From positions 8,604-72,603 of the forward strand of contig JAMQPK010000220.1 in NCBI GenBank assembly GCA_023717525.1: a DNA stretch of 64,000 nt, given 5' to 3'. The notes under the pieces were generated by a model. That model saw only the letters and a list, made by a program, of their open reading frames with translations. It ran no database searches and was not told the origin of the DNA. Positions within the stretch are counted from its first letter, which is position 1. Every line of letters begins with the position of its first letter. Shown here one piece after another: positions 1 through 64,000 of the stretch. The position numbers were made by a program, and so were the translations under genes. Source of the DNA: Vicinamibacterales bacterium (GTDB taxonomy: Bacteria > Acidobacteriota > Vicinamibacteria > Vicinamibacterales > JAMQPK01).

Positions 1-256
1 ACCAATCGTTGCCGCGATTGTCGGCATTCAACTGCCAGTTGTACCGCGTCGTGTTGTTGCCGCCGTTCCGGTTCAGCGGTGTATTCAGATCGTTCAGCTG
101 CGCGGTCGTGGCATGCGCAACGCCGTAGACGTTTGGGTTGATCGCGTGGCGCCCAACCGCGGTGTCGACGTTGATGCTCACGCCCGGATTCTGGGCGTGA
201 ACCGGGCGTGCCCAGGCGAGCAGAATCAGAACGAGCAGGCCGTTGCGCGCACGCAT
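1..256 (-). CDS. Secreted glycoside hydrolase family 44 (endoglucanase/xyloglucanase), 5' part only; runs off the window edge
   Basis: Not in the ORF track; translated by hand from ATG 256: MRARNGLLVLILLAWARPVHAQNPGVSINVDTAVGRHAINPNVYGV...RNGGNNTTRYNWQLNADNRGNDW. Has a signal peptide plus the GH44 N-terminal signature R-x-GGN-xx-T-x-YNW-xx-NA-x-N-x-G-x-DW. Confidence 0.8.
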   Translation of the reverse strand, partial: MRARNGLLVLILLAWARPVHAQNPGVSINVDTAVGRHAINPNVYGVAHATTAQLNDLNTPLNRNGGNNTTRYNWQLNADNRGNDW

Positions 257-272
257 GCTTGCGCGGGTAGGA

Positions 273-288
273 GGCACGATCCGTGCCG
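273..288 (-). promoter_or_regulatory. Putative sigma-54 (-24/-12) promoter of the GH44 gene
   Basis: Minus strand CGGCACGGATCGTGCC = GG-N10-GC with GGCACG; the -12 element ends 17 nt upstream of the ATG. The site is palindromic. Confidence 0.55.
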
Positions 289-373
289 GTTCGAAGCTCG
301 CGTCATCTTGCCGGGTCTTGAGGGCCGCAACGGACTTGCGGCATCGCGGAACGTCGCTGGATTTACAAAACCG

Positions 374-2497
374 TCAATTGCCAACTTCGAAAGGCACTTG
401 CTGAACGGCGGCCTGGTTGCCTGCGCGAGAGGCAGCCCTCACCATGAGCACGTACTTGCCGGCTGCGACGCCTTTCAGCGGAATTTCGACCTTGTACCAC
501 TCGGCAGCGGCCCTGGTATTGGCCGGGATCGCCCGCTCCTCGTGTTTCTGGAACGCGACGCGATCATTGTCGGCGCTGCGAATCGTTGTTGTAACGTCAA
601 AGGTATGTGCCAGACGCGACGAATTGTCATAGACCTGCCCGGCCACCACGATCGTGTCGCCCTGGCCGAACAATCGGATGGCCGTCGGCGGCGCCGCCAG
701 CACATCGGTGAGCAGCGGATCGGGCCGCACCGTCATGATTCCGCCACTACGCGACGACGTCAGGATAAGGCCGCTCAGTGCGAAGGGTGCTTTCGTGTAG
801 TCGGGCATTTCCAGATCGTAGGGGACTGTCCCGACACTCTTGCCGACCGAGTCGTGCGCACCCACGCGAATCTGGTAGCGCGAAGGGGGCAGATTCAGCC
901 GTGCAAGAAGGCGCACGCCTCCGCGGCTGACGACAGCGTGGGCGTCGTCCCGCAAATTCAGACTGAATTTCTGCAGCTTCGAGTCGGCCAGCTTGCCCTG
1001 GTAGTCGACGGCGGTGATTGAGATCTCGATCTGGTCGTTGAACGTGTCACCTGTGTGCTCGAATTTCAGATCGGGCCCGTTGAGCTCCACCGCGAGCAGC
1101 ACCGACCCTTTGCGGTCGTCACCTTTGAACGGCGCGGCGAACACGCGGATCGGTAGCGTGCCGACCGGCAGCGGGTTCTTCAACGCCTCGATCAATGCCG
1201 GTGACGCGCCGCCGGCCGCAGCCGCCTCGCGCGGTTTGGGCGCTGTTTTTGGATTCAGGGGCATGTAACCTTTGCGCGCCCTGACCTTCAATCCCGGACG
1301 CGTGACGCGAACCTCGATCTTTCTGAACCTGCCTGGGGATCGGCTGGAGTCACTGTGATAACCGATCAGGTAGTACGTGCTGGTCTCCCGGGCAATGCGC
1401 GCGAGGGCGCCCGCAATGTCGTTGCTCCGTACGGCGGCCGTTCCACCCGTCTCGTCGGCCAGCGCAATGAGGCTTTCCTGGCTCAGCAACAGCTCGCGGC
1501 CGAATGCACCGGGGCCGACTTCCGCCACCTGCGGATCGCCGAGACTGCTCGTACTGGCGAGGATGTCGTCGCCGCCGCTTGCGAGCCCGCGAGGGTCGAC
1601 GGCGTAGATGCTGACGTTGGCGCGCTGGGCCGCAGCGATGGCGTCGCGCGCGCGACTGAGCAGTGTGCCCGCCGATCGGTTATTGAACATGTCGTAGATG
1701 TCGTAGTCGATGCCCTCGCTGAAGAGCAGCATCGCTTTACGGCGGCCCTGCAGGTCTGTCATCCAGCCGGCAAGATTCGTTATTAAGTCGAACATGCTGC
1801 GCGCATTCATCGCCCGCTCGGCTTCGGCTGGATCGGAGATGGGGTCGCGGCTCTGCGAGCTCGACGCGCTCGGATCAGTTGCATCACCTTGCGTGCTGCG
1901 ATCGAGCAGGTGGATAGCCAGCCTTTCCGTTGCCGCCGAGGGAATCTTCTGTCCCATGAACCGATCGACGGCCTGCAGCAGCAGGCGGCGGTTGTTCGTC
2001 AGCTCCTGAGTCCCGTCCAGCCGTCCGCTCGCCTGCACGACTGCGGTGAGATCGTTGGGACCCACGTACTGTTCAATGAACCGCTTCGCTGCGTTGCGGA
2101 CGACCGGTGTGCGGGTAAGGGTCGTGTGAAGGTCGTCCAGCACCAGCACGTACAAGCGTCCGTCGAACGTGCGTCTGGTGGACTGTACGTCGGGTTCGAA
2201 AGCGGCCGCCCTCGCAATCGCTGCCGGCGACGGGAGCGGAAGATCCACGAGTGCGAAGACCGACGGCACCTGCCGTTTGCCGTCCTCGTAGATTTCAAAG
2301 TCGCCTTTGGACAGGCTGGTCACGGGATTTCCGCGCTCGTCTGTCACCACCGCGTCGATTTCGACGAAATTCGCATCGGCCCGGAATGTGGCCAACGGGC
2401 TCTGCGGGTCTTCCGGCGGTGGCGGCTGCTGCGCGCGTCCAGCCGCAATCCAGACAGCAGAAAAGGCGACCGATACGATCAGTGCTTTGCGGAGCAT
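374..2497 (-). CDS. VWA domain-containing protein (Acidobacteria VWFA-related type), secreted
   Basis: Start moved to MLRKALIV (signal peptide, AGGA upstream). Shows FRADANFVEIDAVVTDERGNPV..L.K.DF.IYEDGK.Q, RKAMLLFSEG, LADETGG and YYLIGY..GRFRKIEVRV..PGLKVRARKGY, all typical of this family. Confidence 0.85.
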   Translation of the reverse strand: MLRKALIVSVAFSAVWIAAGRAQQPPPPEDPQSPLATFRADANFVEIDAVVTDERGNPVTSLSKGDFEIYEDGKRQVPSVFALVDLPLPSPAAIARAAAFEPDVQSTRRTFDGRLYVLVLDDLHTTLTRTPVVRNAAKRFIEQYVGPNDLTAVVQASGRLDGTQELTNNRRLLLQAVDRFMGQKIPSAATERLAIHLLDRSTQGDATDPSASSSQSRDPISDPAEAERAMNARSMFDLITNLAGWMTDLQGRRKAMLLFSEGIDYDIYDMFNNRSAGTLLSRARDAIAAAQRANVSIYAVDPRGLASGGDDILASTSSLGDPQVAEVGPGAFGRELLLSQESLIALADETGGTAAVRSNDIAGALARIARETSTYYLIGYHSDSSRSPGRFRKIEVRVTRPGLKVRARKGYMPLNPKTAPKPREAAAAGGASPALIEALKNPLPVGTLPIRVFAAPFKGDDRKGSVLLAVELNGPDLKFEHTGDTFNDQIEISITAVDYQGKLADSKLQKFSLNLRDDAHAVVSRGGVRLLARLNLPPSRYQIRVGAHDSVGKSVGTVPYDLEMPDYTKAPFALSGLILTSSRSGGIMTVRPDPLLTDVLAAPPTAIRLFGQGDTIVVAGQVYDNSSRLAHTFDVTTTIRSADNDRVAFQKHEERAIPANTRAAAEWYKVEIPLKGVAAGKYVLMVRAASRAGNQAAVQQVPFEVGN

Positions 2498-2546
2498 GTG
2501 TGGTCCTGAGCTCATCATAAGACATGTTTCGTGGTTTAATGCCGCC

Positions 2547-3674
2547 ATGTTCCTGCTGGCTTCACTTGTCGCAGTTTCGGCCGCGATTGCCGCAGATCTG
2601 CCTGCCGGCCAGATAGTCGACCGAGTGACCTGCACGGCCGATCCCTCGCAGAGCTATGCGCTCTTCGTTCCGAGCAACTACACCCCATCGCGATTGTGGC
2701 CTGTGATTTTCGCGTTCGATCCGGGCGGGCGCGGACGCGTTCCCGTGGAACGGTATCAGGTCGCTGCCGAGCGTTACGGCTTCATCGTCGTCGGGTCCAA
2801 CAACTCCCGCAATGGTTCGGCCGATATCGCCAGAATCCTTTCCGCCATGACCTCCGATGTCGAGACTCGCTTTGCCATCGACGCGAAGCGGGCGTATATG
2901 GCCGGCATGTCTGGCGGTGCTCGGGTGGCGCTCGGGGTGGCGATTGCCTCGAAGGACATTGCCGGCGTCATCGCTTCGAGTGCGGGATATCCCGACGGGC
3001 GTCTGCGGAAAACGCTGCCGTTCCCGGTGTTCGCCACCGCGGGAACGGAAGACTTCAACCACCTCGAAATGCGCCAGTTCGACCAGGCGCTGACCTCGGC
3101 TCACCATCTCGCGATTTTCAGGGGCGGCCACGTCTGGCTGTCGAGCGAGTTGGCGCTCGAGGCCGTGGAGTGGATGGAGCTGCAGGCGATGAAGACCGGC
3201 CGGAAGCCTCGCGACGATGGCGAGATCGATCGGTTGTTCGCCGCGCGTAAAGCCGCGATCGATGTGAGCAAGGTAGACAAGGAAACCTACCTGGCGTTGC
3301 TGGCCATCGCCGACGATTTCCAGGGACTTCGGGATGTGTCGGCTCTCGCGGCGCGGGCGACCGAGCTTGGGCGCGACAGGAACATTCGCGCGGCGATAAA
3401 GAAGGATGCTGATGACGATCACCGTGAAGAAGCAATCCTGCGCGAAGTGACGGCGTCTGTGGCACGGCTCACCTCTGACGACAGGCTGGAAGCGCTTGCC
3501 TCGCTTCGACAGAAATGGAAGGAGCTATCGGCGCAGGCGAAGGACCCGGTCGACTCGGCGGAGCGGCAGCTGGCGCGGCGTGTGCTCGGGGCACTGAGTG
3601 CGGACGCGACGAAGGATCCGGAGTACTTGAAGATCATTGCGGAGTATCGACTGGGACGAGGAGGGGTGCAGTGA
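2547..3674 (+). CDS. Secreted alpha/beta hydrolase (esterase/phospholipase-like) with a helical C-terminal extension
   Basis: Signal peptide MFLLASLVAVSAAIAA; YALFVPSNY..WPVIFAFDPGG; nucleophile elbow GMSGG; GGH near the end of the catalytic domain. Confidence 0.75.
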   Translation: MFLLASLVAVSAAIAADLPAGQIVDRVTCTADPSQSYALFVPSNYTPSRLWPVIFAFDPGGRGRVPVERYQVAAERYGFIVVGSNNSRNGSADIARILSAMTSDVETRFAIDAKRAYMAGMSGGARVALGVAIASKDIAGVIASSAGYPDGRLRKTLPFPVFATAGTEDFNHLEMRQFDQALTSAHHLAIFRGGHVWLSSELALEAVEWMELQAMKTGRKPRDDGEIDRLFAARKAAIDVSKVDKETYLALLAIADDFQGLRDVSALAARATELGRDRNIRAAIKKDADDDHREEAILREVTASVARLTSDDRLEALASLRQKWKELSAQAKDPVDSAERQLARRVLGALSADATKDPEYLKIIAEYRLGRGGVQ

Positions 3675-4828
3675 CACGCGTCGTCGTTCTTGGTGCGGGT
3701 TTTGGCGGTCTCGAGCTGACGACGATACTGTCCGATGCTTTTGGCGATGCGATTGACATCGTCCTCATCGACAAGAGCGACGCGTTCGTCTTCGGGTTCG
3801 CGAAGCTCGATGTGATGTTCGGGCGGCGGATGCCTGCCGCCATTCGTCATCCTTATCGCGACATCGTCAAGCCCGGTGTGCGGTTTCTGCAATCAGCCGT
3901 GCGCTCCATCGATCCGTCGGCCCGGCGCGCCGTGACTGACGCCGGCACGTTCGACGCGGATGTCCTGGTAGTGGCGCTCGGCGCAGATCTTGATCCGGCG
4001 GCAACTCCCGGTCTCGTCGAGGGTGGCCACGAGTTTTACTCGGTGGCCGGAGCCGTAGCCCTGCGCGACGTGCTTCAACGATTCGAGCGGGGGCCGGCCA
4101 TCATCGGCGTCACAGGGAAATCGTTCAAGTGCCCACCAGCTCCAAGCGAGACGGCGCTGCTGTTGCACGACTATCTCACCGAACGTGGACGCCGCGAGGC
4201 GACCGATATCGCAGTCGTGATGCCCTTCGGCACGCCCATTCCTCCGTCGCCCGACACGTCGCGAGCCATCCTTGCCGCCTTCGCGGAGCGCGGTATCAAG
4301 TTTGTGAAAGACAACCTCGTTCGGGCTCTCGATACGGGGCGAAAGGTGGCTGTGCTGAGCGATGGAACCGAGATGCCCTACGAGCTGTTTCTTGGTGTGC
4401 CCGTGCATCGTGTGCCGGCGGTCGTCGTCGAGTCGGGGCTCGCTGTCGATGCGTTTGGATGGGTGCCAGTCAACAAGAAGACACTGGAAACGAGTTTCCC
4501 TGGGGTATACGCCGTGGGCGACGTGAACGGCGTAGGCACGCCGAAGGCAGGTGTTTTCGCGGAGGGAGCGGCACGCGTTGTGGCGGCGGCCATCATCGCG
4601 CAGATCCGCGGAGGGGCGTCACCTGGGCCTTATAACGGGGCAGGTTCGTGCTACGTAGAGTTCGGCCATGACCAGGTAGGGCGTGTCGACGTGGATTTCT
4701 TGAGCGGTCCGAAACCCACAGGTACTTTTCAGGAGCCTTCAGCGGCGCTCGTCGCGGAGAAGCTTCACTTTGGATCGAGCCGGCTCCAGCGCTGGTTCGG
4801 GAACCTGCCGGCAGGGATGACTCGGTAA
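3671..4828 (+). CDS. sqr: Sulfide:quinone oxidoreductase-like FAD-dependent oxidoreductase
   Basis: GTG start overlaps the upstream stop. Rossmann motif VVVLGAGFGG, KCPPAPSE, VYAVGDV, PKAGVFAE, and a second Cys in GSCYVEFG. Confidence 0.75.
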   Translation: MTRVVVLGAGFGGLELTTILSDAFGDAIDIVLIDKSDAFVFGFAKLDVMFGRRMPAAIRHPYRDIVKPGVRFLQSAVRSIDPSARRAVTDAGTFDADVLVVALGADLDPAATPGLVEGGHEFYSVAGAVALRDVLQRFERGPAIIGVTGKSFKCPPAPSETALLLHDYLTERGRREATDIAVVMPFGTPIPPSPDTSRAILAAFAERGIKFVKDNLVRALDTGRKVAVLSDGTEMPYELFLGVPVHRVPAVVVESGLAVDAFGWVPVNKKTLETSFPGVYAVGDVNGVGTPKAGVFAEGAARVVAAAIIAQIRGGASPGPYNGAGSCYVEFGHDQVGRVDVDFLSGPKPTGTFQEPSAALVAEKLHFGSSRLQRWFGNLPAGMTR

Positions 4829-4884
4829 AAAACACCCTCTCGCAGTCGAACAGCTCAAATACCCCGAAATAGCTGGCCTCGCGT

Positions 4885-4900
4885 TTGGCAAGGAAGTTGA
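4885..4900 (+). promoter_or_regulatory. Possible sigma-54 promoter of the trehalose operon (GA variant at -12)
   Basis: TTGGCAAGGAAGTTGA = GG-N10-GA, ending 16 nt before the TTG start. Confidence 0.35.
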
Positions 4901-4916
4901 AAACCCCGCCTCCGAG

Positions 4917-7175
4917 TTGAAGCTTAGCCTCCGGCTGATAGCGCTGCTCGTCGCAGGCATCACCACTGTGGTCATCGTGGCCGCGTGGAGCGAGGTGCGT
5001 GCCGAAGAGTTCGCGTTGCAGGTGGAGCTGCAGCAGCGCGCTGAAATCGTCGCCGATCGCCTTCGCGATGCCCTCGAACCAGCAATAACCTCTCAGTCTG
5101 GGAAACAGCTAGGGAGCCTCGTCGCGCGATTGGTCGCGCGCGAGAGGCTCAGCGGCCTGGTGGTTTACGACACCAACAAAGAGCCACTCGCCGCGAGCGG
5201 AGCAGTCAACGAGGCTCTGGGCAGGCACTTTGGTGTTGAAGCCGACTGTGCCGCAACTTTGCCAGGATGCGGCGAGTTCGTTTCCCTGGGTGGCCGGCCG
5301 GTGTATGCATTCACGACACCCCTGCATGGCGGCTTCAAAACGATCGGGATGCTGGCGGTGTTTCTCGACGCGAGCGCCATCAGCGCTACCTCTGGGCGCG
5401 TCTGGCGAAGCGCGGTGCTGTTCATCGTCCCTCAAGTGGCGCTGATCGCGCTGATTACGTACTTCGTCATGAGGTCAGCGGTGCTCTCGCCGATTGCACG
5501 GACGGCGCGATGGATGAGAGATCTGCGATTTGGCCGCGCAGCACCCACCGAGGATTCAGGGAGAGGGGGTTTGCTCGACCCTATTGCGTCTGAGGCAGCC
5601 AGCCTTGTTCAAAGCCTTGTGTCGGCTCAAGCGAGCGCCGAGGCGGAGGCGCGGCTCCGTGAGGCGCACGACTCGCTTTGGACGCCCGACCGTTTGCGTG
5701 TCGGCATGCAGGAACGGTTGCGGGGCACGCGGCTGTTCGTCGTGTCCAACCGGGAGCCGTACGAGCACGTGCGCCGTGGAAGAGGCATCGAGACACTCGT
5801 TCCGGCCAGCGGTGTGGTGACGGCCCTCGAGCCCGTGTTGTGCGCGTGCGACGGCACGTGGGTGGCGCACGGCTCCGGCAACGCAGACCGCGAGGTCGTG
5901 GATCACCAGTCCCATCTGCGCGTGCCAGCCGATGATGCGCGCTACACGCTGCGTCGCGTCTGGCTTACTCCTGAAGAAGAAGAGGGCTACTACTTCGGGT
6001 TTGCGAATGAGGGGCTCTGGCCGTTGTGCCACATTGCGCATACGCGCCCGATTTTCCGCGTGGACGACTGGAACCAGTACCGGGAAGTGAATTTCAAGTT
6101 CGCGCAGGCCGTGCTCGAGGAAATGCAGAACGTCGAGCGGCCGATGCTTCTCGTCCAGGATTACCACCTCGCGTTGTTGCCGCGGCTTGTGAAAGAGGTA
6201 CGGCCGGATGCCCGGGTGGCGATGTTCTGGCACATCCCCTGGCCGAATCCCGAGGCGTTCGAGATCTGCCCGTGGCAGCAGGAGTTGCTCGACGGCATGC
6301 TTGGCGCGGACCTCGTCGGGTTCCACATTCAGGCGCACTGCCACAATTTCCTGGAGACCATCGACCGGTGCCTCGAATGCCGCGTCGAGTGGGAACGCTC
6401 GACCGTCCAGCGGCATCAGCATGCGACGGTCGTGCGGCCGTACCCGATCAGCGTGGCGTTTCCGGAGAGCACGCTAGATGAGCTCGATCGCTGGGCGGGC
6501 GCCCCAGGCCAGCCCGCCAGCCGACTGAAGTTCCAGACGGCTGCATTTCTCGGCGCCGGCGTCGACCGCGTCGACTACACAAAGGGCATCATCGAGCGTT
6601 TTCTGGGCATCGAGCGGTTTCTCGAGAAGTACCCGCAGTACCTCGAGATGTTCACATTCGTGCAAATTGGTGCGCCGAGCAGAACTCGAATCAGGCGGTA
6701 TCGGGATTTCATGGCCGAAGTGCAGAACGAGGCCGATCGAATCAACCGCCGCTTCAGCACCAATGGGTGGCAGTGCATTCAGCTGCTCGGCAAGCAGCAC
6801 ACTCACAAGGAAATCACCGACTTGTATCGAGCGGCTCAATTGTGCCTGGTGACATCACTCCACGACGGGATGAATCTCGTGGCCAAGGAATTCGTCGCCA
6901 GCCGCGACGACGATGACGGCGTATTGATACTGAGCCAGTTCACGGGCGCAAGCCGTGAACTGCTCGACGCGTTGCGCGTCAACCCATACGACATCGAACA
7001 GCTGGCCGAGTCGATCCGGATCGCGATCGAGATGCCACTCGAGGAGCGACAACGCCGGATGCGGCATATGCGTCGAACCGTCAAGGACCACAACGTGTAT
7101 CGATGGGCCGCCGATCTCATCTCTGGGCTCGCGGAGATCCGGCTCGAGGTTCCGGATGTGACGGAGGTGCACTAG
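4917..7175 (+). CDS. otsA: Trehalose-6-phosphate synthase (GT20) with an N-terminal 2-TM periplasmic sensor/HAMP-like module
   Basis: GT20 motifs VVSNREPY, SGVVTAL, YYFGFANEGLWPLCH, QDYHL, FWHIPWP, DRVDYTKGI and HDGMNLVAKEFVA. The first ~250 aa read TM - soluble domain - TM - PIARTARWMRDL (HAMP-like). Confidence 0.9.
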   Translation: MKLSLRLIALLVAGITTVVIVAAWSEVRAEEFALQVELQQRAEIVADRLRDALEPAITSQSGKQLGSLVARLVARERLSGLVVYDTNKEPLAASGAVNEALGRHFGVEADCAATLPGCGEFVSLGGRPVYAFTTPLHGGFKTIGMLAVFLDASAISATSGRVWRSAVLFIVPQVALIALITYFVMRSAVLSPIARTARWMRDLRFGRAAPTEDSGRGGLLDPIASEAASLVQSLVSAQASAEAEARLREAHDSLWTPDRLRVGMQERLRGTRLFVVSNREPYEHVRRGRGIETLVPASGVVTALEPVLCACDGTWVAHGSGNADREVVDHQSHLRVPADDARYTLRRVWLTPEEEEGYYFGFANEGLWPLCHIAHTRPIFRVDDWNQYREVNFKFAQAVLEEMQNVERPMLLVQDYHLALLPRLVKEVRPDARVAMFWHIPWPNPEAFEICPWQQELLDGMLGADLVGFHIQAHCHNFLETIDRCLECRVEWERSTVQRHQHATVVRPYPISVAFPESTLDELDRWAGAPGQPASRLKFQTAAFLGAGVDRVDYTKGIIERFLGIERFLEKYPQYLEMFTFVQIGAPSRTRIRRYRDFMAEVQNEADRINRRFSTNGWQCIQLLGKQHTHKEITDLYRAAQLCLVTSLHDGMNLVAKEFVASRDDDDGVLILSQFTGASRELLDALRVNPYDIEQLAESIRIAIEMPLEERQRRMRHMRRTVKDHNVYRWAADLISGLAEIRLEVPDVTEVH

Positions 7176-7177
7176 TC

Positions 7178-7843
7178 GTGGCAGCCAACATCCGAGCGAA
7201 GCGTCCTTTCCGGTTTTCGACGGCGTCGTACATCACGCGCATCGACAACGAACGCGCGATGAACCTGGGTCAGCTGCGCGAGGGGCTGGCGCGATGCAGC
7301 GATGCGTCAGTCTTCTATCACACGTTTCAAAGCCTCGGACGCCACCACTTTCTCACCGAAGGGTTCTCCAACGATTTCGCGCAGTGGGTTCTGGCCGCCG
7401 TCAATCTTCCCGGGCTGGCAGAACAGCTTGGCGGGCTCGATATTCGAAACTACGTCGACCTCAGCACCCTTCGCAGCGATGCGCTGCGCATCATCGATGA
7501 GTTTTGCCTCGCCCATCCGGACGATGAGAGGTCGCCCGCATTCGAGCCGTTCTACTTTCTGTCCAGCGTCGAGGTGCTGGTCCCTCTTGGCGTGGAGGCG
7601 TGGACCCTCGACGAATTTCGGTACTGGCTCGAGCGGGCCAGCCACACGTCGTTTCATTTTCATTTTCTGGTGTCACGACTCCGGTTGCATCTCCAATCGA
7701 ACGATTTTTCCGTGTGGTTCAAGGAGGAGCTCGGCCTCGAGCGGCTGGCACGCCTGACCGAACGCATCGATATCTGTACCGACACGCTCGAGGGTGGACA
7801 GGCCAGACTCGTGGCCCTTATCGAACGGGAACTCGCCGCATGA
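7178..7843 (+). CDS. DUF5752-family protein (accessory gene of trehalose loci)
   Basis: Two internal repeats (S.FYH...NDFAQW / SFHFH...NDFSVW..EELG) and position between otsA and treT. Confidence 0.7.
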   Translation: MAANIRAKRPFRFSTASYITRIDNERAMNLGQLREGLARCSDASVFYHTFQSLGRHHFLTEGFSNDFAQWVLAAVNLPGLAEQLGGLDIRNYVDLSTLRSDALRIIDEFCLAHPDDERSPAFEPFYFLSSVEVLVPLGVEAWTLDEFRYWLERASHTSFHFHFLVSRLRLHLQSNDFSVWFKEELGLERLARLTERIDICTDTLEGGQARLVALIERELAA

Positions 7844-9069
7844 TCGCAACGACAGCGCCCCACCTCGTGTGCCTTGACGACTACGTCCCGATTCTCCGTG
7901 CGCAGGAGATCGACGATCTTCGTGCCCTCGCGAAGCGCCTTGCCGGGCGATCCGTCCAGATGGTCAATTCGACTGCCGTGGGCGGCGGCGTCGCCGAAAT
8001 TCTGAACCGGCTCATCCCGCTGATGTCGGAGCTCGGCCTCGTTCCCCGATGGGATGTCATCACGGGGGGCGCCGACTTCTTCGAGATCACGAAGGCATTT
8101 CACAACGCGCTGCATGGTGTGCCATTTGAGCCGCGCCCACATGATTTCGAGACGTTTCTCGCCTGCACCGAGCAGAATCGTCAACGCCTGCAGTTCGACG
8201 CCGAGTTCACGGTCATCCACGACCCGCAACCAGTCGCGCTGATCGACGCCAGGCCACCGCGGTCTGGCCATTGGATCTGGCGCTGCCACATCGACCTTTC
8301 GCGACCGAACGAGGGTGTGTGGGAATTTCTCAGGCCGTTCGTCTGCAAGTACGATGGTGCGCTGTTTTCTTCGCCGGAATTTTCACAGCAGTTGCCGATC
8401 CCGCAGTATCAGTTCTTTCCCTGCATCGATCCGCTATCGGACAAGAATCGCGAGGTCGAGGATGAAACCGTGCGCGAGGTCGTCGAACGTTTTGGCATCG
8501 ACCCCAAGCGCACGATCCTGACTCAGATCTCGCGCTTCGACAGGCTGAAGGACCCGATTGGCGTCCTCCGCGCGTACCAGATCGTCAAGCGATACGACGA
8601 TTGTCAGCTGGTGCTCGCCGGTGGCAGCGCCAGCGACGATCCGGAGGGTGGCGCCGTGCTGGCGGACGTGCGGGAAGCGGCTGGGAATGATCCAGACGTC
8701 CACATCCTCGATCTGCCTCCGTCGAGCGCGCTCGAGATCAACGCGCTTCAGCGTGCGTCCACGATTGTCATTCAGAAGAGCCTGCGCGAAGGGTTTGGGT
8801 TGACCGTCACTGAAGCGCTGTGGAAGAAGAAGCCTGTTGTCGCGTCTGCCGTCGGGGGAATTCCGGCCCAGGTCATTCACAAGCACACAGGCTTGCTGAC
8901 ACACTCGGTCGAAGGCACGGCGTACCAGATCCGATTTCTACTGGCGAATCCGGCACTCGCGCAGCGGCTCGGGGAGCAGGGCCACGAACACGTTCGCGAG
9001 CACTTTCTCATTACGAGCAATGTGAGACGTTATCTGGCGTTGTTTCTCTTTCAGGCGCGGGAGAACTAG
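7840..9069 (+). CDS. treT: Trehalose synthase TreT-like glycosyltransferase (GT4)
   Basis: VNSTAVGGGVAEIL, TKAFHNALHG, IHDPQP, WRCHID, SRFDRLKDPIGV, QKSLREGFGLTVTEALWK; ATGA overlap with the upstream gene. Confidence 0.88.
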   Translation: MIATTAPHLVCLDDYVPILRAQEIDDLRALAKRLAGRSVQMVNSTAVGGGVAEILNRLIPLMSELGLVPRWDVITGGADFFEITKAFHNALHGVPFEPRPHDFETFLACTEQNRQRLQFDAEFTVIHDPQPVALIDARPPRSGHWIWRCHIDLSRPNEGVWEFLRPFVCKYDGALFSSPEFSQQLPIPQYQFFPCIDPLSDKNREVEDETVREVVERFGIDPKRTILTQISRFDRLKDPIGVLRAYQIVKRYDDCQLVLAGGSASDDPEGGAVLADVREAAGNDPDVHILDLPPSSALEINALQRASTIVIQKSLREGFGLTVTEALWKKKPVVASAVGGIPAQVIHKHTGLLTHSVEGTAYQIRFLLANPALAQRLGEQGHEHVREHFLITSNVRRYLALFLFQAREN

Positions 9070-9721
9070 GCTTGCCCATCAACAAGCGGTTCTTCGGCGT
9101 GATCTGGGGTGGAATGGCCTGCGTCCAGATTTGATATCCCTGTTGTGTCAGTCGCATCGCACGGACGATGTCTATCGCGACAGGACCGTCAACCCATCCC
9201 GAGAGCCCGCCTGCATCGCCTGCGTCAAGGTCGTGACAGCACGGCAGTACCGCAACCCGCGCCGAAGCGGCGACAGCTCGATCGAGCACCAGGTCGGTAA
9301 GAGCTCCGCACGCATGGCTCGAAACGACGATGTCGGTCGGGAGAAGTTCGACGTCTTCGAGCGGACCTTCAACAAATGCAATACGCCCTGAAAGCCGCGG
9401 CCACGCAACGACGAGCGTTTCGTGCAGCCTGGCCGTCGAGACCGGCAGTTTCTTGTCGACGACGAGGGCGCTCGGCGACGAATCGTCCAGCAGGACCATG
9501 ATCTGGGCGAGCAGGCCGTGCCCTCCGGCCAGATCAATGATGCGCCCTCCGCGAAAGTGCCGTCGAACACGCCGCGCCATCTCCCAGGCTTCGTACAACT
9601 CCTTGCGCGGCAAGCATCCAGCGTGGCAGACGGCGCGCGCCACGCGATGAAAAAGCGTGCCGCCGGGAAAGCGGCCGACGTCCCGATCGGTCAGGCGTCC
9701 GCGGGAGGCTGGTGAGAACAT
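9011..9721 (-). CDS. SAM-dependent methyltransferase (Methyltransf_32-like)
   Basis: [24 protein letters not shown] and ITPKNRLL motifs. Confidence 0.75.
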
Positions 9722-9786
9722 GCATCACACAGTACACCTTGGAACCAGGATCGCGGTTGGCACGTATACAGGAGAGCGAGGTGACC

Positions 9787-10233
9787 ATGCCTGTCCGTCG
9801 ACTCACTCGTCTCGGACCACAGGGTAAAATTGCCGGAGTTTGTGCGGGGCTTGCCGACTACTTCGAGACCGACGTCGTGCTTGTCCGCGCCGCGTGGCTG
9901 GTCTTGTCCATCGTGCCAGGCGCTGTCATTGGCGGTGTGCTCGCGTATGTGGCCGCATGGCTGGTGATGCCGGAGGCGACGGCGCTTCCGGCGGCCCCGC
10001 TCGGCCGGCGACTCACCCGGTCGGCGACCGACCAGAAGATCGCGGGCGTTTGTGGCGGCCTGGCCGAGTACTTTGGCATCGACGCCACGGCCGTCCGCCT
10101 CGTGTGGGCCATCCTGTCGATCCTCTTTGGGGCGGTCATTGGCGGTGTGATTGCTTACGCCGTTGCGTGGCTCATCATCCCAAGGCCGTCGGTTCAGGCG
10201 CTGCCGACTGCGGCTTCCGCATCTACTGTGTAG
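9787..10233 (+). CDS. Tandem PspC-domain membrane protein
   Basis: Two copies of RRLTR....KIAGVC.GLA.YF..D...VR..W, each followed by a TM segment ending Y..AWL..P. Confidence 0.88.
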
Positions 10234-11722
10234 TCGCCTGGCGGGCGTCGAAGATGAGTGCGGACGCGCGGTCGCTGTAGTAGCGGGCGAACAGAATTTC
10301 CGTCGCATGAAGCGTGCGCGTTCGCGCCTGCGCCTCGTCTGGATAGCCCTCGAGCAGTGAGATTGACGGATCGAGCGCGGGGGGATGCGCGAGGATCACG
10401 AAGCGAAAGCCGGGACGGGACTTGTTCGCTTCGACGAACCTGGCGACGCGCGTTAGCAGCCGGGAGGCGGGTTCGTTGACCCGGCCTATCTGACTCGCCG
10501 TTGTCCGGCTCCCCGCCGCGTGCACCGCGATCGCGCCTGCCAGCGCCGTCCCTGCCACCCACCGCGTCGTGTTCGACAGCGCCTTCAGGTCGACGAGTGC
10601 ATATGCTGCGATAGTCAGGAGGAGGGCCGGAAAGTACAAGTAGTAGCTCGCCCCCTTCATTTCCCCCAGCGGCCGCCCCAGCGCGATCACCGCCGCGTAG
10701 CTTCCCATCGAGACGGTGACCAGTACGAGAAGCGGCCATGTGCGCCGAATCTGCGCGCGTGTCACCGACATCGCAACGCCCACCAGCAGAATGCCTAGAA
10801 GCATCGCATCCAGCGCCACGGCCAGTGGAGGAGCGGCCCCAACGTCGAACGTTTTGCCGATGCGGTTGAATGCCGTTGTCGAGAATGTGACGGCCGAGGG
10901 CAGCGCAAGATTCGACATCCACGCCCACAATCCCAGGGCTGATGTCGTCGCCATCCCAAGGAAATTGCCCGGCTGATGTACTCCACCCTCATGCACGTAC
11001 TGAAACCTTGAAACGACGGATGCATGGGGTATGTAGAGGATGACAAAGAGCCACACGGGAGTTGTCAGCCGCGCGAGCCGCGCGAGTGTCGGTTGCGCGC
11101 CGCGCCGCCGTTCGACCAGGAAAATCAGCCCGGCCGCAGTCAGCGCGATTGGCACCAGTACTTCGTAGAAAAGTCCGCCGGCCGTCATCGCGCAGACAAA
11201 GAGGCCGGTCGCACGTCCGCGTTGACGCGATTGCACCTCGAGCGTCAGTTCGACGAACGCCAGAAGTCCGATCAGCAGGCAGACACATGCAAGGATGTAC
11301 CCGCCGAGGTGGTTCCAGAGAACCAGTTCCAGCGGAGGCTTCAGGACGACGAACAGCAGCGCAGCGCCGAAAGCCGCGCCGGACGGCCGCACCGCCATGA
11401 GGAGTCGATAGAGGAAGAAGCCGGCCGCGGCGTGTGCCGCCAGGTTCGCGGTATTCCACCACACGTGGTGATAGGAAAAGGCCGTGTTCTCGGCCGCCAG
11501 CCACAAGAAAAGGAGTGGACGAAACAGCGCCTCGTCGCCCTTCCAGTACCGGCGCGAGGCCGCATAGTCGTAGAATTGCGCGCCTCGCGTGAACGACGTG
11601 TCTCCCTGCAGCTCGGCAAAATACCAGAGCTGATCGCCAGCGAAGACACGATTGAGTGCCGGGTGGAACACCACCCATACAGTGAGGCTTATCAGGAAGA
11701 TCGCCGTGCCAGTGCGCTTCAT
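10223..11722 (-). CDS. Multi-pass membrane protein, GT-C (PMT/ArnT-like) glycosyltransferase candidate
   Basis: First loop [15 protein letters not shown]...[10 protein letters not shown] pattern; FYE motif; roughly 10-12 hydrophobic segments. Confidence 0.6.
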
Positions 11723-14100
11723 ATCGTCGCAGCGAACATGGCTGTGGCGACTATCCAGAAGACGGCGTTCACGAACGTAATGAACGCAACGGTCGAAAAC
11801 AGCGGAGATCCAAAGCGCATGCGGACAACATTCTCCCCCGAAGCGAGAGACACGGCTTTGTACGCAAGACTAGCTCGGTAGAGAGTCGTCGATCGTCCAT
11901 TCACCGTGACGTGCCAGCCGGGATGCCAGACATCAGCGTACGCCATCCACGCGGGAGCGGGGCTCGTGACGGTCACCTGAATCGAGTTGGCGTCGAAGGC
12001 ATCGACTCGGTAGCTCAGCGGCAGCGTGTCATCTTCCGACAACGGCCGCTGGTTGCTCCATGCGACGGGACGCCTGGCGCCGTTCGATTCATCGTTCGAC
12101 GAACCGTCAATCACCAGCAGAAGGTTGCCGGCATACGATGGGTCGGCGAGCACGGCGGCGGTCTGGTTGAGCGAGCCGACGGCATAGGCATCGGCGAAAA
12201 AGCGAATCTTGTCTTCCGTAATGCCGGCGATTCTGCCCGACGCCGAATGATTCAGCGGAAACACGAGCGATGTCTGGTCGATGCCTGCCGGCAAGGTCGA
12301 ACGGTCGTCGATGGGGAGGTGCCAGTAGGTGCGCAGGAGCTGATCGAAGGGCGCCAGCCACGAGTCGACCCTGAATGTCGAGCCCGGCTCGTCGGCGAAG
12401 AGGAACATGCTGTTCGTCCAGTACTGAGCACCTCTCGAAACACGCCCTTGCAGCTGCTGGCGCATCATCGGGCTGAAGGCGAGCACGGCGTTCAGTCGCG
12501 GATTGCTGCCGTCGAGCGTGGCGTTCTGGAGATCGCGATCCCGTCGCCTCGCGTACGGCATTGGAGCCGTCCGCACCACGGCACTGAGCTCGGCAGGGAC
12601 GCGGTCGGTGCGCTCGATCAGCTGAGTGATCTTGAAATAGTAGACGTCTGCAGCGACGAAGACGAGGGCGACGCACAGCCCCGCGCGCCGCTTCCGCATA
12701 AACGGGAGTAGCCCGAGGAGCACGGCGCCCGCTGCAGCGAGGATTGCGGCCGACTGCAGGCGACGGGCAACAAGGTTTGCGTTGTACGTATGGATTGGTC
12801 GATCGACTCCGGGATCCGACAGGGCGTCAACATACGGACCGATGGCTGTGTGGTTACGCGAGAGACCATACGCGAAGACTGAGACTCCCGCGAGCAGAGC
12901 CGCGGCAAGAAGGCCAGCCGCGACACGCTGACGCGAGGCGCGACCGCCTGCGTCGGCCCTCCAATCACATAACCATTGGAACCCGATACCTCCCACAAAA
13001 CAGAGCATGACCTTCACGAGGGATGAAACGAGCCCGATGTGCCGGAAGTGATTCATTCCCGGCCATACATAGAACGCCATCGTTGACACCAACGTACCGA
13101 GCGTGAACAGCAGCATGACCACCGCCACGACGACAAAGTGCATTTGTCGGCGTTCTGCGACGATCGCGCCCAGCAGCGCGAGGGGGAGGAGCAGGATACC
13201 GGCGTAGAGCGTCAGATCGAGCCAGGGAGAGATATTGAGGGCCAGGTCGGTCCATTTTCGAAGATCGGTGAGCCCCCCATAGCTCAGAAAGACGCTCAAG
13301 TCGGTCGATCCATCCGCGTGCCGGAACGGGCTGTAGGCGACAAGATCGCGGGTGCCGATCGTGAAGGACGCGTACACAATCGCAAAGGACAGCCCTCCGC
13401 CGCCCACAGCCGCAAGGGCTCGCCAGTTCCACGCGAGCCCGCGCAGTTGCCGCCAGACAAGTGAAGGGCTCGAGAGTGCGTAGGCCCCGAAGTACGCGGC
13501 GACGGCAAGGGATTGAACGGGGATCAGGTAGGGCAGGTTTCCCATCATCTGCGCTGCCAGCAGATTGGCAGCGAGGAAGAACGACGACCATCGCGCACGC
13601 TCGAGGAACCGGTGGCCCAGCTCGATGACGAGAGGCAGCGCGAAGAACAGTTTGAAGTTCCAATATGGCTGGTCGAGGTAGACAGCGGATCCGACGACGG
13701 TCATCGAGATGAAGAATACGGCGGGGAGACGGAAGAACCTCGTGGCCAGAAGCCAGGTGCCGACCAGAAGAACCATCTCGTCCACCAGCATGTTCAGGTG
13801 GTAGACGGCGACGAGATTCACGCTGCTGGGCACAACGCGTGTGTGAATGAGAGCGCTCTGGAGAAAGCTGCTCTGGATCCCGTACCAGAGGGTCGCCACC
13901 GATCCATGCGTCAGGTAGGGCACCCACTGCGCGACTTCACGCGATTGGAGGGCGTTGTTCAGAAAGTAGTACTGAAGCGTGAAGTACTGAAAACCATCAT
14001 GAGCGACGGGCAGGCGGCGCTGCAGAAGTGCGATCCCGGTGTGCACGAGCTCTGCGGCCACGATCGCGGAAAACAGCAGCCGTGCCGGTCTTATCGCCAA
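11719..14100 (-). CDS. YfhO-family membrane glycosyltransferase (GT-C)
   Basis: HDG..Y N-terminal loop, QWVPYLTHG, many TMs, and C-terminal DVWHPGWHVTVNG..LYRASLAYKAVSL..GENVVRMRF. A TTG start overlapping the upstream GT2 stop is assumed; the start is uncertain. Confidence 0.75.
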   Translation of the reverse strand: MAIRPARLLFSAIVAAELVHTGIALLQRRLPVAHDGFQYFTLQYYFLNNALQSREVAQWVPYLTHGSVATLWYGIQSSFLQSALIHTRVVPSSVNLVAVYHLNMLVDEMVLLVGTWLLATRFFRLPAVFFISMTVVGSAVYLDQPYWNFKLFFALPLVIELGHRFLERARWSSFFLAANLLAAQMMGNLPYLIPVQSLAVAAYFGAYALSSPSLVWRQLRGLAWNWRALAAVGGGGLSFAIVYASFTIGTRDLVAYSPFRHADGSTDLSVFLSYGGLTDLRKWTDLALNISPWLDLTLYAGILLLPLALLGAIVAERRQMHFVVVAVVMLLFTLGTLVSTMAFYVWPGMNHFRHIGLVSSLVKVMLCFVGGIGFQWLCDWRADAGGRASRQRVAAGLLAAALLAGVSVFAYGLSRNHTAIGPYVDALSDPGVDRPIHTYNANLVARRLQSAAILAAAGAVLLGLLPFMRKRRAGLCVALVFVAADVYYFKITQLIERTDRVPAELSAVVRTAPMPYARRRDRDLQNATLDGSNPRLNAVLAFSPMMRQQLQGRVSRGAQYWTNSMFLFADEPGSTFRVDSWLAPFDQLLRTYWHLPIDDRSTLPAGIDQTSLVFPLNHSASGRIAGITEDKIRFFADAYAVGSLNQTAAVLADPSYAGNLLLVIDGSSNDESNGARRPVAWSNQRPLSEDDTLPLSYRVDAFDANSIQVTVTSPAPAWMAYADVWHPGWHVTVNGRSTTLYRASLAYKAVSLASGENVVRMRFGSPLFSTVAFITFVNAVFWIVATAMFAATI

Positions 14101-14810
14101 TAGTACATTTCGCGGAACACCTGCAGCAGGTACGCGGCACCCCAACGGAACATCTGCAGTTTGCGCGTGCCGCCCATCCGGGCAGGCTCGGACACCGGGA
14201 TCTCGGAAACGTTGAGACGCTTTTTCGCACACCGGATCGAAAGCAGCGGTTCGATGCCGATGACGGTGCCGCAAATGGTTTCCGGCGCGTAGCTGCTTTC
14301 CTTGTCAAGATCGAGCTGACCGAAGAGCGACGTCCTGTAGGCTCGATAGATTCCCATCGCATCGGTGTAGCGCCCGCCATGGCACAGGTTAATCAGCGTT
14401 GTGAACATCCAGTTGCCGAAGCCCGTCAGCAGGTCGTCGTCTTCGCTCCTGGCGGGAGGGAGATAGCGCGACGCGATGACCATATCCCTGCCACTGGCGA
14501 CAGCTCCGACGAGATCGTGAAGGGCCTCAGCAGGGCAGTTCCCATCGGGGCTGAAGGTCACCACGAACTCTCCACGAATTTTCGGCCAGGCTTCGATGTA
14601 CGCGTGGCGAATGCCTTTGCGGTGCTGCACGTAGGTTTCCACGCCTTGTGTCCGTGCGAACTCGACGCTGCCGTCGCGCGAGCCACCGTCGACGAGCAAG
14701 ATCTGGTCGAAGCCCTTCGAACACAGATCGGGCAGCATCGCGCGAAGCCCATCGATTTCGTTCAGGACCGGCAGGAACAACGTGACAGACGGTATCAAGC
14801 TGCGGAGCAT
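14091..14810 (-). CDS. GT2 polyprenyl-phosphate glycosyltransferase (DPM1/GtrB-like)
   Basis: LPVLNE, VDGGSRDGS, FSPDGN (DxD variant), MVIASRY, YTDAMGIYRAY, EIPVSEPARMGG..KL. Confidence 0.85.
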   Translation of the reverse strand: MLRSLIPSVTLFLPVLNEIDGLRAMLPDLCSKGFDQILLVDGGSRDGSVEFARTQGVETYVQHRKGIRHAYIEAWPKIRGEFVVTFSPDGNCPAEALHDLVGAVASGRDMVIASRYLPPARSEDDDLLTGFGNWMFTTLINLCHGGRYTDAMGIYRAYRTSLFGQLDLDKESSYAPETICGTVIGIEPLLSIRCAKKRLNVSEIPVSEPARMGGTRKLQMFRWGAAYLLQVFREMYYWR

Positions 14811-14965
14811 ACGGCATCGATGGCGCCGTAAATGAGAAAAGACTGTGAAACCCAATCACCTTTCGACTGGTTGCAAAAAGTCGGGCTTCCGGTTACCGTT
14901 GGCATCGGGTCCGAAAGTGCCCAAAAGTGGCCAGATTATGGAGAAGTTCTCCCAGGGAGCAGCGT

Positions 14966-15604
14966 ATGAAGATCGTGAACACTCCGTGGATCGTCTTGGG
15001 CGCACTAGTGGCGGCAATCACGCTTGCGGTGGGGTTGCCCGCGCAGGCGCAGTCGACTGCGCCGAGCGCGACCGACAAGCTGACGATTTCCGGCTGGGCG
15101 CTGAACATGAGCAACACTGCAACAGGCGCCAATCAGACGATTCGGATTAACATCGACGGCTGGTCGAATCCGACGCAGCGCCAGCACTTGATCGATACCT
15201 TCCTCGAGAAGAAACAGGATGGGCTGCTTCGCGAGCTCGAGAAGCAGCCTGAGGTTGGACGGTTCAACTTCCCCGGGTACATGGGCCCAGATCCAGACAA
15301 CATCATGCGGCTTGGTACGGACATCCGCTATGCCATGAATTTTCCTGGCCAGGATGGCGGCCGCCGCATTGTGATCATTACTCCCCGCGTGATCGGCTTT
15401 CGCGAGACGGTCAATCAGCCACGCCGATCCGACTATCCCTTCACGCTGTTCGAAATGCGGTTCGACAAGGCCGGCAAGGGTGAGGGCAAGATGGCTTACA
15501 TGACGCAAATCCTGTTCAACAAGAAGACGAACTCGATCGAGCTCGAGAACTACTCGAGTGAGCCGGTCCGGCTGAACAATCTAGTTTTGGAAGTGAAGAA
15601 GTAG
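14966..15604 (+). CDS. Secreted hypothetical protein
   Basis: GGAG RBS, signal peptide ending AQA, typical codon usage, abuts the next gene. Confidence 0.7.
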   Translation: MKIVNTPWIVLGALVAAITLAVGLPAQAQSTAPSATDKLTISGWALNMSNTATGANQTIRINIDGWSNPTQRQHLIDTFLEKKQDGLLRELEKQPEVGRFNFPGYMGPDPDNIMRLGTDIRYAMNFPGQDGGRRIVIITPRVIGFRETVNQPRRSDYPFTLFEMRFDKAGKGEGKMAYMTQILFNKKTNSIELENYSSEPVRLNNLVLEVKK

Positions 15605-16189
15605 ATGACCATCCAACCCAGCCGTGGCCTCATCGTCCTTGCGATCGCCGCCGGCGTCATCGCCGCCGTTCAGTCCGGCACCGCGGCCGTCAAGACGCGC
15701 GCCGATTTCGACAAGGCCTTCGACTTCCGGCAGATGCACACCTACGGATGGTCCGAGAAACCCGGATACGTCATGGTCGCGCGCACGCCACAGGACGACC
15801 CCGAGGCCATCCAGAAGGTGGCCGAGCCGTACATTCTGGACGCGGTGAAAGCGGAATTACCGGGACGAGGTCTCACAGCGGCAACGGCGGCACCAGATTT
15901 GACGGTCACCTACTATCTGTTGCTGACCATTGGTGATTCTTCGCAGACGATGGGCCAGTTCCTTCCTCCTGTCGCTCAATGGGGCATACCGCCGTTCGCG
16001 CCTTCCACCACCTGGATAAAGGTGATCCCGATGGGCTCACTTGTGCTCGACTTGATCTCAAAAGGGCAGGTGGTCTGGAGAGGCGTCGGTGAAGCCGAGA
16101 TCAAAGCGGATCTGAACCTGGACAAGCGCGCAGCGCTTGTCCGGGAAGCCGTGCGAGAAATTCTGAAGCGCTATCCGCCCAAGAAATAG
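15605..16189 (+). CDS. DUF4136-domain exported protein
   Basis: DFDKAFDFRQMHTYGW, GSLVLDLI..GQVVWRG, REAVREILKRYPP. Confidence 0.8.
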   Translation: MTIQPSRGLIVLAIAAGVIAAVQSGTAAVKTRADFDKAFDFRQMHTYGWSEKPGYVMVARTPQDDPEAIQKVAEPYILDAVKAELPGRGLTAATAAPDLTVTYYLLLTIGDSSQTMGQFLPPVAQWGIPPFAPSTTWIKVIPMGSLVLDLISKGQVVWRGVGEAEIKADLNLDKRAALVREAVREILKRYPPKK

Positions 16190-16960
16190 CTAGTGTGCGG
16201 TGAGCTTGCGCTGGAGGTCGATCATCGCCTGCTGACTGACCCTGGTGAATCCCGCGGTTGGGCGGTCGAGATCGACAATCGTAAACAACACCACTGAAAA
16301 CGAAACGGCCAGGGCCAGCTCGATGTTGAACTGGCGCGTGCCGCTCAACCCGATCTGGGCGCCCATCATCAGCATCCCGATCATCAGCAGCGTGTAGAGC
16401 GCGACCCAGATGGCAGGGGGGACCCGGTAACGGAGACCGACTGTCACCCGTCTCACGCTCACGTCGATCACGTCGTTCACCGACTGAATGAAGAGCCCGA
16501 TCGTAAACGAGCCAGGATCCCGCTGCCCGGCCTCCTGCGCCAGGGCCCATATCTGTTCGTGTATCGTCTCGGAAGTGTGAAGCGCGTCAGCGATGTCAAT
16601 CTCGCCGCTGACGGCCTTCAGGCGGAGGATGGTGTAGTCGCGAAGCAGGTCGCGCGAACGAGAACGGGACGGTTCGGTCAGGAAGCCGGCGCGAAGCCAG
16701 GCGACGTCGATGGCGTTTGCCTCCTCAACGACGAGGTTCTTTCTGGTTTCGTGGCGGGCCGCGGCGTTGCTGAACGTGAACGCCAGCATGAACGCGAGCA
16801 ACCCCATGGTTGCGCCCACCATCGCGCTGGATACTTCGAGCTTGCCGTGTCCCCTGAGAAGCCGTCGCTTTCCGACGCGGATGCCGATCTCGAGGGCGAC
16901 CAGGACCAGACCGAGCGTTGCCAGAAATGCAATCCAGAGTGGAATACTGTCGATGGACAT
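16190..16960 (-). CDS. Membrane protein, DUF4239/bestrophin-like
   Basis: GLLAFMLAFTFS.AAAR.E.R...VVEEANAI and IVDLDRP..GFTRVSQ motifs; start moved to MSIDS. Confidence 0.75.
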   Translation of the reverse strand: MSIDSIPLWIAFLATLGLVLVALEIGIRVGKRRLLRGHGKLEVSSAMVGATMGLLAFMLAFTFSNAAARHETRKNLVVEEANAIDVAWLRAGFLTEPSRSRSRDLLRDYTILRLKAVSGEIDIADALHTSETIHEQIWALAQEAGQRDPGSFTIGLFIQSVNDVIDVSVRRVTVGLRYRVPPAIWVALYTLLMIGMLMMGAQIGLSGTRQFNIELALAVSFSVVLFTIVDLDRPTAGFTRVSQQAMIDLQRKLTAH

Positions 16961-17000
16961 GGTGAGGCGGATTATGATGTATGCAGAAGGCAGCGTCGAC

Positions 17001-17624
17001 ATGAAACCCACACTCTGTTTTGCTCTGGCCGCACTCGTCGCCTCGGCGACCGTCATCGCCGCACCCAAGTTCACATCCGTCTGGAAAACCCCGACCGCGT
17101 ACGAAGTCAGCCTTCTCGGCAAGAAGGTTGCGGCGCTGATCATCACCCAGGACGATTCGCTGCGCGTGGCGGGCGAAGAGGCGCTGGCGCAGGAGCTGAC
17201 AAAGCGAGGGCTTCAAGGCGTGGCCACCTATCGCTTCGTCCCGAAGGAAGAGACCACCGTCGCCGAGAGAGCGAAGGGGTGGTTCGAGCGGGCAGGAGTG
17301 GAAGGTGTGCTGGCAATGCGGCCCGTCAGCATGGAGAAGACGACCGCGTACACGCCCGGCACTTGGGTGAGCCCTTCCTATGGGACGCTGTGGGGCTACT
17401 ACGGCTATGGATGGGGCACGATGTACATCCCCGGATCGTCGAGCAAGGAGACCACCGTGGTGGTCGAGACGACGATCTACAGCGTTCCGCGTAATTCGCT
17501 GCTATGGGCTGCTGTCAGCGAGACCAAGGACCCGAAGACGCTGGCCAAGTTCATTCAGGATCTGGTCGGTGCCTCCGTGAAGGAACTCCAACGGCAGGGG
17601 CTTGCCCGCCAGATCAAGAAGTAG
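17001..17624 (+). CDS. Exported DUF4136-like protein
   Basis: Signal peptide, Tyr/Gly-rich loop (WGYYGYGW), VETTIYS....LLWAAVSET. Confidence 0.7.
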   Translation: MKPTLCFALAALVASATVIAAPKFTSVWKTPTAYEVSLLGKKVAALIITQDDSLRVAGEEALAQELTKRGLQGVATYRFVPKEETTVAERAKGWFERAGVEGVLAMRPVSMEKTTAYTPGTWVSPSYGTLWGYYGYGWGTMYIPGSSSKETTVVVETTIYSVPRNSLLWAAVSETKDPKTLAKFIQDLVGASVKELQRQGLARQIKK

Positions 17625-17639
17625 ATATAGTCTTCGATC

Positions 17640-18158
17640 ATGAAGATCATCGGGTTCATCCTCGTTTCCCTCACACTGTCTTCGCTCGCCTTTGCCCAGC
17701 AAGGCGCCGCAGTCGGCAAGGTGGAGACCAAGTCTGACGCCAAGGCGAATTTTGCCGCGTTCCACACCTACAGCTGGACGCCCGGGTTGCATGCCGATAC
17801 CCCAGAGGTGCACAAGATGATTGTTGCGGCCTGCGAAGCTGAAATGACCAAACTGGGATTCAAGAGTGTGACGACCGGCGCCGACACGACTCTGGCCTAT
17901 TACACGGTGAGAAGTACAGAGGTGGATCTGAAGGCATTGGACAAGCTCGACAAGCAGGGGCTCAGCGGCGACGCCGCGACGAAGACGCTTGGACGGCTAG
18001 TCGTCGTGATGCGCACCGGTGCCACATCCCCTCAGCAAGTGTGGTCGGCCAGCACGCGGGAGTTCGTCGACCAGGATCCGGCGAAGATGAATGAGATCGT
18101 CCGGTCCGTGGCCGCGCGACTGTTCGAAACCTATCCGGGACGGAAGGCTGCGCGCTAG
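17640..18158 (+). CDS. DUF4136-domain exported protein
   Basis: Signal peptide, ANFAAFHTYSW, GRLVVVM...VWSA, RLFETYP. Confidence 0.75.
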   Translation: MKIIGFILVSLTLSSLAFAQQGAAVGKVETKSDAKANFAAFHTYSWTPGLHADTPEVHKMIVAACEAEMTKLGFKSVTTGADTTLAYYTVRSTEVDLKALDKLDKQGLSGDAATKTLGRLVVVMRTGATSPQQVWSASTREFVDQDPAKMNEIVRSVAARLFETYPGRKAAR

Positions 18159-18925
18159 AAGCGGAAGCGGACGCCCACGATGAACGGTATCGTCCACCGC
18201 GAGCTCTTGTCGTTGATGGTTTCCAGGCCTGTGCCTGCGAGGCCATCGACCTCGGACATGCCACCGACGCGGCGAAGGCCGATCTGGCCAAATGCTTCCA
18301 TCCGCTTTCCCGTCTTGACGAGCAGCCCCACGTTTCCGCCGAATGTGAAAGCAGCGGTCCGATCGTAGAAGTCGGTGGCATTGCCTGATAAATTGGCAGC
18401 CGGTGCCACAAGGACGACGTCGGTCTCGTCGACGAACGCTATGCCCAAGCTGCCTTCGACGTACGAGCGCACGTTCGGCGTCACGACCCTGTAGCGTCGC
18501 AGCCCGACATCAAGTCCGAAACTCTGGTAGTCGGCGTATTGTCCGTAAAGCCTCGACGCGCCGATCTCGCCCATTGGCGTGAGATCGGCGTCAAGTGACT
18601 GAAATGTGAACGTGGCTACCGCCTCCAGCGTGTCGTTGAGCATGTAGCCGCCGCCAAACCTCAGGTTCAGACCTGTTCCGTAAACGTCCTCGTACTTGTT
18701 CTTCGTGATGACCACGGCCTGATTGTTGATGCGGCCGATTCCACTTGAATTGATGTTGCCGCTGATGCTGTTGTCCCACCCGATGCCGACCTCTGCGCTC
18801 CAGCGTCCGTCGGTCTCGGGCGTGGCTGGCGCGGGTGGCGTGGCGGGCTGCGCCTGTGCGGGCGAGCTTCCGCACAAGAACATGGCGATCATCATTGCAG
18901 CAGCGACGTGTTTCCAATTGATCAA
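18155..18925 (-). CDS. Outer-membrane beta-barrel protein
   Basis: AAGGAG RBS before the TTG; signal peptide; amphipathic beta strands; C-terminal ...VGVRFRF (terminal Phe). Confidence 0.8.
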   Translation of the reverse strand: MINWKHVAAAMMIAMFLCGSSPAQAQPATPPAPATPETDGRWSAEVGIGWDNSISGNINSSGIGRINNQAVVITKNKYEDVYGTGLNLRFGGGYMLNDTLEAVATFTFQSLDADLTPMGEIGASRLYGQYADYQSFGLDVGLRRYRVVTPNVRSYVEGSLGIAFVDETDVVLVAPAANLSGNATDFYDRTAAFTFGGNVGLLVKTGKRMEAFGQIGLRRVGGMSEVDGLAGTGLETINDKSSRWTIPFIVGVRFRF

Positions 18926-18936
18926 ATTGAGGCTCC

Positions 18937-20493
18937 TTATTTGAGTTCCGCTTTCGCCGCATTCCGGTTCTCCATCTGTTCGACCGCGAGCTTGTATGCG
19001 ACGTAGTACTTGTAGATGTTGCTGACGTAGGTGACGGTCTCGCGCCCGATCCGCTCTGAGGCTATGCGCTCGACGTTGCCGAACCAGAGGTTAGGATTGA
19101 GGCCCCGTTTCTCCGTCTCACGCCGGAGCTGCCTGATGCGCCCAGGCCCGGCGTTGTAAGACGCAAACGTCATCAAGCCCTTGTTGAGGTCATCCATCGG
19201 CTCATCTTTGAAATACTGGTCCATCATGAACCGCATGTACTTCACGCCGGCGTTGATGTTGGGTTCCACCTTGGTGATATCGCCGACGTTCAGCTCCTTG
19301 CCCGTTGCCGGCATGACCTGCATCATGCCGATCGCGCCAACGGGGCTCTTGGCGTTCTGGTCCAACGTGGACTCCTGATAACCCTGCGCCGCCATCAACA
19401 GGTAGTCGATCTTGTACTGGGCGCTGTACTTCTTGAACAGCGCAATCACGGCCTGGAATTTCTTGCGCTCGGCCTCCGACGTCGCGTTCTTTGCGTACTT
19501 GACGTTCTCGAGATATCGACGTTCGATGGTGTTCCGGAACGCGTCGCCTTCGCTGTGCTTCCGGACCCACGAATTGACGGCCTCGCGAAGCTTTGGGTTG
19601 TCCTTGCGCATCGCGACGGCGAGGCTCCCACCTGACCGCACGACCATCTCGCGATGCACGCTCAGGTTCTTGAATACCTGGCTCCAGAACTCGGCCAGAT
19701 AGTCGTCAACGACGGTCGCACTCACGAGGCCGGCGTTGACCATCTCGAGCAGATCCTCGTCTTCGAGAACTGCCGGCGCTTCTTTTAGAACCACTGCCGG
19801 CTTGCCACGCGCCTTCAGTTGCTCGTTCAGCTTGACGAGGCTCTCGTAGTAGACGCTTGCCTTACGGACAAACACCTCTTGTCCGGCGAGATCGTCCAGG
19901 CTGGACATCGACGGCGCCCCTGGTCCGGTAACGACCAGTTCGCTGACGTTCTTACGGGTGGGCTCCGAGAAAGCTACGAGCGCCTCTCGCTCGGGCGTCA
20001 CGGTTACCATCGCCGCGACCATGTCGACCTTGCCGCTCGTCAGGGCGGTATAAAGCATGTCGCGCGGCAAAGGTACGAACACGACGTGCACCTTCAGGTT
20101 GCCAGTTTTGGCCTTTGCGTTCAGCTCGTCCTCGAATAGCTTCCCCGACTCGTACGCCAACCCGCGCTGCTGCCCCTCGTCGATGAAGTAGTGTGTGCGA
20201 TTGAAGGTGACAGCGACGCGAATGAAGCGATGCTTCATCATCTCGTCGAGGTCGCCGGTGAGCGGCTTGTCCATCAGCGAGCGCATGTCTTCCGGCAGGG
20301 CGTCGTACGGTGACGTCGCCTCGGGAAGGGGTGCGTCGGCTGCCGCTGACGTGTTCGTGACCGGAGATGCGCCCGCCGCCGGAGGTGTGTCCGTCGCCGG
20401 CGTGGTGCTGTTCTGGCCGGAGCAAGCCATGGCCGTTGTGGCAGCAAGCAAGGCGATAGCGGTCCGAATCGCGTGAATTCTTGAAATTGACAT
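18937..20493 (-). CDS. mltF: MltF-like lytic transglycosylase (SBP family 3 + SLT domain), lipoprotein
   Basis: Lipobox AMAC; GDLDEM..RFIRV; SLT motifs YQES, GAIGMMQVMP, SYNAGPG, ETVTYV.NI. Confidence 0.85.
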   Translation of the reverse strand: MSISRIHAIRTAIALLAATTAMACSGQNSTTPATDTPPAAGASPVTNTSAAADAPLPEATSPYDALPEDMRSLMDKPLTGDLDEMMKHRFIRVAVTFNRTHYFIDEGQQRGLAYESGKLFEDELNAKAKTGNLKVHVVFVPLPRDMLYTALTSGKVDMVAAMVTVTPEREALVAFSEPTRKNVSELVVTGPGAPSMSSLDDLAGQEVFVRKASVYYESLVKLNEQLKARGKPAVVLKEAPAVLEDEDLLEMVNAGLVSATVVDDYLAEFWSQVFKNLSVHREMVVRSGGSLAVAMRKDNPKLREAVNSWVRKHSEGDAFRNTIERRYLENVKYAKNATSEAERKKFQAVIALFKKYSAQYKIDYLLMAAQGYQESTLDQNAKSPVGAIGMMQVMPATGKELNVGDITKVEPNINAGVKYMRFMMDQYFKDEPMDDLNKGLMTFASYNAGPGRIRQLRRETEKRGLNPNLWFGNVERIASERIGRETVTYVSNIYKYYVAYKLAVEQMENRNAAKAELK

Positions 20494-20505
20494 CAATTGA
20501 GGATT

Positions 20506-21780
20506 TTACCACCAGGGCGCGAAATAGGCGGGCAGTCCTTTTTTCGTGGCGTGAAGAATCTGGACGATGGCGAGGCGATCGCTCTCGGAGAGTCGCGCGT
20601 ATTTCTGCTCTCCGTCCCTGCCGCTGAGCACCTGCCACATTCTCGCGTAGATCGCTTCGCGCGCTTGTGCCGGCAGCCCGTCGAAGACGGGAGAGTAGAT
20701 CATGTAGCTGCAGGGGTACTTCAGCAGGCGGCGCTCGAGGTCAAGCTGTCGCAGCGAACGCCGCTCTCCGTCGAACGGCCCTTCCGCGGTGAATCGCTCG
20801 GCAAAGCCAGATGTGCCGGCAATCTTGCCTGGCAATGGCGCTTCGTCAATGAACAACAGGTAATCCACGATCTCTGCGACGGCTGTTTCTACAGAGAAAT
20901 GTCGAGCTCCCTTCGCCGGTTGTCTGTCGTACGCCGCGGCTCGCATTTCCCATCCCAACCGTGTCAGCAGATTCGTGATGTGGAGCTGGTGTTCCAGGAC
21001 CATCAACGCGACGATGTCGCTGTACGGAGACAGGTAAGCGGCTGTATCGAATCTTCCGCTCAGCGTTTCGAGATCTGGTTGGGGCTCTGCCGTCGGCGCC
21101 GCCGCCCTGGTCGAGAACGTGTTGCCGAGGTGCGGGAGGCCCGAGGTGCGGCCTGTAACGTACCAGCCTCCCCAGCGCTCGGCGAACGGGCTGCGATGAT
21201 CGGTGGCCAGATTTCTGGTCCAGGGCATCGCCGCTCCGTCTGCGCCGGTCGGCATGCTTCGCACCAGCATGCCGGGAACCCCGTTGGTATACAAAGAATG
21301 ATGGCAGCGCAGGCACGCCAGCGTCCGCCGGAACGAGGGTTTTTCCGATCGACGTTGATCGAGCTCGTAGAACATGGTGCCCTGGACCGGATCCTGCGTC
21401 GCGATCTCGAGGACGAAGCCGCCACGCAGCCAGCTGACTGCCGTGGAGTCGTTGAAATAGATCGCTCGAGGATTTTGCGGGCTGATCATCGCCAGCTGCG
21501 TGCTGGTCTTCGAAAACACGGCAATCTGCGAGTCGATCGGAATATCCATCGCTTTGAGCAGAGCCGGTAGATAGCCGTGCCGCTCGTCGAACGCCAGCTG
21601 CAGACTGCCGTTTTGAATCCGGCTACTCAGCCCGGCGACGGCATCGTGCGTGGGGCGCGTTGAGTACTGGATGGCAGGGTGGGCGAGCTGCTCGAAGCTC
21701 GAATCCCCCAGTTGCCCATAGGCCACACCGGCGAGGATCGACAGTCCCAGGGCGCCGACAAGGCACAGGGAGCCACGCAT
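20506..21780 (-). CDS. Exported conserved hypothetical protein with one CxxCH heme motif
   Basis: Signal peptide; VFSKTS.Q, PRAIYFND, CLRCH, ERWGGWYVTG, SDIVALMVLEHQ, YPCSYMIYS. Confidence 0.7.
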   Translation of the reverse strand: MRGSLCLVGALGLSILAGVAYGQLGDSSFEQLAHPAIQYSTRPTHDAVAGLSSRIQNGSLQLAFDERHGYLPALLKAMDIPIDSQIAVFSKTSTQLAMISPQNPRAIYFNDSTAVSWLRGGFVLEIATQDPVQGTMFYELDQRRSEKPSFRRTLACLRCHHSLYTNGVPGMLVRSMPTGADGAAMPWTRNLATDHRSPFAERWGGWYVTGRTSGLPHLGNTFSTRAAAPTAEPQPDLETLSGRFDTAAYLSPYSDIVALMVLEHQLHITNLLTRLGWEMRAAAYDRQPAKGARHFSVETAVAEIVDYLLFIDEAPLPGKIAGTSGFAERFTAEGPFDGERRSLRQLDLERRLLKYPCSYMIYSPVFDGLPAQAREAIYARMWQVLSGRDGEQKYARLSESDRLAIVQILHATKKGLPAYFAPWW

Positions 21781-21842
21781 CAGGGTTCAGCGAGGCATTA
21801 TAGATGCCTGGAGCCCGTCGCCAGAAGGAATCGCCCGAGCAG

Positions 21843-22631
21843 TCAGCGAGCGGTCTTGGCGAACGTCTGCCAGTCCGCCGCGCTGTGGACGACGAGCGAA
21901 GAGGTGACGTATTCGACCTTCCTGGGGGAATCTGGGGCGTGGACCGTTGCGGGCTCCGCAATCTTATGGATGAGCGACAGCAGTTGCGCGCTCGCCCTGA
22001 GAAAGCGGCGGTCTGCGGCGCTCAGGGCCCTGGCTGATCTGAAATCAAAACCAAAGAACCGGGCTGCGTTCGGCGTCTCGCGAAACACCGCGAGGGAGGC
22101 GGGTCCTATGGACAGGGAGGGGAACAAGCGAACCAGTTGAGTTTTGACCTGCCTTGACACGACGGAGGCCGGCTGACCCCGCCGCAACTCCGACAGGACC
22201 CACGCCAGCAGCTCGGTGAAACCGTGCGAGCCGTGGCTCGTCGCCTGGCTATTGCGCAGGAACGACTCGAGCGTGGCCACGAGCGGATCCACTGGCGGCG
22301 TCAGTTCGACCGCGAGCGCGCCTGGCAACTTGAGCTCACGATCGAACGCGCCGGCCGCGTGGTAACGCACGCCATTTTTCAGATGGGAGACGTAGCATCT
22401 CAGCAGTTGAAACGGCACGTCGATCCGCTCGGCTGAGGTGAATAGCTCGAGCGTGATGCGAGATTCGGGAAGCAGCTGAAACGGCATTTCGAGCAGGGCG
22501 CCGCCGGACGAGAGGTCGACGAGTGAAATGGCCGGGCGTTCGGGAATGCGGATGAGCGTTTGCTCTGGCAGCTCCGAAGAGGGGATGCGACGGTGCGCCC
22601 TGCGATTGGACGCGTCTTGAGCTGACTCCAC
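21843..22631 (-). CDS. PilZ-domain (c-di-GMP receptor) protein with an uncharacterised C-terminal domain
   Basis: RRAHRR (RxxxR) and DLSSGG (DxSxxG) are intact. A GTG start at 22631 with AGGA upstream is preferred over TTG 22661. Confidence 0.75.
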   Translation of the reverse strand: MESAQDASNRRAHRRIPSSELPEQTLIRIPERPAISLVDLSSGGALLEMPFQLLPESRITLELFTSAERIDVPFQLLRCYVSHLKNGVRYHAAGAFDRELKLPGALAVELTPPVDPLVATLESFLRNSQATSHGSHGFTELLAWVLSELRRGQPASVVSRQVKTQLVRLFPSLSIGPASLAVFRETPNAARFFGFDFRSARALSAADRRFLRASAQLLSLIHKIAEPATVHAPDSPRKVEYVTSSLVVHSAADWQTFAKTAR

Positions 22632-22857
22632 TATATGTTCGTCCTGGGCAGTCCTTCGCAATTTGGACGCCGCCCGTCACTGGAATGTGCCAGTCGAGCA
22701 TCTCCAACAACGACAGTGGGTTACGGCGCAGCTTCGTTTCCGCTGCGCCTGCCGTGTCCCATATCAAGAACAAGAAATTACGATGTTGTCAGTCGGCGGG
22801 CAGACAGGAAGCATTCTGCCGAAGCTGAACGAGGAGGAGGGCTGCCCGCCTGAGCGT

Positions 22858-23988
22858 CTAGGCCGCCGTGCCGCCGCCCTTCATGCCCGCGTTGAAACGC
22901 TCCAGCAGCCCGAGCACGTATGTGGCTCGCTCCGTACGCTCCGGACCCAGCACATAGATCTCGTGGGCGATGGCCTTCAGAAGCGCAATCGCCAGCGTCA
23001 GCCGCGAGATGTCCCACACGGCATTCGGATCGCTCATCACCTGCAGAAGAATTCTGAGGAACGACTCCGCTACAGCCGGATGCTTCTTGCCCAGTTCTCG
23101 AAGCTGATGGGCGCGTTCGGTGTCGTTAATCCCCTGGTCCGCGAGAAGGATGTCCAGGGCCCGCACGGCACACGCGCCTCCACCAGTGAGAAACGCCATT
23201 CGCAGGCATCCGTCGGCCTCGTCGAGAACCGCGCGGAGCGAAGGCGCAATGTGCTGGTCGAGCGTCAAAAAGCGCGGCAGACGTGGTGTGTCTGTTCCGG
23301 TTCCCACGAGTTCCTGAGCAGTCGGCATGGCGTCTTCCTCTGGTTCTGGCCCGTTAGTGAGTAGGGTTTCTACCGGCGCCTGTTCGCCGGGTTCATCGAG
23401 TTCTTCGGGTTCTTCAGGTTCCTCCATCGGGAGCCGCTCCAGCAGACGCTCGATATGCTCGAGACGCACGCCGGTGTCCTGCTCCGTGGCAAACCCGCCG
23501 CCTTCGGCAAAAAAGTTGCCTTCGTTGCGCACGTCGGCCAGCCGCTCCAGACACGCGGCCACTTCGTCGGCAAACGTTGCCGCGACGCTGTCGCCCGTCT
23601 GCCTGGCGGCGCCGACTTTCTTCAGGCCCAGCGACCCGAAGGTGCGCTTCTTCGGGGCCGGCGCCTGGTCGTCGCCGAATCGCGGAATCGACAACAGCTG
23701 CAAATGCGACGCATCGACGCCGAGCACTCGCAGGTGCTCCAGGAACCGGTCCTCGGTGCGAGGAGGCAAGAGCGGGCTGACGAGCACCAGATCGGGAATC
23801 GCATTCACCAAAGCCTTCAGTGCGGCCTCGGTGGAATTCACGACCACCAGCTTCCCGGAAATTCGGCCGTCGAGGGCCTGCTCCAGGATTGCCGCCTGCT
23901 TGGCGTCGGGCTCGACTGCGAGCACGCAGAACGTGGGCGCTGTGTCGTCTAGTTGCACGTCTTGGCGATTGGCTGCTAACGAATTCAT
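22858..23988 (-). CDS. Pseudo-receiver domain + acidic linker + degenerate DUF4145 (HEPN-like) domain
   Basis: VLAVEPD...PDLVLVSPLLP is a REC fold with Ser at the phospho-Asp position. The C-terminal IAPSLRAVLDEADGCL..ACAVRALDILL.DQG..IAHEIYVLGP resembles DUF4145. Alternative start 24048. Confidence 0.55.
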   Translation of the reverse strand: MNSLAANRQDVQLDDTAPTFCVLAVEPDAKQAAILEQALDGRISGKLVVVNSTEAALKALVNAIPDLVLVSPLLPPRTEDRFLEHLRVLGVDASHLQLLSIPRFGDDQAPAPKKRTFGSLGLKKVGAARQTGDSVAATFADEVAACLERLADVRNEGNFFAEGGGFATEQDTGVRLEHIERLLERLPMEEPEEPEELDEPGEQAPVETLLTNGPEPEEDAMPTAQELVGTGTDTPRLPRFLTLDQHIAPSLRAVLDEADGCLRMAFLTGGGACAVRALDILLADQGINDTERAHQLRELGKKHPAVAESFLRILLQVMSDPNAVWDISRLTLAIALLKAIAHEIYVLGPERTERATYVLGLLERFNAGMKGGGTAA

Positions 23989-24106
23989 GTCTGATTCCGA
24001 CGTGTCGCCGGTGTCTGCAACACTCGAAGGAGGCAATTTCGATACCAACCAATACTCTCTTTGTGAGATATCGGCCGCGCGCTAAGTATTCTTGAATGCT
24101 CGACTT

Positions 24107-24134
24107 GACGATGAACGATCGACGATCGGCGATC
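24107..24134. repeat. Degenerate heptamer tandem array (4 units)
   Basis: GACGATG AACGATC GACGATC GGCGATC. Confidence 0.6.
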
Positions 24135-24293
24135 GTCGCTGCCCTCGCGCACCGACGCTTTCGAATTTCAACTCACCTATTTGTAATTGGCGAAATCATT
24201 CTCACAATTTCAACCGTTCATGTATCGGTTCTGAAATCGCACGCACTGAACAAGTTGCGAGAATGTCCGCGCCGGCGGCCGACGGTCTCGGAA

Positions 24294-24309
24294 CGGCACA
24301 TATTCCGCA
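24294..24309 (+). promoter_or_regulatory. Putative sigma-54 promoter of the pseudokinase-PEGA operon
   Basis: CGGCACATATTCCGCA = GG-N10-GC; ATG 24322 follows the -12 C after 13 nt. Confidence 0.55.
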
Positions 24310-24321
24310 TATCCGCGAGGC

Positions 24322-26412
24322 ATGTCTCCACAGCCAGCTCCCGCTAGCGCCCCCGGGATCCTTCTTCCCGCCTTCGAAGACGGTCTCGGACGACGCTATC
24401 GTCCCGGCACACGCAGTTCCGAGACGCCGCCTGAAATTCTGTGCTTTCGCCACGAGCTGACTGATGTGCCCTCGTTTGAATTCTCGCTGCGCGAGCGCGT
24501 GGCGCGTCTTGCGGAATTCAGGCACCCCTATTTCGCCCGCATTCGCAAAGTCGATCGGCTGAGCGACGAACGCGGCACCGTGGCGCTGATGTCGGACTGC
24601 GCGCCGGGCACGCGACTCGTCGAAATTCTGGCGGCGGTCGAGCGGAGCGGTCCTGTTCTGAGCCTCGACGCCGCGCTCTCGCTCGTGCGGCAGCTGTCGT
24701 CGGCGTTGACGCTCTTGCACGATCACACGCAGGTGTCCCACGGCGCTGTCGCGGTGGAGCGTCTCATCATCACGCCGAATGCGCGCCTCTTCGTCGTCGA
24801 GCATGTGATCGGCGCGGCACTCGAGCAACTGCGGTACTCGCGCGAGCGCTACTGGAACGAACTCCGTGTGGCGCTGCCGATGTCCGTGGGTCTGCCGCAT
24901 TTCGACCAGCGTGCCGATCTGGCGCAGCTGGGCACGGTGGCGCTCTCGCTCATCCTCGGACGCCGCCTCGCGGACGACGAGTACCCAGGCGGTATCGAGG
25001 ATCTCATCGCCAGCGCCAGCGCGCGGGCGGCGGATGGCTCGCGCGAGCAATTGCCCACGGAGCTGCGTGACTGGCTCAGGCGGACGCTTCAGCTGGACAC
25101 GCGTCATTCGTACACGACACTCGCGGCTGCACAGACCGCACTCGAGCAGATGCTCTCGGCAGAGGGCAGATTCAACGCCGACGTCAGCGCGGTCGAGGAG
25201 TTTCTGACGGCGTATCAGGCTTCGCCGAAGCCCGCCGGGTCATCGATGCCCGTCGAACAGCCAGTCGCGAAGCCGAGTGTGGCGACTGTCCCGAGCGTGA
25301 TGAGGATCGAGCCGCCAAGCAGTGCGTTTAGTCCCGTTACCCAGATTGAAGAGGATGACGAGGAAGAAGAGGACGCAACCGCGGCGGACGACGAAACGGA
25401 CAGCAACGATGCGAGTGAGTGGCAGCCCGCCGCCTCGCGCAGAATGATGGCTGCCGGTTTCGTCCGCTACAAGTGGGTCGCGCTCGGGCTGGTTATCGCA
25501 CTGGCAGCCGGTGGCGCAGTGTTCGGCGCGCGTCGCATGTTCTCGGCGGCGCCCGTGGTGCCCACTGGCGCCATCACCATCGACACGAGCCCGACGGCGG
25601 GGCAGGTTGAAGTGGACGGTGTCGCTCGCGGCACGACGCCGCTGCGGCTCTCGTTGCCGGCCGGCGCCCATGTCCTGACGGTTCGCGGCGAAGGCAAGCC
25701 CCGGGTAATTCCCATCACGATCAAAGCCGATACCGAAATATCTCAGTACGTCGAGTTGCCCGCCGCGGCAGCCGCAACCGGTCAGGTGCAGATTCGCTCG
25801 GAGCCCAGCGGTGCGCGCGTGACCGTCGATGGAATTTCACACGGGATCACTCCTCTGACGGTCGCGGAGCTTGCCCCAGGCGAGCACACCGTGAAAGTCG
25901 ACAGCGACGTCGCTACGGTCACTCAGGCCGTCGTGATCGAGGCCGGGATTACGGCGTCGCTGGTGGTGCCGATGTCGGCCACGCAGGTTGGTCCGGCATC
26001 GGGTTGGGTGTCAATTTCCGCTCCGTTTGCGATGGATCTGTATGAACAAGGACGGATGCTCGGCAACAGCGGCATCGATCGCATCATGATGGCCGCCGGG
26101 AAGCACGACATCGAAATCTCGAACGAACCGCTCGGTTTCCGCGAGATGCGCACCGTGCAGGTGACGCCGGGCAAACTGACGGTCATCAGCGTGACGCTGC
26201 CAAAGGGCACGTTGTCACTGAACGCTGTCCCCTGGGCAAACGTGGTGATCGATGGAGAAAGCGTCGGGGAGACGCCAATCGGGAACCTGTCGCTTCCGAT
26301 CGGACCACACGAAGTCGTGTTTAGAAATCCGCAACTTGGAGAGCAGCGACGCGTGATCGTCGTCAACGCGACCTCGCCGGTGCGCTTCAGTATCGACATG
26401 GCGAAAAAATGA
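24322..26412 (+). CDS. Membrane-spanning Ser/Thr pseudokinase with C-terminal PEGA domains
   Basis: Hanks-kinase scaffold (RLAEFRHP..., QLSSALTLLH, DQRADLAQLG) but HRDxKxxN reads HGAVAVER and DFG reads EHV. Followed by an acidic linker, a TM helix and repeated (S.P.GA.V.VDG...G.TP....L..G.H) PEGA units. Confidence 0.8.
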   Translation: MSPQPAPASAPGILLPAFEDGLGRRYRPGTRSSETPPEILCFRHELTDVPSFEFSLRERVARLAEFRHPYFARIRKVDRLSDERGTVALMSDCAPGTRLVEILAAVERSGPVLSLDAALSLVRQLSSALTLLHDHTQVSHGAVAVERLIITPNARLFVVEHVIGAALEQLRYSRERYWNELRVALPMSVGLPHFDQRADLAQLGTVALSLILGRRLADDEYPGGIEDLIASASARAADGSREQLPTELRDWLRRTLQLDTRHSYTTLAAAQTALEQMLSAEGRFNADVSAVEEFLTAYQASPKPAGSSMPVEQPVAKPSVATVPSVMRIEPPSSAFSPVTQIEEDDEEEEDATAADDETDSNDASEWQPAASRRMMAAGFVRYKWVALGLVIALAAGGAVFGARRMFSAAPVVPTGAITIDTSPTAGQVEVDGVARGTTPLRLSLPAGAHVLTVRGEGKPRVIPITIKADTEISQYVELPAAAAATGQVQIRSEPSGARVTVDGISHGITPLTVAELAPGEHTVKVDSDVATVTQAVVIEAGITASLVVPMSATQVGPASGWVSISAPFAMDLYEQGRMLGNSGIDRIMMAAGKHDIEISNEPLGFREMRTVQVTPGKLTVISVTLPKGTLSLNAVPWANVVIDGESVGETPIGNLSLPIGPHEVVFRNPQLGEQRRVIVVNATSPVRFSIDMAKK

Positions 26413-27320
26413 AGACCACAATCATTCGTTCGGCCGTTCTCGCCGCTGTGCTTCTCGCAGGACTGTTGATGCCCCGGGGCGCATCCGCCCAGGACAGCAT
26501 CGCGGTGGCGCGAGACCTCTATGCATCGGCGGCGTATGAGGACGCGCTGGCCGTCCTCAGCAGAATCGACCCGAGCGCCCGTCCAGATCGCCTCGCGGTG
26601 AATCAGTACAAGTCGTTCTGTCTTGTTGCACTAAGGCGCACGGCGGAGGCCGAGCAGGCGATCGAGGCCGTGCTTTCGGACGAGCCTTCGTATAACCCCT
26701 CGGTCAGCGACGCATCGCCTCGGCTGCTCTCGATGTTTGCCAGCGTTCGGCAGCGTGTCCTGCCGTCGATTGCGCAGCAGCGCTACGCCCATGCGAAGGC
26801 CGCCTTCGATCGCGGGGAATTTGCCGTAGCCGCGGCCGAGTTCGACCAGGTGCTGAAGGTTCTCGAAGATGTCGATCTTGCCGAAGCTGCCCGGCGCCCG
26901 CCGTTGTCTGATATTCGCACCCTGACGGTCGGGTTTCGCGACCTGAGCGCCCGTGCGGCAGCCCCGCCGCCTCCTCCTGCGGCTCCGCCCGTTGAAGTGC
27001 CCGTGGCTCCGCCCCCGGCTGTCGCGGTTCCCTTGCGCGTCTACAACACGGGCGAATTGAATGTCATGCCACCGGCCATCCTTCGTCAGGATCTGCCGTC
27101 CCTGCCCCGCGATGTCGTCTTTCGCGGACAAGGCGTGCTCGAAGTCGTCATCAACGAAGCCGGCCTGGTTGAATCGGCCACGATGAGGACGCCGATTGAT
27201 CCGCGCTACGACCGCCTGGTTTTGGCGGCAACGAGAAACTGGAAGTACGAGCCCGCCACCGTCGTCGGAAAGCCGGTGAAGTTTCGAAAAATCATCGGCG
27301 TGAGGACAAAATCAGACTAG
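26409..27320 (+). CDS. Exported TPR/helical protein with Pro-rich linker and TonB C-terminal domain
   Basis: Signal peptide ending ASAQ; ARDLYASAAYEDAL helical repeats; PPPPP linker; G.LEVVINEAGLV...YDRLVLAATRNWKYEPA...GKPV. Confidence 0.8.
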   Translation: MKTTIIRSAVLAAVLLAGLLMPRGASAQDSIAVARDLYASAAYEDALAVLSRIDPSARPDRLAVNQYKSFCLVALRRTAEAEQAIEAVLSDEPSYNPSVSDASPRLLSMFASVRQRVLPSIAQQRYAHAKAAFDRGEFAVAAAEFDQVLKVLEDVDLAEAARRPPLSDIRTLTVGFRDLSARAAAPPPPPAAPPVEVPVAPPPAVAVPLRVYNTGELNVMPPAILRQDLPSLPRDVVFRGQGVLEVVINEAGLVESATMRTPIDPRYDRLVLAATRNWKYEPATVVGKPVKFRKIIGVRTKSD

Positions 27321-28639
27321 GCGAGCCGTTTCCAGAGGTGGTGGATCGGAAATCCCGCCGCGGCGATCGCCAGGCCGTAGAGCGGCGAGTAGTTGCCGAC
27401 CGCAATCTCGCCCCAGAGGATCGCGGCTAGCCCGATCGCTGTTCCTACGACGAAGCAGAGCGGCACCCACGGATAAGCTGGGGTTCTGTACGGTCTTGCC
27501 GCATCCGGCATCGTGCGTCGCAGTACGAAAACCGCCGCCACCGCCGCAATGAGCGCTGTCCATTCGACCACCACGAAGAACGTCGTCAGCGTGTCGAAGT
27601 CTCTCAGCACAAAGATCATGGCGATCGCCGCGGTGCCCTGAACCAGCAGCGCCGCCCAGGGCGTGGCCCAGCGGGGATGTACGTTTCCCAGAAACGAAAA
27701 CGTCAAGCCATCACGGGCCATCGCATAGGCGACACGTGGCTTGGCGAGAAAGCCACCATTCAGTGCACCGAACACGCTCGTCATGATGGCAAGCAGGATG
27801 AGCGTCCCGCTGAACGGGCCGGCGATCGACGTCATCACCGTGCGCGCGATGGCTTCCTTCTGCTGCGCCATCACATCGACCGGCATCATGTAGAAGTAGG
27901 CCAGGTTGGCGCCTATATAGAGCGTGACGATCGCCAGCATCCCGGCGATGATGATCCGTTTCATCAGCCGCTCAGGAGCGATGACCTCTCCGGCGATCAT
28001 GCTGACGGCGATCCAGCCGTCGTAGGTGAAGATCACCGAAGCCATTGCGCGGCCGAGGCCTTCACCCTGCACGGGCCCACCGGTGATCAGGTTGGACGCG
28101 CTGCCGTGTCCCAGCAGAAATGCCCCACCGATAATCGCCACGAGCGCGGTCACCTTGATCGCCGTGCACACACTGCCGACCGCGGCACCCACCTGAGCGC
28201 CGAGCAGATTGACGACCGTCAGCGTGACGAGGGCGGTGATGGCAATGCCCTGGACAGCGAACGGTCCCGGGCTGGTACCAAGCAGGTTCAGCAGAAATTC
28301 TGCGAAAACAATCGAGAGCGCGGCAGCGTTGGCTGGGGTCGTCACGACGACGTAGAGCCAGCCGAAGACGAACGCGGCCGCGTCGCCATAGGCCTCGCGG
28401 AGGAAAACGTAGACACCGCCGGGACGCGGCAATAGCGAACTGAGCTCTGCCACTGTAAGCGCGCCGCAGGTGCTAATCAGCCCAAAGGCCGTCCATAGGC
28501 CCATGATGACGAGCGGGTTCGGAACGAGGCCCGCAATGGTGGGAGGTTTACGGAAGATACCGCTGCCTATCGTGATGCCGACGATAAGGGCCGTTCCGCC
28601 CCAGAACCCGATGACTCTCCGGAGGTCTGTTCCCGTCAT
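27317..28639 (-). CDS. APC-family amino acid permease
   Basis: LRRVIG, IGSGIFRKP, AELSS..PRPGGVYVFLREAYG, FTYDGW, PRVAYAMARDG, RPYRTPAYP. Confidence 0.92.
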   Translation of the reverse strand: MTGTDLRRVIGFWGGTALIVGITIGSGIFRKPPTIAGLVPNPLVIMGLWTAFGLISTCGALTVAELSSLLPRPGGVYVFLREAYGDAAAFVFGWLYVVVTTPANAAALSIVFAEFLLNLLGTSPGPFAVQGIAITALVTLTVVNLLGAQVGAAVGSVCTAIKVTALVAIIGGAFLLGHGSASNLITGGPVQGEGLGRAMASVIFTYDGWIAVSMIAGEVIAPERLMKRIIIAGMLAIVTLYIGANLAYFYMMPVDVMAQQKEAIARTVMTSIAGPFSGTLILLAIMTSVFGALNGGFLAKPRVAYAMARDGLTFSFLGNVHPRWATPWAALLVQGTAAIAMIFVLRDFDTLTTFFVVVEWTALIAAVAAVFVLRRTMPDAARPYRTPAYPWVPLCFVVGTAIGLAAILWGEIAVGNYSPLYGLAIAAAGFPIHHLWKRLA

Positions 28640-28680
28640 GAAATTGGAGTATATTCGCGCCTCAAACCAAGGAGGGCCTC

Positions 28681-30243
28681 GTGAGCGAGCGATCACTCAG
28701 CCGCCGCGACCTGCTTCGCGGAGGAAGGGACGTGGGCGGCCTGCTGGCGTTGTCTGCGCTGCCACTCGAAGCGGCTCAGACGGCTCTTCGCAGTGCGCCA
28801 GACGTTTACCAGTCGATCGGCGTCCGGCCGCTCATAAACGCCCGCGGCACGTTCACGATCATCAGCGGCTCGCTCATGCTGCCCGAGGTCCGCGCCGCCA
28901 TGGACGCGGCCGCGAAACACTACGTGCACCTGGACGAACTGGCGGAAGCGGTCGGCGCTCGGCTCGCCGTGCTCACGAAGGCCGAATGGGGCCTCGTGAC
29001 GGCAGGCTGCAGCGCGGGCCTGACGCTTGCCACGGCCGCCTGTGTCGCCGGCGGCAACCCCGACCTCCACATCCGCGTACCGAATCTGGCGGGCTTCCCC
29101 AGGGACGAAGTCATCATCCCGAAGCATTCCCGCAACGTGTACGACGCGGCCCTGCGAACAGTCGGGGTCCGTGTGATCGAGGTCGAGACCGTTGCCGAGC
29201 TCGAGTCGGCGCTCGGCCCGCGCACCGCGATGATCTACATCATGGCGAGCCCGCGCGTCGACGCGAGTCCGCTCAACTTGAAGGCGATGGCTGCGATCGC
29301 GCAATCGAGAGGAGTCCCGATTCTCGTCGACGCGGCGGCGGAAGTTCTGACGATCCCCAACGTGCACCTCCAGAATGGCGCGTCGCTCGTGGGTTACAGC
29401 GGCGGCAAGTGCTTGCGCGGCCCGCAGACCGCTGGTTTGCTGCTCGGCCGAAAGGATCTCGTGAAGGCCGCATGGGTTCACAGCGCCCCGCATCACGGGC
29501 CCGGCCGTGCGCTGAAAGTCGGAAAAGAGGAAGCCATCGGGATGCTGATGGCCGTCGAGATGTGGGTCAAGCGGGATCACGACGCGGAATGGAAGCAGTG
29601 GACGTCAATGCTCGACCACGTTGACGGCCGCATGCGTCAAATTGCCGGCGTGACGACGGTGGTCAGCCAGCCGAATGGTCTTTCCAATCGGACACCGTCG
29701 CTGCGGGTGCTCTGGGATCCCGCGGTCCGCGGACTCACGAGCGATGCCGTCGTGCGCACGCTGCTCGAGACCGAACCTCGAATCGCAACGGCTGGAACAC
29801 GGCAGGACAAGCTGAGCGGAGTGTCCATCACGCCCTACATGATGTCCCCTGGAGACGAGAAGATCGTCGCCGATCGTTTGGCTGCCGTGCTCTCGGCGGG
29901 CCGGCCTTCTAGCGTGTCTGCCCGATCGTCGGCGCCGGTCGCCGATGTTACCGGCCGATGGGACGTGCGCATCGACTACGCGGCAGCTCGATCGACGCAC
30001 ACCCTCTACTTACGGCAGCGTGGCAGCGACATCGATGGCTCCCACCAGGGCGAGTTCATCACCCGCGACGTGTCGGGCACGATCGACGGCGACGCCATCC
30101 GGCTCCGCAGCGCATTCAGCGAGGAGCACGGCGATGCGATTACGTTCGTCTTTACGGGAAAATTGACTGGCAGCGCGATGTCCGGGGCGCTGGACATGGG
30201 CGAGTATCTCGGCGCCACGTGGACGGCCACGCGACGGGGATGA
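28681..30243 (+). CDS. SelA/DgaE-like PLP-dependent enzyme with a Tat signal and an extra C-terminal beta domain
   Basis: AGGAGG RBS; SRRDLLRG Tat motif; GVRPLINARGTFT, VDAAAE, PLP-Lys motif YSGGKCLRGPQ, KVGKEE; tail VTGRWDVRI...WTATR. Confidence 0.85.
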   Translation: MSERSLSRRDLLRGGRDVGGLLALSALPLEAAQTALRSAPDVYQSIGVRPLINARGTFTIISGSLMLPEVRAAMDAAAKHYVHLDELAEAVGARLAVLTKAEWGLVTAGCSAGLTLATAACVAGGNPDLHIRVPNLAGFPRDEVIIPKHSRNVYDAALRTVGVRVIEVETVAELESALGPRTAMIYIMASPRVDASPLNLKAMAAIAQSRGVPILVDAAAEVLTIPNVHLQNGASLVGYSGGKCLRGPQTAGLLLGRKDLVKAAWVHSAPHHGPGRALKVGKEEAIGMLMAVEMWVKRDHDAEWKQWTSMLDHVDGRMRQIAGVTTVVSQPNGLSNRTPSLRVLWDPAVRGLTSDAVVRTLLETEPRIATAGTRQDKLSGVSITPYMMSPGDEKIVADRLAAVLSAGRPSSVSARSSAPVADVTGRWDVRIDYAAARSTHTLYLRQRGSDIDGSHQGEFITRDVSGTIDGDAIRLRSAFSEEHGDAITFVFTGKLTGSAMSGALDMGEYLGATWTATRRG

Positions 30244-31496
30244 TCGTCGATCGTCGATCGTCCATCGTCCATCGTCGATCGTCCATCGTCGTGGTGATCG
30301 GCATGCTTGCGCTTGCCGCAACGCTGCCGGCGGCAGCGCCGAAGTACGACCTTGTACTGCGCGGCGGACATGTGATCGACCCGCGCAACGGGATCAGCGG
30401 CATCCGCGATGTCGCGGTGGCTGGCCGGACAATCGCCAGTGTGGCGGCCAGCATCAGCCCCGCCGATGCGTCGAAGGTGATTGATGTCTCGGGTTTGTAT
30501 GTGGTCCCCGGCCTGGTCGACATCCACACGCACGTCTATGCCGGGACGGGGGAGAAGGATTCCTACGCCGGCGACCTCAGCGTTTACCCGGACACGTTTG
30601 CGCTGCGTTCGGGTGTCACAACCGTTGCCGATGCCGGTAGTTCTGGCTGGCGGAACTTCGAAGACTTCAAACAGCGCATCATTGATCGCTCGACGACGCG
30701 CGTCCTGGCGTTTCTCAACATCGTCGGCCAGGGAATGCGCGGCGGCAAGTTCGAGCAGGATCTCGGCGACATGATGGTGCAACCGGCTGCCGATATGGCT
30801 CGGCGGTATCCTGGCGTCATCATCGGCATCAAGACCGCGCACTACTCAGGGCCGGAGTGGACGCCGGTCGACCACGCTGTCGAGGCCGGCACCCTTGCCG
30901 GTGTTCCCGTGATGGTCGATTTCGGCGCGAACAAGCCCGAGCGTCCGGTTGCCGATCTGTTGACGATGAAACTGCGGCCTGGCGACATCTATACTCATGT
31001 GTTTTCGGGATTACGCGGCGAGCTCGACGGCGCGGGACGCCTCAACCCGGGGCTGGCTGCGGGGCGGAAACGCGGTGTGCTGTTTGATTTGGGGCACGGT
31101 GCTCGAAGCTTCAGGTGGGACGTTGCCCAGGCGGCCATGAAGGAACAGTTTCTGCCGGACACGATTTCCACGGACCTGCATCTGGAGAGCATGAACGGCG
31201 CAATGAAGGACGTGTTGAACGTGATGAGCAAGTGTCTCGTGCTCGGGCTGACGGTCGATCAGATCGTGCAGCGCGCGACCTGGAACGCCGCGCGCGCGAT
31301 CAAGCAGGACGGTCTGGGGCACTTGTCCCCTGGCGCCGGCGCCGACATCGCGGTGCTCCGATTGGAACGCGGAAGCGTCGGGTTGCCCGATGCGTACGGC
31401 AGCAGGCTCGAAGGGGCTGGGCGCTTTCTGAACGAGCTGACGGTACGGGATGGGAAGATTGTCTACGATCTCAACGGCATTGCCATCAGGAGGTGA
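30240..31496 (+). CDS. Amidohydrolase/deacetylase-family metallohydrolase (dihydroorotase-like), exported
   Basis: ATGA overlap with the upstream gene; hydrophobic signal; LRGGHVIDP, PGLVDIHTH, GVTTVADAGS, IGIK, PGDIYTH, FDLGHG..SF, PDTISTDLH. Start may instead be GTG 30291 or ATG 30303. Confidence 0.85.
   Translation: MIVDRRSSIVHRRSSIVVVIGMLALAATLPAAAPKYDLVLRGGHVIDPRNGISGIRDVAVAGRTIASVAASISPADASKVIDVSGLYVVPGLVDIHTHVYAGTGEKDSYAGDLSVYPDTFALRSGVTTVADAGSSGWRNFEDFKQRIIDRSTTRVLAFLNIVGQGMRGGKFEQDLGDMMVQPAADMARRYPGVIIGIKTAHYSGPEWTPVDHAVEAGTLAGVPVMVDFGANKPERPVADLLTMKLRPGDIYTHVFSGLRGELDGAGRLNPGLAAGRKRGVLFDLGHGARSFRWDVAQAAMKEQFLPDTISTDLHLESMNGAMKDVLNVMSKCLVLGLTVDQIVQRATWNAARAIKQDGLGHLSPGAGADIAVLRLERGSVGLPDAYGSRLEGAGRFLNELTVRDGKIVYDLNGIAIRR
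30243..30291. repeat. Heptamer tandem array, 7 x ATCGTC(G/C)
   Basis: ATCGTCG ATCGTCG ATCGTCC ATCGTCC ATCGTCG ATCGTCC ATCGTCG, directly after ATG 30240. Confidence 0.92.
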
Positions 31497-31497
31497 C

Positions 31498-31968
31498 ATG
31501 AAGAAGTCGAATCGACGAAAGTTCCTCGCGCAGACGTCTGCGGTTGCCGCGGCTGTTGCGCTGCCCTCACGGGCTCAGGCGCAGGCGCGTCCCGCGGGCG
31601 CCCCAGCGAAAAAAGTTCATTGGAGCGGCGGCAAGCCACCTGCGAAGACGCCGTTGTTCAGCGGTGTCGTGTCGTACGGCAACCTTGTGTTCGTGTCCGG
31701 CATCGGCGCGCATTTCGAAGGAGACATCAAGGCGCACACCAAGCATGTGCTCGACGAGATTCAAAAGGCGCTGGAGTCGGTCGGATCATCAATGGAAAAA
31801 GTGTTGAAGGTGAATGTGTACCTGAACGACTTGAAGGACTACGCGGGGATGAACGAGATGTTCCTGGGCCGCTTCGGCCCCGAGCCTGGCGTCCGGACGA
31901 CGATCGCGGCAGCCGGCGGAATACCCGGAAACTCCCTCGTCGAGATCGATTGCATCGCATGCCTCTGA
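31498..31968 (+). CDS. RidA/YjgF-family protein with a Tat signal
   Basis: GGAGG RBS; SNRRKFLAQ...AQA; NLVFVSG, VLKVNVYL.D..DYAGMNE.F, RTT (catalytic Arg), LVEIDCIA. Confidence 0.88.
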   Translation: MKKSNRRKFLAQTSAVAAAVALPSRAQAQARPAGAPAKKVHWSGGKPPAKTPLFSGVVSYGNLVFVSGIGAHFEGDIKAHTKHVLDEIQKALESVGSSMEKVLKVNVYLNDLKDYAGMNEMFLGRFGPEPGVRTTIAAAGGIPGNSLVEIDCIACL

Positions 31969-32426
31969 TCGAGCCAGGGAAAAAAGCACCGGCCTTCGCG
32001 CTGAAGGATCAGCGGGGCAAAACCCGCAAGCTCGCCGACTATGCAGGGCGACCGGTGATTCTGTACTTCTATCCGAAGGACGACACGCCAGGCTGCACGA
32101 AGCAGGCTTGCGCGTTTCAAGACAATCTGCCGCGATTCAAGGCGAGCAAGGCCGCGGTGCTTGGTGTGAGCATCCTCGACGAAGCCAGCAAAGCGCGGTT
32201 CGCCGAGAAGTACAAACTATCGTTCCCGCTACTGGCCGACGACGATCACGCCGTGGCGGAGAAGTACGGCGTCTGGCAGCAAAAATCGCTGTACGGCCGC
32301 TCGTTCATGGGCAACGTACGAACGACGTATCTGATTGGCGGCGATGGAAAAATTGCGAAACGCTGGGACAAGGTGAAAGTTGACGGCCACGCAGACGAGG
32401 TGCTCGAGGCCGTCAACGCGATCTAG
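31959..32426 (+). CDS. bcp: Thioredoxin-dependent peroxiredoxin Bcp
   Basis: APAFALKDQ, LYFYPKDDTPGCTKQAC, FPLLAD, RTTYLI. Confidence 0.92.
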   Translation: MPLIEPGKKAPAFALKDQRGKTRKLADYAGRPVILYFYPKDDTPGCTKQACAFQDNLPRFKASKAAVLGVSILDEASKARFAEKYKLSFPLLADDDHAVAEKYGVWQQKSLYGRSFMGNVRTTYLIGGDGKIAKRWDKVKVDGHADEVLEAVNAI

Positions 32427-32429
32427 GTC

Positions 32430-32621
32430 TTACTCGATGACGATCTTTGCGACGGCGGGCAGGCGGTCGACCTTGCCTGCCACGATTTCCATCTGAGCGA
32501 GCGTCGTTTTCTTGTGATCGCCGGCGACGCGCGGGATGCAGCCGCGCACGAGCTGCTGGGTTCTCAGGACGGCAATAGAGACGAATTCGAACGCATTGGA
32601 CGTCGCCGATCTATTGATCAC
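32430..32621 (-). CDS. rpoZ: RNA polymerase omega-subunit-like small protein (stand-alone)
   Basis: NAFEFVSIAVLRTQQL..G..P....K.TTLAQMEIVAGKV matches the omega pattern; GGGAG RBS before the GTG. Confidence 0.65.
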   Translation of the reverse strand: MINRSATSNAFEFVSIAVLRTQQLVRGCIPRVAGDHKKTTLAQMEIVAGKVDRLPAVAKIVIE

Positions 32622-32750
32622 TGATGGCTCCCTATCTTGGCTTCAATGAGGGCTGGAACCTGGCCCGGGCGAGACCGGGGATTGAGGGCAGAGCTCAGGA
32701 AAGCGAGTAAGACTCAAGTATACTTCGATATCCCGAGACGGAGCAGCATC

Positions 32751-33761
32751 ATGAAGACGCGAACGACACCGTACGCCTGGGCCGTCGCCTGCACGGTTGC
32801 AGCCACCCTTGCCGCCGTGTCGAGCGGGTTGTCTTCGCAGGGGCTCCAAGGCCCGAATCCCGACACGTCGTACCACCTTGGCCCCGATTCGCTCCCACAG
32901 GACGGTGTGCCAAAAGGGGAAATTCGCGGCCCGTTCAGCCTGTCCAGCCAGGCGTATCCGGGAACGCAGCATACGTATTGGGTCTACGTCCCGGCGCAGT
33001 ATCGATCTTCCGTGCCGGCGAGCCTGATGATTTTTCAGGACGGGCAGGCGTTCAAGAACCCGGACGGAAATCTTCGCGCGCACAACGTGATGGACAACCT
33101 GATTTACCGGCGCGAGATACCAGTGATGATCGGCGTGTTCATCAATCCCGGCCGCCGGCCCGACCAGCCGGAGCCCACGCCGCAGAACTGGGGCGATCGC
33201 GACACCAACCGTCCGACCGAATACAACACGCTCGATGACAAGTATGCGCGGGTCATTGTCGATGAGCTCATGCCCGTGCTGCATAAGGACTTCAACATCT
33301 CGAACGATCCGGAGCGTCACGGCATCGGAGGCGCCAGCTCTGGCGCCATCGCCGCGTTTACGGTCGCGTGGCAGCGTCCCAACGATTTTCGCAAAGTGCT
33401 GAGCATCGTCGGCAGCTTCGTGAATCTGCGCGGTGGCCACGCGTATGCCGACATCGTCCAGGAGAGCGAGAAGAAGCCCATCCGGATCTATTTGCAGGAC
33501 GGCCGGAACGACAATCGAGGTACGGGGCGCGGCGGCGAGTACGACGAGACACGCGACTGGTTCCTTCAGAACGTGCGCCTCATGAAGGCGCTGACCGGCA
33601 AGGGCTACGACGTGAACTACTCGTGGGGACTGAATCGCCACGACCAGGCGATGGGCGGTGCTATTCTGCCGGACATGATGCGCTGGTTGTGGCGCGATCA
33701 TCCGGTTTCTGTGGATGCGAACGACGCTGTCGAGCGGTCGTTCAATGAACCTGGCAAATAA
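32751..33761 (+). CDS. Exported Fes/IroE-type alpha/beta esterase
   Basis: Signal peptide; [32 protein letters not shown] nucleophile elbow, FRKVLS.VGSF. Confidence 0.85.
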
Positions 33762-33776
33762 CGAACGGGAGAACTT

Positions 33777-35840
33777 ATGTCGCGTCGAACACTAGGTGTG
33801 ATGCTGCCGGCGATTCTGCTTGGGTGCCTGTTTATTCGTCCATCGACGCCTGTATCGGGACAGAGTGGTGTGACGGGCGGCGAATGGCCCCATTGGGGCG
33901 GCGACCATGGGAACACCAAGTACTCGCCGCTCGATCAGATCAATCGCGACAACGTGAAAAATCTGCGGATCGCCTGGCGCTGGAAATCCGAAAACTACGG
34001 AGCGCGGCCGCAGAACAACATGGAAGCCACGCCGCTGATGATCGGCGGCGTGCTCTACACGACCGCCGGTGTCCGCCCCAACGTCGTCGCTATCGACGGC
34101 GCGACGGGCGAAACGCTCTGGAGCTATCGCATCGATGAAGGGGAGCGCGGCGACATCGCGCCGCGAAGCGTCTCTCGCGGCGTCGAATACTGGACCGATG
34201 GAAAGCAGTCGCGCATCATTCTGGTGACGCGCGGCTATCGTCTGGTGTCGCTCGATGCAAAGACCGGTTTGCCCGATCCCGCGTTCGGGCGAGGCGGCGT
34301 GGTCGACTTGTACGAGGATTTCGATCAGCCCGCGCCGAAAAATGGCGTCATCAGCTCCACCTCTCCAGCCGTCGTCGTCAGAAACGTGGTCATCATGGGC
34401 GCCGCGATGGTCGGGGGCACGGCGCCGCGATCGAAGGAAAACACGAAAGGCTACATTCGTGGCTTCGACGTGCGCACGGGCAAGCGTTTGTGGACGTTCC
34501 ACACCGTTCCGAATCCCGGGGAATTCGGCAACGATACCTGGCTGAACGATTCGTGGGCGTACACGGGGAACACGGCTGTCTGGTCGCCGTTCTCGGCCGA
34601 CGACGATCTTGGTTACGTCTATCTTCCTGTCGAATCGGCAACGGGCGATTTCTACGGTGGACACCGACCTGGGAATAACCTTTTTGCGGGCAGCCTTGTG
34701 TGTCTGGATGCGCGGACCGGGAAGCGCATCTGGCATCAGCAGCTCGTGCACCACGACATCTGGGACTACGACCTGGCGTCGCCGCCGACGCTCATCAACA
34801 TTACCGTCAACGGCAAGCCGATTCGTGCCGTCGCGCAGACGACCAAGTGGGGCTATCTGTTTGCCTTCGATCGCGTGAACGGCACGCCGGTGTGGCCGAT
34901 TGAAGAGCGCCGCGTGGAGGCAGGCACGGTTCCGAGCGAATGGTACTCGCCTACCCAGCCGCACCCAACCAAGCCGGCACCTTACGATCGTCAAGGGGTG
35001 AGCGAACAGGATCTCATCGACTTCACACCAGAACTGAACGCTGAAGCACGCGCGATCATCAAGGAATACAAGATCGGCCCGCTCTTCACGCCGCCAATCG
35101 TCGGAGGCACCGATGGATTGCGGGGAACGCTGCAGATTCCGGCGGCGCAAGGTGCAGCGCTATGGCAAGGCGCAGCGTGGGATCCGGAAACCAACATGCT
35201 GTACGTGCCGTCTGTTACCAACATGACCAACAACGCCTTGCAGCCTGGCACCGGACGCTCGGACATGAACTTCATTGGCGGTGGCGGCGGTGGCGGCGGA
35301 CGGGGCGCACCTCCACCAGAAGAAGGCGCCGGCGGCGCACGCCGCGGCGGCGGCGGTGGCCGTGGCGGCGCGGCACCCACTCTCGGTCCTGGTGTTGGCC
35401 GTGGTCCCTGGGGTATCGGTCCGCAGGGCCTTCCGCTCGTAAAGCCACCCTACGGAAGAATCACGGCGTACAACATGAACACGGGTGATATCGCGTGGCA
35501 GGTTGCCAACGGCGACACCTACGAGTGGATCAAGACGCACCCAGCCCTCAAAGGGTTGACTATTCCGCGCACCGGGCGCGCCGACGAAGGCGGCATCGTC
35601 GTGACCAAGACGCTGGCCTTTGCCGGGCAAGGCTGCGGGCTGTTCCGAGGCGGCGGCGGCGGCGGCAACATGTTCGTCGCCTACGACAAGGCGACGGGTG
35701 CTGTTGTGCACGAAATGCCGCTGCCGGCCAACACGTGCGGGAATCCGATGACCTACATGGTGAACGGGAAGCAGTACCTCGCCGTGTCGATCGGCGCTCA
35801 GAACTTTCCCGCGGAGGTCATCGCGCTGACGCTTCCGTAG
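33777..35840 (+). CDS. PQQ-dependent (glucose/quinate-type) dehydrogenase, periplasmic
   Basis: YSPLDQINRDNVKNLRIAW, EATPLMIGG, RGVEYW, GYIRGFDVRTG, HHDIWDYD, SPTQP, KPPYGRITA, PMTYMVNGKQY. Confidence 0.9.
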   Translation: MSRRTLGVMLPAILLGCLFIRPSTPVSGQSGVTGGEWPHWGGDHGNTKYSPLDQINRDNVKNLRIAWRWKSENYGARPQNNMEATPLMIGGVLYTTAGVRPNVVAIDGATGETLWSYRIDEGERGDIAPRSVSRGVEYWTDGKQSRIILVTRGYRLVSLDAKTGLPDPAFGRGGVVDLYEDFDQPAPKNGVISSTSPAVVVRNVVIMGAAMVGGTAPRSKENTKGYIRGFDVRTGKRLWTFHTVPNPGEFGNDTWLNDSWAYTGNTAVWSPFSADDDLGYVYLPVESATGDFYGGHRPGNNLFAGSLVCLDARTGKRIWHQQLVHHDIWDYDLASPPTLINITVNGKPIRAVAQTTKWGYLFAFDRVNGTPVWPIEERRVEAGTVPSEWYSPTQPHPTKPAPYDRQGVSEQDLIDFTPELNAEARAIIKEYKIGPLFTPPIVGGTDGLRGTLQIPAAQGAALWQGAAWDPETNMLYVPSVTNMTNNALQPGTGRSDMNFIGGGGGGGGRGAPPPEEGAGGARRGGGGGRGGAAPTLGPGVGRGPWGIGPQGLPLVKPPYGRITAYNMNTGDIAWQVANGDTYEWIKTHPALKGLTIPRTGRADEGGIVVTKTLAFAGQGCGLFRGGGGGGNMFVAYDKATGAVVHEMPLPANTCGNPMTYMVNGKQYLAVSIGAQNFPAEVIALTLP

Positions 35841-35857
35841 GTCGCGTGAACGCTGTC

Positions 35858-37393
35858 TCAGCCTGCCGGTTCGAGGTCGGTGGAGAAGACTGTCTCGCCG
35901 GCGAGGTTGACCAGGCGTACGGTCATCACACGTGTTGCGGCGCTGATGCGGACGAGACCAAAAAACTGCAGTCCTCCCAATGGGCCGGGATATGAGGGTA
36001 GGCCGGCTGGTACTCCATTGAAGCGGACTTCCGGGCCGAAGGTGTTATCGAGCGCCGCAGGCGCACCGGTTCCTGCATGGATAGGTCCGGCGACAAATTC
36101 CCAGAACGGCAGGAAATCCTTGAACTGCGCGCGCTCCGGGTCGTAGTGATGCGCGGCGGCGTAATGGACGTCGGCAGTGACCCACACGACGTTCCTGATC
36201 TGGCGCTGTCGAATGAAGCGCAGAAGGTCGGCGACTTCCAACTCGCGCCCCAGAGGCTCTCCGTTTCCGTTGGCGAACGCCTCGAAGTTGTCGCCGTCTC
36301 GTACGATCAGCCCGATCGGCAGATCGCTGGCGATCACTTTCCACGCCGCCTTCGACGAGGCCAGGCGGCCCTTCAGCCACTCGATCTGAGCCGGACCTGC
36401 GAGCTGCGACTCAGCGGTTCGCGTCGCCTGTCGATTTGTCGTGTTGGGCCCCCGGTAGGTCCGGAGATCGAGCGTGAAGACATCGAGCAGCGGCCCGTAC
36501 GGACACTGGCGAAAGATCGGAGGTCGGTCGCCTGGTTCCAGGCGAATGGGCACATGTTCGAGGAACGCGCGCCTCGCGTTCGAGCTCAGTGCCGCAACGC
36601 TCTTGATTGTGTACCGGTCGTCGCCTTCGAGGGTCTGCTGCGGGTACCAGTTATTGCGGACTTCGTGATCGTCCCACAGCGCTATCTGGGGTACCTCCGC
36701 ATTGAATCGACGAACGTGCTCGTCGAGCAGGTTATAGAGGTGGTTTCCGCGGAACTCGTCGAGCGTTTCGGCAACCTTCGACTTCGCGGGCGTGACGACG
36801 TTCTTCCAGATGCCGCCATCCGGCAGCCGCACCTCTTCCACCAGCGGCCCATCCGCATAGACTGTGTCGCCGCAATGAATGAAGAAGTCCGGTTGCGCGC
36901 GCCGCATCGTCTCGAACATCTTCAAGCCGCCCCACTGGAGATTGATGCCCCAGCCCTGACCGACAGTGTCTGCCGCCCACGCGAAGCTGAGGTCGCCCGG
37001 CCGCGCCGGCGCAGAAAGAAAACTGCCCTGTGAGGGCAGGCTCTGATTGCGCGAATCGCGAAGATCCTCGAAACGAACGCGGTAGAAGATCCGCTGGCCT
37101 GACGGAAGGCCTGAAAGGTCGATCCGGGCCGTGAAGCCCGATTCTGCGCGAGCCACCGAACCGGCCGCTCGCTGAATGTTCTGGAATGACTCGGTCGTCG
37201 ACCACTCGACCAGCATTCGGGAGGCTCGATCGCTGCGGCTCCAGACGATTGCGCGGTTGCCGGTGACGTCACCGGCGGCTGTGCCGTAGCTGATTGAGGG
37301 TCGTGAGGATTCCTGGCGGAGCACAGCAGGGGCAAATGCAAATGCCCCTGCTGCACGTGTTGTCGTCGAAAGAAAACGGCGCCTGCCGATCAA
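35858..37393 (-). CDS. phoD: Alkaline phosphatase D, Tat-exported
   Basis: GRRRFL Tat motif; PDFFIHCGDTVYAD, WDDHEVRNNW, LDLRTYR, TADVHY. Confidence 0.92.
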   Translation of the reverse strand: MIGRRRFLSTTTRAAGAFAFAPAVLRQESSRPSISYGTAAGDVTGNRAIVWSRSDRASRMLVEWSTTESFQNIQRAAGSVARAESGFTARIDLSGLPSGQRIFYRVRFEDLRDSRNQSLPSQGSFLSAPARPGDLSFAWAADTVGQGWGINLQWGGLKMFETMRRAQPDFFIHCGDTVYADGPLVEEVRLPDGGIWKNVVTPAKSKVAETLDEFRGNHLYNLLDEHVRRFNAEVPQIALWDDHEVRNNWYPQQTLEGDDRYTIKSVAALSSNARRAFLEHVPIRLEPGDRPPIFRQCPYGPLLDVFTLDLRTYRGPNTTNRQATRTAESQLAGPAQIEWLKGRLASSKAAWKVIASDLPIGLIVRDGDNFEAFANGNGEPLGRELEVADLLRFIRQRQIRNVVWVTADVHYAAAHHYDPERAQFKDFLPFWEFVAGPIHAGTGAPAALDNTFGPEVRFNGVPAGLPSYPGPLGGLQFFGLVRISAATRVMTVRLVNLAGETVFSTDLEPAG

Positions 37394-37396
37394 CGC

Positions 37397-37466
37397 TGGT
37401 CCTTGGTCCTTCGTCCTTCGTCCTTGGTCCCGACGATGGACGATGGGCCATCGACGATGGACGATG
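37397..37466. repeat. Bipartite heptamer array (10 units) able to fold as an imperfect hairpin
   Basis: TGGTCCT TGGTCCT TCGTCCT TCGTCCT TGGTCCC | GACGATG GACGATG GGCCATC GACGATG GACGATG; fills most of the aldolase-phoD spacer. Confidence 0.9.
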
Positions 37467-37479
37467 GACGGCCGTCAGC

Positions 37480-38550
37480 TTAGTTCGTCGGTTTCGCCGC
37501 CCAGGGGCCGACTTCCGGCTTGCCCTGCGTGTTGGCCAGCGGACCGAGCTCGCCCTGCACACCACGCGTGATTGCGGCCGTTTCGCTGGCGTTCTGGAAG
37601 CAGGTGAAGTCCGGCCGGTCGCGCCATGCGAACGGACCGCAGAGACGCTTGCCTGCGCCGATGGCGGCGTCGTGCACGATATTGATGATGCGCTCGTAGT
37701 CGGGCGTGCCCTGTGCGTACCCAGAGAAGTTGCCCAGGTCGCCGCTTGCGGCGAAGAGCGCCGTCACGCCGGGGATCTTCGCAATCTCATGCGCATTCTT
37801 CACGCCTTCGAGCGTCTCGATCATCAGAATGAGCACGATATTGTCGTTGATCGTCTGGCGATAGCCACCGGGGACGCCGCCGAACATCGCGGGATCGAAC
37901 GCCTGCCCGCCGCCGTTGCTGCGACGGCCGAGAGGCGGGAAGTAGGTCCAGTTGCGCGCGGCCGTGGCTTCTTCAACTGTGTCAACCGTGGGCACGACGA
38001 CTACCAGCGCGCCGGCATCGACCGCGTGCTGGATTTCTTTTTCGTCGGTGTACGCGACGCGTGTGCCAGGCACCGCTTTCGCGTGCGGGCAGGTGCGCCA
38101 CAAACGTGCGGCTGCCGACCAGTCACGATTGTCGTGCTGCATCTCGGTCCAGATGAAGTCGTAGCCGGCGTTGGCCATCGCGCAGTAGGTGCTCGCGTCG
38201 GTCGCGCCGAAGACCGTGCCGCCCGTCACCTTCTGGCCCGCCATCATCTTCAGCTTGACCGGGTTCCAGATCTTGGAGCCCGCCGGTGGAGCGAAGGCTG
38301 AACCGTACTTCCAGGCATCCGAATTGAACGGACCGGTATTCTGGGCGCCAGCCGGCGGAGTCTGTTTGGCGTTGCTGTCCTTGCCCGCGGGGGCGGCGAG
38401 CGGAAACTGCATCTTCCCGGCATCCGGGTTATTGGCGTAGGGGTCGGCGCCAGCCGGGCCACCCTGTCGCGCCGGAGCCTGTCCCTGTGCGCTGAACGTG
38501 GCGATTCCTAACGCTGTGACGGCCGTCACAGCAAAAAGCAGACGTTTCAC
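37480..38550 (-). CDS. HpcH/HpaI-family class II aldolase with an N-terminal signal peptide
   Basis: AAGGAGG RBS before GTG 38550; signal MKRLLFAVTAVTALGIATFSAQG; GYDFIWTEMQH, VVVPTVDTVEEA, FPPLGRRS, MIETLEGVKNAHEIAKIPGV, SGDL. Confidence 0.85.
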   Translation of the reverse strand: MKRLLFAVTAVTALGIATFSAQGQAPARQGGPAGADPYANNPDAGKMQFPLAAPAGKDSNAKQTPPAGAQNTGPFNSDAWKYGSAFAPPAGSKIWNPVKLKMMAGQKVTGGTVFGATDASTYCAMANAGYDFIWTEMQHDNRDWSAAARLWRTCPHAKAVPGTRVAYTDEKEIQHAVDAGALVVVVPTVDTVEEATAARNWTYFPPLGRRSNGGGQAFDPAMFGGVPGGYRQTINDNIVLILMIETLEGVKNAHEIAKIPGVTALFAASGDLGNFSGYAQGTPDYERIINIVHDAAIGAGKRLCGPFAWRDRPDFTCFQNASETAAITRGVQGELGPLANTQGKPEVGPWAAKPTN

Positions 38551-38627
38551 TTCAAACCTCCTTATGAGTGCGACTGTTCGCAGAGGGAGAATATGCACCC
38601 GTACGTCCCCTGAGGGCAAGCGTTACC

Positions 38628-38963
38628 TTACGGTTGTGCGTCGAAGAATTTCAGGGCCATCGTGCCGTGTGTCGTGGCTGCACCGGCACGCAACGCGGCG
38701 GCGAGCAGCGCCGATTCGACGAGCTCTTCGCGCGTCGCGCCGGCCGCCTTGGCCGCTTTTGAATGGGCCTCGATGCAGTACGGGCACATCTGGGCGCATG
38801 CGACCGCGACCGCGATCAGCTCTCGATACTTTCTGGGGATGGCGCCGTCGGTTCGCGCCGTGATTTTTTCGAGATTCAACCACGCCTCGTAGTCGGCAGG
38901 GGCGAGTTTCCTCATTTCTCTGAGAAGACGAATGTCAGCTGGATCGTGAAAGTGGTCGCTCAA
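38628..38963 (-). CDS. Carboxymuconolactone decarboxylase / AhpD-family protein
   Basis: GAIPRKYRELIAVAVA...CPYCIEAH..AAKAAGATREELVE; GGAGG RBS. Confidence 0.88.
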   Translation of the reverse strand: MSDHFHDPADIRLLREMRKLAPADYEAWLNLEKITARTDGAIPRKYRELIAVAVACAQMCPYCIEAHSKAAKAAGATREELVESALLAAALRAGAATTHGTMALKFFDAQP

Positions 38964-39017
38964 ATGAAGGCCTCCGGGCAGAGGATACCAATCTACTGCG
39001 GAAGACGCACGATGAAG

Positions 39018-39045
39018 TTAGTTATTGGTCGTCAGTCGTTGGTCG
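39018..39045. repeat. Degenerate heptamer array upstream of the four-helix-bundle gene
   Basis: TTAGTTA TTGGTCG TCAGTCG TTGGTCG. Confidence 0.7.
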
Positions 39046-39050
39046 TGCGC

Positions 39051-39066
39051 GGGCAGGGTTCTTGCC
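39051..39066 (+). promoter_or_regulatory. Putative sigma-54 promoter of the four-helix-bundle gene
   Basis: GGGCAGGGTTCTTGCC = GG-N10-GC with TTGC; ATG follows the -12 C after 12 nt, at about +1; no RBS. Confidence 0.55.
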
Positions 39067-39077
39067 GTGCTCTCGAC

Positions 39078-39461
39078 ATGATCGCAAAGACTCTCATCGA
39101 TTTACAGGTCTATCAGAAAGCGCTCGTCGGATCGTTCGCAGTTTCTGCACTCTTGAAGCACCCCCAGCTGCGCAAAGACCGCAAACTGAGCGAACAACTT
39201 GGCGCAGCCGCCGATTCGGTGTGCAGCAACATCGCCGAAGGGTTCGCACAGCAGTCCGACCGGAAATTCACGCTCTATCTCTTTGTTGCACGAGGATCGG
39301 CCAACGAGGTACGCGCGCATCTGGCTGTGGCCCGCAACCGAGACCATATCACCGCCGAGGAACTTTCAGAACTGAGCCGTACCTACGACGAGATCGGGCG
39401 GATGTTGACGCGCTTCATCCAGTATCTGCGCCGGTCGGATCGCCGGGAGCAGGCAAAGTAG
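39078..39461 (+). CDS. Four-helix-bundle protein (23S rRNA intervening-sequence protein / Avd-like family)
   Basis: DLQVYQKA, L..QL..AADSVCSNIAEGF, F..YL.VARGSANEVRAHL..A..R..I, I.RML..FI.YL. Confidence 0.92.
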   Translation: MIAKTLIDLQVYQKALVGSFAVSALLKHPQLRKDRKLSEQLGAAADSVCSNIAEGFAQQSDRKFTLYLFVARGSANEVRAHLAVARNRDHITAEELSELSRTYDEIGRMLTRFIQYLRRSDRREQAK

Positions 39462-39487
39462 GTTCTTGGTCCTTTGTCCCCGGTCTC
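39460..39487. repeat. Degenerate heptamer array starting at the stop codon of the four-helix-bundle gene
   Basis: AGGTTCT TGGTCCT TTGTCCC CGGTCTC; shares the TGGTCCT unit with the 37397 array. Confidence 0.65.
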
Positions 39488-39554
39488 AGCCGGCCCGCCG
39501 CCAACGCCGGGTTCTTCATGCGGCCTGACTGTTGTGACGGATACAATCTCCCGG

Positions 39555-41528
39555 ATGCCGGCACTCACGGTAGTGGTCGTCGTCTACAACATTCCGCGCG
39601 AGGCGCCACGGACGCTCTTCTCGTTGTCGGCTGACTACCAGCGGGACATCGATCCCGAAGAATACGAAATCATCGTCGTCGATAACGGTTCGAGTCCACC
39701 CTTCGATCCGAGGGTCCTCGATGGACTGCAGGGTAACTTTCGTCTGCTCAGAATTGACGATGCACCCGCGTCACCGGCTCACGCTGCGAATCGCGGTCTG
39801 GCGGCGGCGCGGGGTGCGGTGGTCGGCCTGTTGATCGACGGAGCCCGTCTCGTCACTCCTGGTCTGTTGCACTACGCGTTGCTCGGGGCGAACAGTCATC
39901 CGAAGGCGGTCGTTGCCAGCCTTGGCTGGTATCTCGGTGGCGACCTGCAGGGAGCTGCCGCGGAAGCCGGCTACAACCAGGCGCGCGAAGACGCGTTGCT
40001 GTCGTCGATCGACTGGCCGACGGACGGATATCGTCTGTTCGACATCGGAACCCTCGACGAATCCTCGGTCGACGGCTGGATGGCACCGATTTCCGAAACC
40101 AATACGTTATTCATGCGTCGCCAGTTGTGGGATCTCCTGGGGGGGTTGGACGAGCGTTTCGACGCCGCGGGGGGTGGTTTGGTCAACCTCGATATCTACC
40201 GCCGGGCCTTGCAGCTCGACGGAGCGGACCCGGTCGTCCTCCTCGGAGAAGCGTCGTTCCATCAACTGCATGGGGGGGTCTCGACGAATGCGGGCCAGTC
40301 CCAGCAGCTCGATAACTGGGATCGCTGGCATTCGCAGTACCGACAACTCCGCAGCGTCGACTGGACCTGGGTGCCCCGGCGGAGCCCTGCAACGCTGATC
40401 GGCAGGCTTCCGGCGGAGGCGATGTCGCGATTCGTCCACTCGGCCATCAGCCCGGTACGTGCGGACGTTCACCCGCTTGGGCCAGCGTTCGATCAGGGCA
40501 CCTGGTCGCCGACACCGGTGGCCCGGCCGGCCGACCCAGTCACCGCCGGCCTTGTCGATCTCGCGCATATGGAGCTCAGGCGCGGTCGACCGGGTGCGGC
40601 CGGAGCCGTAGCCCGATTCGCTCGCCATCGCGATCCCGACAATCACGAGTTACGGCGCCTCATGTCCCTGACCGCCAATCACGTCCGCTTCGAGCCGGAT
40701 GACGCACATCGGGCCGTGGCCTTGGCGCGTGCGCATCAGATCGTCGGTGACCTGGCCGGCGCGACTGCTCATTTCAGGAAAGCGCTCGACCGTCAACCAG
40801 GCTTGGTCGACGCGCACGTCGGACTGTCTGAGCTGCGGATGCCGGCGGAGCATTATCTGGTTTGGTTGCAGCGGCTGTACGACCTGTTGGCGCCCGCCAC
40901 AGCCCTCGAGATTGGGATCTACCACGGGCAGTCGCTCGCGCTGCATCGTCCACCGACCGTGGTAATCGGCGTCGACCCCCAGCCATTGGTAGCTCAGCCG
41001 CTCCAGACCGAGACGCACATCTTTACGCAGACGAGCGATGCCTTCTTCGCGAGCCAGCGGCTCGACGCGTTGCTCGGTGGACGCCCGCTCTCGGTGGGGT
41101 TCATCGACGGACTACACCTCTTCGAACAAGCGCTGCGGGACTTCATGAATCTCGAAGCCCATTGCGGACCAGAATCCACGATTCTTATTCACGACACGGT
41201 TCCGCTGGACGAACCGACGCAGCGTCGCGAAATGGACACGGTGTTCCACACCGGCGACGTCTGGCGCACCGTCTTGTGCCTCAGGAAGTATCGACCCGGC
41301 CTGCAAATGTTCACCATCGCGACGCCGCCCACCGGCCTCACGGTCGTGACCGGTTTGGATCCGAGCTCGCGACTCCTGGAAGCGCACTATGATGAGTATG
41401 TGAACGAGTTTCTTTCCATTCCATTCGTCGCCATCGAGAACGATCTGAGCCGTGCGCTTAACGTGGTAGCGGCCGATCTTCCCTCCGTCGAACGCCTACT
41501 CGGCGAGCGGCGGTCTACCAGGTCGTGA
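39555..41528 (+). CDS. Fusion: GT2 glycosyltransferase + TPR + class I methyltransferase (Methyltransf_24-like)
   Basis: VVVVVYN, YEIIVVDNGS, GGLDERF; TPR segment (ARAHQIVGDLAGATAHFRKAL); LEIGIYHGQSL, FIDGLHLFEQALRDF, IHDTVP, TGDVWR. TACAAT lies 7 nt upstream of the ATG. Confidence 0.85.
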   Translation: MPALTVVVVVYNIPREAPRTLFSLSADYQRDIDPEEYEIIVVDNGSSPPFDPRVLDGLQGNFRLLRIDDAPASPAHAANRGLAAARGAVVGLLIDGARLVTPGLLHYALLGANSHPKAVVASLGWYLGGDLQGAAAEAGYNQAREDALLSSIDWPTDGYRLFDIGTLDESSVDGWMAPISETNTLFMRRQLWDLLGGLDERFDAAGGGLVNLDIYRRALQLDGADPVVLLGEASFHQLHGGVSTNAGQSQQLDNWDRWHSQYRQLRSVDWTWVPRRSPATLIGRLPAEAMSRFVHSAISPVRADVHPLGPAFDQGTWSPTPVARPADPVTAGLVDLAHMELRRGRPGAAGAVARFARHRDPDNHELRRLMSLTANHVRFEPDDAHRAVALARAHQIVGDLAGATAHFRKALDRQPGLVDAHVGLSELRMPAEHYLVWLQRLYDLLAPATALEIGIYHGQSLALHRPPTVVIGVDPQPLVAQPLQTETHIFTQTSDAFFASQRLDALLGGRPLSVGFIDGLHLFEQALRDFMNLEAHCGPESTILIHDTVPLDEPTQRREMDTVFHTGDVWRTVLCLRKYRPGLQMFTIATPPTGLTVVTGLDPSSRLLEAHYDEYVNEFLSIPFVAIENDLSRALNVVAADLPSVERLLGERRSTRS

Positions 41529-41532
41529 CACC

Positions 41533-42222
41533 ATGATTCGCCAGGGTTCATACGTTGTCGATCGAGACCAGGCCGCTTTGTCGTCAGGGGATACCGAGGC
41601 CGTCGATCGATTTCACGAGCTTTATTACCAACGCTGGGTTAACCAGTCCGACACTATCAACCTGAGCTGGTTCGGATACCGGCTGCTGAAGTGCCCGATG
41701 GACATGTGGATGTATCAGGAACTGCTGGTACGCACGCGGCCGGACTTCGTAGTGGAGGCGGGTACTTATCTGGGGGGCAGTGCGCTGTATCTGGCGACCA
41801 TCCTCGACCAGCTCGGGCACGGACGGGTCATTACGATCGACATCACTCCACAACCCGATCGCCCGGTCCATCCGCGCATCGACTATGTTCTCGGGTCGAG
41901 CATCGATCCGGCGGTGGTGCAGGGCGTGTTCGGATCGGTTGCCGGGCGGCGCGCCATGGTCATTCTGGATTCCGATCACACCGAAGACCACGTTCACGCG
42001 GAGATGACCGCATATAGCCCGCTCGTGCACGTTGGCGACTACATGATCGTTGAGGACACCAACGTCAATGGCCACCCGGCATGGCCGGCGTTCGGGCCTG
42101 GTCCGATGGAGGCCGTAGACCGATTCCTATCGCAGCGGCAAGATTTCGAGGTGGACTCGCGCTGCGAGCGCTTCCTGATGACGCTGAACCCGCGTGGGTA
42201 CCTGCGGCGCTGCGCGAGCTGA
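41533..42222 (+). CDS. CmcI (cephalosporin hydroxylase)/rhamnosyl O-methyltransferase family
   Basis: KCPMDMWMYQELL...RPDFVVEAGTYLGGS, MVILDSDH, YMIVEDT, GPMEAV, NPRGYLRR. Confidence 0.88.
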   Translation: MIRQGSYVVDRDQAALSSGDTEAVDRFHELYYQRWVNQSDTINLSWFGYRLLKCPMDMWMYQELLVRTRPDFVVEAGTYLGGSALYLATILDQLGHGRVITIDITPQPDRPVHPRIDYVLGSSIDPAVVQGVFGSVAGRRAMVILDSDHTEDHVHAEMTAYSPLVHVGDYMIVEDTNVNGHPAWPAFGPGPMEAVDRFLSQRQDFEVDSRCERFLMTLNPRGYLRRCAS

Positions 42223-42229
42223 TACCGAC

Positions 42230-43006
42230 ATGCTCGCTGAATCGCCGCTGGCTACGTTGTATCTGGACCTCCTCGAACAGACACTCACCGGGGCCATCCT
42301 GCAGGACACCGGTGTTCTCCCGGCCTTCCTTTCAACGACAGTCGTCGCATCAGTCGGCTATGACCGCGAAAGGAGGAGCAAGGGCAGGGACTGGCCGACT
42401 CACGCGCACACGATGATCGGCCTGGAGCGGCTCAGGAGCCTGCGGCACCTCGTGGCGGAGGTCCTCGAAAATGGAACGTCAGGGGACCTCCTCGAAGCCG
42501 GAGTCTGGCGGGGCGGTGCCAGCATCTATATGCGCGCGCTGCTGGCCGCGCATGGTGTGAATGATCGTCGTGTCTGGGTTGTCGACTCGTTTGCCGGGTT
42601 ACCGCCGCCAAACGAAAAGGATTTTCCCGCGGACCGCGGCGATCGACTTCATGAGATTGGTTACCTGGCCGTGCCGCTGGAGGAAGTGAAACAAAATTTC
42701 CAGAAATACGGCATGCTGGATTCCCAGGTTGAGTTCGTGTCTGGCTGGTTCAAAGATACCCTTCCAACCATACCGGTCTCTCAACTCGCGATTCTTCGCC
42801 TCGACGGCGACATGTATGAGTCCACGACGCAGTGCCTACGGTCGCTCTATGGTCGCGTCTCTATTGGCGGATTTGTCATCATCGACGATTTCGGCCTCCC
42901 CCCCTGTCGTCAGGCGGTTGAAGACTTTCGGGAGCAGAACGGAATCGTTGATCCGTTGATCGACATTGACGGTATGGCGGTTTTCTGGCAACGAGCAGGA
43001 CCTTGA
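42230..43006 (+). CDS. TylF/MycF/NovP-family sugar O-methyltransferase
   Basis: AHTMIGLERL, GDLLEAGVWRGG, DSFAGLP, GWFKDTLP, LRLDGDMYEST, GGFVIIDD. Confidence 0.92.
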   Translation: MLAESPLATLYLDLLEQTLTGAILQDTGVLPAFLSTTVVASVGYDRERRSKGRDWPTHAHTMIGLERLRSLRHLVAEVLENGTSGDLLEAGVWRGGASIYMRALLAAHGVNDRRVWVVDSFAGLPPPNEKDFPADRGDRLHEIGYLAVPLEEVKQNFQKYGMLDSQVEFVSGWFKDTLPTIPVSQLAILRLDGDMYESTTQCLRSLYGRVSIGGFVIIDDFGLPPCRQAVEDFREQNGIVDPLIDIDGMAVFWQRAGP

Positions 43007-43098
43007 GTTGATCCTTCATTCCCGCTTAGTGACAAAACCAGCCTGTCGTCACGATCTTCTATAATCAACAGCGAACGGTTATCAGGAGGTAAGACGGG

Positions 43099-43899
43099 AT
43101 GAGCGAGTCACTCGAGGTGGGCGCGAACGAGTCGGCACTGATTCCGCCGAAAGAAATGCTGTACGACGGCAGCTCCTCGCCAGCGGAGTTCGTGCTGTAC
43201 GGCGACCACTTCTGCCAGCACTTCCTCATAGCACGAGCTCATATGACGCCCTCGGCGGCCGTTCTCGATGTAGGTTGTGGCAACGGCTCGGTGTCGCGGG
43301 CGTTGACGCAGGTGCTCACACCTGCCGGACAGTATGAAGGCGTTGACGTGAACGGGGCGAGCATCTCCTGGCTGCAGGAGCGCTACCGAGGCTTTCCGAA
43401 CTTCCACTTCAGCCACGCCGACGTGTACAACAAAATGTACAACCCCGGCGGGCGGCTGACCGCGGGCGACTACCGATTTCCTTTTGCTGATTCGGCCTTC
43501 GACCTTGTGCTGCTGAAGTCGGTCTTCACGCACATGATGCCCGTCGACGTGCGCAAGTACATCCATGAAATCGACCGGGTCTTGAAGCCCGGTGGCCGGG
43601 CGGTCATCACGTACTTCCTGTTGAACGACGAGTCGCGGCTATTCATTGCGCGTGGACAGGACGTCCATCACTTGACGCATGAGTACGAGCGAGACCCGCT
43701 GTGCCGAATCGCGAATCCCGTGGTCCCAGAGGTGGTGGTCGCACACGACGAAGCGAGAATTCGCGGCTACCAGTCCGAGGTCGGCTGGAGCACGCTGGAA
43801 ATCGCCTACGGAAACTGGAGCGGCCGAAGCTCGTTCCTCGGGCATCAGGATCTCATCATCTCGGCGAAGGAACCGAAAATCCCGGCGCCGCAGCGCTAG
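43099..43899 (+). CDS. Class I SAM-dependent methyltransferase
   Basis: AGGAGG RBS and upstream TATAAT; VLDVGCGNG, FPFADSAFD, SVFTHM, RVLKPGG. Confidence 0.88.
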   Translation: MSESLEVGANESALIPPKEMLYDGSSSPAEFVLYGDHFCQHFLIARAHMTPSAAVLDVGCGNGSVSRALTQVLTPAGQYEGVDVNGASISWLQERYRGFPNFHFSHADVYNKMYNPGGRLTAGDYRFPFADSAFDLVLLKSVFTHMMPVDVRKYIHEIDRVLKPGGRAVITYFLLNDESRLFIARGQDVHHLTHEYERDPLCRIANPVVPEVVVAHDEARIRGYQSEVGWSTLEIAYGNWSGRSSFLGHQDLIISAKEPKIPAPQR

Positions 43900-43926
43900 C
43901 CGGCCCACGCCCTTCTGTTCCGCGCA

Positions 43927-45573
43927 ATGCCAGAAATCCTCTACTCGTGTGTTGTCGACGCCTCTCCTGTGCTCTACCACCAGACGATGGTATGGGCATG
44001 GACGGCGATCCATCTGGCAGGCATTGACCCGTCACAACTCGTCGTCCACCTGGTTGTCGGCAGTGACGACCGGTTGCGGCGCGACCTCGCGCGGATCGGT
44101 GTGCGCTGTATTCCCGTGCAACCGTTTGCCAAAGGCACTCCAAGCTGCAACAAGCTGGTCCAGCTCGACAGCGAAGCACTGCTCTCCCATCCGCGTGTCG
44201 TGCTGAGCGATTGCGACATCGCGTGGATCGCGCCTGTCGACGGGCACCTGTTCGGCGGGCAGCCACGAGCGAAGGTCGTCGACCTCGCGAATCCGCCGCT
44301 TGAACTACTGGAGCCGCTGTTTCTTGAGGCGGGCTTTCCGGATGCCGCAACGAGCATCACCTCGATTGGCAACCAGGCGACGTTGCACAACAATTGCAAT
44401 GGCGGCTTGTACCTGCTGTCCGGTGGCTGGCTGCGCAGACTGCAGGAACCGTGGAAGCGCTGGCTGGATTGGGTCGAGGCGCGAGCCGTGCAACTCGGCC
44501 CTTACAGCGTGCACATGTTTCAGGTGTCCTTTGCGCTGGCGATGGAAGAGCTCGGGGCTCGAGTCGAGCACCTTCCACTCGAATACAACTTCCCGACGCA
44601 CACAAACCGAACGGCGGAGTGTTCCGTTGAAAGCGATATTCGCGCATTGCATTTCCATCGGGCGTACGACACGTCCGGCCTGCTGTTGCCAACCGGCGTC
44701 GCGCGCGTCGACAAGGCAGTTACCGCGGTGAACACCTTTCTCTGGCCGCGCTTCGCCGGCGCGTGGTGGATGAACGGGCCCGAGCTGGTCACGAGGGAAT
44801 CGGTGCACGGACGATTCCGGACCCGACGGTATGACCATGTTACGCAACAGCTGGAGACCTACGGCGCACACACTCGGAATGAGCTGGCCATGGTTCTCGC
44901 GTTCCTGCGGCCCGGTGATCAGGTCATCGATGTCGGGGCACACATCGGCACGTTCACCGTGCCGTTCGCTCGCGCGGTCGGGCCAGAGGGGCGCGTGGTC
45001 TCGGTCGAGCCGGGCATCGATGCGTTCGACTTGCTGCTCGAGAACCTGGCGCTCAACGGCGTGCTGGAACGCGTTCGGGCCGAATGTGCCCTGGTATGCG
45101 AACATCCAGGCGCCTATCGCGCGGCGGAAACGGCTGACCACACCAGCGCCACGTACTACGTAAGCACGGAGGGTGTCCCCTCGCTGGAGTGCCTGCAGTT
45201 GGATTCGCTTGCGGCGAATCTGGATAGTCACCGCCCTCTGCGGCTCATCAAGATCGACGTTGAAGGCATGGAGTTGTCGGTCCTGCGTTCTGCGGAGGCG
45301 CTCATCACGGAACATCGACCGGTACTCTACGTCGAGGTCGTTTCCGAACAATTGCTGCGCGGAGGCTCGACGGTCGCGGAACTCGAGGCTTTCCTGGTGG
45401 ATCGCCACTATGGGTTCTTCCGCAACATTGGTGAGCGGAACTCGACAAACGATCGCTACGAGATCTTGCGGATTGCCACGCTCGACGAAGGCGGGCCCTT
45501 CTTCGACTGTCTGGCGATTCCCCTGGAGCGCTTGAGCGAGGAACCCGCGCTCCTCTCGTCGTCGAGCCGGTAG
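43927..45573 (+). CDS. Fusion: GT-A (GT8-like) domain + FkbM-family methyltransferase
   Basis: CNKL, SDCD (DxD), NGGLY, YNFP; then VIDVGAHIG, SVEP, IKIDVEGMELSVL. Confidence 0.8.
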   Translation: MPEILYSCVVDASPVLYHQTMVWAWTAIHLAGIDPSQLVVHLVVGSDDRLRRDLARIGVRCIPVQPFAKGTPSCNKLVQLDSEALLSHPRVVLSDCDIAWIAPVDGHLFGGQPRAKVVDLANPPLELLEPLFLEAGFPDAATSITSIGNQATLHNNCNGGLYLLSGGWLRRLQEPWKRWLDWVEARAVQLGPYSVHMFQVSFALAMEELGARVEHLPLEYNFPTHTNRTAECSVESDIRALHFHRAYDTSGLLLPTGVARVDKAVTAVNTFLWPRFAGAWWMNGPELVTRESVHGRFRTRRYDHVTQQLETYGAHTRNELAMVLAFLRPGDQVIDVGAHIGTFTVPFARAVGPEGRVVSVEPGIDAFDLLLENLALNGVLERVRAECALVCEHPGAYRAAETADHTSATYYVSTEGVPSLECLQLDSLAANLDSHRPLRLIKIDVEGMELSVLRSAEALITEHRPVLYVEVVSEQLLRGGSTVAELEAFLVDRHYGFFRNIGERNSTNDRYEILRIATLDEGGPFFDCLAIPLERLSEEPALLSSSSR

Positions 45574-45574
45574 A

Positions 45575-46669
45575 CTATTGAGGTGTGACCGTGATTGCCA
45601 TCCCATCGCGAAGGTTCGAGATCCCTTGAGTGATGATCAACTCTCCGGGCTTCAGTCCTGACACGATCTCGACATGTTCAGTGTCGACCAGTCCGGTCAC
45701 GATTGGCCGCCTCCGCGCAACGTTCCCGGCAGCAATGAATACCGCAGCGCCGTTCTTCTCATCGCGGGTGACGGCGATGGGCGGCACGAGCGGTACATTC
45801 AAGCGCTGCTCCGCGTCGATCTCCACGGCGACCTGAGTACCCGGTGCGAGATCGGTCGGCGACTCGAACCCGAGCACGACGGGAATCATCGTCGCGCCAG
45901 GTTCGGCATCGGGCCGGATCGTCACCCGCAGGAGTTCGGTCGTCCCTCGCCCCTCCGCGACGATGCGAGCCTGCGCGCCGGACGCGAACCGCTTCGCATC
46001 TGCGATCGCGACGTTTGCGGTCACCTGAACCTGCTTCGGATCGAGGATTCGCAGGATGGCGTCGGTTTCGCCCACGCCGACGGTATCGCCAGGATTGTGA
46101 AGACGTCCCGACACGATGCCGTTGAACGGCGAGAGAAGCGTCGTGTTCCGGCCTTGTGCTTCGGTCGTGCTCTGGGCCGCGCGCGCCTGGGCGAGCTCTG
46201 TTTCTGCTTCATTCGCGTCGCGATCGGCGGCTTCGACTTCCATCCTCGACGCGGCGCCTCGCTCCATGAGCCCGTGAAGGCGCTCTTGCACCGTTTTGGT
46301 GTTCTTTGCCCGCAGCTCGGCTGCGTGCACCGTCGCGGCGCCAGCAGACGACTCGGCGCGAAGCGATGGAAATTCGAATCGCACCAGTAACTCGCCGCTC
46401 TTGACTGGATCGCCGACGTTCTTCGTGATTTCGGCAATTCGCGCGATTTGAGGCGCAACGAAGGCGACCTCCGCCCCTGGAAGCGTCGTTACTTGACCGG
46501 TCGCGCTGACGACGCCGCGGATGCTGCCAAGCTGAACGCGCTCGGCAATCACCGGAACGGCGATGTCGGATTCAGGGTCTTCTGTGTTCTGGCGTGTGCA
46601 ACCGGACATCGCCGCGCACACGAGCAGTGCGACAGGCGTCAGCGCGACTGAGCGCGTGATCTCCGGCAT
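45575..46669 (-). CDS. RND efflux periplasmic adaptor (membrane fusion lipoprotein)
   Basis: Lipobox MSGC; GD.VK.GELL, SPFNGIV, GDTV, VTGL....VEIVSGLKPGELIITQG..LRDG. Alternative start 46687. Confidence 0.88.
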   Translation of the reverse strand: MPEITRSVALTPVALLVCAAMSGCTRQNTEDPESDIAVPVIAERVQLGSIRGVVSATGQVTTLPGAEVAFVAPQIARIAEITKNVGDPVKSGELLVRFEFPSLRAESSAGAATVHAAELRAKNTKTVQERLHGLMERGAASRMEVEAADRDANEAETELAQARAAQSTTEAQGRNTTLLSPFNGIVSGRLHNPGDTVGVGETDAILRILDPKQVQVTANVAIADAKRFASGAQARIVAEGRGTTELLRVTIRPDAEPGATMIPVVLGFESPTDLAPGTQVAVEIDAEQRLNVPLVPPIAVTRDEKNGAAVFIAAGNVARRRPIVTGLVDTEHVEIVSGLKPGELIITQGISNLRDGMAITVTPQ

Positions 46670-46696
46670 CGGCGCCCAGAATCGCACGAAACTGGG

Positions 46697-47125
46697 TTAG
46701 CGCGCCAGGTTGGGATGCTGAGTGGCCGCGACTTGCCGCTGGGGTTTGATGAGCTGGTTGAGTTTCGTGAACACGCGTTCATAGCCTTCCTGCTTGTAAA
46801 GGATATGCGCGCGGTTGCGGCTGATGATCTCGAGGTCGCGCTCGGCGAGATTGGCAAGGCCTGTCAGGACAATCACCGTCAGATTCGCGAAACGTTCTTC
46901 AAGGCGCATCAGCTCGAGCACCTCGAGCCCCGATCGATTGTCGTCGAGCGCGATGTCGAGAATCATCGCGTCGAGTCGGCCTTCCGATTCCTTCAGGCGC
47001 TTGAATGCCGTGTCCGGGTCGGAGGCCATTTGCACCTCGAAACCGTACATCGTGAAGAAATCCTCCAGCATGTTACGCACGGTCAGCGCGTCCTCGACGA
47101 TCAGCACCTTCCGCATCGGGGCCAT
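46697..47125 (-). CDS. Single-domain response regulator (CheY-like)
   Basis: KVLIVED, MILDI (phospho-Asp), SGLEVL, VIVLTG, and the conserved K. Confidence 0.85.
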   Translation of the reverse strand: MAPMRKVLIVEDALTVRNMLEDFFTMYGFEVQMASDPDTAFKRLKESEGRLDAMILDIALDDNRSGLEVLELMRLEERFANLTVIVLTGLANLAERDLEIISRNRAHILYKQEGYERVFTKLNQLIKPQRQVAATQHPNLAR

Positions 47126-47230
47126 TGAGCCCGTTTCTACAAGTTGAATGCCAGCTGGATTACTGGTGCTTTCCTGTGCAGCGGTGCGAAAGTGTCCCGG
47201 CGTGGGACACGGCGTTGCCAGTTTTGTCCG

Positions 47231-48589
47231 TCAGCGGAAGTCTCTATAAATGACGTGTCCATCAGGCTGGATGACACCGATCCAGGGCGAGGCGAGGTCG
47301 ATGCGGCCGCCAAGAATTTCGTAAATGAACTGTGGGTTGCTCGTCGGCGGCAGGCTGAACTGAGTTCTGACGGCTCGCATGGGCCGCGCTTGCCGCACAA
47401 GCTCGCGCGATCCATCGACGAGCGCCCCGTACTCCGGCATGCGGACCAGCGTGCCCGCAAAACGCGTTCGCGCCGGGACGATCGCAACGGCTCCGGCCAG
47501 GAGCGCAATGCCGGCCGCCCGGGCAACCGCAGGTGGCCGCAACGCCGTCGCACTGAGAGTCAGAGTGAGAACCACAGCGGGCATCAACGAAAGGTAGTAA
47601 TAGCGATCGAGAAAGTCGCCCACGTAAAACGCGTATCCAATGACCGCCGCGATCTGCGGCAGCAGCGTCACCGATAGCAGCGGCAGGTCGTGCCGAAACC
47701 TGCTCGCCACGATGGCTGCGCTCAACACTATCAGCCAGACGGACCACGGTGCCCGCCACGGAGAAACAAGGATGAAGGTGAACGCCTCCTTGTAGCCTGC
47801 CACGCTGTTGGCCAACTGCAGCGGCTGACGGCCAGAGACGATCTCTCCGATGCTGTCGGCGACTTCAGACATGCCGCTGTCGGCGAATCGCGTCGATACC
47901 TGATGGACGGCGTGGGGAATCTGGAGGAGCGAGACGACGACCGCGATGATGGCGGCGTTGAGTCGAAGCGTCGCCCAATCGCGTCTGCTGAACGGGCCGG
48001 CGAGGAGAGCAGCAAAGACACCGATCGCCACGAACACTGCGCCTGTGTATGCCTGAACTGCGCACCAGACGATGGCCGTCGTCAACGCGATTCGCGATGG
48101 CGATCGTTCCGGCCACTTCAATATGACTAGAGCTGTCGCGATTTTTGCCAACGCAGAACCCACCATGGGGTTCCACACGAGCGCCGACAGGCTCAGGTCC
48201 AGGGACGCGGTCGCAAGCAGGACGATCGTCGCCAGTCCGAGCCAGATCGACCTGGTTCGCTGCCAGACGGCGGCAAGCAGGATCGTGTCGGCCATCGACT
48301 GCAGAATCGCCTGACCGATGCCGCCCGCGTGCGGCAGATTCTGGAACCAGGGCCCGACGGTCACGCGAATCAACCAGAGAATCCAGTAGAACGCGGGGCC
48401 GATGGTGTAGCCGCCGACGTGCGTCGGTGGGCCGACCAATGGGAGTTCGCTGAAGGGGCCAAGCGCGATTCCCCAGTCGCGAATCTGATCTTCCAGCAAC
48501 CAGAAGTGGCTGCCGATGTCCCAGACGCGGATCGTCAGCGTGAGCGCAAATGTGAGGGCGAGCGTTGCTGCGGGCTTGAAGGCGAAGAT
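47231..48589 (-). CDS. ArnT/PMT-like GT-C membrane glycosyltransferase; start codon apparently non-canonical
   Basis: DQIRD..., LPLVGPP, GPAFYW, WNP, YYYLSLMP motifs. The frame stays open 30 codons above TTG 48499 and encodes TM1 (IFAFKPAATLALTFALTLTIRVW), but contains no ATG/GTG/TTG. Confidence 0.7.
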   Translation of the reverse strand: MFAFKPAATLALTFALTLTIRVWDIGSHFWLLEDQIRDWGIALGPFSELPLVGPPTHVGGYTIGPAFYWILWLIRVTVGPWFQNLPHAGGIGQAILQSMADTILLAAVWQRTRSIWLGLATIVLLATASLDLSLSALVWNPMVGSALAKIATALVILKWPERSPSRIALTTAIVWCAVQAYTGAVFVAIGVFAALLAGPFSRRDWATLRLNAAIIAVVVSLLQIPHAVHQVSTRFADSGMSEVADSIGEIVSGRQPLQLANSVAGYKEAFTFILVSPWRAPWSVWLIVLSAAIVASRFRHDLPLLSVTLLPQIAAVIGYAFYVGDFLDRYYYLSLMPAVVLTLTLSATALRPPAVARAAGIALLAGAVAIVPARTRFAGTLVRMPEYGALVDGSRELVRQARPMRAVRTQFSLPPTSNPQFIYEILGGRIDLASPWIGVIQPDGHVIYRDFR

Positions 48590-48594
48590 TCGCG

Positions 48595-48610
48595 ATTATA
48601 GCGTTAGAAT
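48595..48610. promoter_or_regulatory. Back-to-back divergent sigma-70 -10 elements
   Basis: TATAAT on the minus strand (48600-48595) and TAGAAT on the plus strand (48605-48610), in the ~40 bp spacer between divergent genes. Confidence 0.55.
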
Positions 48611-48628
48611 CGTGGCCAGGAGTCGCCG

Positions 48629-49093
48629 ATGCCGGTTACAAACGCAGTGCTGGGACCGAACGTCAAGATCGCTCTACCCGAGCTCGTCAATATTTACGGT
48701 TGCACCATAGGCAGCGACACGAAAATAGGGCCGTTCGTCGAAATCCAGAAGAACGCGTTCATTGGAGCGCGCTGCAAAATTTCGTCGCACTCCTTTATCT
48801 GCGAGGGCGTGACGATCGAGGACGAAGTGTTTGTCGGCCACGGCGTCATGTTCATCAACGATCGCAAGCCGCGGGCCACAGCCGACGGAGCGTTGCAGCA
48901 GGAAAGCGACTGGACGGTGATTCCCACGCGAGTAGGCTTTGGCGCCTCGCTCGGGACCGGTTCGGTCATCATGTGCGGCGTGACGATTGGGGCTCGCGCG
49001 ATCATCGGGGCCGGCGCCGTGGTCACCCGCGATGTGAAGGAAGATGCCATGGTCGCCGGAGTGCCCGCGCGCGCGTTGATCGCGCGAGAGTAG
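48629..49093 (+). CDS. Hexapeptide-repeat N-acetyltransferase (WbpD/FdtC-like)
   Basis: AGGAG RBS; IGPFVEIQK, FICEGVTIEDEVFVGHGVMFIND, IGAGAVVTRDV, VAGVPAR. Confidence 0.9.
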   Translation: MPVTNAVLGPNVKIALPELVNIYGCTIGSDTKIGPFVEIQKNAFIGARCKISSHSFICEGVTIEDEVFVGHGVMFINDRKPRATADGALQQESDWTVIPTRVGFGASLGTGSVIMCGVTIGARAIIGAGAVVTRDVKEDAMVAGVPARALIARE

Positions 49094-49099
49094 CAGGGC

Positions 49100-50110
49100 C
49101 TAGGAGCCGCGGAGTCCGAAGTCGAATTTCTTCTCGCTCCGCTTCTGCCGAATCCAATTCTTTTCCATAGCCTGCCAGAGGACATTCGCCGGCGTGATTC
49201 GGCCGTTCTGCACCGCGGCGCGCTTGCGAAGAACCGACGGCGTCCCCTTCAGCGCAGCCCATTTTCCCTTCAGATAGGGGCCGAGCAGGCCCACAGAGGC
49301 GTACTTCAGCAGTGCCGCCGCGTCATACGCCATGTGGCTTGGAAAGGACCTCAGCAAGAGGCTTGAAGGCGTGTTCTTCAAGTACGTCCATTCGAGATTC
49401 CGCTGTCCGTAAAACACGGCCGTCGCGCTGGTCTTTCTAAGCGTACCGCTACCCGCGTGGTGAACGATCGCGTTCGCCACATACACGCATCGGTGACCAC
49501 GCAGCCTGGCGCGATATGAGAGATCGACGTCTTCATAGACCATGAAGAAGTCCTCGTCGAATCCGTCGAGGCCGGCGAAGACGTCCCGCCGAATCATGCA
49601 GGCCGCTCCGCAGGCACCAAAGACGTCACCCGACGCGTCACCGAGCGAAAACCCTGCTCCGTGGAATCGTTTGAAGGCTCCTCCCGCACGCAGGTATCCA
49701 TCGCCCGCGCTGTCGATGATCGAAGGATCGTGCAGATAGACGATCCTGGATGTTGTCAGCGCTACGCCAGAATCCTCGAGAAGCGGCTTCTTCAAGGCGT
49801 CCAACCAGCCCGGCTGCGGCACGGTGTCGTTGTTGAGGAACGCCAGGCAGCGACCCCTTGCGATCCGGGCACCCGCGTTGTTGCCAGCAGCGAATCCGAG
49901 GTTGCTGTCGAGAGACAACACGTGGACGCCGGGAAATCGTTCGCGGACCAGGTCGAGCGAACCGTCCGTAGAGGCGTTGTCGACGAGGATTAGTTCTCCA
50001 TGAGCGCCAAGCTGGCTTTGTGTCGCCGCGAGGCAAGGCTCGAGCCACTGACGGCCGTTGAAGTTGAGGACGATCACCGAAACGTCGACGGTGCTCGAGT
50101 GGGAACTCAT
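49100..50110 (-). CDS. GT2 glycosyltransferase (WbbL/rhamnosyltransferase-like)
   Basis: VIVLNFNG, VDNASTDGS, NLGFAAGNN, FLNNDT, GFDEDFFMVYEDVDLSYR. Confidence 0.9.
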   Translation of the reverse strand: MSSHSSTVDVSVIVLNFNGRQWLEPCLAATQSQLGAHGELILVDNASTDGSLDLVRERFPGVHVLSLDSNLGFAAGNNAGARIARGRCLAFLNNDTVPQPGWLDALKKPLLEDSGVALTTSRIVYLHDPSIIDSAGDGYLRAGGAFKRFHGAGFSLGDASGDVFGACGAACMIRRDVFAGLDGFDEDFFMVYEDVDLSYRARLRGHRCVYVANAIVHHAGSGTLRKTSATAVFYGQRNLEWTYLKNTPSSLLLRSFPSHMAYDAAALLKYASVGLLGPYLKGKWAALKGTPSVLRKRAAVQNGRITPANVLWQAMEKNWIRQKRSEKKFDFGLRGS

Positions 50111-51198
50111 CGACTCGCTATCGCCCGGTACGCATCAAGGGTCAGGGCCGCGGTTCTGTCCCACGTGTAGTCCATCGCTCTGCGCCGGCCTGCCTCGCGC
50201 AGCCGGTTCGCGAGATCCGCATCTTCGATCAGCCGTACGATACCAGCAGCCATCTCCATTTCGTCGTCTGGGCTCACGAGGATACCCGCATCGCCCACGA
50301 CTTCGGGAATGGCGCTCGCTCGTGCGGCGAGCACCGGAGCGCCACACGCCATTGCCTCGAGCAGGGGTAGTCCGAAACCTTCATATCGCGATGGATACGC
50401 GAACACGGCGGCGCTGCAATACAGATCCGCAAGAGTACGATCGTCGGTCGCATCTGCGAAGTGAACCTGAACATTCGCGCCGCGTGCCTCCTCCTCGAGT
50501 TTTGCGCGTTCGCCTCGGTCTACCCCTGCCAGAACCAGCATGGGGCCGACGCGACTCGGCGATAGCGCCGGAAGCCGGCCCAGGGCACGTACCAGCATCA
50601 GGAGATTTCGACGCGGGTGAAGGTCGCCGACGTGAAGCACATACGGAGCCGTTATCCCCGGAGGGAGTTGACGCGGTGTTGCCCCTGCGAACGGCGTTCC
50701 CACGCCGAGGGGAACAACTCTAATTCGCTGCGCGTCAACGCCGTAGGCGGCCGAGATCTCGCTTCGAGAGAACTCGGAGTCCGTGATGATGAGGTCTGCC
50801 GCATGAGCGCTCCGGCGATAGAACCAGCGCCGCAGCGGGTCGCGGCGGTACGGGTACCACTCTGGATGGCGCTCGTAACTGACGTCATGAATGGTCAGGA
50901 CAAGAGGATGCACGCCGCGAAGCGGGGCAGTGTAGGCAGGCGAGTGGAACACGTCGAGCCGTTCGCGTCGAACCGCGCGCGGGAGATCCACGAGGCACCA
51001 GCCGAGATTCGTTGGTGCGATCTGTCTGACGGGTCGACGTTCGGCGGCGGACGGCAGGGCTGCGGCTTCCGGCGAGCCGAAGACCACAAGCTCGTTACTC
51101 GGACGTACGCGGGCGAGGGCGTTCAGCAGCTCGGAGGCATATCGTCGCACTCCGCCCGCTGGAGATCCCAAGCTTCGCCCATCGAATCCGATTCGCAT
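50107..51198 (-). CDS. GT4 glycosyltransferase (mannosyltransferase-like)
   Basis: MRIGFD, GVRRY, TIHD, PRRN, YPSRYEGFGLPLLEAMACG. Confidence 0.9.
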   Translation of the reverse strand: MRIGFDGRSLGSPAGGVRRYASELLNALARVRPSNELVVFGSPEAAALPSAAERRPVRQIAPTNLGWCLVDLPRAVRRERLDVFHSPAYTAPLRGVHPLVLTIHDVSYERHPEWYPYRRDPLRRWFYRRSAHAADLIITDSEFSRSEISAAYGVDAQRIRVVPLGVGTPFAGATPRQLPPGITAPYVLHVGDLHPRRNLLMLVRALGRLPALSPSRVGPMLVLAGVDRGERAKLEEEARGANVQVHFADATDDRTLADLYCSAAVFAYPSRYEGFGLPLLEAMACGAPVLAARASAIPEVVGDAGILVSPDDEMEMAAGIVRLIEDADLANRLREAGRRRAMDYTWDRTAALTLDAYRAIASR

Positions 51199-51229
51199 CG
51201 CGCAGAACGCAGGGACATTCTACGGCCTG

Positions 51230-53086
51230 CTAGTGCACTATCCGAACATTCGGCGGCGCGATTGGCGGTTGCTGACCTATGAGGACCGGCCAACGGGCAT
51301 ACGTGCCGTTGCCGTTTTGACCGTCGGTGATCACTGCGTAGATGTAGTACTCGCCGAGAGGCACGACCGGAATGTTGTTCCAGACAAACGAGCCTGCCGA
51401 TGTGGGGGCGCTCCCAATCGGGGTTGTTCCGCTTGTCGGATTGCGATCGGTGTCGTAGTACAGATTGACCGTTCCGTTGCTTTCGCTCGCGGTCCACTGG
51501 AACGTGTACGTACCGCCGGAGTTGAGCCGCTCGAGGGCGGCAAGCTTGATGCGCTTCAGGAAGAAGGTGACTGCGCCGCTGTACTCGTGCGGGTCGAACC
51601 GGAATCGGTCGATGCCGCCCATGCCGCCCGGCACCCAGCCAAGCTGAGACGGCGAGCTCGCTTCGATTGGGAGAACGGCACGGTCAGACATGTCCAGGCT
51701 GACCTTGTCCAGAACGCTCACGCCGAGGCGCGAATTGAAAATGATGTCGTCCGTCACCGTATAGTTGATGCCGCCAGCTGCCCGCCACGCGATTCGTGCG
51801 ATGGAGCCGTTGTTGACGTTGCGCGCCGCATTGGGGATGCCGAACTCGACGGTCAGAATGCGATAGCGGAGCGGATCGATGCGCGTGGCGTCGCCGCGCG
51901 ATGAAAGGGGTTGAAGGATCGGATCCCCTACGAGCCCGGGCTGAGCAGGGGCGCTGATGGCAGAGAAAACAGACACGCTTCCCAGCGACGTACCGGCCGG
52001 CGTTTCGGCAACAATCGGTGTAATCGAGGGCGGTGCGCAAGAAGGCGGCAGGCAGAGTCCAAAATAATCATCGACATCCGAGAGCGCATTCATATCCCAC
52101 GCGTTACCAAGTTGCGCTGTCGCGAAGTCGTCGGCGCTTCCTTCGTCTGAAGGCAACGTGAAGGACATCGTAGGAGTGGCGTTGACCAGGTAGGCAGTCC
52201 CCGGCCTGGTAAACGCACCGGACGTGCCGGCCGCCCGCGCGAGTACTTGGTAGCTGCCGGGCGCCAGGGCCCCAGCGTAGAAGTTGTACCCGGCGCCGGA
52301 ACCACTAACTAGGCATCCGGCCGAGTTGCCGTTAGCCGCGGAAGAAATGTTCTTCGCAAGGACTGTTTCGTTTCCGTTGGTGGTCGTGTCGGTGTCGAGG
52401 TAGAGATCGATGGCGCCGGAGAAACCGGTCCAGGTCGCCTTCCGGCAGAGGTTAGTGTCGATGTTGACCAGTCGAATCCAGTCGATCTGAATATTGAGTG
52501 TCGTGTTGTATGACGGATGAAATCGTAACGAGCGAATCAGGCCTCCCCACGAAATCGGGCCAGTCTGTTTTCCGAGCGCCTGGAGGTCGACAAGATAGGT
52601 TCGCCATCCAGCGGTCAGGTTGATGATGTTGCTGCTGCTATCGGTGAGGTCCCAGAGATTGTCGCGATTCCAGGTCAATACGCTCTGCGAAGGGCCGCTC
52701 ATATTCACGCGAATCGCAAGGAACCTGTAGAAGTCCGCGTCGATGGGATAGTTGGCGCCGGTCTTTCCCAGCCGCGCGGCGTAGGGGTTCCCAGTCTCGA
52801 GCAGAAAGACGTTCGGGCTGACAGCCGTCGTTGCCGAGAAGATGCCGCTCGCGAACGAGACGTTGCTCAGTTCCGGTAAGGGGTTATCTGAGCCGTTCAG
52901 GAACCAGCCGAAATCCGTACGCTCGTTCATGTCCCAGGGGTCCTGGAACGTTCGAGCGGCGAAGTCCTCTGCCGACGCAACGCTGGCGGATCCGCCGAGG
53001 GTTACGGTCTGTGCGAGCAGATCGACGGAAGTACACAGAAATGCGCACACAAAGAGCGCCGGGGCCGCCAGGGAGTACTTCTTCAT
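51230..53086 (-). CDS. Secreted beta-rich protein built from two ~300-aa homologous halves (CBM-like + Ig-like modules)
   Basis: GAGGA RBS and signal peptide. Paired motifs SAEDFAARTFQDPWDMN / SADDFATAQLGNAWDMN, PIDADFYRFL / RIDPLRYRIL, LRFHP / FRFDP, IDLYLDTD / VNLYYDTD. Confidence 0.75.
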   Translation of the reverse strand: MKKYSLAAPALFVCAFLCTSVDLLAQTVTLGGSASVASAEDFAARTFQDPWDMNERTDFGWFLNGSDNPLPELSNVSFASGIFSATTAVSPNVFLLETGNPYAARLGKTGANYPIDADFYRFLAIRVNMSGPSQSVLTWNRDNLWDLTDSSSNIINLTAGWRTYLVDLQALGKQTGPISWGGLIRSLRFHPSYNTTLNIQIDWIRLVNIDTNLCRKATWTGFSGAIDLYLDTDTTTNGNETVLAKNISSAANGNSAGCLVSGSGAGYNFYAGALAPGSYQVLARAAGTSGAFTRPGTAYLVNATPTMSFTLPSDEGSADDFATAQLGNAWDMNALSDVDDYFGLCLPPSCAPPSITPIVAETPAGTSLGSVSVFSAISAPAQPGLVGDPILQPLSSRGDATRIDPLRYRILTVEFGIPNAARNVNNGSIARIAWRAAGGINYTVTDDIIFNSRLGVSVLDKVSLDMSDRAVLPIEASSPSQLGWVPGGMGGIDRFRFDPHEYSGAVTFFLKRIKLAALERLNSGGTYTFQWTASESNGTVNLYYDTDRNPTSGTTPIGSAPTSAGSFVWNNIPVVPLGEYYIYAVITDGQNGNGTYARWPVLIGQQPPIAPPNVRIVH

Positions 53087-53183
53087 GAGTCCTCTATCCT
53101 GGTGTATGCAGGGTTCGATCCAAGCTGTGCCCACCGACATGGACAGGAGTTCTGCGCTGCTGTAGCCTGAAGCACGCGTTGTA

Positions 53184-54446
53184 ATGCGGTACACGTTGAT
53201 TACATTTCTTGCCTGTCCAGCGTGCTCTGGGCAGCTGGCGACGATTGTCGTCACGGAGCGGCAGGCAGCCATACCGGTCCGTCACAGGCTCCTGCCGAAT
53301 GTGGTTGCTCCGGAGGGCGCCGTCGTCGCTCCGCTGAACCCCGCTTCCGCGAGGACGCCTCTCGGTGCCGTTCTGTCTCGACACGCCGCGAATCCCGCAC
53401 CACCCGAGCGAGACTACGCGGTCGAGGTCGAGACAGGAATCCTGGCGTGCGTCTCGTGCGGGCGTTGGTTTCCCATTCGCGGTTTTCTACCGGAGCTGTT
53501 GCCCGACCATCTCCGCGATCGCGACGACGATCGGCGATTCTTCGACGAATGCGCGCGTCAGCTTCCCACGGAGCTCGTCGAGGCGCTTAGAGCGGCCGCC
53601 CCCAGTGCCGGGTCGACGGAACTCGATCGAGGCGAGGGCTACAAGCGCGCGGAGATCACGATTCGCAGCAAAGTAGACAATCCCTACTTTTTTTCGCCCG
53701 GCTATTCTTCTCCTTTCAACCCGCACGCGACTGAGCACACGCTCTACCTCATCAAGCTATTCGGCGCGGCGGTCCCGTTGTTGGAACTCAAAGTCGGCGA
53801 TGTGTTGCTCGATAGCGGCTGCGGGTACTCCTGGACGACGGAATGGCTGTACAGGGCCGGCGTAGAGACAGTCGGTGTCGACATCTGCCGGACTTACCTC
53901 GAAATCGGGATCGAGCGCATGGGCGCCAACCGGCCGCATCTCGTGGTGGCCGACGTCGAGAACCTGCCGATTCGCGCCGCATCGATGGATGCCGTCCTGG
54001 CGTTCGAAAGCGCGCATCACATTCCCGATCGCAAGAAAGCCATGGCAGGATTCGGCCGTGTCCTCAAGCCGGCGGGCCGCATGGTCCTGGCCGAACCTGG
54101 AGCGACGCACGAACACGCGCAGGTCTCGGTGGATGTGATGAGCAAGTACGGGATCCTCGAGAAGGGCATGGAGCTCGAAGACGTGCGGGACTATGTCGCT
54201 GGCACCGAGATGGGAAAGCCGGAGCAGATATTTCTGCTGCGCGCGTCGGACCGCGAGATTGGGCGGACGATCGATCACGCATTCGTTCACACGCATTCCG
54301 CGGTCGAGGGTAACTTGTTTCGCATTTCCAAGACCGAAAGCCTGCTCGAGACCGTCAGCGCCGCCTGGCGCGAACCTCGCCGCGTCGTGTGGCCGAAGTT
54401 GAAGCGCTACGCCAAGACGGCGCTCGTCAGACTCGGTTTGGAATGA
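53184..54446 (+). CDS. Trm112-like zinc-ribbon domain fused to a class I methyltransferase
   Basis: LACPACSG.L ... GILACVSCGRWFPIRGFLPELLP; LDSGCGYSW, VADVENLP, HHIPD, RVLKPAG. Confidence 0.82.
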   Translation: MRYTLITFLACPACSGQLATIVVTERQAAIPVRHRLLPNVVAPEGAVVAPLNPASARTPLGAVLSRHAANPAPPERDYAVEVETGILACVSCGRWFPIRGFLPELLPDHLRDRDDDRRFFDECARQLPTELVEALRAAAPSAGSTELDRGEGYKRAEITIRSKVDNPYFFSPGYSSPFNPHATEHTLYLIKLFGAAVPLLELKVGDVLLDSGCGYSWTTEWLYRAGVETVGVDICRTYLEIGIERMGANRPHLVVADVENLPIRAASMDAVLAFESAHHIPDRKKAMAGFGRVLKPAGRMVLAEPGATHEHAQVSVDVMSKYGILEKGMELEDVRDYVAGTEMGKPEQIFLLRASDREIGRTIDHAFVHTHSAVEGNLFRISKTESLLETVSAAWREPRRVVWPKLKRYAKTALVRLGLE

Positions 54447-56209
54447 CGCGCGTTCTTGTCGCGTTTGCGGCGGCTTTCGCCACTGTGGCGATTGTCACGC
54501 CGTTTCTGAAGCGGCTGGCCGTCAGGCTCCAACTCGTCGCCCGTCCAATCGAGCAGCGCTGGCATCGAGCGCCTGTGCCGCTCCTGGGCGGCGTCGCCAT
54601 CTTTGCGGGCTTTGCATCTTCGGCCCTGATGACGGCCCGTTCGCCGTCTCTGACACCCGTCTTCGCGGGCAGCGCTGCGATGTTCGCCCTCGGCGCGGCT
54701 GACGACCTCTGGCGTTTCCGGCCTGGAACAAAATTCCTCCTGCAGATCGCCATCGCGTCGGCACTCGTCGCTGTGCTTCCGCGGCCAGTCTTGACAGGGT
54801 TTGTCGCCATCGACGCGCTGATCGCCATCACCTGGCTGGTCGGCATCACGAACGCTTTTAACCTGCTCGATAACGTCGACGGATTAGCCGCCGGTGTCGC
54901 GACGATCGCAGGCGGCTTCCTGGTGCTGACGCTGTGGCCTGTTGCGTCGGTTCCCGTGGTCTGCGCGCTGGCAGCGTTCGCAGGGGCGACGGCGGGTTTT
55001 CTCGTTTACAATTTTCATCCGGCTTCGATTTTCATGGGAGACAGCGGCAGCCTCTTTCTGGGATTCTTTCTGTCGGCCATTGGCCTGCTTGTCTTGCCGC
55101 TGCAGAGTTTCGGAGCCCCTTACGCCGCCGTTTCCGTATTGATTCTCCTGGTACCGATCTTCGATACGACGTTTGTCACGCTGACGCGTGTGATGGCCGG
55201 TCGCAGCCCGATCGCTGGAGGACGCGACCACACGTCGCACAGGTTGATCGCGCTCGGCATCAGCGAGCGCCGCGCGGTGGTCGTGCACTATGTCCTGACG
55301 GCGGTCGGCGGACTGATTGCGCTCGGGGTCCTCCACGCACGACCCGGCGGTGTCGGCATTGCCTTGGGATTGTTTGTCATAGTCCTGGCCGCCCTGGGCA
55401 TTGTGTTGAGTCACGTTGAAGGCGCACACGGAGCCGGTGCGACCCAGGCGGAGCCCCTGATGCTGGCGGAAATCAGTTATCGAAATCGCGCTCTGGAACT
55501 CTTGCTGGACGCTGCGCTGGTGGGCCTGGCGTACTACGCGGCGTTTGCCGTGCGTTTCCAGGCCGAAGAGTTCCTGCATTTTCTGCCGTACTTTGCGGGC
55601 TCGCTGCCGTTTGTGCTCGTGTGCCAAATAGCCGGCCTCTGGGTCAGCGGCAAGTATCGGCAGGTGTGGCGGAGCTTCGGCGCTGCCGAAGTGACGACAA
55701 TCCTCAAGGGTGTCGCTGCCGGCGTCACCGCATCTGTCATTCTCGTGTTGTACCTCTACCGCTTCGAGGGTTTTTCGAGATTGGTCTTCGCGATAGATAC
55801 GGTCATCATCAGCGCCCTGCTCATCGGCAGTCGCGTAGCTGTGAGCCGGCTCGACTACCACCTGCGGCGCCAACGTGGCACCGATCGTCACGTGCTGATC
55901 TACGGCGCCGGGCGGCGTGGTGTGCTGCTCGTGCACGATCTCCAGGGGAACGGCCGCTTGAATCTCGTTCCTGTCGGATTTCTGGACGACGATGAGGCGA
56001 AGCGACGGCTGCGGATCGAGGGACTACGCGTGCTCGGAGCTTCGGAAGATCTTGCGGAGGTCCTGGGTAGACATCGCGTGAATGAGCTGCTGGTGAGCAC
56101 GCAGCACATCGATCCGCAGCGCTTCGCAGCAGTGGAGGCCGTCTGTCGTGCGCGGAATGTAAGAGTGCGGCGCCTCAGATTCGATCTGGAAGATGCCTCG
56201 GCGAATTGA
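54443..56209 (+). CDS. WecA/MraY-family undecaprenyl-phosphate sugar-1-phosphate transferase fused to a CapD/PglF/WcaJ-type 4-TM + Rossmann (CoA-binding-like) domain
   Basis: PLLGGVAI, GAADD, NAFNLLDNVDG, YNFHPASIFMGDSGS, DHTSHRL; then D..L...AYY.AF..RF, G.YRQVWR, VLIYGAGRRG, PVGFLDDD..K. Confidence 0.88.
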   Translation: MTRVLVAFAAAFATVAIVTPFLKRLAVRLQLVARPIEQRWHRAPVPLLGGVAIFAGFASSALMTARSPSLTPVFAGSAAMFALGAADDLWRFRPGTKFLLQIAIASALVAVLPRPVLTGFVAIDALIAITWLVGITNAFNLLDNVDGLAAGVATIAGGFLVLTLWPVASVPVVCALAAFAGATAGFLVYNFHPASIFMGDSGSLFLGFFLSAIGLLVLPLQSFGAPYAAVSVLILLVPIFDTTFVTLTRVMAGRSPIAGGRDHTSHRLIALGISERRAVVVHYVLTAVGGLIALGVLHARPGGVGIALGLFVIVLAALGIVLSHVEGAHGAGATQAEPLMLAEISYRNRALELLLDAALVGLAYYAAFAVRFQAEEFLHFLPYFAGSLPFVLVCQIAGLWVSGKYRQVWRSFGAAEVTTILKGVAAGVTASVILVLYLYRFEGFSRLVFAIDTVIISALLIGSRVAVSRLDYHLRRQRGTDRHVLIYGAGRRGVLLVHDLQGNGRLNLVPVGFLDDDEAKRRLRIEGLRVLGASEDLAEVLGRHRVNELLVSTQHIDPQRFAAVEAVCRARNVRVRRLRFDLEDASAN

Positions 56210-56215
56210 GCGCGG

Positions 56216-57790
56216 CTACGGGAGGATTGTGAGCGTAATGTTGGTGACCTGCCAATCCCAATGTCGGCTCACGGGGTTATACGCATAGGTTTCGAACCAC
56301 ACCACGCAGGTCCCGGCCGTCCCGGGAGCGGGTATGCCCTGCACGAGCGCCGTTCCATCCCCACGATCGACCAGCGTCAAACCGGGTGGGAGCAGAACTC
56401 CATGGTCAGGGTGATCAACCGGAAGGAGAGAAATCCACTGATTGATCACAGTTGCCGCTGGGTAGCCAGCCGTCGTGAGTGTAAAGCTGCCGAATGTTCC
56501 GACCCTGAACGGAGGAGGGTTTCCGCTCGTGAAGCTAGGATACTCGTGCACGGTGAGCGTGAACGGTTTGGTCGCCGGTTTCATGTTTCCGCTTGTTGCC
56601 GTCACCGTCAGAGGATAGACACCGCCCGTTCCGGATGCGGCGCGTCCGGTCAGAAGTAGCGATCCATTCCCTTGCTGGATCGTTTGAATGCCCGACGGAA
56701 GGGACCCGACTACCGAGAGGGAACCAGTACCCTGGAACATGAAGCTCTGCTGATTTCCCATCTCGAAAGTTCTCGCGGCATCGGTCGTGGTAATCCTCAG
56801 CCCTGCATACGAACCAACCCAGACGCCGCCGGTGAAGCTCGGGTCGTACCCGTAGTAGCTGCGCAGGTAGCTCAGATTTCTCCCGTCGAAGACGAGTACA
56901 TGAGGTCCGCCGCCCGGACCCGCGCCAGTAATGATGTCTATCACGCCGTCAAGGTTCTCATCGCCGGCCGCAACGGAAACGCCGCCACGGAAGGCCGGAT
57001 CGTAGGCGTAAAAGCTCGCTAGATAGCTGAGCGTGCGCCCGCTGCGGACGATGACGTGCGGACCGCCACCGGGTCCCGCACCTGTAATGATGTCTGCCAG
57101 TCCGTCCCGGTCGATATCGCCGGCCGCTACGAACACGCCCCCCCTGAACGCCGGATCGTACGCGTAGAAGCTGGCGAGGTAAGTGAGATACGGGCCACTG
57201 CGGACGGTGACGTGCGGCGCAGCCCCTGGTCCGGCTCCGGTGAGGATGTCGTCGAACCCGTCGCCGTTGACATCGCCGGAGGCGACAGTGACACCGCCAC
57301 GGAACGACTGGTCGTAGGCGTAGAAGCTTGCTAGATAACTCAAGTCGACGCCGTTGAAGACCACCACGTGCGGGCCTCCGCCAGGACCGGCGCCGGCAAT
57401 GATGTCGGTGACTCCGTCGCCATTGAAGTCGCCAGCCGCCACGAAAACGCCTCCGCGGAATGACGGATCGAATGCGTAAAAACTGGCGAGGAGGCGCCGG
57501 TCCCATGTGCCACTGAAGACCTTGATATGGGGGCCACCGCCCGGGCCGGCACCCGTGATGAGATCAAGTACACCGTCGCCATTGACGTCGCCTACTGCCA
57601 CATGCACGCCACCAAGAAAATCGTAGCCGTATGCCCCGAAGTAGGAGCAGTAATCACAGGTAGAGCCCAGGGGACCGCCTACCAGAGGTGGACTTCCAGG
57701 TCCCGGGCCATACGCGAGCTGCGCGGTTGCAGGCGAAGAGATCGCGAGCGCGGCGATGACGACGAGCGCAGCCTTGCTTGCAATTGCCAT
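56216..57790 (-). CDS. Secreted FG-GAP/VCBS-type repeat protein with C-terminal putative Ig domains (paralog 1)
   Basis: Signal peptide; five ~51-aa repeats GGV.VA.GD.NGDG..DII.GAGPGG.PH; LPSG/LPPGL Ig-like units. Confidence 0.88.
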   Translation of the reverse strand: MAIASKAALVVIAALAISSPATAQLAYGPGPGSPPLVGGPLGSTCDYCSYFGAYGYDFLGGVHVAVGDVNGDGVLDLITGAGPGGGPHIKVFSGTWDRRLLASFYAFDPSFRGGVFVAAGDFNGDGVTDIIAGAGPGGGPHVVVFNGVDLSYLASFYAYDQSFRGGVTVASGDVNGDGFDDILTGAGPGAAPHVTVRSGPYLTYLASFYAYDPAFRGGVFVAAGDIDRDGLADIITGAGPGGGPHVIVRSGRTLSYLASFYAYDPAFRGGVSVAAGDENLDGVIDIITGAGPGGGPHVLVFDGRNLSYLRSYYGYDPSFTGGVWVGSYAGLRITTTDAARTFEMGNQQSFMFQGTGSLSVVGSLPSGIQTIQQGNGSLLLTGRAASGTGGVYPLTVTATSGNMKPATKPFTLTVHEYPSFTSGNPPPFRVGTFGSFTLTTAGYPAATVINQWISLLPVDHPDHGVLLPPGLTLVDRGDGTALVQGIPAPGTAGTCVVWFETYAYNPVSRHWDWQVTNITLTILP

Positions 57791-57797
57791 CTTGCCT

Positions 57798-59414
57798 CTA
57801 CGGAGCAATTGTGATCGTAATGGTCGCCCACGAACTTCCAACGTAAAACGGCACCAGGTAGGTGCCCACCTTGTCTGGAGTCGGCGTACCACTCAGGGTA
57901 GCCGTGCCGTCGCCACGGTCGACCAACGTCAGGCCGGTCTGCGACAGCGACGACAGCGGCGGAGACCACATACCTGGGACAAAGAAGGCTGGGCTGATTG
58001 TGGCAGGCCCAGGGTATGCTGCCGTCGTCATCGTAGCGCTGCCAAATGATCCGACGTGAAACGGTGGTGGATCTCCACTTGTGAAGTGTGGAGGTTCTAG
58101 TGCCGTCAGCCTGAAGTGTTGAATGACGGAGTGTGTGGGCCCGCTCGTGGCGGTAAACGTCAGCGGGTAAATCCCCCCAAATCCAGACGCGATGCATCCT
58201 GTGACCACCAACGACCCGTCTGGCTGCGGATCAGCCCGGAGGCCCGGTGGAAGTGTCTCAGTAAGTGAGACCGTCGGCCTGCCAGGACCCGAGGCCGCAA
58301 CTCTGAAGCTGCTCAGCATCGAAGGGCAACCAGTGAATGTGATTAAGGATGCTTCATCGCTCGTCACGAAGTGGAGACCCGCGTACGCGCCGACCCAGAC
58401 GCCAGCTGTCATCGTCGGAGCGTCGGCGAGGAAACTCGCCACGTAATATAAGTTGCTGCCGTCAAACGCGATCACGTGCGGTCCGCCGCCTGGTCCCGCG
58501 CCGGCGATGATATCCGGTGTACCGTCGCCATTGATGTCGCCTGCGGCGACAGAAACGCCGCCGCGAAAAGAGGGATCGTAGGCGTAGAAACTCGCGAGGT
58601 AGTTAAGCGTAAGAGCACTGCGGACGGTGACATGCGGCCCGCCGCCTGGTCCCGCACCGGTAATGATGTCGGCGTATCCATCCCGGTCGATGTCGCCGGC
58701 AGCTACGAACACGCCGCCCCGGAAGATCGGATCGTACGCGTAGAAGCTGGCGAGGTAGGTCAGGGAGGGCCCGCTGCGAACAGTTACGTGGGGCGCAGCG
58801 CCGGGGCCAGCGCCGGTGACGATGTCGTCGAACCCATCGCCGTTGACGTCGCCGGCCGCGACGCTCACACCGCCACGGAACATGGGGTCATACGCGAAAA
58901 AGCTGGCCAGATAACTGAGGTCCACACCATTGAAGACCACCACATGCGGCCCTCCACCCGGACCAGCGCCGGCAATGATGTCGGCGAAACCGTCGCCATT
59001 GAAATCGCCGGCCGCCACGAAGACGCCGCCGCGGAATGAGGAACCGAACGCGAAAAAACTTGCCAGCAAGCTTCGGTCTTTGCCGCTGAACACCTCAATA
59101 TGGGGCCCACCCCCAGGGCCTGCGCCGGTAATTGTGTCCAGCACACCGTCGCCGTTCACGTCACCAAAAGCCACGTGCACGCCGCCTGAGAAGGAGGGGC
59201 CATACGGAAAGAACGGTGTGAGGTAAGTCCATCCTGCGTCTCGGTCGAACGGGAAGTTCTTGAGGGTGAAGCTAGCTTGTGACGGTCCACTGAGACCTTC
59301 CGTTGAGCCTAGCCCAACGATGAGTTGGGCCGCAGCGGCTGAAGGTACCAAGAGCACCGCGATGACGAGAGCCAGACTCGTCGCGAAACGGGTGAGGGGA
59401 GAGCGGGTCGGCAT
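57798..59414 (-). CDS. Secreted FG-GAP/VCBS-type repeat protein with C-terminal putative Ig domains (paralog 2)
   Basis: Same five-repeat architecture; LPPGL and GLTLVDRGDGTATLSGTP. Confidence 0.88.
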   Translation of the reverse strand: MPTRSPLTRFATSLALVIAVLLVPSAAAAQLIVGLGSTEGLSGPSQASFTLKNFPFDRDAGWTYLTPFFPYGPSFSGGVHVAFGDVNGDGVLDTITGAGPGGGPHIEVFSGKDRSLLASFFAFGSSFRGGVFVAAGDFNGDGFADIIAGAGPGGGPHVVVFNGVDLSYLASFFAYDPMFRGGVSVAAGDVNGDGFDDIVTGAGPGAAPHVTVRSGPSLTYLASFYAYDPIFRGGVFVAAGDIDRDGYADIITGAGPGGGPHVTVRSALTLNYLASFYAYDPSFRGGVSVAAGDINGDGTPDIIAGAGPGGGPHVIAFDGSNLYYVASFLADAPTMTAGVWVGAYAGLHFVTSDEASLITFTGCPSMLSSFRVAASGPGRPTVSLTETLPPGLRADPQPDGSLVVTGCIASGFGGIYPLTFTATSGPTHSVIQHFRLTALEPPHFTSGDPPPFHVGSFGSATMTTAAYPGPATISPAFFVPGMWSPPLSSLSQTGLTLVDRGDGTATLSGTPTPDKVGTYLVPFYVGSSWATITITIAP

Positions 59415-59477
59415 TCCTACCCTGCGCTATCATAGCCCCCAGTTTGCCTCGGATGACGCGTTCCATTTCGTAACACC

Positions 59478-60728
59478 GTGCCGGCCCCTCGCCAACCTCT
59501 GATTGAGCAACCTGCCTCGCGGCTAACAGCCCTCGTGGGCGACGCCGCGCTGGCGGTTGTGTGCTATTTCGCCGCCTATGCCCTTCGGTTTGATTCACAC
59601 GATCTGGCGCGATTTCTTCCCGGCGCCGTTCGCACGCTGCCGTTCATCGCAGGCGCACAGATTGCCGGACTTCTCGTCTTCCGCGCATACACGTTCAGGC
59701 AGGGACGCAGATGGCTGCCGCGCCTTCTCGGTGGCGTGTTCGCCGGGACGGCCGTGGGAACGTTGTTGGTGTGGCAGGTCCACGGGTTTCAGGGCGTCTC
59801 GCGCATCTCCTTCGCCCTCGACGCGGTTCTGCTCGCGCTCGCGGCCTTTGGGTGGCGGGCGGTCGTTGGCCTTTCGCGGCTGGCGCGCGCTGCGCGCGAC
59901 GAGCGCGTGTCGGGCGACGACATCGAAGATCGAACCGCGCCTCCCAGCGTCAGCGCGGGGCTGCTCGGGATCGTGCGCTACCGGGAGCTTCTGCGGAATC
60001 TCGTGCTCCGTGACACGAAGCTGAAATACCGCGGCTCGGTCTTCGGGTTCTTCTGGTCGCTCGCCAATCCGTTGTTGCTCGTGTTCACGTACACGATCGC
60101 TTTCCGCTACATTCTTCGGACGACGACAGAGGGCTTTGTCTTCAACCTCTTGTTGGGATTGCTGAACTGGACGTTCTTTTCCAATTCCGCGATGATGTCG
60201 ACCGGATCGGTGGTGGGCGCGGCGTCGTTGATTAAGAGCGTCGCGTTTCCACGCGCGATCCTGCCGGTGGCGACTGTGCTCTTCAACCTGGTGCAATTCC
60301 TGCTCACCATCGCCGTCTTCCTTCCGATCGCGTTGCTGATATTCGGCATTGCCCCAACGCCCGCCGTGCTGTTCTTTCCGGCACTCCTGGTGCTCCAGAT
60401 TCTTTTCACGACTGGTGTGGCGTTTGCGCTCGCGACGCTGACGTCGTTCTTCCGTGATGTCAGGCACATTCTGGAGATAGGGCTCGGCATCCTGTTCTGG
60501 ACTACGCCGATTATCTACTCCTACGACAACCTGCCAGAGCGCCTTCGACTCCCCATCCTTCTGAGCCCGATGTCGTCGTTCATCGTGGGGTATCAGCAGA
60601 TTTTTCATTATGGGCACGGCCCCGATCTTGCCGTCTGGCTCGCAGCCGGCAGCTATGCGGCAGGCATGTTCGTGCTGGGCGCTTCGCTGTTCGTCAACAC
60701 CGAGGATCAGCTGGCGGAGCAGGTGTGA
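59478..60728 (+). CDS. wzm: Polysaccharide ABC exporter permease with an extra N-terminal CapD/PglF-type 4-TM domain
   Basis: YRELLRNLVLRD.KLKYRGSVFGFFWSLANP, LIKSVAFPR, FFRDVRH, FWTTPIIY; the first ~140 aa are an additional membrane domain. Confidence 0.88.
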   Translation: MPAPRQPLIEQPASRLTALVGDAALAVVCYFAAYALRFDSHDLARFLPGAVRTLPFIAGAQIAGLLVFRAYTFRQGRRWLPRLLGGVFAGTAVGTLLVWQVHGFQGVSRISFALDAVLLALAAFGWRAVVGLSRLARAARDERVSGDDIEDRTAPPSVSAGLLGIVRYRELLRNLVLRDTKLKYRGSVFGFFWSLANPLLLVFTYTIAFRYILRTTTEGFVFNLLLGLLNWTFFSNSAMMSTGSVVGAASLIKSVAFPRAILPVATVLFNLVQFLLTIAVFLPIALLIFGIAPTPAVLFFPALLVLQILFTTGVAFALATLTSFFRDVRHILEIGLGILFWTTPIIYSYDNLPERLRLPILLSPMSSFIVGYQQIFHYGHGPDLAVWLAAGSYAAGMFVLGASLFVNTEDQLAEQV

Positions 60729-62140
60729 TGTCGAGCGTGATCGAATCACGGGAGCTGTCGAAGCGGTTCCTGCTGAGGCACAACCGGTCGGGATCGATCA
60801 AAGAGCGATTTCTCGGCGCAATTCACACCTCCCACCGTGAGCGGACCGAGGAATTCTGGGCGCTGCGGGATGTCACGCTCTCCATAAAGTCAGGCGAAGC
60901 TGTCGGCATCATCGGACGGAACGGTTCCGGCAAGAGCACGTTTCTCCGGCTGGTGGCTGGTATTCACCGGCCGACCGAGGGCTGGCTTGGCGTCCGTCGC
61001 GGCTCCCGCATCGGCACGATGATCGAGCTCGGCATCGGCTTCCATCCAGAGCTGACAGGGACAGAAAATCTGTTTCTGAGCGCCTCGGTGCACGGCTTGA
61101 CGCGGAACCAGATCGAAGGCCTCTACGAACGCATCGTCGCGTACGCTGGACTCGCGGCGTTCATGGACGTGGCGATGAAGAACTACTCGTCCGGCATGAC
61201 GGTCCGGCTTGCGTTCGCGCTGGCGGCGAATCTGGATCCAGACATGCTGTTACTCGACGAAGTGTTCGCCGTCGGCGATGTGGCGTTTCAACAGCAATGC
61301 ATCCAGACCATGCAGCAGTTTCGGGCAGATGGGAAGACGATCCTGTTCGTGTCGCATTCAGCTCCGGCGATTCGGAGCATCTGCGACAGAGTGTGCCTTC
61401 TCGACCATGGGCGATTGCTGTTCGACGGGCCCGTCGCGCGAGGGTTGCAGGAATACGAACGGGTGACGGCCAGCAATGCCGCGGCGCCAGCACAGCTGGA
61501 GTCGTCGCAGGAGCACGACGGCGGGTGGCATCGAGTTGTCCCTGGTGGAAAGTGGTCCGAAGGAGGCGAGTGGGCGTTTGAACTCCTCCGTCGCGAGGGA
61601 CTGCAGCCGAGTGATGTTGTCCTCGATGTCGGCTGCGGAGGGTTGAGCACCGGGCGACACCTCTTGAAGTTCCTCGACGAGCTTCATTATTGGGGCTTCG
61701 ACACCAACCACGCACTGGTTCTCGCCGGCGTCACGCTGGAGCTGCCCCGGTTGGGTGTGTCCGCCAACCGGGGGTCGTTCCTATTCAATCAGGAATTCGA
61801 TCTCTCGAGTAGCCCAGAGGGACTGCGATTCGCGATCTCGGAGGGGTTCTTCTCGCGCCTGCCGCTGAACCGCATCGCGCGCTGCATTGCGTCTGTGACG
61901 CGGCGGCTTGCGCCGGGCGGCCGCTTTTATGCGACGTGGCTCGAAAACCCCGATCCACGCGGGTTCGATCCGATCGACCGGGGATCGTTCACGACGTTTC
62001 CGGACGCAGAGCCCTACCACTATCCCTTCGCGATGTTGGCGAGCATCTGTGATGCCATGGGCGCACGCGCCGAACGTGTTGCGACCGACCCCGCGCATCC
62101 GCGCGGAGAGTCGCTGATGATCATTACGCCTGGCCGATGA
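60725..62140 (+). CDS. wzt: Polysaccharide ABC exporter ATPase with a C-terminal methyltransferase domain
   Basis: FWALRDV, GRNGSGKST, YSSGMTVRLAF, LLDEVFAVGD, VSH; C-terminal VLDVGCGGL..GRHL, RLAPGGRFYAT. Confidence 0.9.
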   Translation: MMSSVIESRELSKRFLLRHNRSGSIKERFLGAIHTSHRERTEEFWALRDVTLSIKSGEAVGIIGRNGSGKSTFLRLVAGIHRPTEGWLGVRRGSRIGTMIELGIGFHPELTGTENLFLSASVHGLTRNQIEGLYERIVAYAGLAAFMDVAMKNYSSGMTVRLAFALAANLDPDMLLLDEVFAVGDVAFQQQCIQTMQQFRADGKTILFVSHSAPAIRSICDRVCLLDHGRLLFDGPVARGLQEYERVTASNAAAPAQLESSQEHDGGWHRVVPGGKWSEGGEWAFELLRREGLQPSDVVLDVGCGGLSTGRHLLKFLDELHYWGFDTNHALVLAGVTLELPRLGVSANRGSFLFNQEFDLSSSPEGLRFAISEGFFSRLPLNRIARCIASVTRRLAPGGRFYATWLENPDPRGFDPIDRGSFTTFPDAEPYHYPFAMLASICDAMGARAERVATDPAHPRGESLMIITPGR

Positions 62141-63534
62141 CGGACTCGCGGATCGAAGATCTGCGGACAGAACTCACCCGCGCGATCGCCGAGCGTCAGG
62201 CCCTGGACAAGGACTCGAGCGACGGCGCCGGGGAAATCAGAGTCCTCCTCGATCGGCAGATCGAACTGCTGAGCGATACGCTCGAGGCTCGGACGGCGCT
62301 CACCCGCATTCAGACCAGCCTGGCCTGGCGAGCGCTCGACGTGCTCCGGCACCAGAGGCTCGCGCTTCGCCGCGCGAAGATGCGGTTGCGCGGAGTGCGG
62401 AAGCCAGCGCGAGTACGGACGTCCATTCCGGCGTACGTCACCGACGCGCCTCTCGGAGTGAATGTTGCCGGCTACCTGAATACCGAAAGCGGCATGGGCG
62501 AGGCTGCGCGGCTCAGTATCCGGTCTCTGGAGGCAGCAGATATCCCTGTGGCCCTCAACAACGTGCCATCGCGATTGCGAATGCTGGATGGCACATACGC
62601 CGCGTTCACGGACGCAAATCCGCATCCTTTCAATCTCGTGCACCTGAACGCCGACAACATGGAATGGTTTGCGCAGGCGCGAGGCCGTGACTATTTCCGC
62701 GATCGCTACACGATCGGCTACTGGTTCTGGGAACTCGCGCAGTTCCGGTCTGACTGGATGCCGGCCTTCGCGTTTGTCGATGAGGTGTGGGTGCCAAGCG
62801 AGTTTGGCCGGGCGGCATTGGCCGAGCGCTCGCCGGTGCCCGTCACGTGCGTGCCGCTGCCCGTGGTCGCCCCGCACTTGCAGTCGCCTCGACGTGCGCA
62901 GTTCGATCTTCCAAATGATGCTCTTGTGTTTCTGTTCACGTTCGACGTTTCGAGTCAGATCGAACGAAAGAACCCCCTGGGAACGATCGCGGCATTTCGA
63001 GGTGCGTTCGGCGCGAGGCAGGACGTGGTGCTCGTGCTGAAGTTCACCAACGCTGAATACGATCCATCCGGCGTCCGTCATCTCTATCGCGCCGTGGAGG
63101 GAATCAACGCGGTCATGCTCGAAGGGTATATGGCTCGAGAAGAGCTTGCGGAGCTGGTGGCCGTCGCGGACTGCTATGTGTCGCTGCATCGTTCAGAAGG
63201 GTTTGGGCTGGGGATTGCCGAAGCGATGGCGATTGGCAAACCTGTCATCGCGACGAACTACTCCGGGCCGGCAGATTTCATGACTGCGGCAAACAGCTAT
63301 CCCGTCAACTATCGGATGGCGCCCATCCCCCGCGACTACGGTCCGTATCTGGAGGGATTTTCATGGGCGGAACCTGATCTCGAGCACGCGAGCCTGCTGA
63401 TGCGTCAAGTGGCAGACGATCGTGGCGAAGCGTCTGCTCGCGGACGTCAGGCCGCGAACGACATGGCCGAATGGCGCGCCCCCGCCCGAACCGGCGCGCG
63501 CGTCCGTGCCCGCCTGGAGGAAATTCGACAGTGA
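62137..63534 (+). CDS. GT4 glycosyltransferase with an N-terminal coiled coil
   Basis: GMGEAAR, IGYWFWEL, DEVWVPSEF, RKNP, YVSLHRSEGFGL.IAEAM, WAEPD. Confidence 0.88.
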   Translation: MTDSRIEDLRTELTRAIAERQALDKDSSDGAGEIRVLLDRQIELLSDTLEARTALTRIQTSLAWRALDVLRHQRLALRRAKMRLRGVRKPARVRTSIPAYVTDAPLGVNVAGYLNTESGMGEAARLSIRSLEAADIPVALNNVPSRLRMLDGTYAAFTDANPHPFNLVHLNADNMEWFAQARGRDYFRDRYTIGYWFWELAQFRSDWMPAFAFVDEVWVPSEFGRAALAERSPVPVTCVPLPVVAPHLQSPRRAQFDLPNDALVFLFTFDVSSQIERKNPLGTIAAFRGAFGARQDVVLVLKFTNAEYDPSGVRHLYRAVEGINAVMLEGYMAREELAELVAVADCYVSLHRSEGFGLGIAEAMAIGKPVIATNYSGPADFMTAANSYPVNYRMAPIPRDYGPYLEGFSWAEPDLEHASLLMRQVADDRGEASARGRQAANDMAEWRAPARTGARVRARLEEIRQ

Positions 63535-64000
63535 CGTCGTCCGCCAGGACCGAGCGGCAGATCAGGGCGACGCTGGCGCGGTTGGAAGGCGAGAACCGCG
63601 CCGTCCGCGAAGAACTGGATCTCGTGCTTGGTTCAAAAGCACGTCGCCTGATCCTGATGGCCCTGCATCCTCTGTGGACCCTTCGCGGCGCCGTCTCGTG
63701 GCTGATCGCGCGGACACCCCTTGTTGCTGCCACGGAACTGTGGCGCGACTTCCGCGACCACCGCATTGCATTCAGCTCTCTCGCCAGCGCTCCCGATGAA
63801 GGCGGGGCGGTCACGCAATGGAATCCGGCACTCGGCATTACCGCGGAGGTGCATGAAGGACTGCTGTGTCTTGGCGCATCCACTTTCACTTTCCGGACAG
63901 CCGTTGGCCGGGGCGCGCGGCTGCATGCGCACTGTGCGATGCTGCCGGGCGAGTGGGATGCCGGCGATCACGCGCTCGAGTTCCGCGCAAACGTCCAGGT
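63531..64000 (+). CDS. 5' part of the next glycan-locus gene (probable glycosyltransferase; coiled-coil N-terminus), truncated by the window
   Basis: GTGA overlap with the upstream stop; the frame (VTSSARTERQIRATLARLEGENRAVREELDLVLGSKARRL...) is open to the window end. Function is inferred from context only. Confidence 0.6.
   Translation, partial: MTSSARTERQIRATLARLEGENRAVREELDLVLGSKARRLILMALHPLWTLRGAVSWLIARTPLVAATELWRDFRDHRIAFSSLASAPDEGGAVTQWNPALGITAEVHEGLLCLGASTFTFRTAVGRGARLHAHCAMLPGEWDAGDHALEFRANVQ

Follow-up and report, generated by a model that had tools for sequence, protein, structure and literature searches.

Tandem heptamer arrays paired with PF05635 four-helix-bundle genes: a candidate cassette system in a Vicinamibacterales genome

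Why should short heptamer arrays stand between genes of differing function, and are they tied to the small four-helix-bundle gene that two of them enclose? The question was raised by a preliminary description of the 64-kb stretch of Vicinamibacterales DNA analysed here (the window), which reported five period-7 arrays at gene boundaries with a common GTC/GAC core. All five were confirmed in the sequence at the positions reported, four by TRF and the fifth by a lag-7 detector (threshold of at least 11/14 matches). Based on ORFs and Pfam each lies at a gene boundary, the common core is real, and arrays 4 and 5 do bracket a PF05635 gene. The interpretation attached to these observations was partly supported, as set out below.

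24107..24135, no strand: solo heptamer array (TRF period 7, 4.1 copies, score 37)
30242..30291, no strand: heptamer array ATCGTCG/ATCGTCC, 7 copies (TRF 7.1 copies, score 79; CGATCGT family)
37397..37430, no strand: left arm of gene-free composite hairpin (TRF TGGTCCT, 4.9 copies, score 54)
37432..37470, no strand: right arm of gene-free composite hairpin (TRF GACGATG, 5.6 copies, score 57)
39025..39046, + strand: left (upstream) arm of PF05635 cassette (TRF TTGGTCG, 3.1 copies, score 30)
39052..39066, + strand: GGCA-N7-TGCC motif between left arm and start codon of the PF05635 gene
39078..39461, + strand: PF05635/TIGR02436 four-helix-bundle gene, 127 aa (Pfam 88.8 bits, cut-off 33.8)
39459..39487, + strand: downstream array GGTTCTT GGTCCTT TGTCCCC GGTC, overlapping the PF05635 stop codon

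Arrays, hairpin and PF05635 gene in the window

The window arrays fall into three sister unit families (CGATCGT/TCGTCCA, GGTCCTT and GGTCGTT), and the genes beside them have no common function (phosphatase, aldolase-like, amidohydrolase and glycosyltransferase by Pfam). The array at 24107..24135 (GACGATG AACGATC GACGATC GGCGATC) lies in a divergent intergenic region and is a member of the CGATCGT family, whose cognate PF05635 gene is on contig C105; it is missing from the orthologous place in the relative G086 and folds no better than shuffles (z -0.89). The array at 30242..30291 begins at an ATGA stop/start overlap, 3' of gene 28681-30243, and likewise shows no fold beyond shuffles (z -0.06). 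A variant of it occupies the orthologous junction in G086, and it matches dozens of further sites in G086 and G087.

The element at 37.4 kb, between the stop of an HpcH-like gene (37480) and a PhoD-like gene, had been likened to an 'empty site' joining two unit types. It is indeed gene-free and absent from G086, but it is an imperfect hairpin rather than a direct join, with TCGTCC pairing with GGACGA. Folding energies were -41.6 and -41.5 kcal/mol on the two strands, and 0 of 200 shuffles were equally stable. The left arm (TGGTCCT/TCGTCCT, five cores) starts directly past the HpcH-like stop codon; the right arm (GACGATG/GGACGAT) is of the right-arm type of the CGATCGT/TCGTCCA family, and the downstream arm of the C105 PF05635 gene is built from the same unit. 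Comparison of orthologous loci gave a clean presence/absence difference with G086, the closest relative searched (HpcH 91% identical), and no target duplication was seen at this one insertion. Other species carry different unit families at the site, or none in close relatives. Metagenome contig depth for the left arm was 838, 207, 1837 and 42 in this bin, with flanks at ∼11 (run X1); this high depth, together with diverse loose ends, identifies it as a dispersed repeat.

The window's PF05635 gene also matches TIGR02436 (85.1 bits, cut-off 24) and the PDB entries 2GSC (E 1.1e-7) and 2RLD (0.0015). Its upstream arm reads TTGGTCG TCAGTCG TTGGTCG. The downstream array fell below TRF score 30 and was caught by the lag-7 detector at 39459-39479. 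Its type is that of a GGTCCTT-family left arm, and it does not complement the upstream arm; therefore the cassette's own right arm is missing. A G088 homologue (60% identical) carries TGGTCGT x6 upstream and GACCAAC x7 downstream, and the subfamily has the GTC core in common.

Genome-wide array population

The five window arrays are a sample of a genome-wide, mostly intergenic population of repeat-array hairpins. TRF recovered 751 period-7 arrays from 3.78 Mb versus 167 of period 6 and 246 of period 8, and at scores of at least 50 the period-7 count was 225 versus 4 and 34, respectively. A lag-7 scan yielded 522 arrays, whereas a shuffled genome gave 16 and lag 8 gave 46. The mean coding fraction was 0.315 in period-7 arrays versus ∼0.89 in the genome, based on crude calls from an in-house gene caller, used for the source genome (G000), that missed the window's PF05635 gene. 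A typical hairpin consists of a G+T-rich array of ∼33 nt, a short loop and a complementary A+C-rich array. The left arm is G+T-rich in 71/86 hairpins and 45/54 cassettes, and the arrays can be grouped into roughly 17-20 main unit families. Inverted array pairs form two gap classes, <100 nt (91 pairs) and 400-600 nt (11 pairs, which are the PF05635 cassettes).

Units hold 4-6 fixed and 1-2 free positions, in agreement with the earlier suggestion that selection for binding or folding accounts for the arrays better than fresh slippage. Period-7 arrays have 4.7 units versus ∼4.0, 3.7 and 3.7 at periods 8, 9 and 10; thus arm length (∼33 nt) is conserved rather than unit number. The idea that an oligomer takes one unit per subunit was not supported by this comparison, and a pentamer reading the arrays in that way is disfavoured for the same reason. 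Variable positions are not mirrored between the two arms (identity 0.82 in the best register versus 0.79 when shifted by 7), and exact base pairing is therefore not maintained.

Most hairpins start between -2 and +20 nt from a stop codon. This placement would fit cis-acting RNA sites at gene ends for processing, stability or translation, with each PF05635 protein a trans-acting RNA-binding regulator of its own sites, autoregulating via its flanks, and with sites spreading through ordinary regulon evolution rather than being driven by the protein. Spacer counts (in the order co-directional, convergent, divergent: 33, 23, 17, 6 versus expected 28.8, 24.6, 12.7, 12.9) lean the same way, although the bias is not significant (chi-square p 0.12). 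In the available sections of the literature, the PF05635 homologue Avd binds RNA (10.1101/2023.10.23.563531), the Coxiella intervening sequence (IVS) has an RNase III site at its first heptamer (PMC4990558), and post-transcriptional regulation has been proposed for TAACTGA repeats (MacGregor 2015, PMC4679880). However, the functional disparity of the window's flanking genes and the turnover of unit families at the 37.4 kb site among close relatives do not suit a regulon, and we regard this explanation as possible but doubtful.

Pairing of arrays with PF05635 genes

All 17 PF05635 copies in the genome are open frames above the Pfam cut-off; in addition, one internally deleted pseudogene lies between arrays. 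Arrays occur within 200 nt on both sides of 12/17 PF05635 genes versus 79/2707 other genes (Fisher 5e-15). For 16 of the 17, upstream and downstream flanks are reverse complements of each other, with scores of 16-35.5 that exceed the 99th percentile of 600 control genes (12.5; control median 8.5). The window copy is the single exception (score 8.0, at the control median) because its right arm has been lost. With arrays of its own unit upstream and downstream, a PF05635 gene therefore sits in the 'loop' of a one-family hairpin. No reverse transcriptase adjoins any of the 17 genes, and RVT_1 matches were found only on contig C48.

No unit is common to any two of the 17 genes, and abundant families have not been struck repeatedly. 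The arm units are also dispersed as gene-free hairpins, including the rare 8-, 9- and 10-nt units: the three genes with 8-mer, 9-mer and 10-mer arms have 41, 27 and 12 dispersed matches versus 0 for reversed controls, and at each of these periods the unit ranks with the leading intergenic families. Ordinary simple-sequence repeats that happen to lie near a four-helix-bundle gene would leave several arrays in 15 kb unsurprising, given ∼1 expected per 5 kb of this genome. They would not account for the flanking excess and flank complementarity above, the concentration of arrays within 100 nt of PF05635 genes, the rare-period pairing or the unit specificity across genomes described below; chance is highly improbable, as these results already contradict it.

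Relatives and other phyla

Arrays flank both sides of 24/30 PF05635 loci from relatives and 42/80 from many phyla, 36 of the latter being automatically classed as inverted. Across the 80 multi-phylum loci, the 100 nt preceding the gene contained 48 arrays and the 100 nt following it 55, over a background of ∼1-2 per 100 nt beyond 400 nt. The architecture recurs from Acidobacteriota to Xanthomonadaceae, Bacteroidota and Chloroflexota. Thus the tie between arrays and PF05635 genes first proposed from the window extends genome-wide, to relatives and across phyla, but not in the geometry proposed: when the loci with arrays on both sides were pooled (126), 105 were inverted and 9 direct, and the copy on which direct arrays had been read is the atypical one of 17.

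Array density per 100 kb was 0.9, 1.0 and 1.5 in three same-order genomes without PF05635 versus 7.5, 13.8 and 14.2 in three genomes with it. Units are similarly genome-specific. (GGGGACC)x3 had 179 matches, only in the genome whose PF05635 gene has these flanks; (GAGGATT)x3 had 202, in its own genome only; and (AGTGGTT)x3 had 19 in its own genome versus 0-5 elsewhere. G004, where one gene is flanked by GGGATTA, has this unit as its top family; in G000, where no gene has such flanks, the unit is rare. In a 400 kb sample of G004, none of the 11 loci examined gave a PF05635 gene for the AACTGAx or GAAAGTA family.

Within Xanthomonadaceae, 22/30 PF05635 loci have arrays on both sides, 16 with GGGAWTC-type units. 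At least 20 pattern matches were found in 23/31 PF05635-positive versus 9/30 negative genomes (Fisher 0.0008), a cross-genome test that overstates the association since kin genomes are not independent. The nine negative genomes have 47-264 pattern matches, and searching at E 0.01 still gave no match to PF05635; arrays therefore persist without the gene, unless the gene is unassembled.

The PF05635 gene and its arms are inherited and diverge together. Units agree within one mismatch in 35-44% of protein pairs at least 60% identical and in 1-3% of those below 50% identity, a covariation that shared descent alone can produce. Homologues 45-67% identical from different phyla have an AGTG core in common. 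Seven syntenic orthologous cassettes differ in unit (GGTAGCT, GGTAGCC, GGTAGGT), with complementary arms in each. Movement by recombination between arrays, suggested in the preliminary description, gains no support from one orthologous cassette that has been kept at the same locus in seven species; cassettes are therefore not highly mobile.

These data also bear on whether the PF05635 protein reads the repeats at all. Host replication slippage or another factor might make the hairpins, with PF05635 genes as small selfish ORFs homing into hairpin loops much as they do into the tips of rRNA helices. Arrays in genomes without PF05635, the 79 other genes with arrays on both sides, and the other small genes bracketed by inverted arrays (GNAT, lipoprotein-like gene, hydrolase fragment, small membrane peptides) are consistent with this. 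It is at odds with 17 genes that share no unit while abundant families escape repeated hits, with rare 8-10-nt units coinciding with particular genes, with cores kept among homologues (AGTG across phyla, GTC in the window subfamily) and with the background array density of PF05635-free relatives. We consider it unlikely.

Comparison with known systems

The closest described relatives are the 23S rRNA IVSs of Leptospira and Coxiella, which share the PF05635 family and a ∼120 aa ORF between terminal inverted sequences able to form a long stem. Unlike these, the present cassettes lie between protein-coding genes, and there are 17 per genome, each with its own unit and tens of gene-free hairpins. 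The available sections of the Coxiella study report tandem GACAGAT x3 heptamers of variable copy number just upstream of the S23p ORF, treated as a local detail; its authors think S23p is probably not expressed and favour the RNA over the protein (PMC4990558). By extension, the cassettes could be selfish IVS-like RNA/DNA elements in which RNase III acts on the long imperfect stems and the ORF is decaying, dispensable cargo. The deleted pseudogene and the window copy minus one arm would fit, but 17/17 open copies, conservation of the family across phyla at 45-67% identity, and paralogues that diversified jointly with their units make this improbable.

REPIN/REP sequences with their RAYT genes offer a second parallel. 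There, each repeat family has one single-copy gene lying between inverted occurrences of the short repeat; the repeat recurs at tens to hundreds of intergenic positions as hairpin-forming copies, and it can outlive the gene. All of these features have counterparts here, as does the absence of target duplication at the one insertion compared. The systems differ in that PF05635 is a four-helix bundle without a known catalytic motif whereas RAYT is an HUH tyrosine transposase, and in that the arms are ∼33 nt of tandem 7-10 nt units whereas REP is a single ∼20-25 nt palindrome. Recognition of tandem short repeats in RNA is known from TRAP and other ring proteins; the concept of an oligomer reading a periodic array is similar, but unit number here is not fixed to subunit number. 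Avd, homologous in fold, is an RNA-contacting, pentameric basic barrel; the available part of 10.1101/2023.10.23.563531 calls it 'similar to S23 ribosomal proteins' and describes an RNA element that binds Avd. Unlike diversity-generating retroelements, the cassettes lack an adjoining reverse transcriptase and template or variable repeats.

Intergenic heptamers themselves have been described before, and cyanobacterial STRR are a further example. The accessible sections of earlier reports cover GGGAATC in Xanthomonas, with 70-75 convergent (inverted) pairs, and GGGGAYT in Nostoc (Rehm 2015, PMC4692102), and TAACTGA in Beggiatoaceae, Cyanobacteria and Bacteroidetes (MacGregor 2015, PMC4679880). 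They describe many arrays per genome, variable copy number and a function stated as unknown, and in those sections S23p, intervening sequences and four-helix-bundle proteins have 0 mentions. The Xanthomonas repeat corresponds to the PF05635 arms (GGGAATC/GGGATTC) in 16/30 Xanthomonadaceae loci. Our literature search found no paper linking heptamer arrays to PF05635 genes.

Proposed explanation

We favour, with a probability of roughly 0.55, an IVS-like cassette of PF05635 gene and arms, accompanied by cognate non-coding hairpins in a manner analogous to REPIN–RAYT. Gene and arms would form one unit, of which the gene-free hairpins would be non-coding copies. The PF05635 oligomer, as an Avd homologue, may recognise its own arm units in single-stranded or hairpin form, and this recognition would maintain, homogenise or spread the repeats, much as a REPIN population depends on a single RAYT gene, minus a recognisable nuclease. 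To our knowledge PF05635 has no known catalytic activity, and its binding, mobility mechanism and function are here inferred from sequence comparison. Effects on mRNA 3' ends would probably be side effects or later co-option. Under this proposal the window would contain a decayed cassette that has lost its right arm, a composite hairpin without a gene, and two solo arrays, and PF05635 pairing in many bacterial groups may account for the high frequency of such repeats.

Lastly, the GGCA-N7-TGCC motif ahead of the window's PF05635 gene has no significant fold alone (z -1.47). It is kept at ∼17/22 homologous loci of this subfamily by by-eye reading and presumably resembles a sigma-54 -24/-12 promoter; the genome carries rpoN.

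Period-7 arrays and a PF05635 gene in the window

Five arrays with a period of 7 nt had been proposed for the window, all of them at gene boundaries. Each array was confirmed in the sequence, and its placement between genes was supported by ORF and Pfam assignments. The features are:

24107–24135, array 1
30242–30291, array 2
37397–37470, composite hairpin
39025–39046, array on the left of the PF05635 gene
39078–39461, plus strand, PF05635 gene encoding a four-helix-bundle protein
39459–39487, array on the right of the PF05635 gene

Four of the five arrays were found by TRF, where the 37.4 kb element appeared as two adjacent arrays; the weak fifth (39459–39487) was detected by the lag-7 scan only. 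The gene at 39078–39461 belongs to PF05635 (Pfam, 88.8 bits vs a cut-off of 33.8) and to TIGR02436 (85.1 bits vs a cut-off of 24), and its product is related by sequence to two solved four-helix-bundle structures (2GSC, i.e. XCC0516 of Xanthomonas campestris, E = 1.1e-7; 2RLD, E = 0.0015), each with 5 chains per entry. The GTC/GAC core that the arrays had been noted to share is accounted for by the units found at homologues of the window protein, all of which have a GTC core (TGGTCGT, CAGTCGG, AGAGTCC, TAGTCGC and CATCGTC). The window arrays are members of three sister families, the genes of which (contigs C174, C35 and C105) show 39–41% identity; a fourth gene, on C187, reaches 51%. Since the homologue in another genome, G088, has both an upstream arm (TGGTCGT, six copies) and a downstream arm (GACCAAC, seven copies), the window cassette (i.e. 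arm, gene and arm) retains the arm on the left and has lost the one on the right. No Rfam family of any kind matched window positions 23500–40500, even with the E threshold raised to 1.

An intrinsic terminator (a G+C-rich stem followed by a T run) was considered for the hairpin at 37397–37470 and was not called by a consensus scan of the window. Directly beside the heptamer hairpin, on the minus strand (37396–37379), lies a small stem and T run that resemble a terminator. This site is conserved in G086, the closest relative searched, which places the insertion of the hairpin between it and the stop codon.

In contigs assembled from four DNA metagenome runs (X1–X4), no joint spanned the hairpin or the cassette. 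Summed contig depth across window positions 37370–37483 reached 838, 207, 1837 and 42 in the four runs, respectively, with flanks at ∼11 in X1, and the contigs had diverse, low-agreement loose ends at 37397 and 37430 (the TGGTCCT array). The depth spike and loose ends indicate that the sequence contexts of the TGGTCCT array are very numerous in these metagenomes.

Genome-wide distribution of arrays and hairpins

The assembly of the source genome (G000) comprises 3.78 Mb in 242 contigs at 62.5% G+C. The genome-wide period-7 scan suggested in the preliminary description placed arrays far above the shuffled genome (522 vs 16, lag-7). TRF identified 751 arrays at period 7 compared with 167 at period 6 and 246 at period 8; at a score of at least 50 these counts were 225, 4 and 34. 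Period-7 arrays were mostly intergenic, with a mean coding fraction of 0.315 vs ∼0.89 for the genome; both fractions are rough because they derive from our own crude gene calls, which miss the window's PF05635 gene and the peroxiredoxin gene. Most arrays fall into ∼17–20 unit families, and each unit has 4–6 nearly fixed positions and 1–2 free ones. As intergenic tandem 7-nt units at many loci per genome, the arrays have the defining traits of STRR-like repeats.

Array pairs lying <3 kb apart were inverted in 134 cases and direct in 32, and the gaps within inverted pairs were either <100 nt (91 pairs) or 400–600 nt (11 pairs). The short-gap pairs are hairpins (a G+T-rich tandem array, a short loop and a complementary A+C-rich array), of which 86 were non-redundant. 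Their arm length peaked at 29–35 nt (mode 33), and most started between -2 and +20 nt relative to the stop codon of the upstream gene. The left arm was G+T-rich in 71 of the 86, and the rarity of the reverse order argues that the hairpins are not arbitrary palindromes. A spacer-class bias was not significant among these hairpins. Exact pairing of the free positions of the two arms found no support, the “best” mirror register, itself picked as the maximum, scoring 0.82 vs 0.79 for the register shifted by 7. A putative tRNA-like sequence was observed between the outer arms of two neighbouring GAAAGTG-family hairpins (C233:63100–63274).

PF05635 genes and their flanking arms

The source genome contains 17 PF05635 matches over the cut-off. 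At these genes the array upstream reads as the reverse complement of the one downstream, and the unit changes from gene to gene (e.g. GTGACGA/TCGTCAC, GGGCAGA/TCTGCCC and AGTAAGA/TCTTACT). When the upstream flank was compared with the reverse complement of the downstream flank, 16 of the 17 genes exceeded the 99th percentile of the scores obtained for 600 control genes; the lone exception was the window's own copy (flank score 8.0), whose ORF is not enclosed by terminal inverted sequences. Of the 17 PF05635 genes, 12 had an array within 200 nt on each side, vs 79 of 2707 other genes, which bears out the enrichment next to such genes that the preliminary description had put forward as a check. 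A few other small genes were also bracketed by arrays.

The arm units of PF05635 genes are the units of the dispersed families. Three genes, all located outside the window, have arm units longer than 7 nt, and the same units ranked among the leading intergenic arrays at periods 8, 9 and 10; reversed controls gave 0 dispersed matches.

Arm units longer than 7 nt at PF05635 genes of the source genome
Arm unit; sequence; gene; dispersed matches
8-nt; GGTTCTAG; one PF05635 gene (C44:72567); 41
9-nt; GGTGCGGGA; one PF05635 gene (C211:6494); 27
∼10-nt; ACGTGGGAGA; one PF05635 gene (C144:59939); 12

A simulation of one gene per family using coarse families (at least 15 distinct in 16 random draws, P = 0.0057) was not relied on, as the assignment of genes to these families at 1 mismatch was ambiguous for two pairs; the one-gene-one-family point therefore rests on the coincidences at periods 8, 9 and 10. 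We also rejected as evidence the 509 of 725 dispersed arrays within one mismatch of PF05635-flank units, because, by our arithmetic, ∼30 units × 14 rotations × 22 neighbours would match a large share of random heptamers. The preliminary description had further proposed that an oligomer binds one unit per subunit. Although attractive in view of the 174 of 334 period-7 arrays with 4.05–5.05 copies, a pentamer with five units is contradicted by the arrays of period 8–10.

An 18th PF05635 copy, an internally deleted pseudogene, lies between GGGCTGA/TTAGCCC arrays (C109:14321–14834). Inverted TTGGTCG/CGACCAA arrays surround inserts of 210–270 nt at three loci (C137:83408–83737, C184:11908–12190 and C233:22210–22539), where the inserts hold short hydrophobic ORFs that are not PF05635. 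PADLOC defence models matched 0 families for the two PF05635 proteins tested.

Distribution across phyla and unit specificity

PF05635 was present in 18 of 21 genomes searched (i.e. relatives, with the source genome counted); E. coli, in a control panel, gave no match. Among 30 loci of the relatives, arrays flanked the gene on both sides in 24, on one side in 4 and on neither in 2. A species scan with one genome per species yielded 80 PF05635 loci from groups including Acidobacteriota, Verrucomicrobiota, Planctomycetota, Bacteroidota, Pseudomonadota, Chloroflexota, Bacillota, Fibrobacter and Patescibacteria. An upstream array was found at 54 of these loci, a downstream array at 59 and both at 42, with 36 automatically classed as inverted; arrays lay within 100 nt of the gene ends in 48 and 55 cases, vs ∼1–2 per 100 nt further away. 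Both arrays were present at 126 of 202 pooled loci, and of these 105 were inverted and 9 direct. Cultured non-pathogens in which cassettes were observed include Pseudoxanthomonas wuyuanensis (L094/L225), Zoogloea oryzae (L055/L226) and Thiohalocapsa halophila (L085/L223). In the Xanthomonadaceae, 31 of 61 genomes carried a PF05635 gene and 22 of 30 loci had both arrays, 16 of them with GGGAATC/GGGATTC-type units. For Xanthomonas, a strong enrichment of this repeat type has been described without an explanation (PMC4692102).

Within the order, three genomes lacking PF05635 had 0.9–1.5 arrays per 100 kb vs 7.5–14.2 in three genomes that possess it. Units at the PF05635 genes of a further genome, G004, recurred in a 400 kb sample of it (GGGATTA, ATGGCAG, CAGCTAT, GCCCATY and AGTCGRA); GGGATTA, the commonest G004 family, is rare in the source genome, which has no PF05635 gene flanked by it. 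Across three unrelated genomes, the PF05635-flanking unit was abundant in its own genome only (179, 202 and 19 matches), off-diagonal matches being at most 31, equal to the control level or attributable to another family.

At least 20 matches to (GGGAWTC)×3 occurred in 23 of 31 PF05635-positive and 9 of 30 negative Xanthomonadaceae genomes. These nine array-rich negatives (G031, G042, G050, G059, G066, G068, G071, G072 and G076; 47–264 matches) had no PF05635 match even at E 0.01, and they are the main result against strict dependence on the gene. Possible explanations are that arrays persisted after gene loss, or that cassettes went unassembled through gaps at repeats.

Evolution and turnover

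Protein pairs at least 60% identical had units within one mismatch in 35–44% of cases, vs 1–3% below 50% identity. Gene and arms travel together, for which shared descent is explanation enough. One orthologous cassette occupies the same locus in seven species, with both flanks 70–82% identical; its unit differs among species, and the two arms are still complementary in each.

The site directly behind the stop codon of an HpcH-like gene shows rapid turnover of hairpins. This site holds the composite hairpin in the source genome and no hairpin in G086, where the HpcH-like protein is 91% identical; elsewhere it carries an ATGGCAG hairpin in 4 species, AGTCGxx arrays in 5 and neither in 4 more. 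The two genomes differ here by a clean insertion of ∼80 nt, one case of the filled and empty sites proposed earlier for comparison in close relatives. At this single insertion no obvious target-site duplication, a MITE trait, was seen; inverted arms are present. Of the other window elements, array 1 and the cassette are absent from G086 and array 2 is present as a variant.

Comparison with known systems

As judged from sequence, the architecture of the cassette matches that of a protein-coding rRNA intervening sequence (IVS). As in 23S rRNA IVSs, terminal inverted sequences that could pair into a stem surround the ORF (16/17 genes in the source genome), yet the cassette lies between protein-coding genes and not in a 23S rRNA helix, from which IVSs are excised by RNase III. 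In the Coxiella IVS, tandem heptamers adjoin the ORF and an RNase III site falls at the first heptamer (PMC4990558, accessible text).

REPINs with their RAYT gene follow the same logic as the cassette and its cognate hairpins. In both, a single gene stands between inverted copies of a genome-dispersed repeat; here, however, the gene does not encode an HUH/Y1 (IS200/IS605-like) transposase, PF05635 being the sole Pfam family found. A diversity-generating retroelement (DGR) with Avd was rejected, as RVT_1 matches in the source genome were confined to contig C48, which has no PF05635 gene, no reverse transcriptase neighbours the PF05635 genes, and there are no template or variable repeats. Avd itself is described as a pentameric basic barrel that contacts RNA and is likened to S23 proteins (bioRxiv 10.1101/2023.10.23.563531, accessible text).

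Proposed role and significance

The system consists of the cassette and, for each gene, one cognate family of hairpins that lack the gene; it is widespread and is inherited as a unit. The PF05635 protein may read its own arms, given that its homologue Avd is pentameric and contacts RNA and that the entries of the two solved relatives each contain five chains. We favour, at a probability of roughly 0.55, a role for this protein in maintenance or spread of the repeats, with effects on RNA being secondary. Three observations count against details of this role: arm length is constant and unit number is not, the free positions of the two arms are not mirrored, and the hairpin is not a canonical terminator.

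We propose more tentatively, at somewhat less than even odds, that PF05635 oligomers are sequence-specific readers of tandem 7–10 nt repeats and form, with the arrays, an unrecognised class of transposase-free cognate protein-repeat elements across phyla. If so, 23S rRNA intervening sequences and the Avd of DGRs would be special cases or offshoots, the excess of heptamers in bacteria (Xanthomonas GGGAATC, cyanobacterial, Beggiatoaceae) would be the footprint of these elements, and a protein-to-heptamer recognition code would be readable from hundreds of natural gene-arm pairs.

To our knowledge, the very widespread family PF05635/TIGR02436 has no known function outside DGRs. The favoured role would tie this loose end to that of the heptamer excess in many bacteria, and one gene per repeat family would make both questions directly testable. 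Under this role, annotation would also gain a criterion for recognising hundreds of intergenic elements in each genome, and a possible origin of protein-coding rRNA intervening sequences would be suggested. The naturally occurring protein-repeat pairs would serve as a library that might yield a nucleic-acid recognition code, and the broken contigs and spikes in depth seen at such arrays when metagenomes are assembled would have an explanation.

The literature already describes heptamer repeats, including the inverted pairs that they form and an excess that is left unexplained; the wording in PMC4679880 and PMC4692102 is “no mechanism evident” and, for function, “remains to be elucidated”. The IVS protein and the similarity between it and Avd have likewise been published (PMC4990558; bioRxiv 10.1101/2023.10.23.563531). 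The accessible text of PMC4679880 and PMC4692102 makes no mention of S23, intervening sequence or four-helix, and their supplementary tables of repeat-flanking genes could already contain PF05635 genes. Beyond the local Coxiella remark, no link between heptamer repeats and PF05635 was found in the non-paywalled literature, supplements excluded. We regard the system as a variation on kinds already known, namely a repeat family with a cognate gene and an IVS-like cassette.

Additional features of the window

A GGCA-N7-TGCC motif lies 15–25 nt upstream of the PF05635 start codon (39052–39066) and was seen by eye at ∼17 of 22 homologues of this gene (loci L299–L321). We take it to resemble a sigma-54 -24/-12 promoter; rpoN is present in the source genome.

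An ATG overlapping the stop codon of the preceding gene (ATGA) opens a frame that takes in array 2 (region 30240–30350); this frame reads MIVDRRSSIVHRRSS..., running into the signal-peptide-like start of an amidohydrolase. The array may be translated, since the frame is kept in the G086 orthologue (L322, 2780–2850), with 36 vs 37 codons before P-x-Y-D. Lastly, a 156-nt tandem repeat forms two arrays, at 56907–57340 (2.8 copies) and 58477–59036 (3.6 copies), with 72–73% matches; these are probably repeated protein domains.
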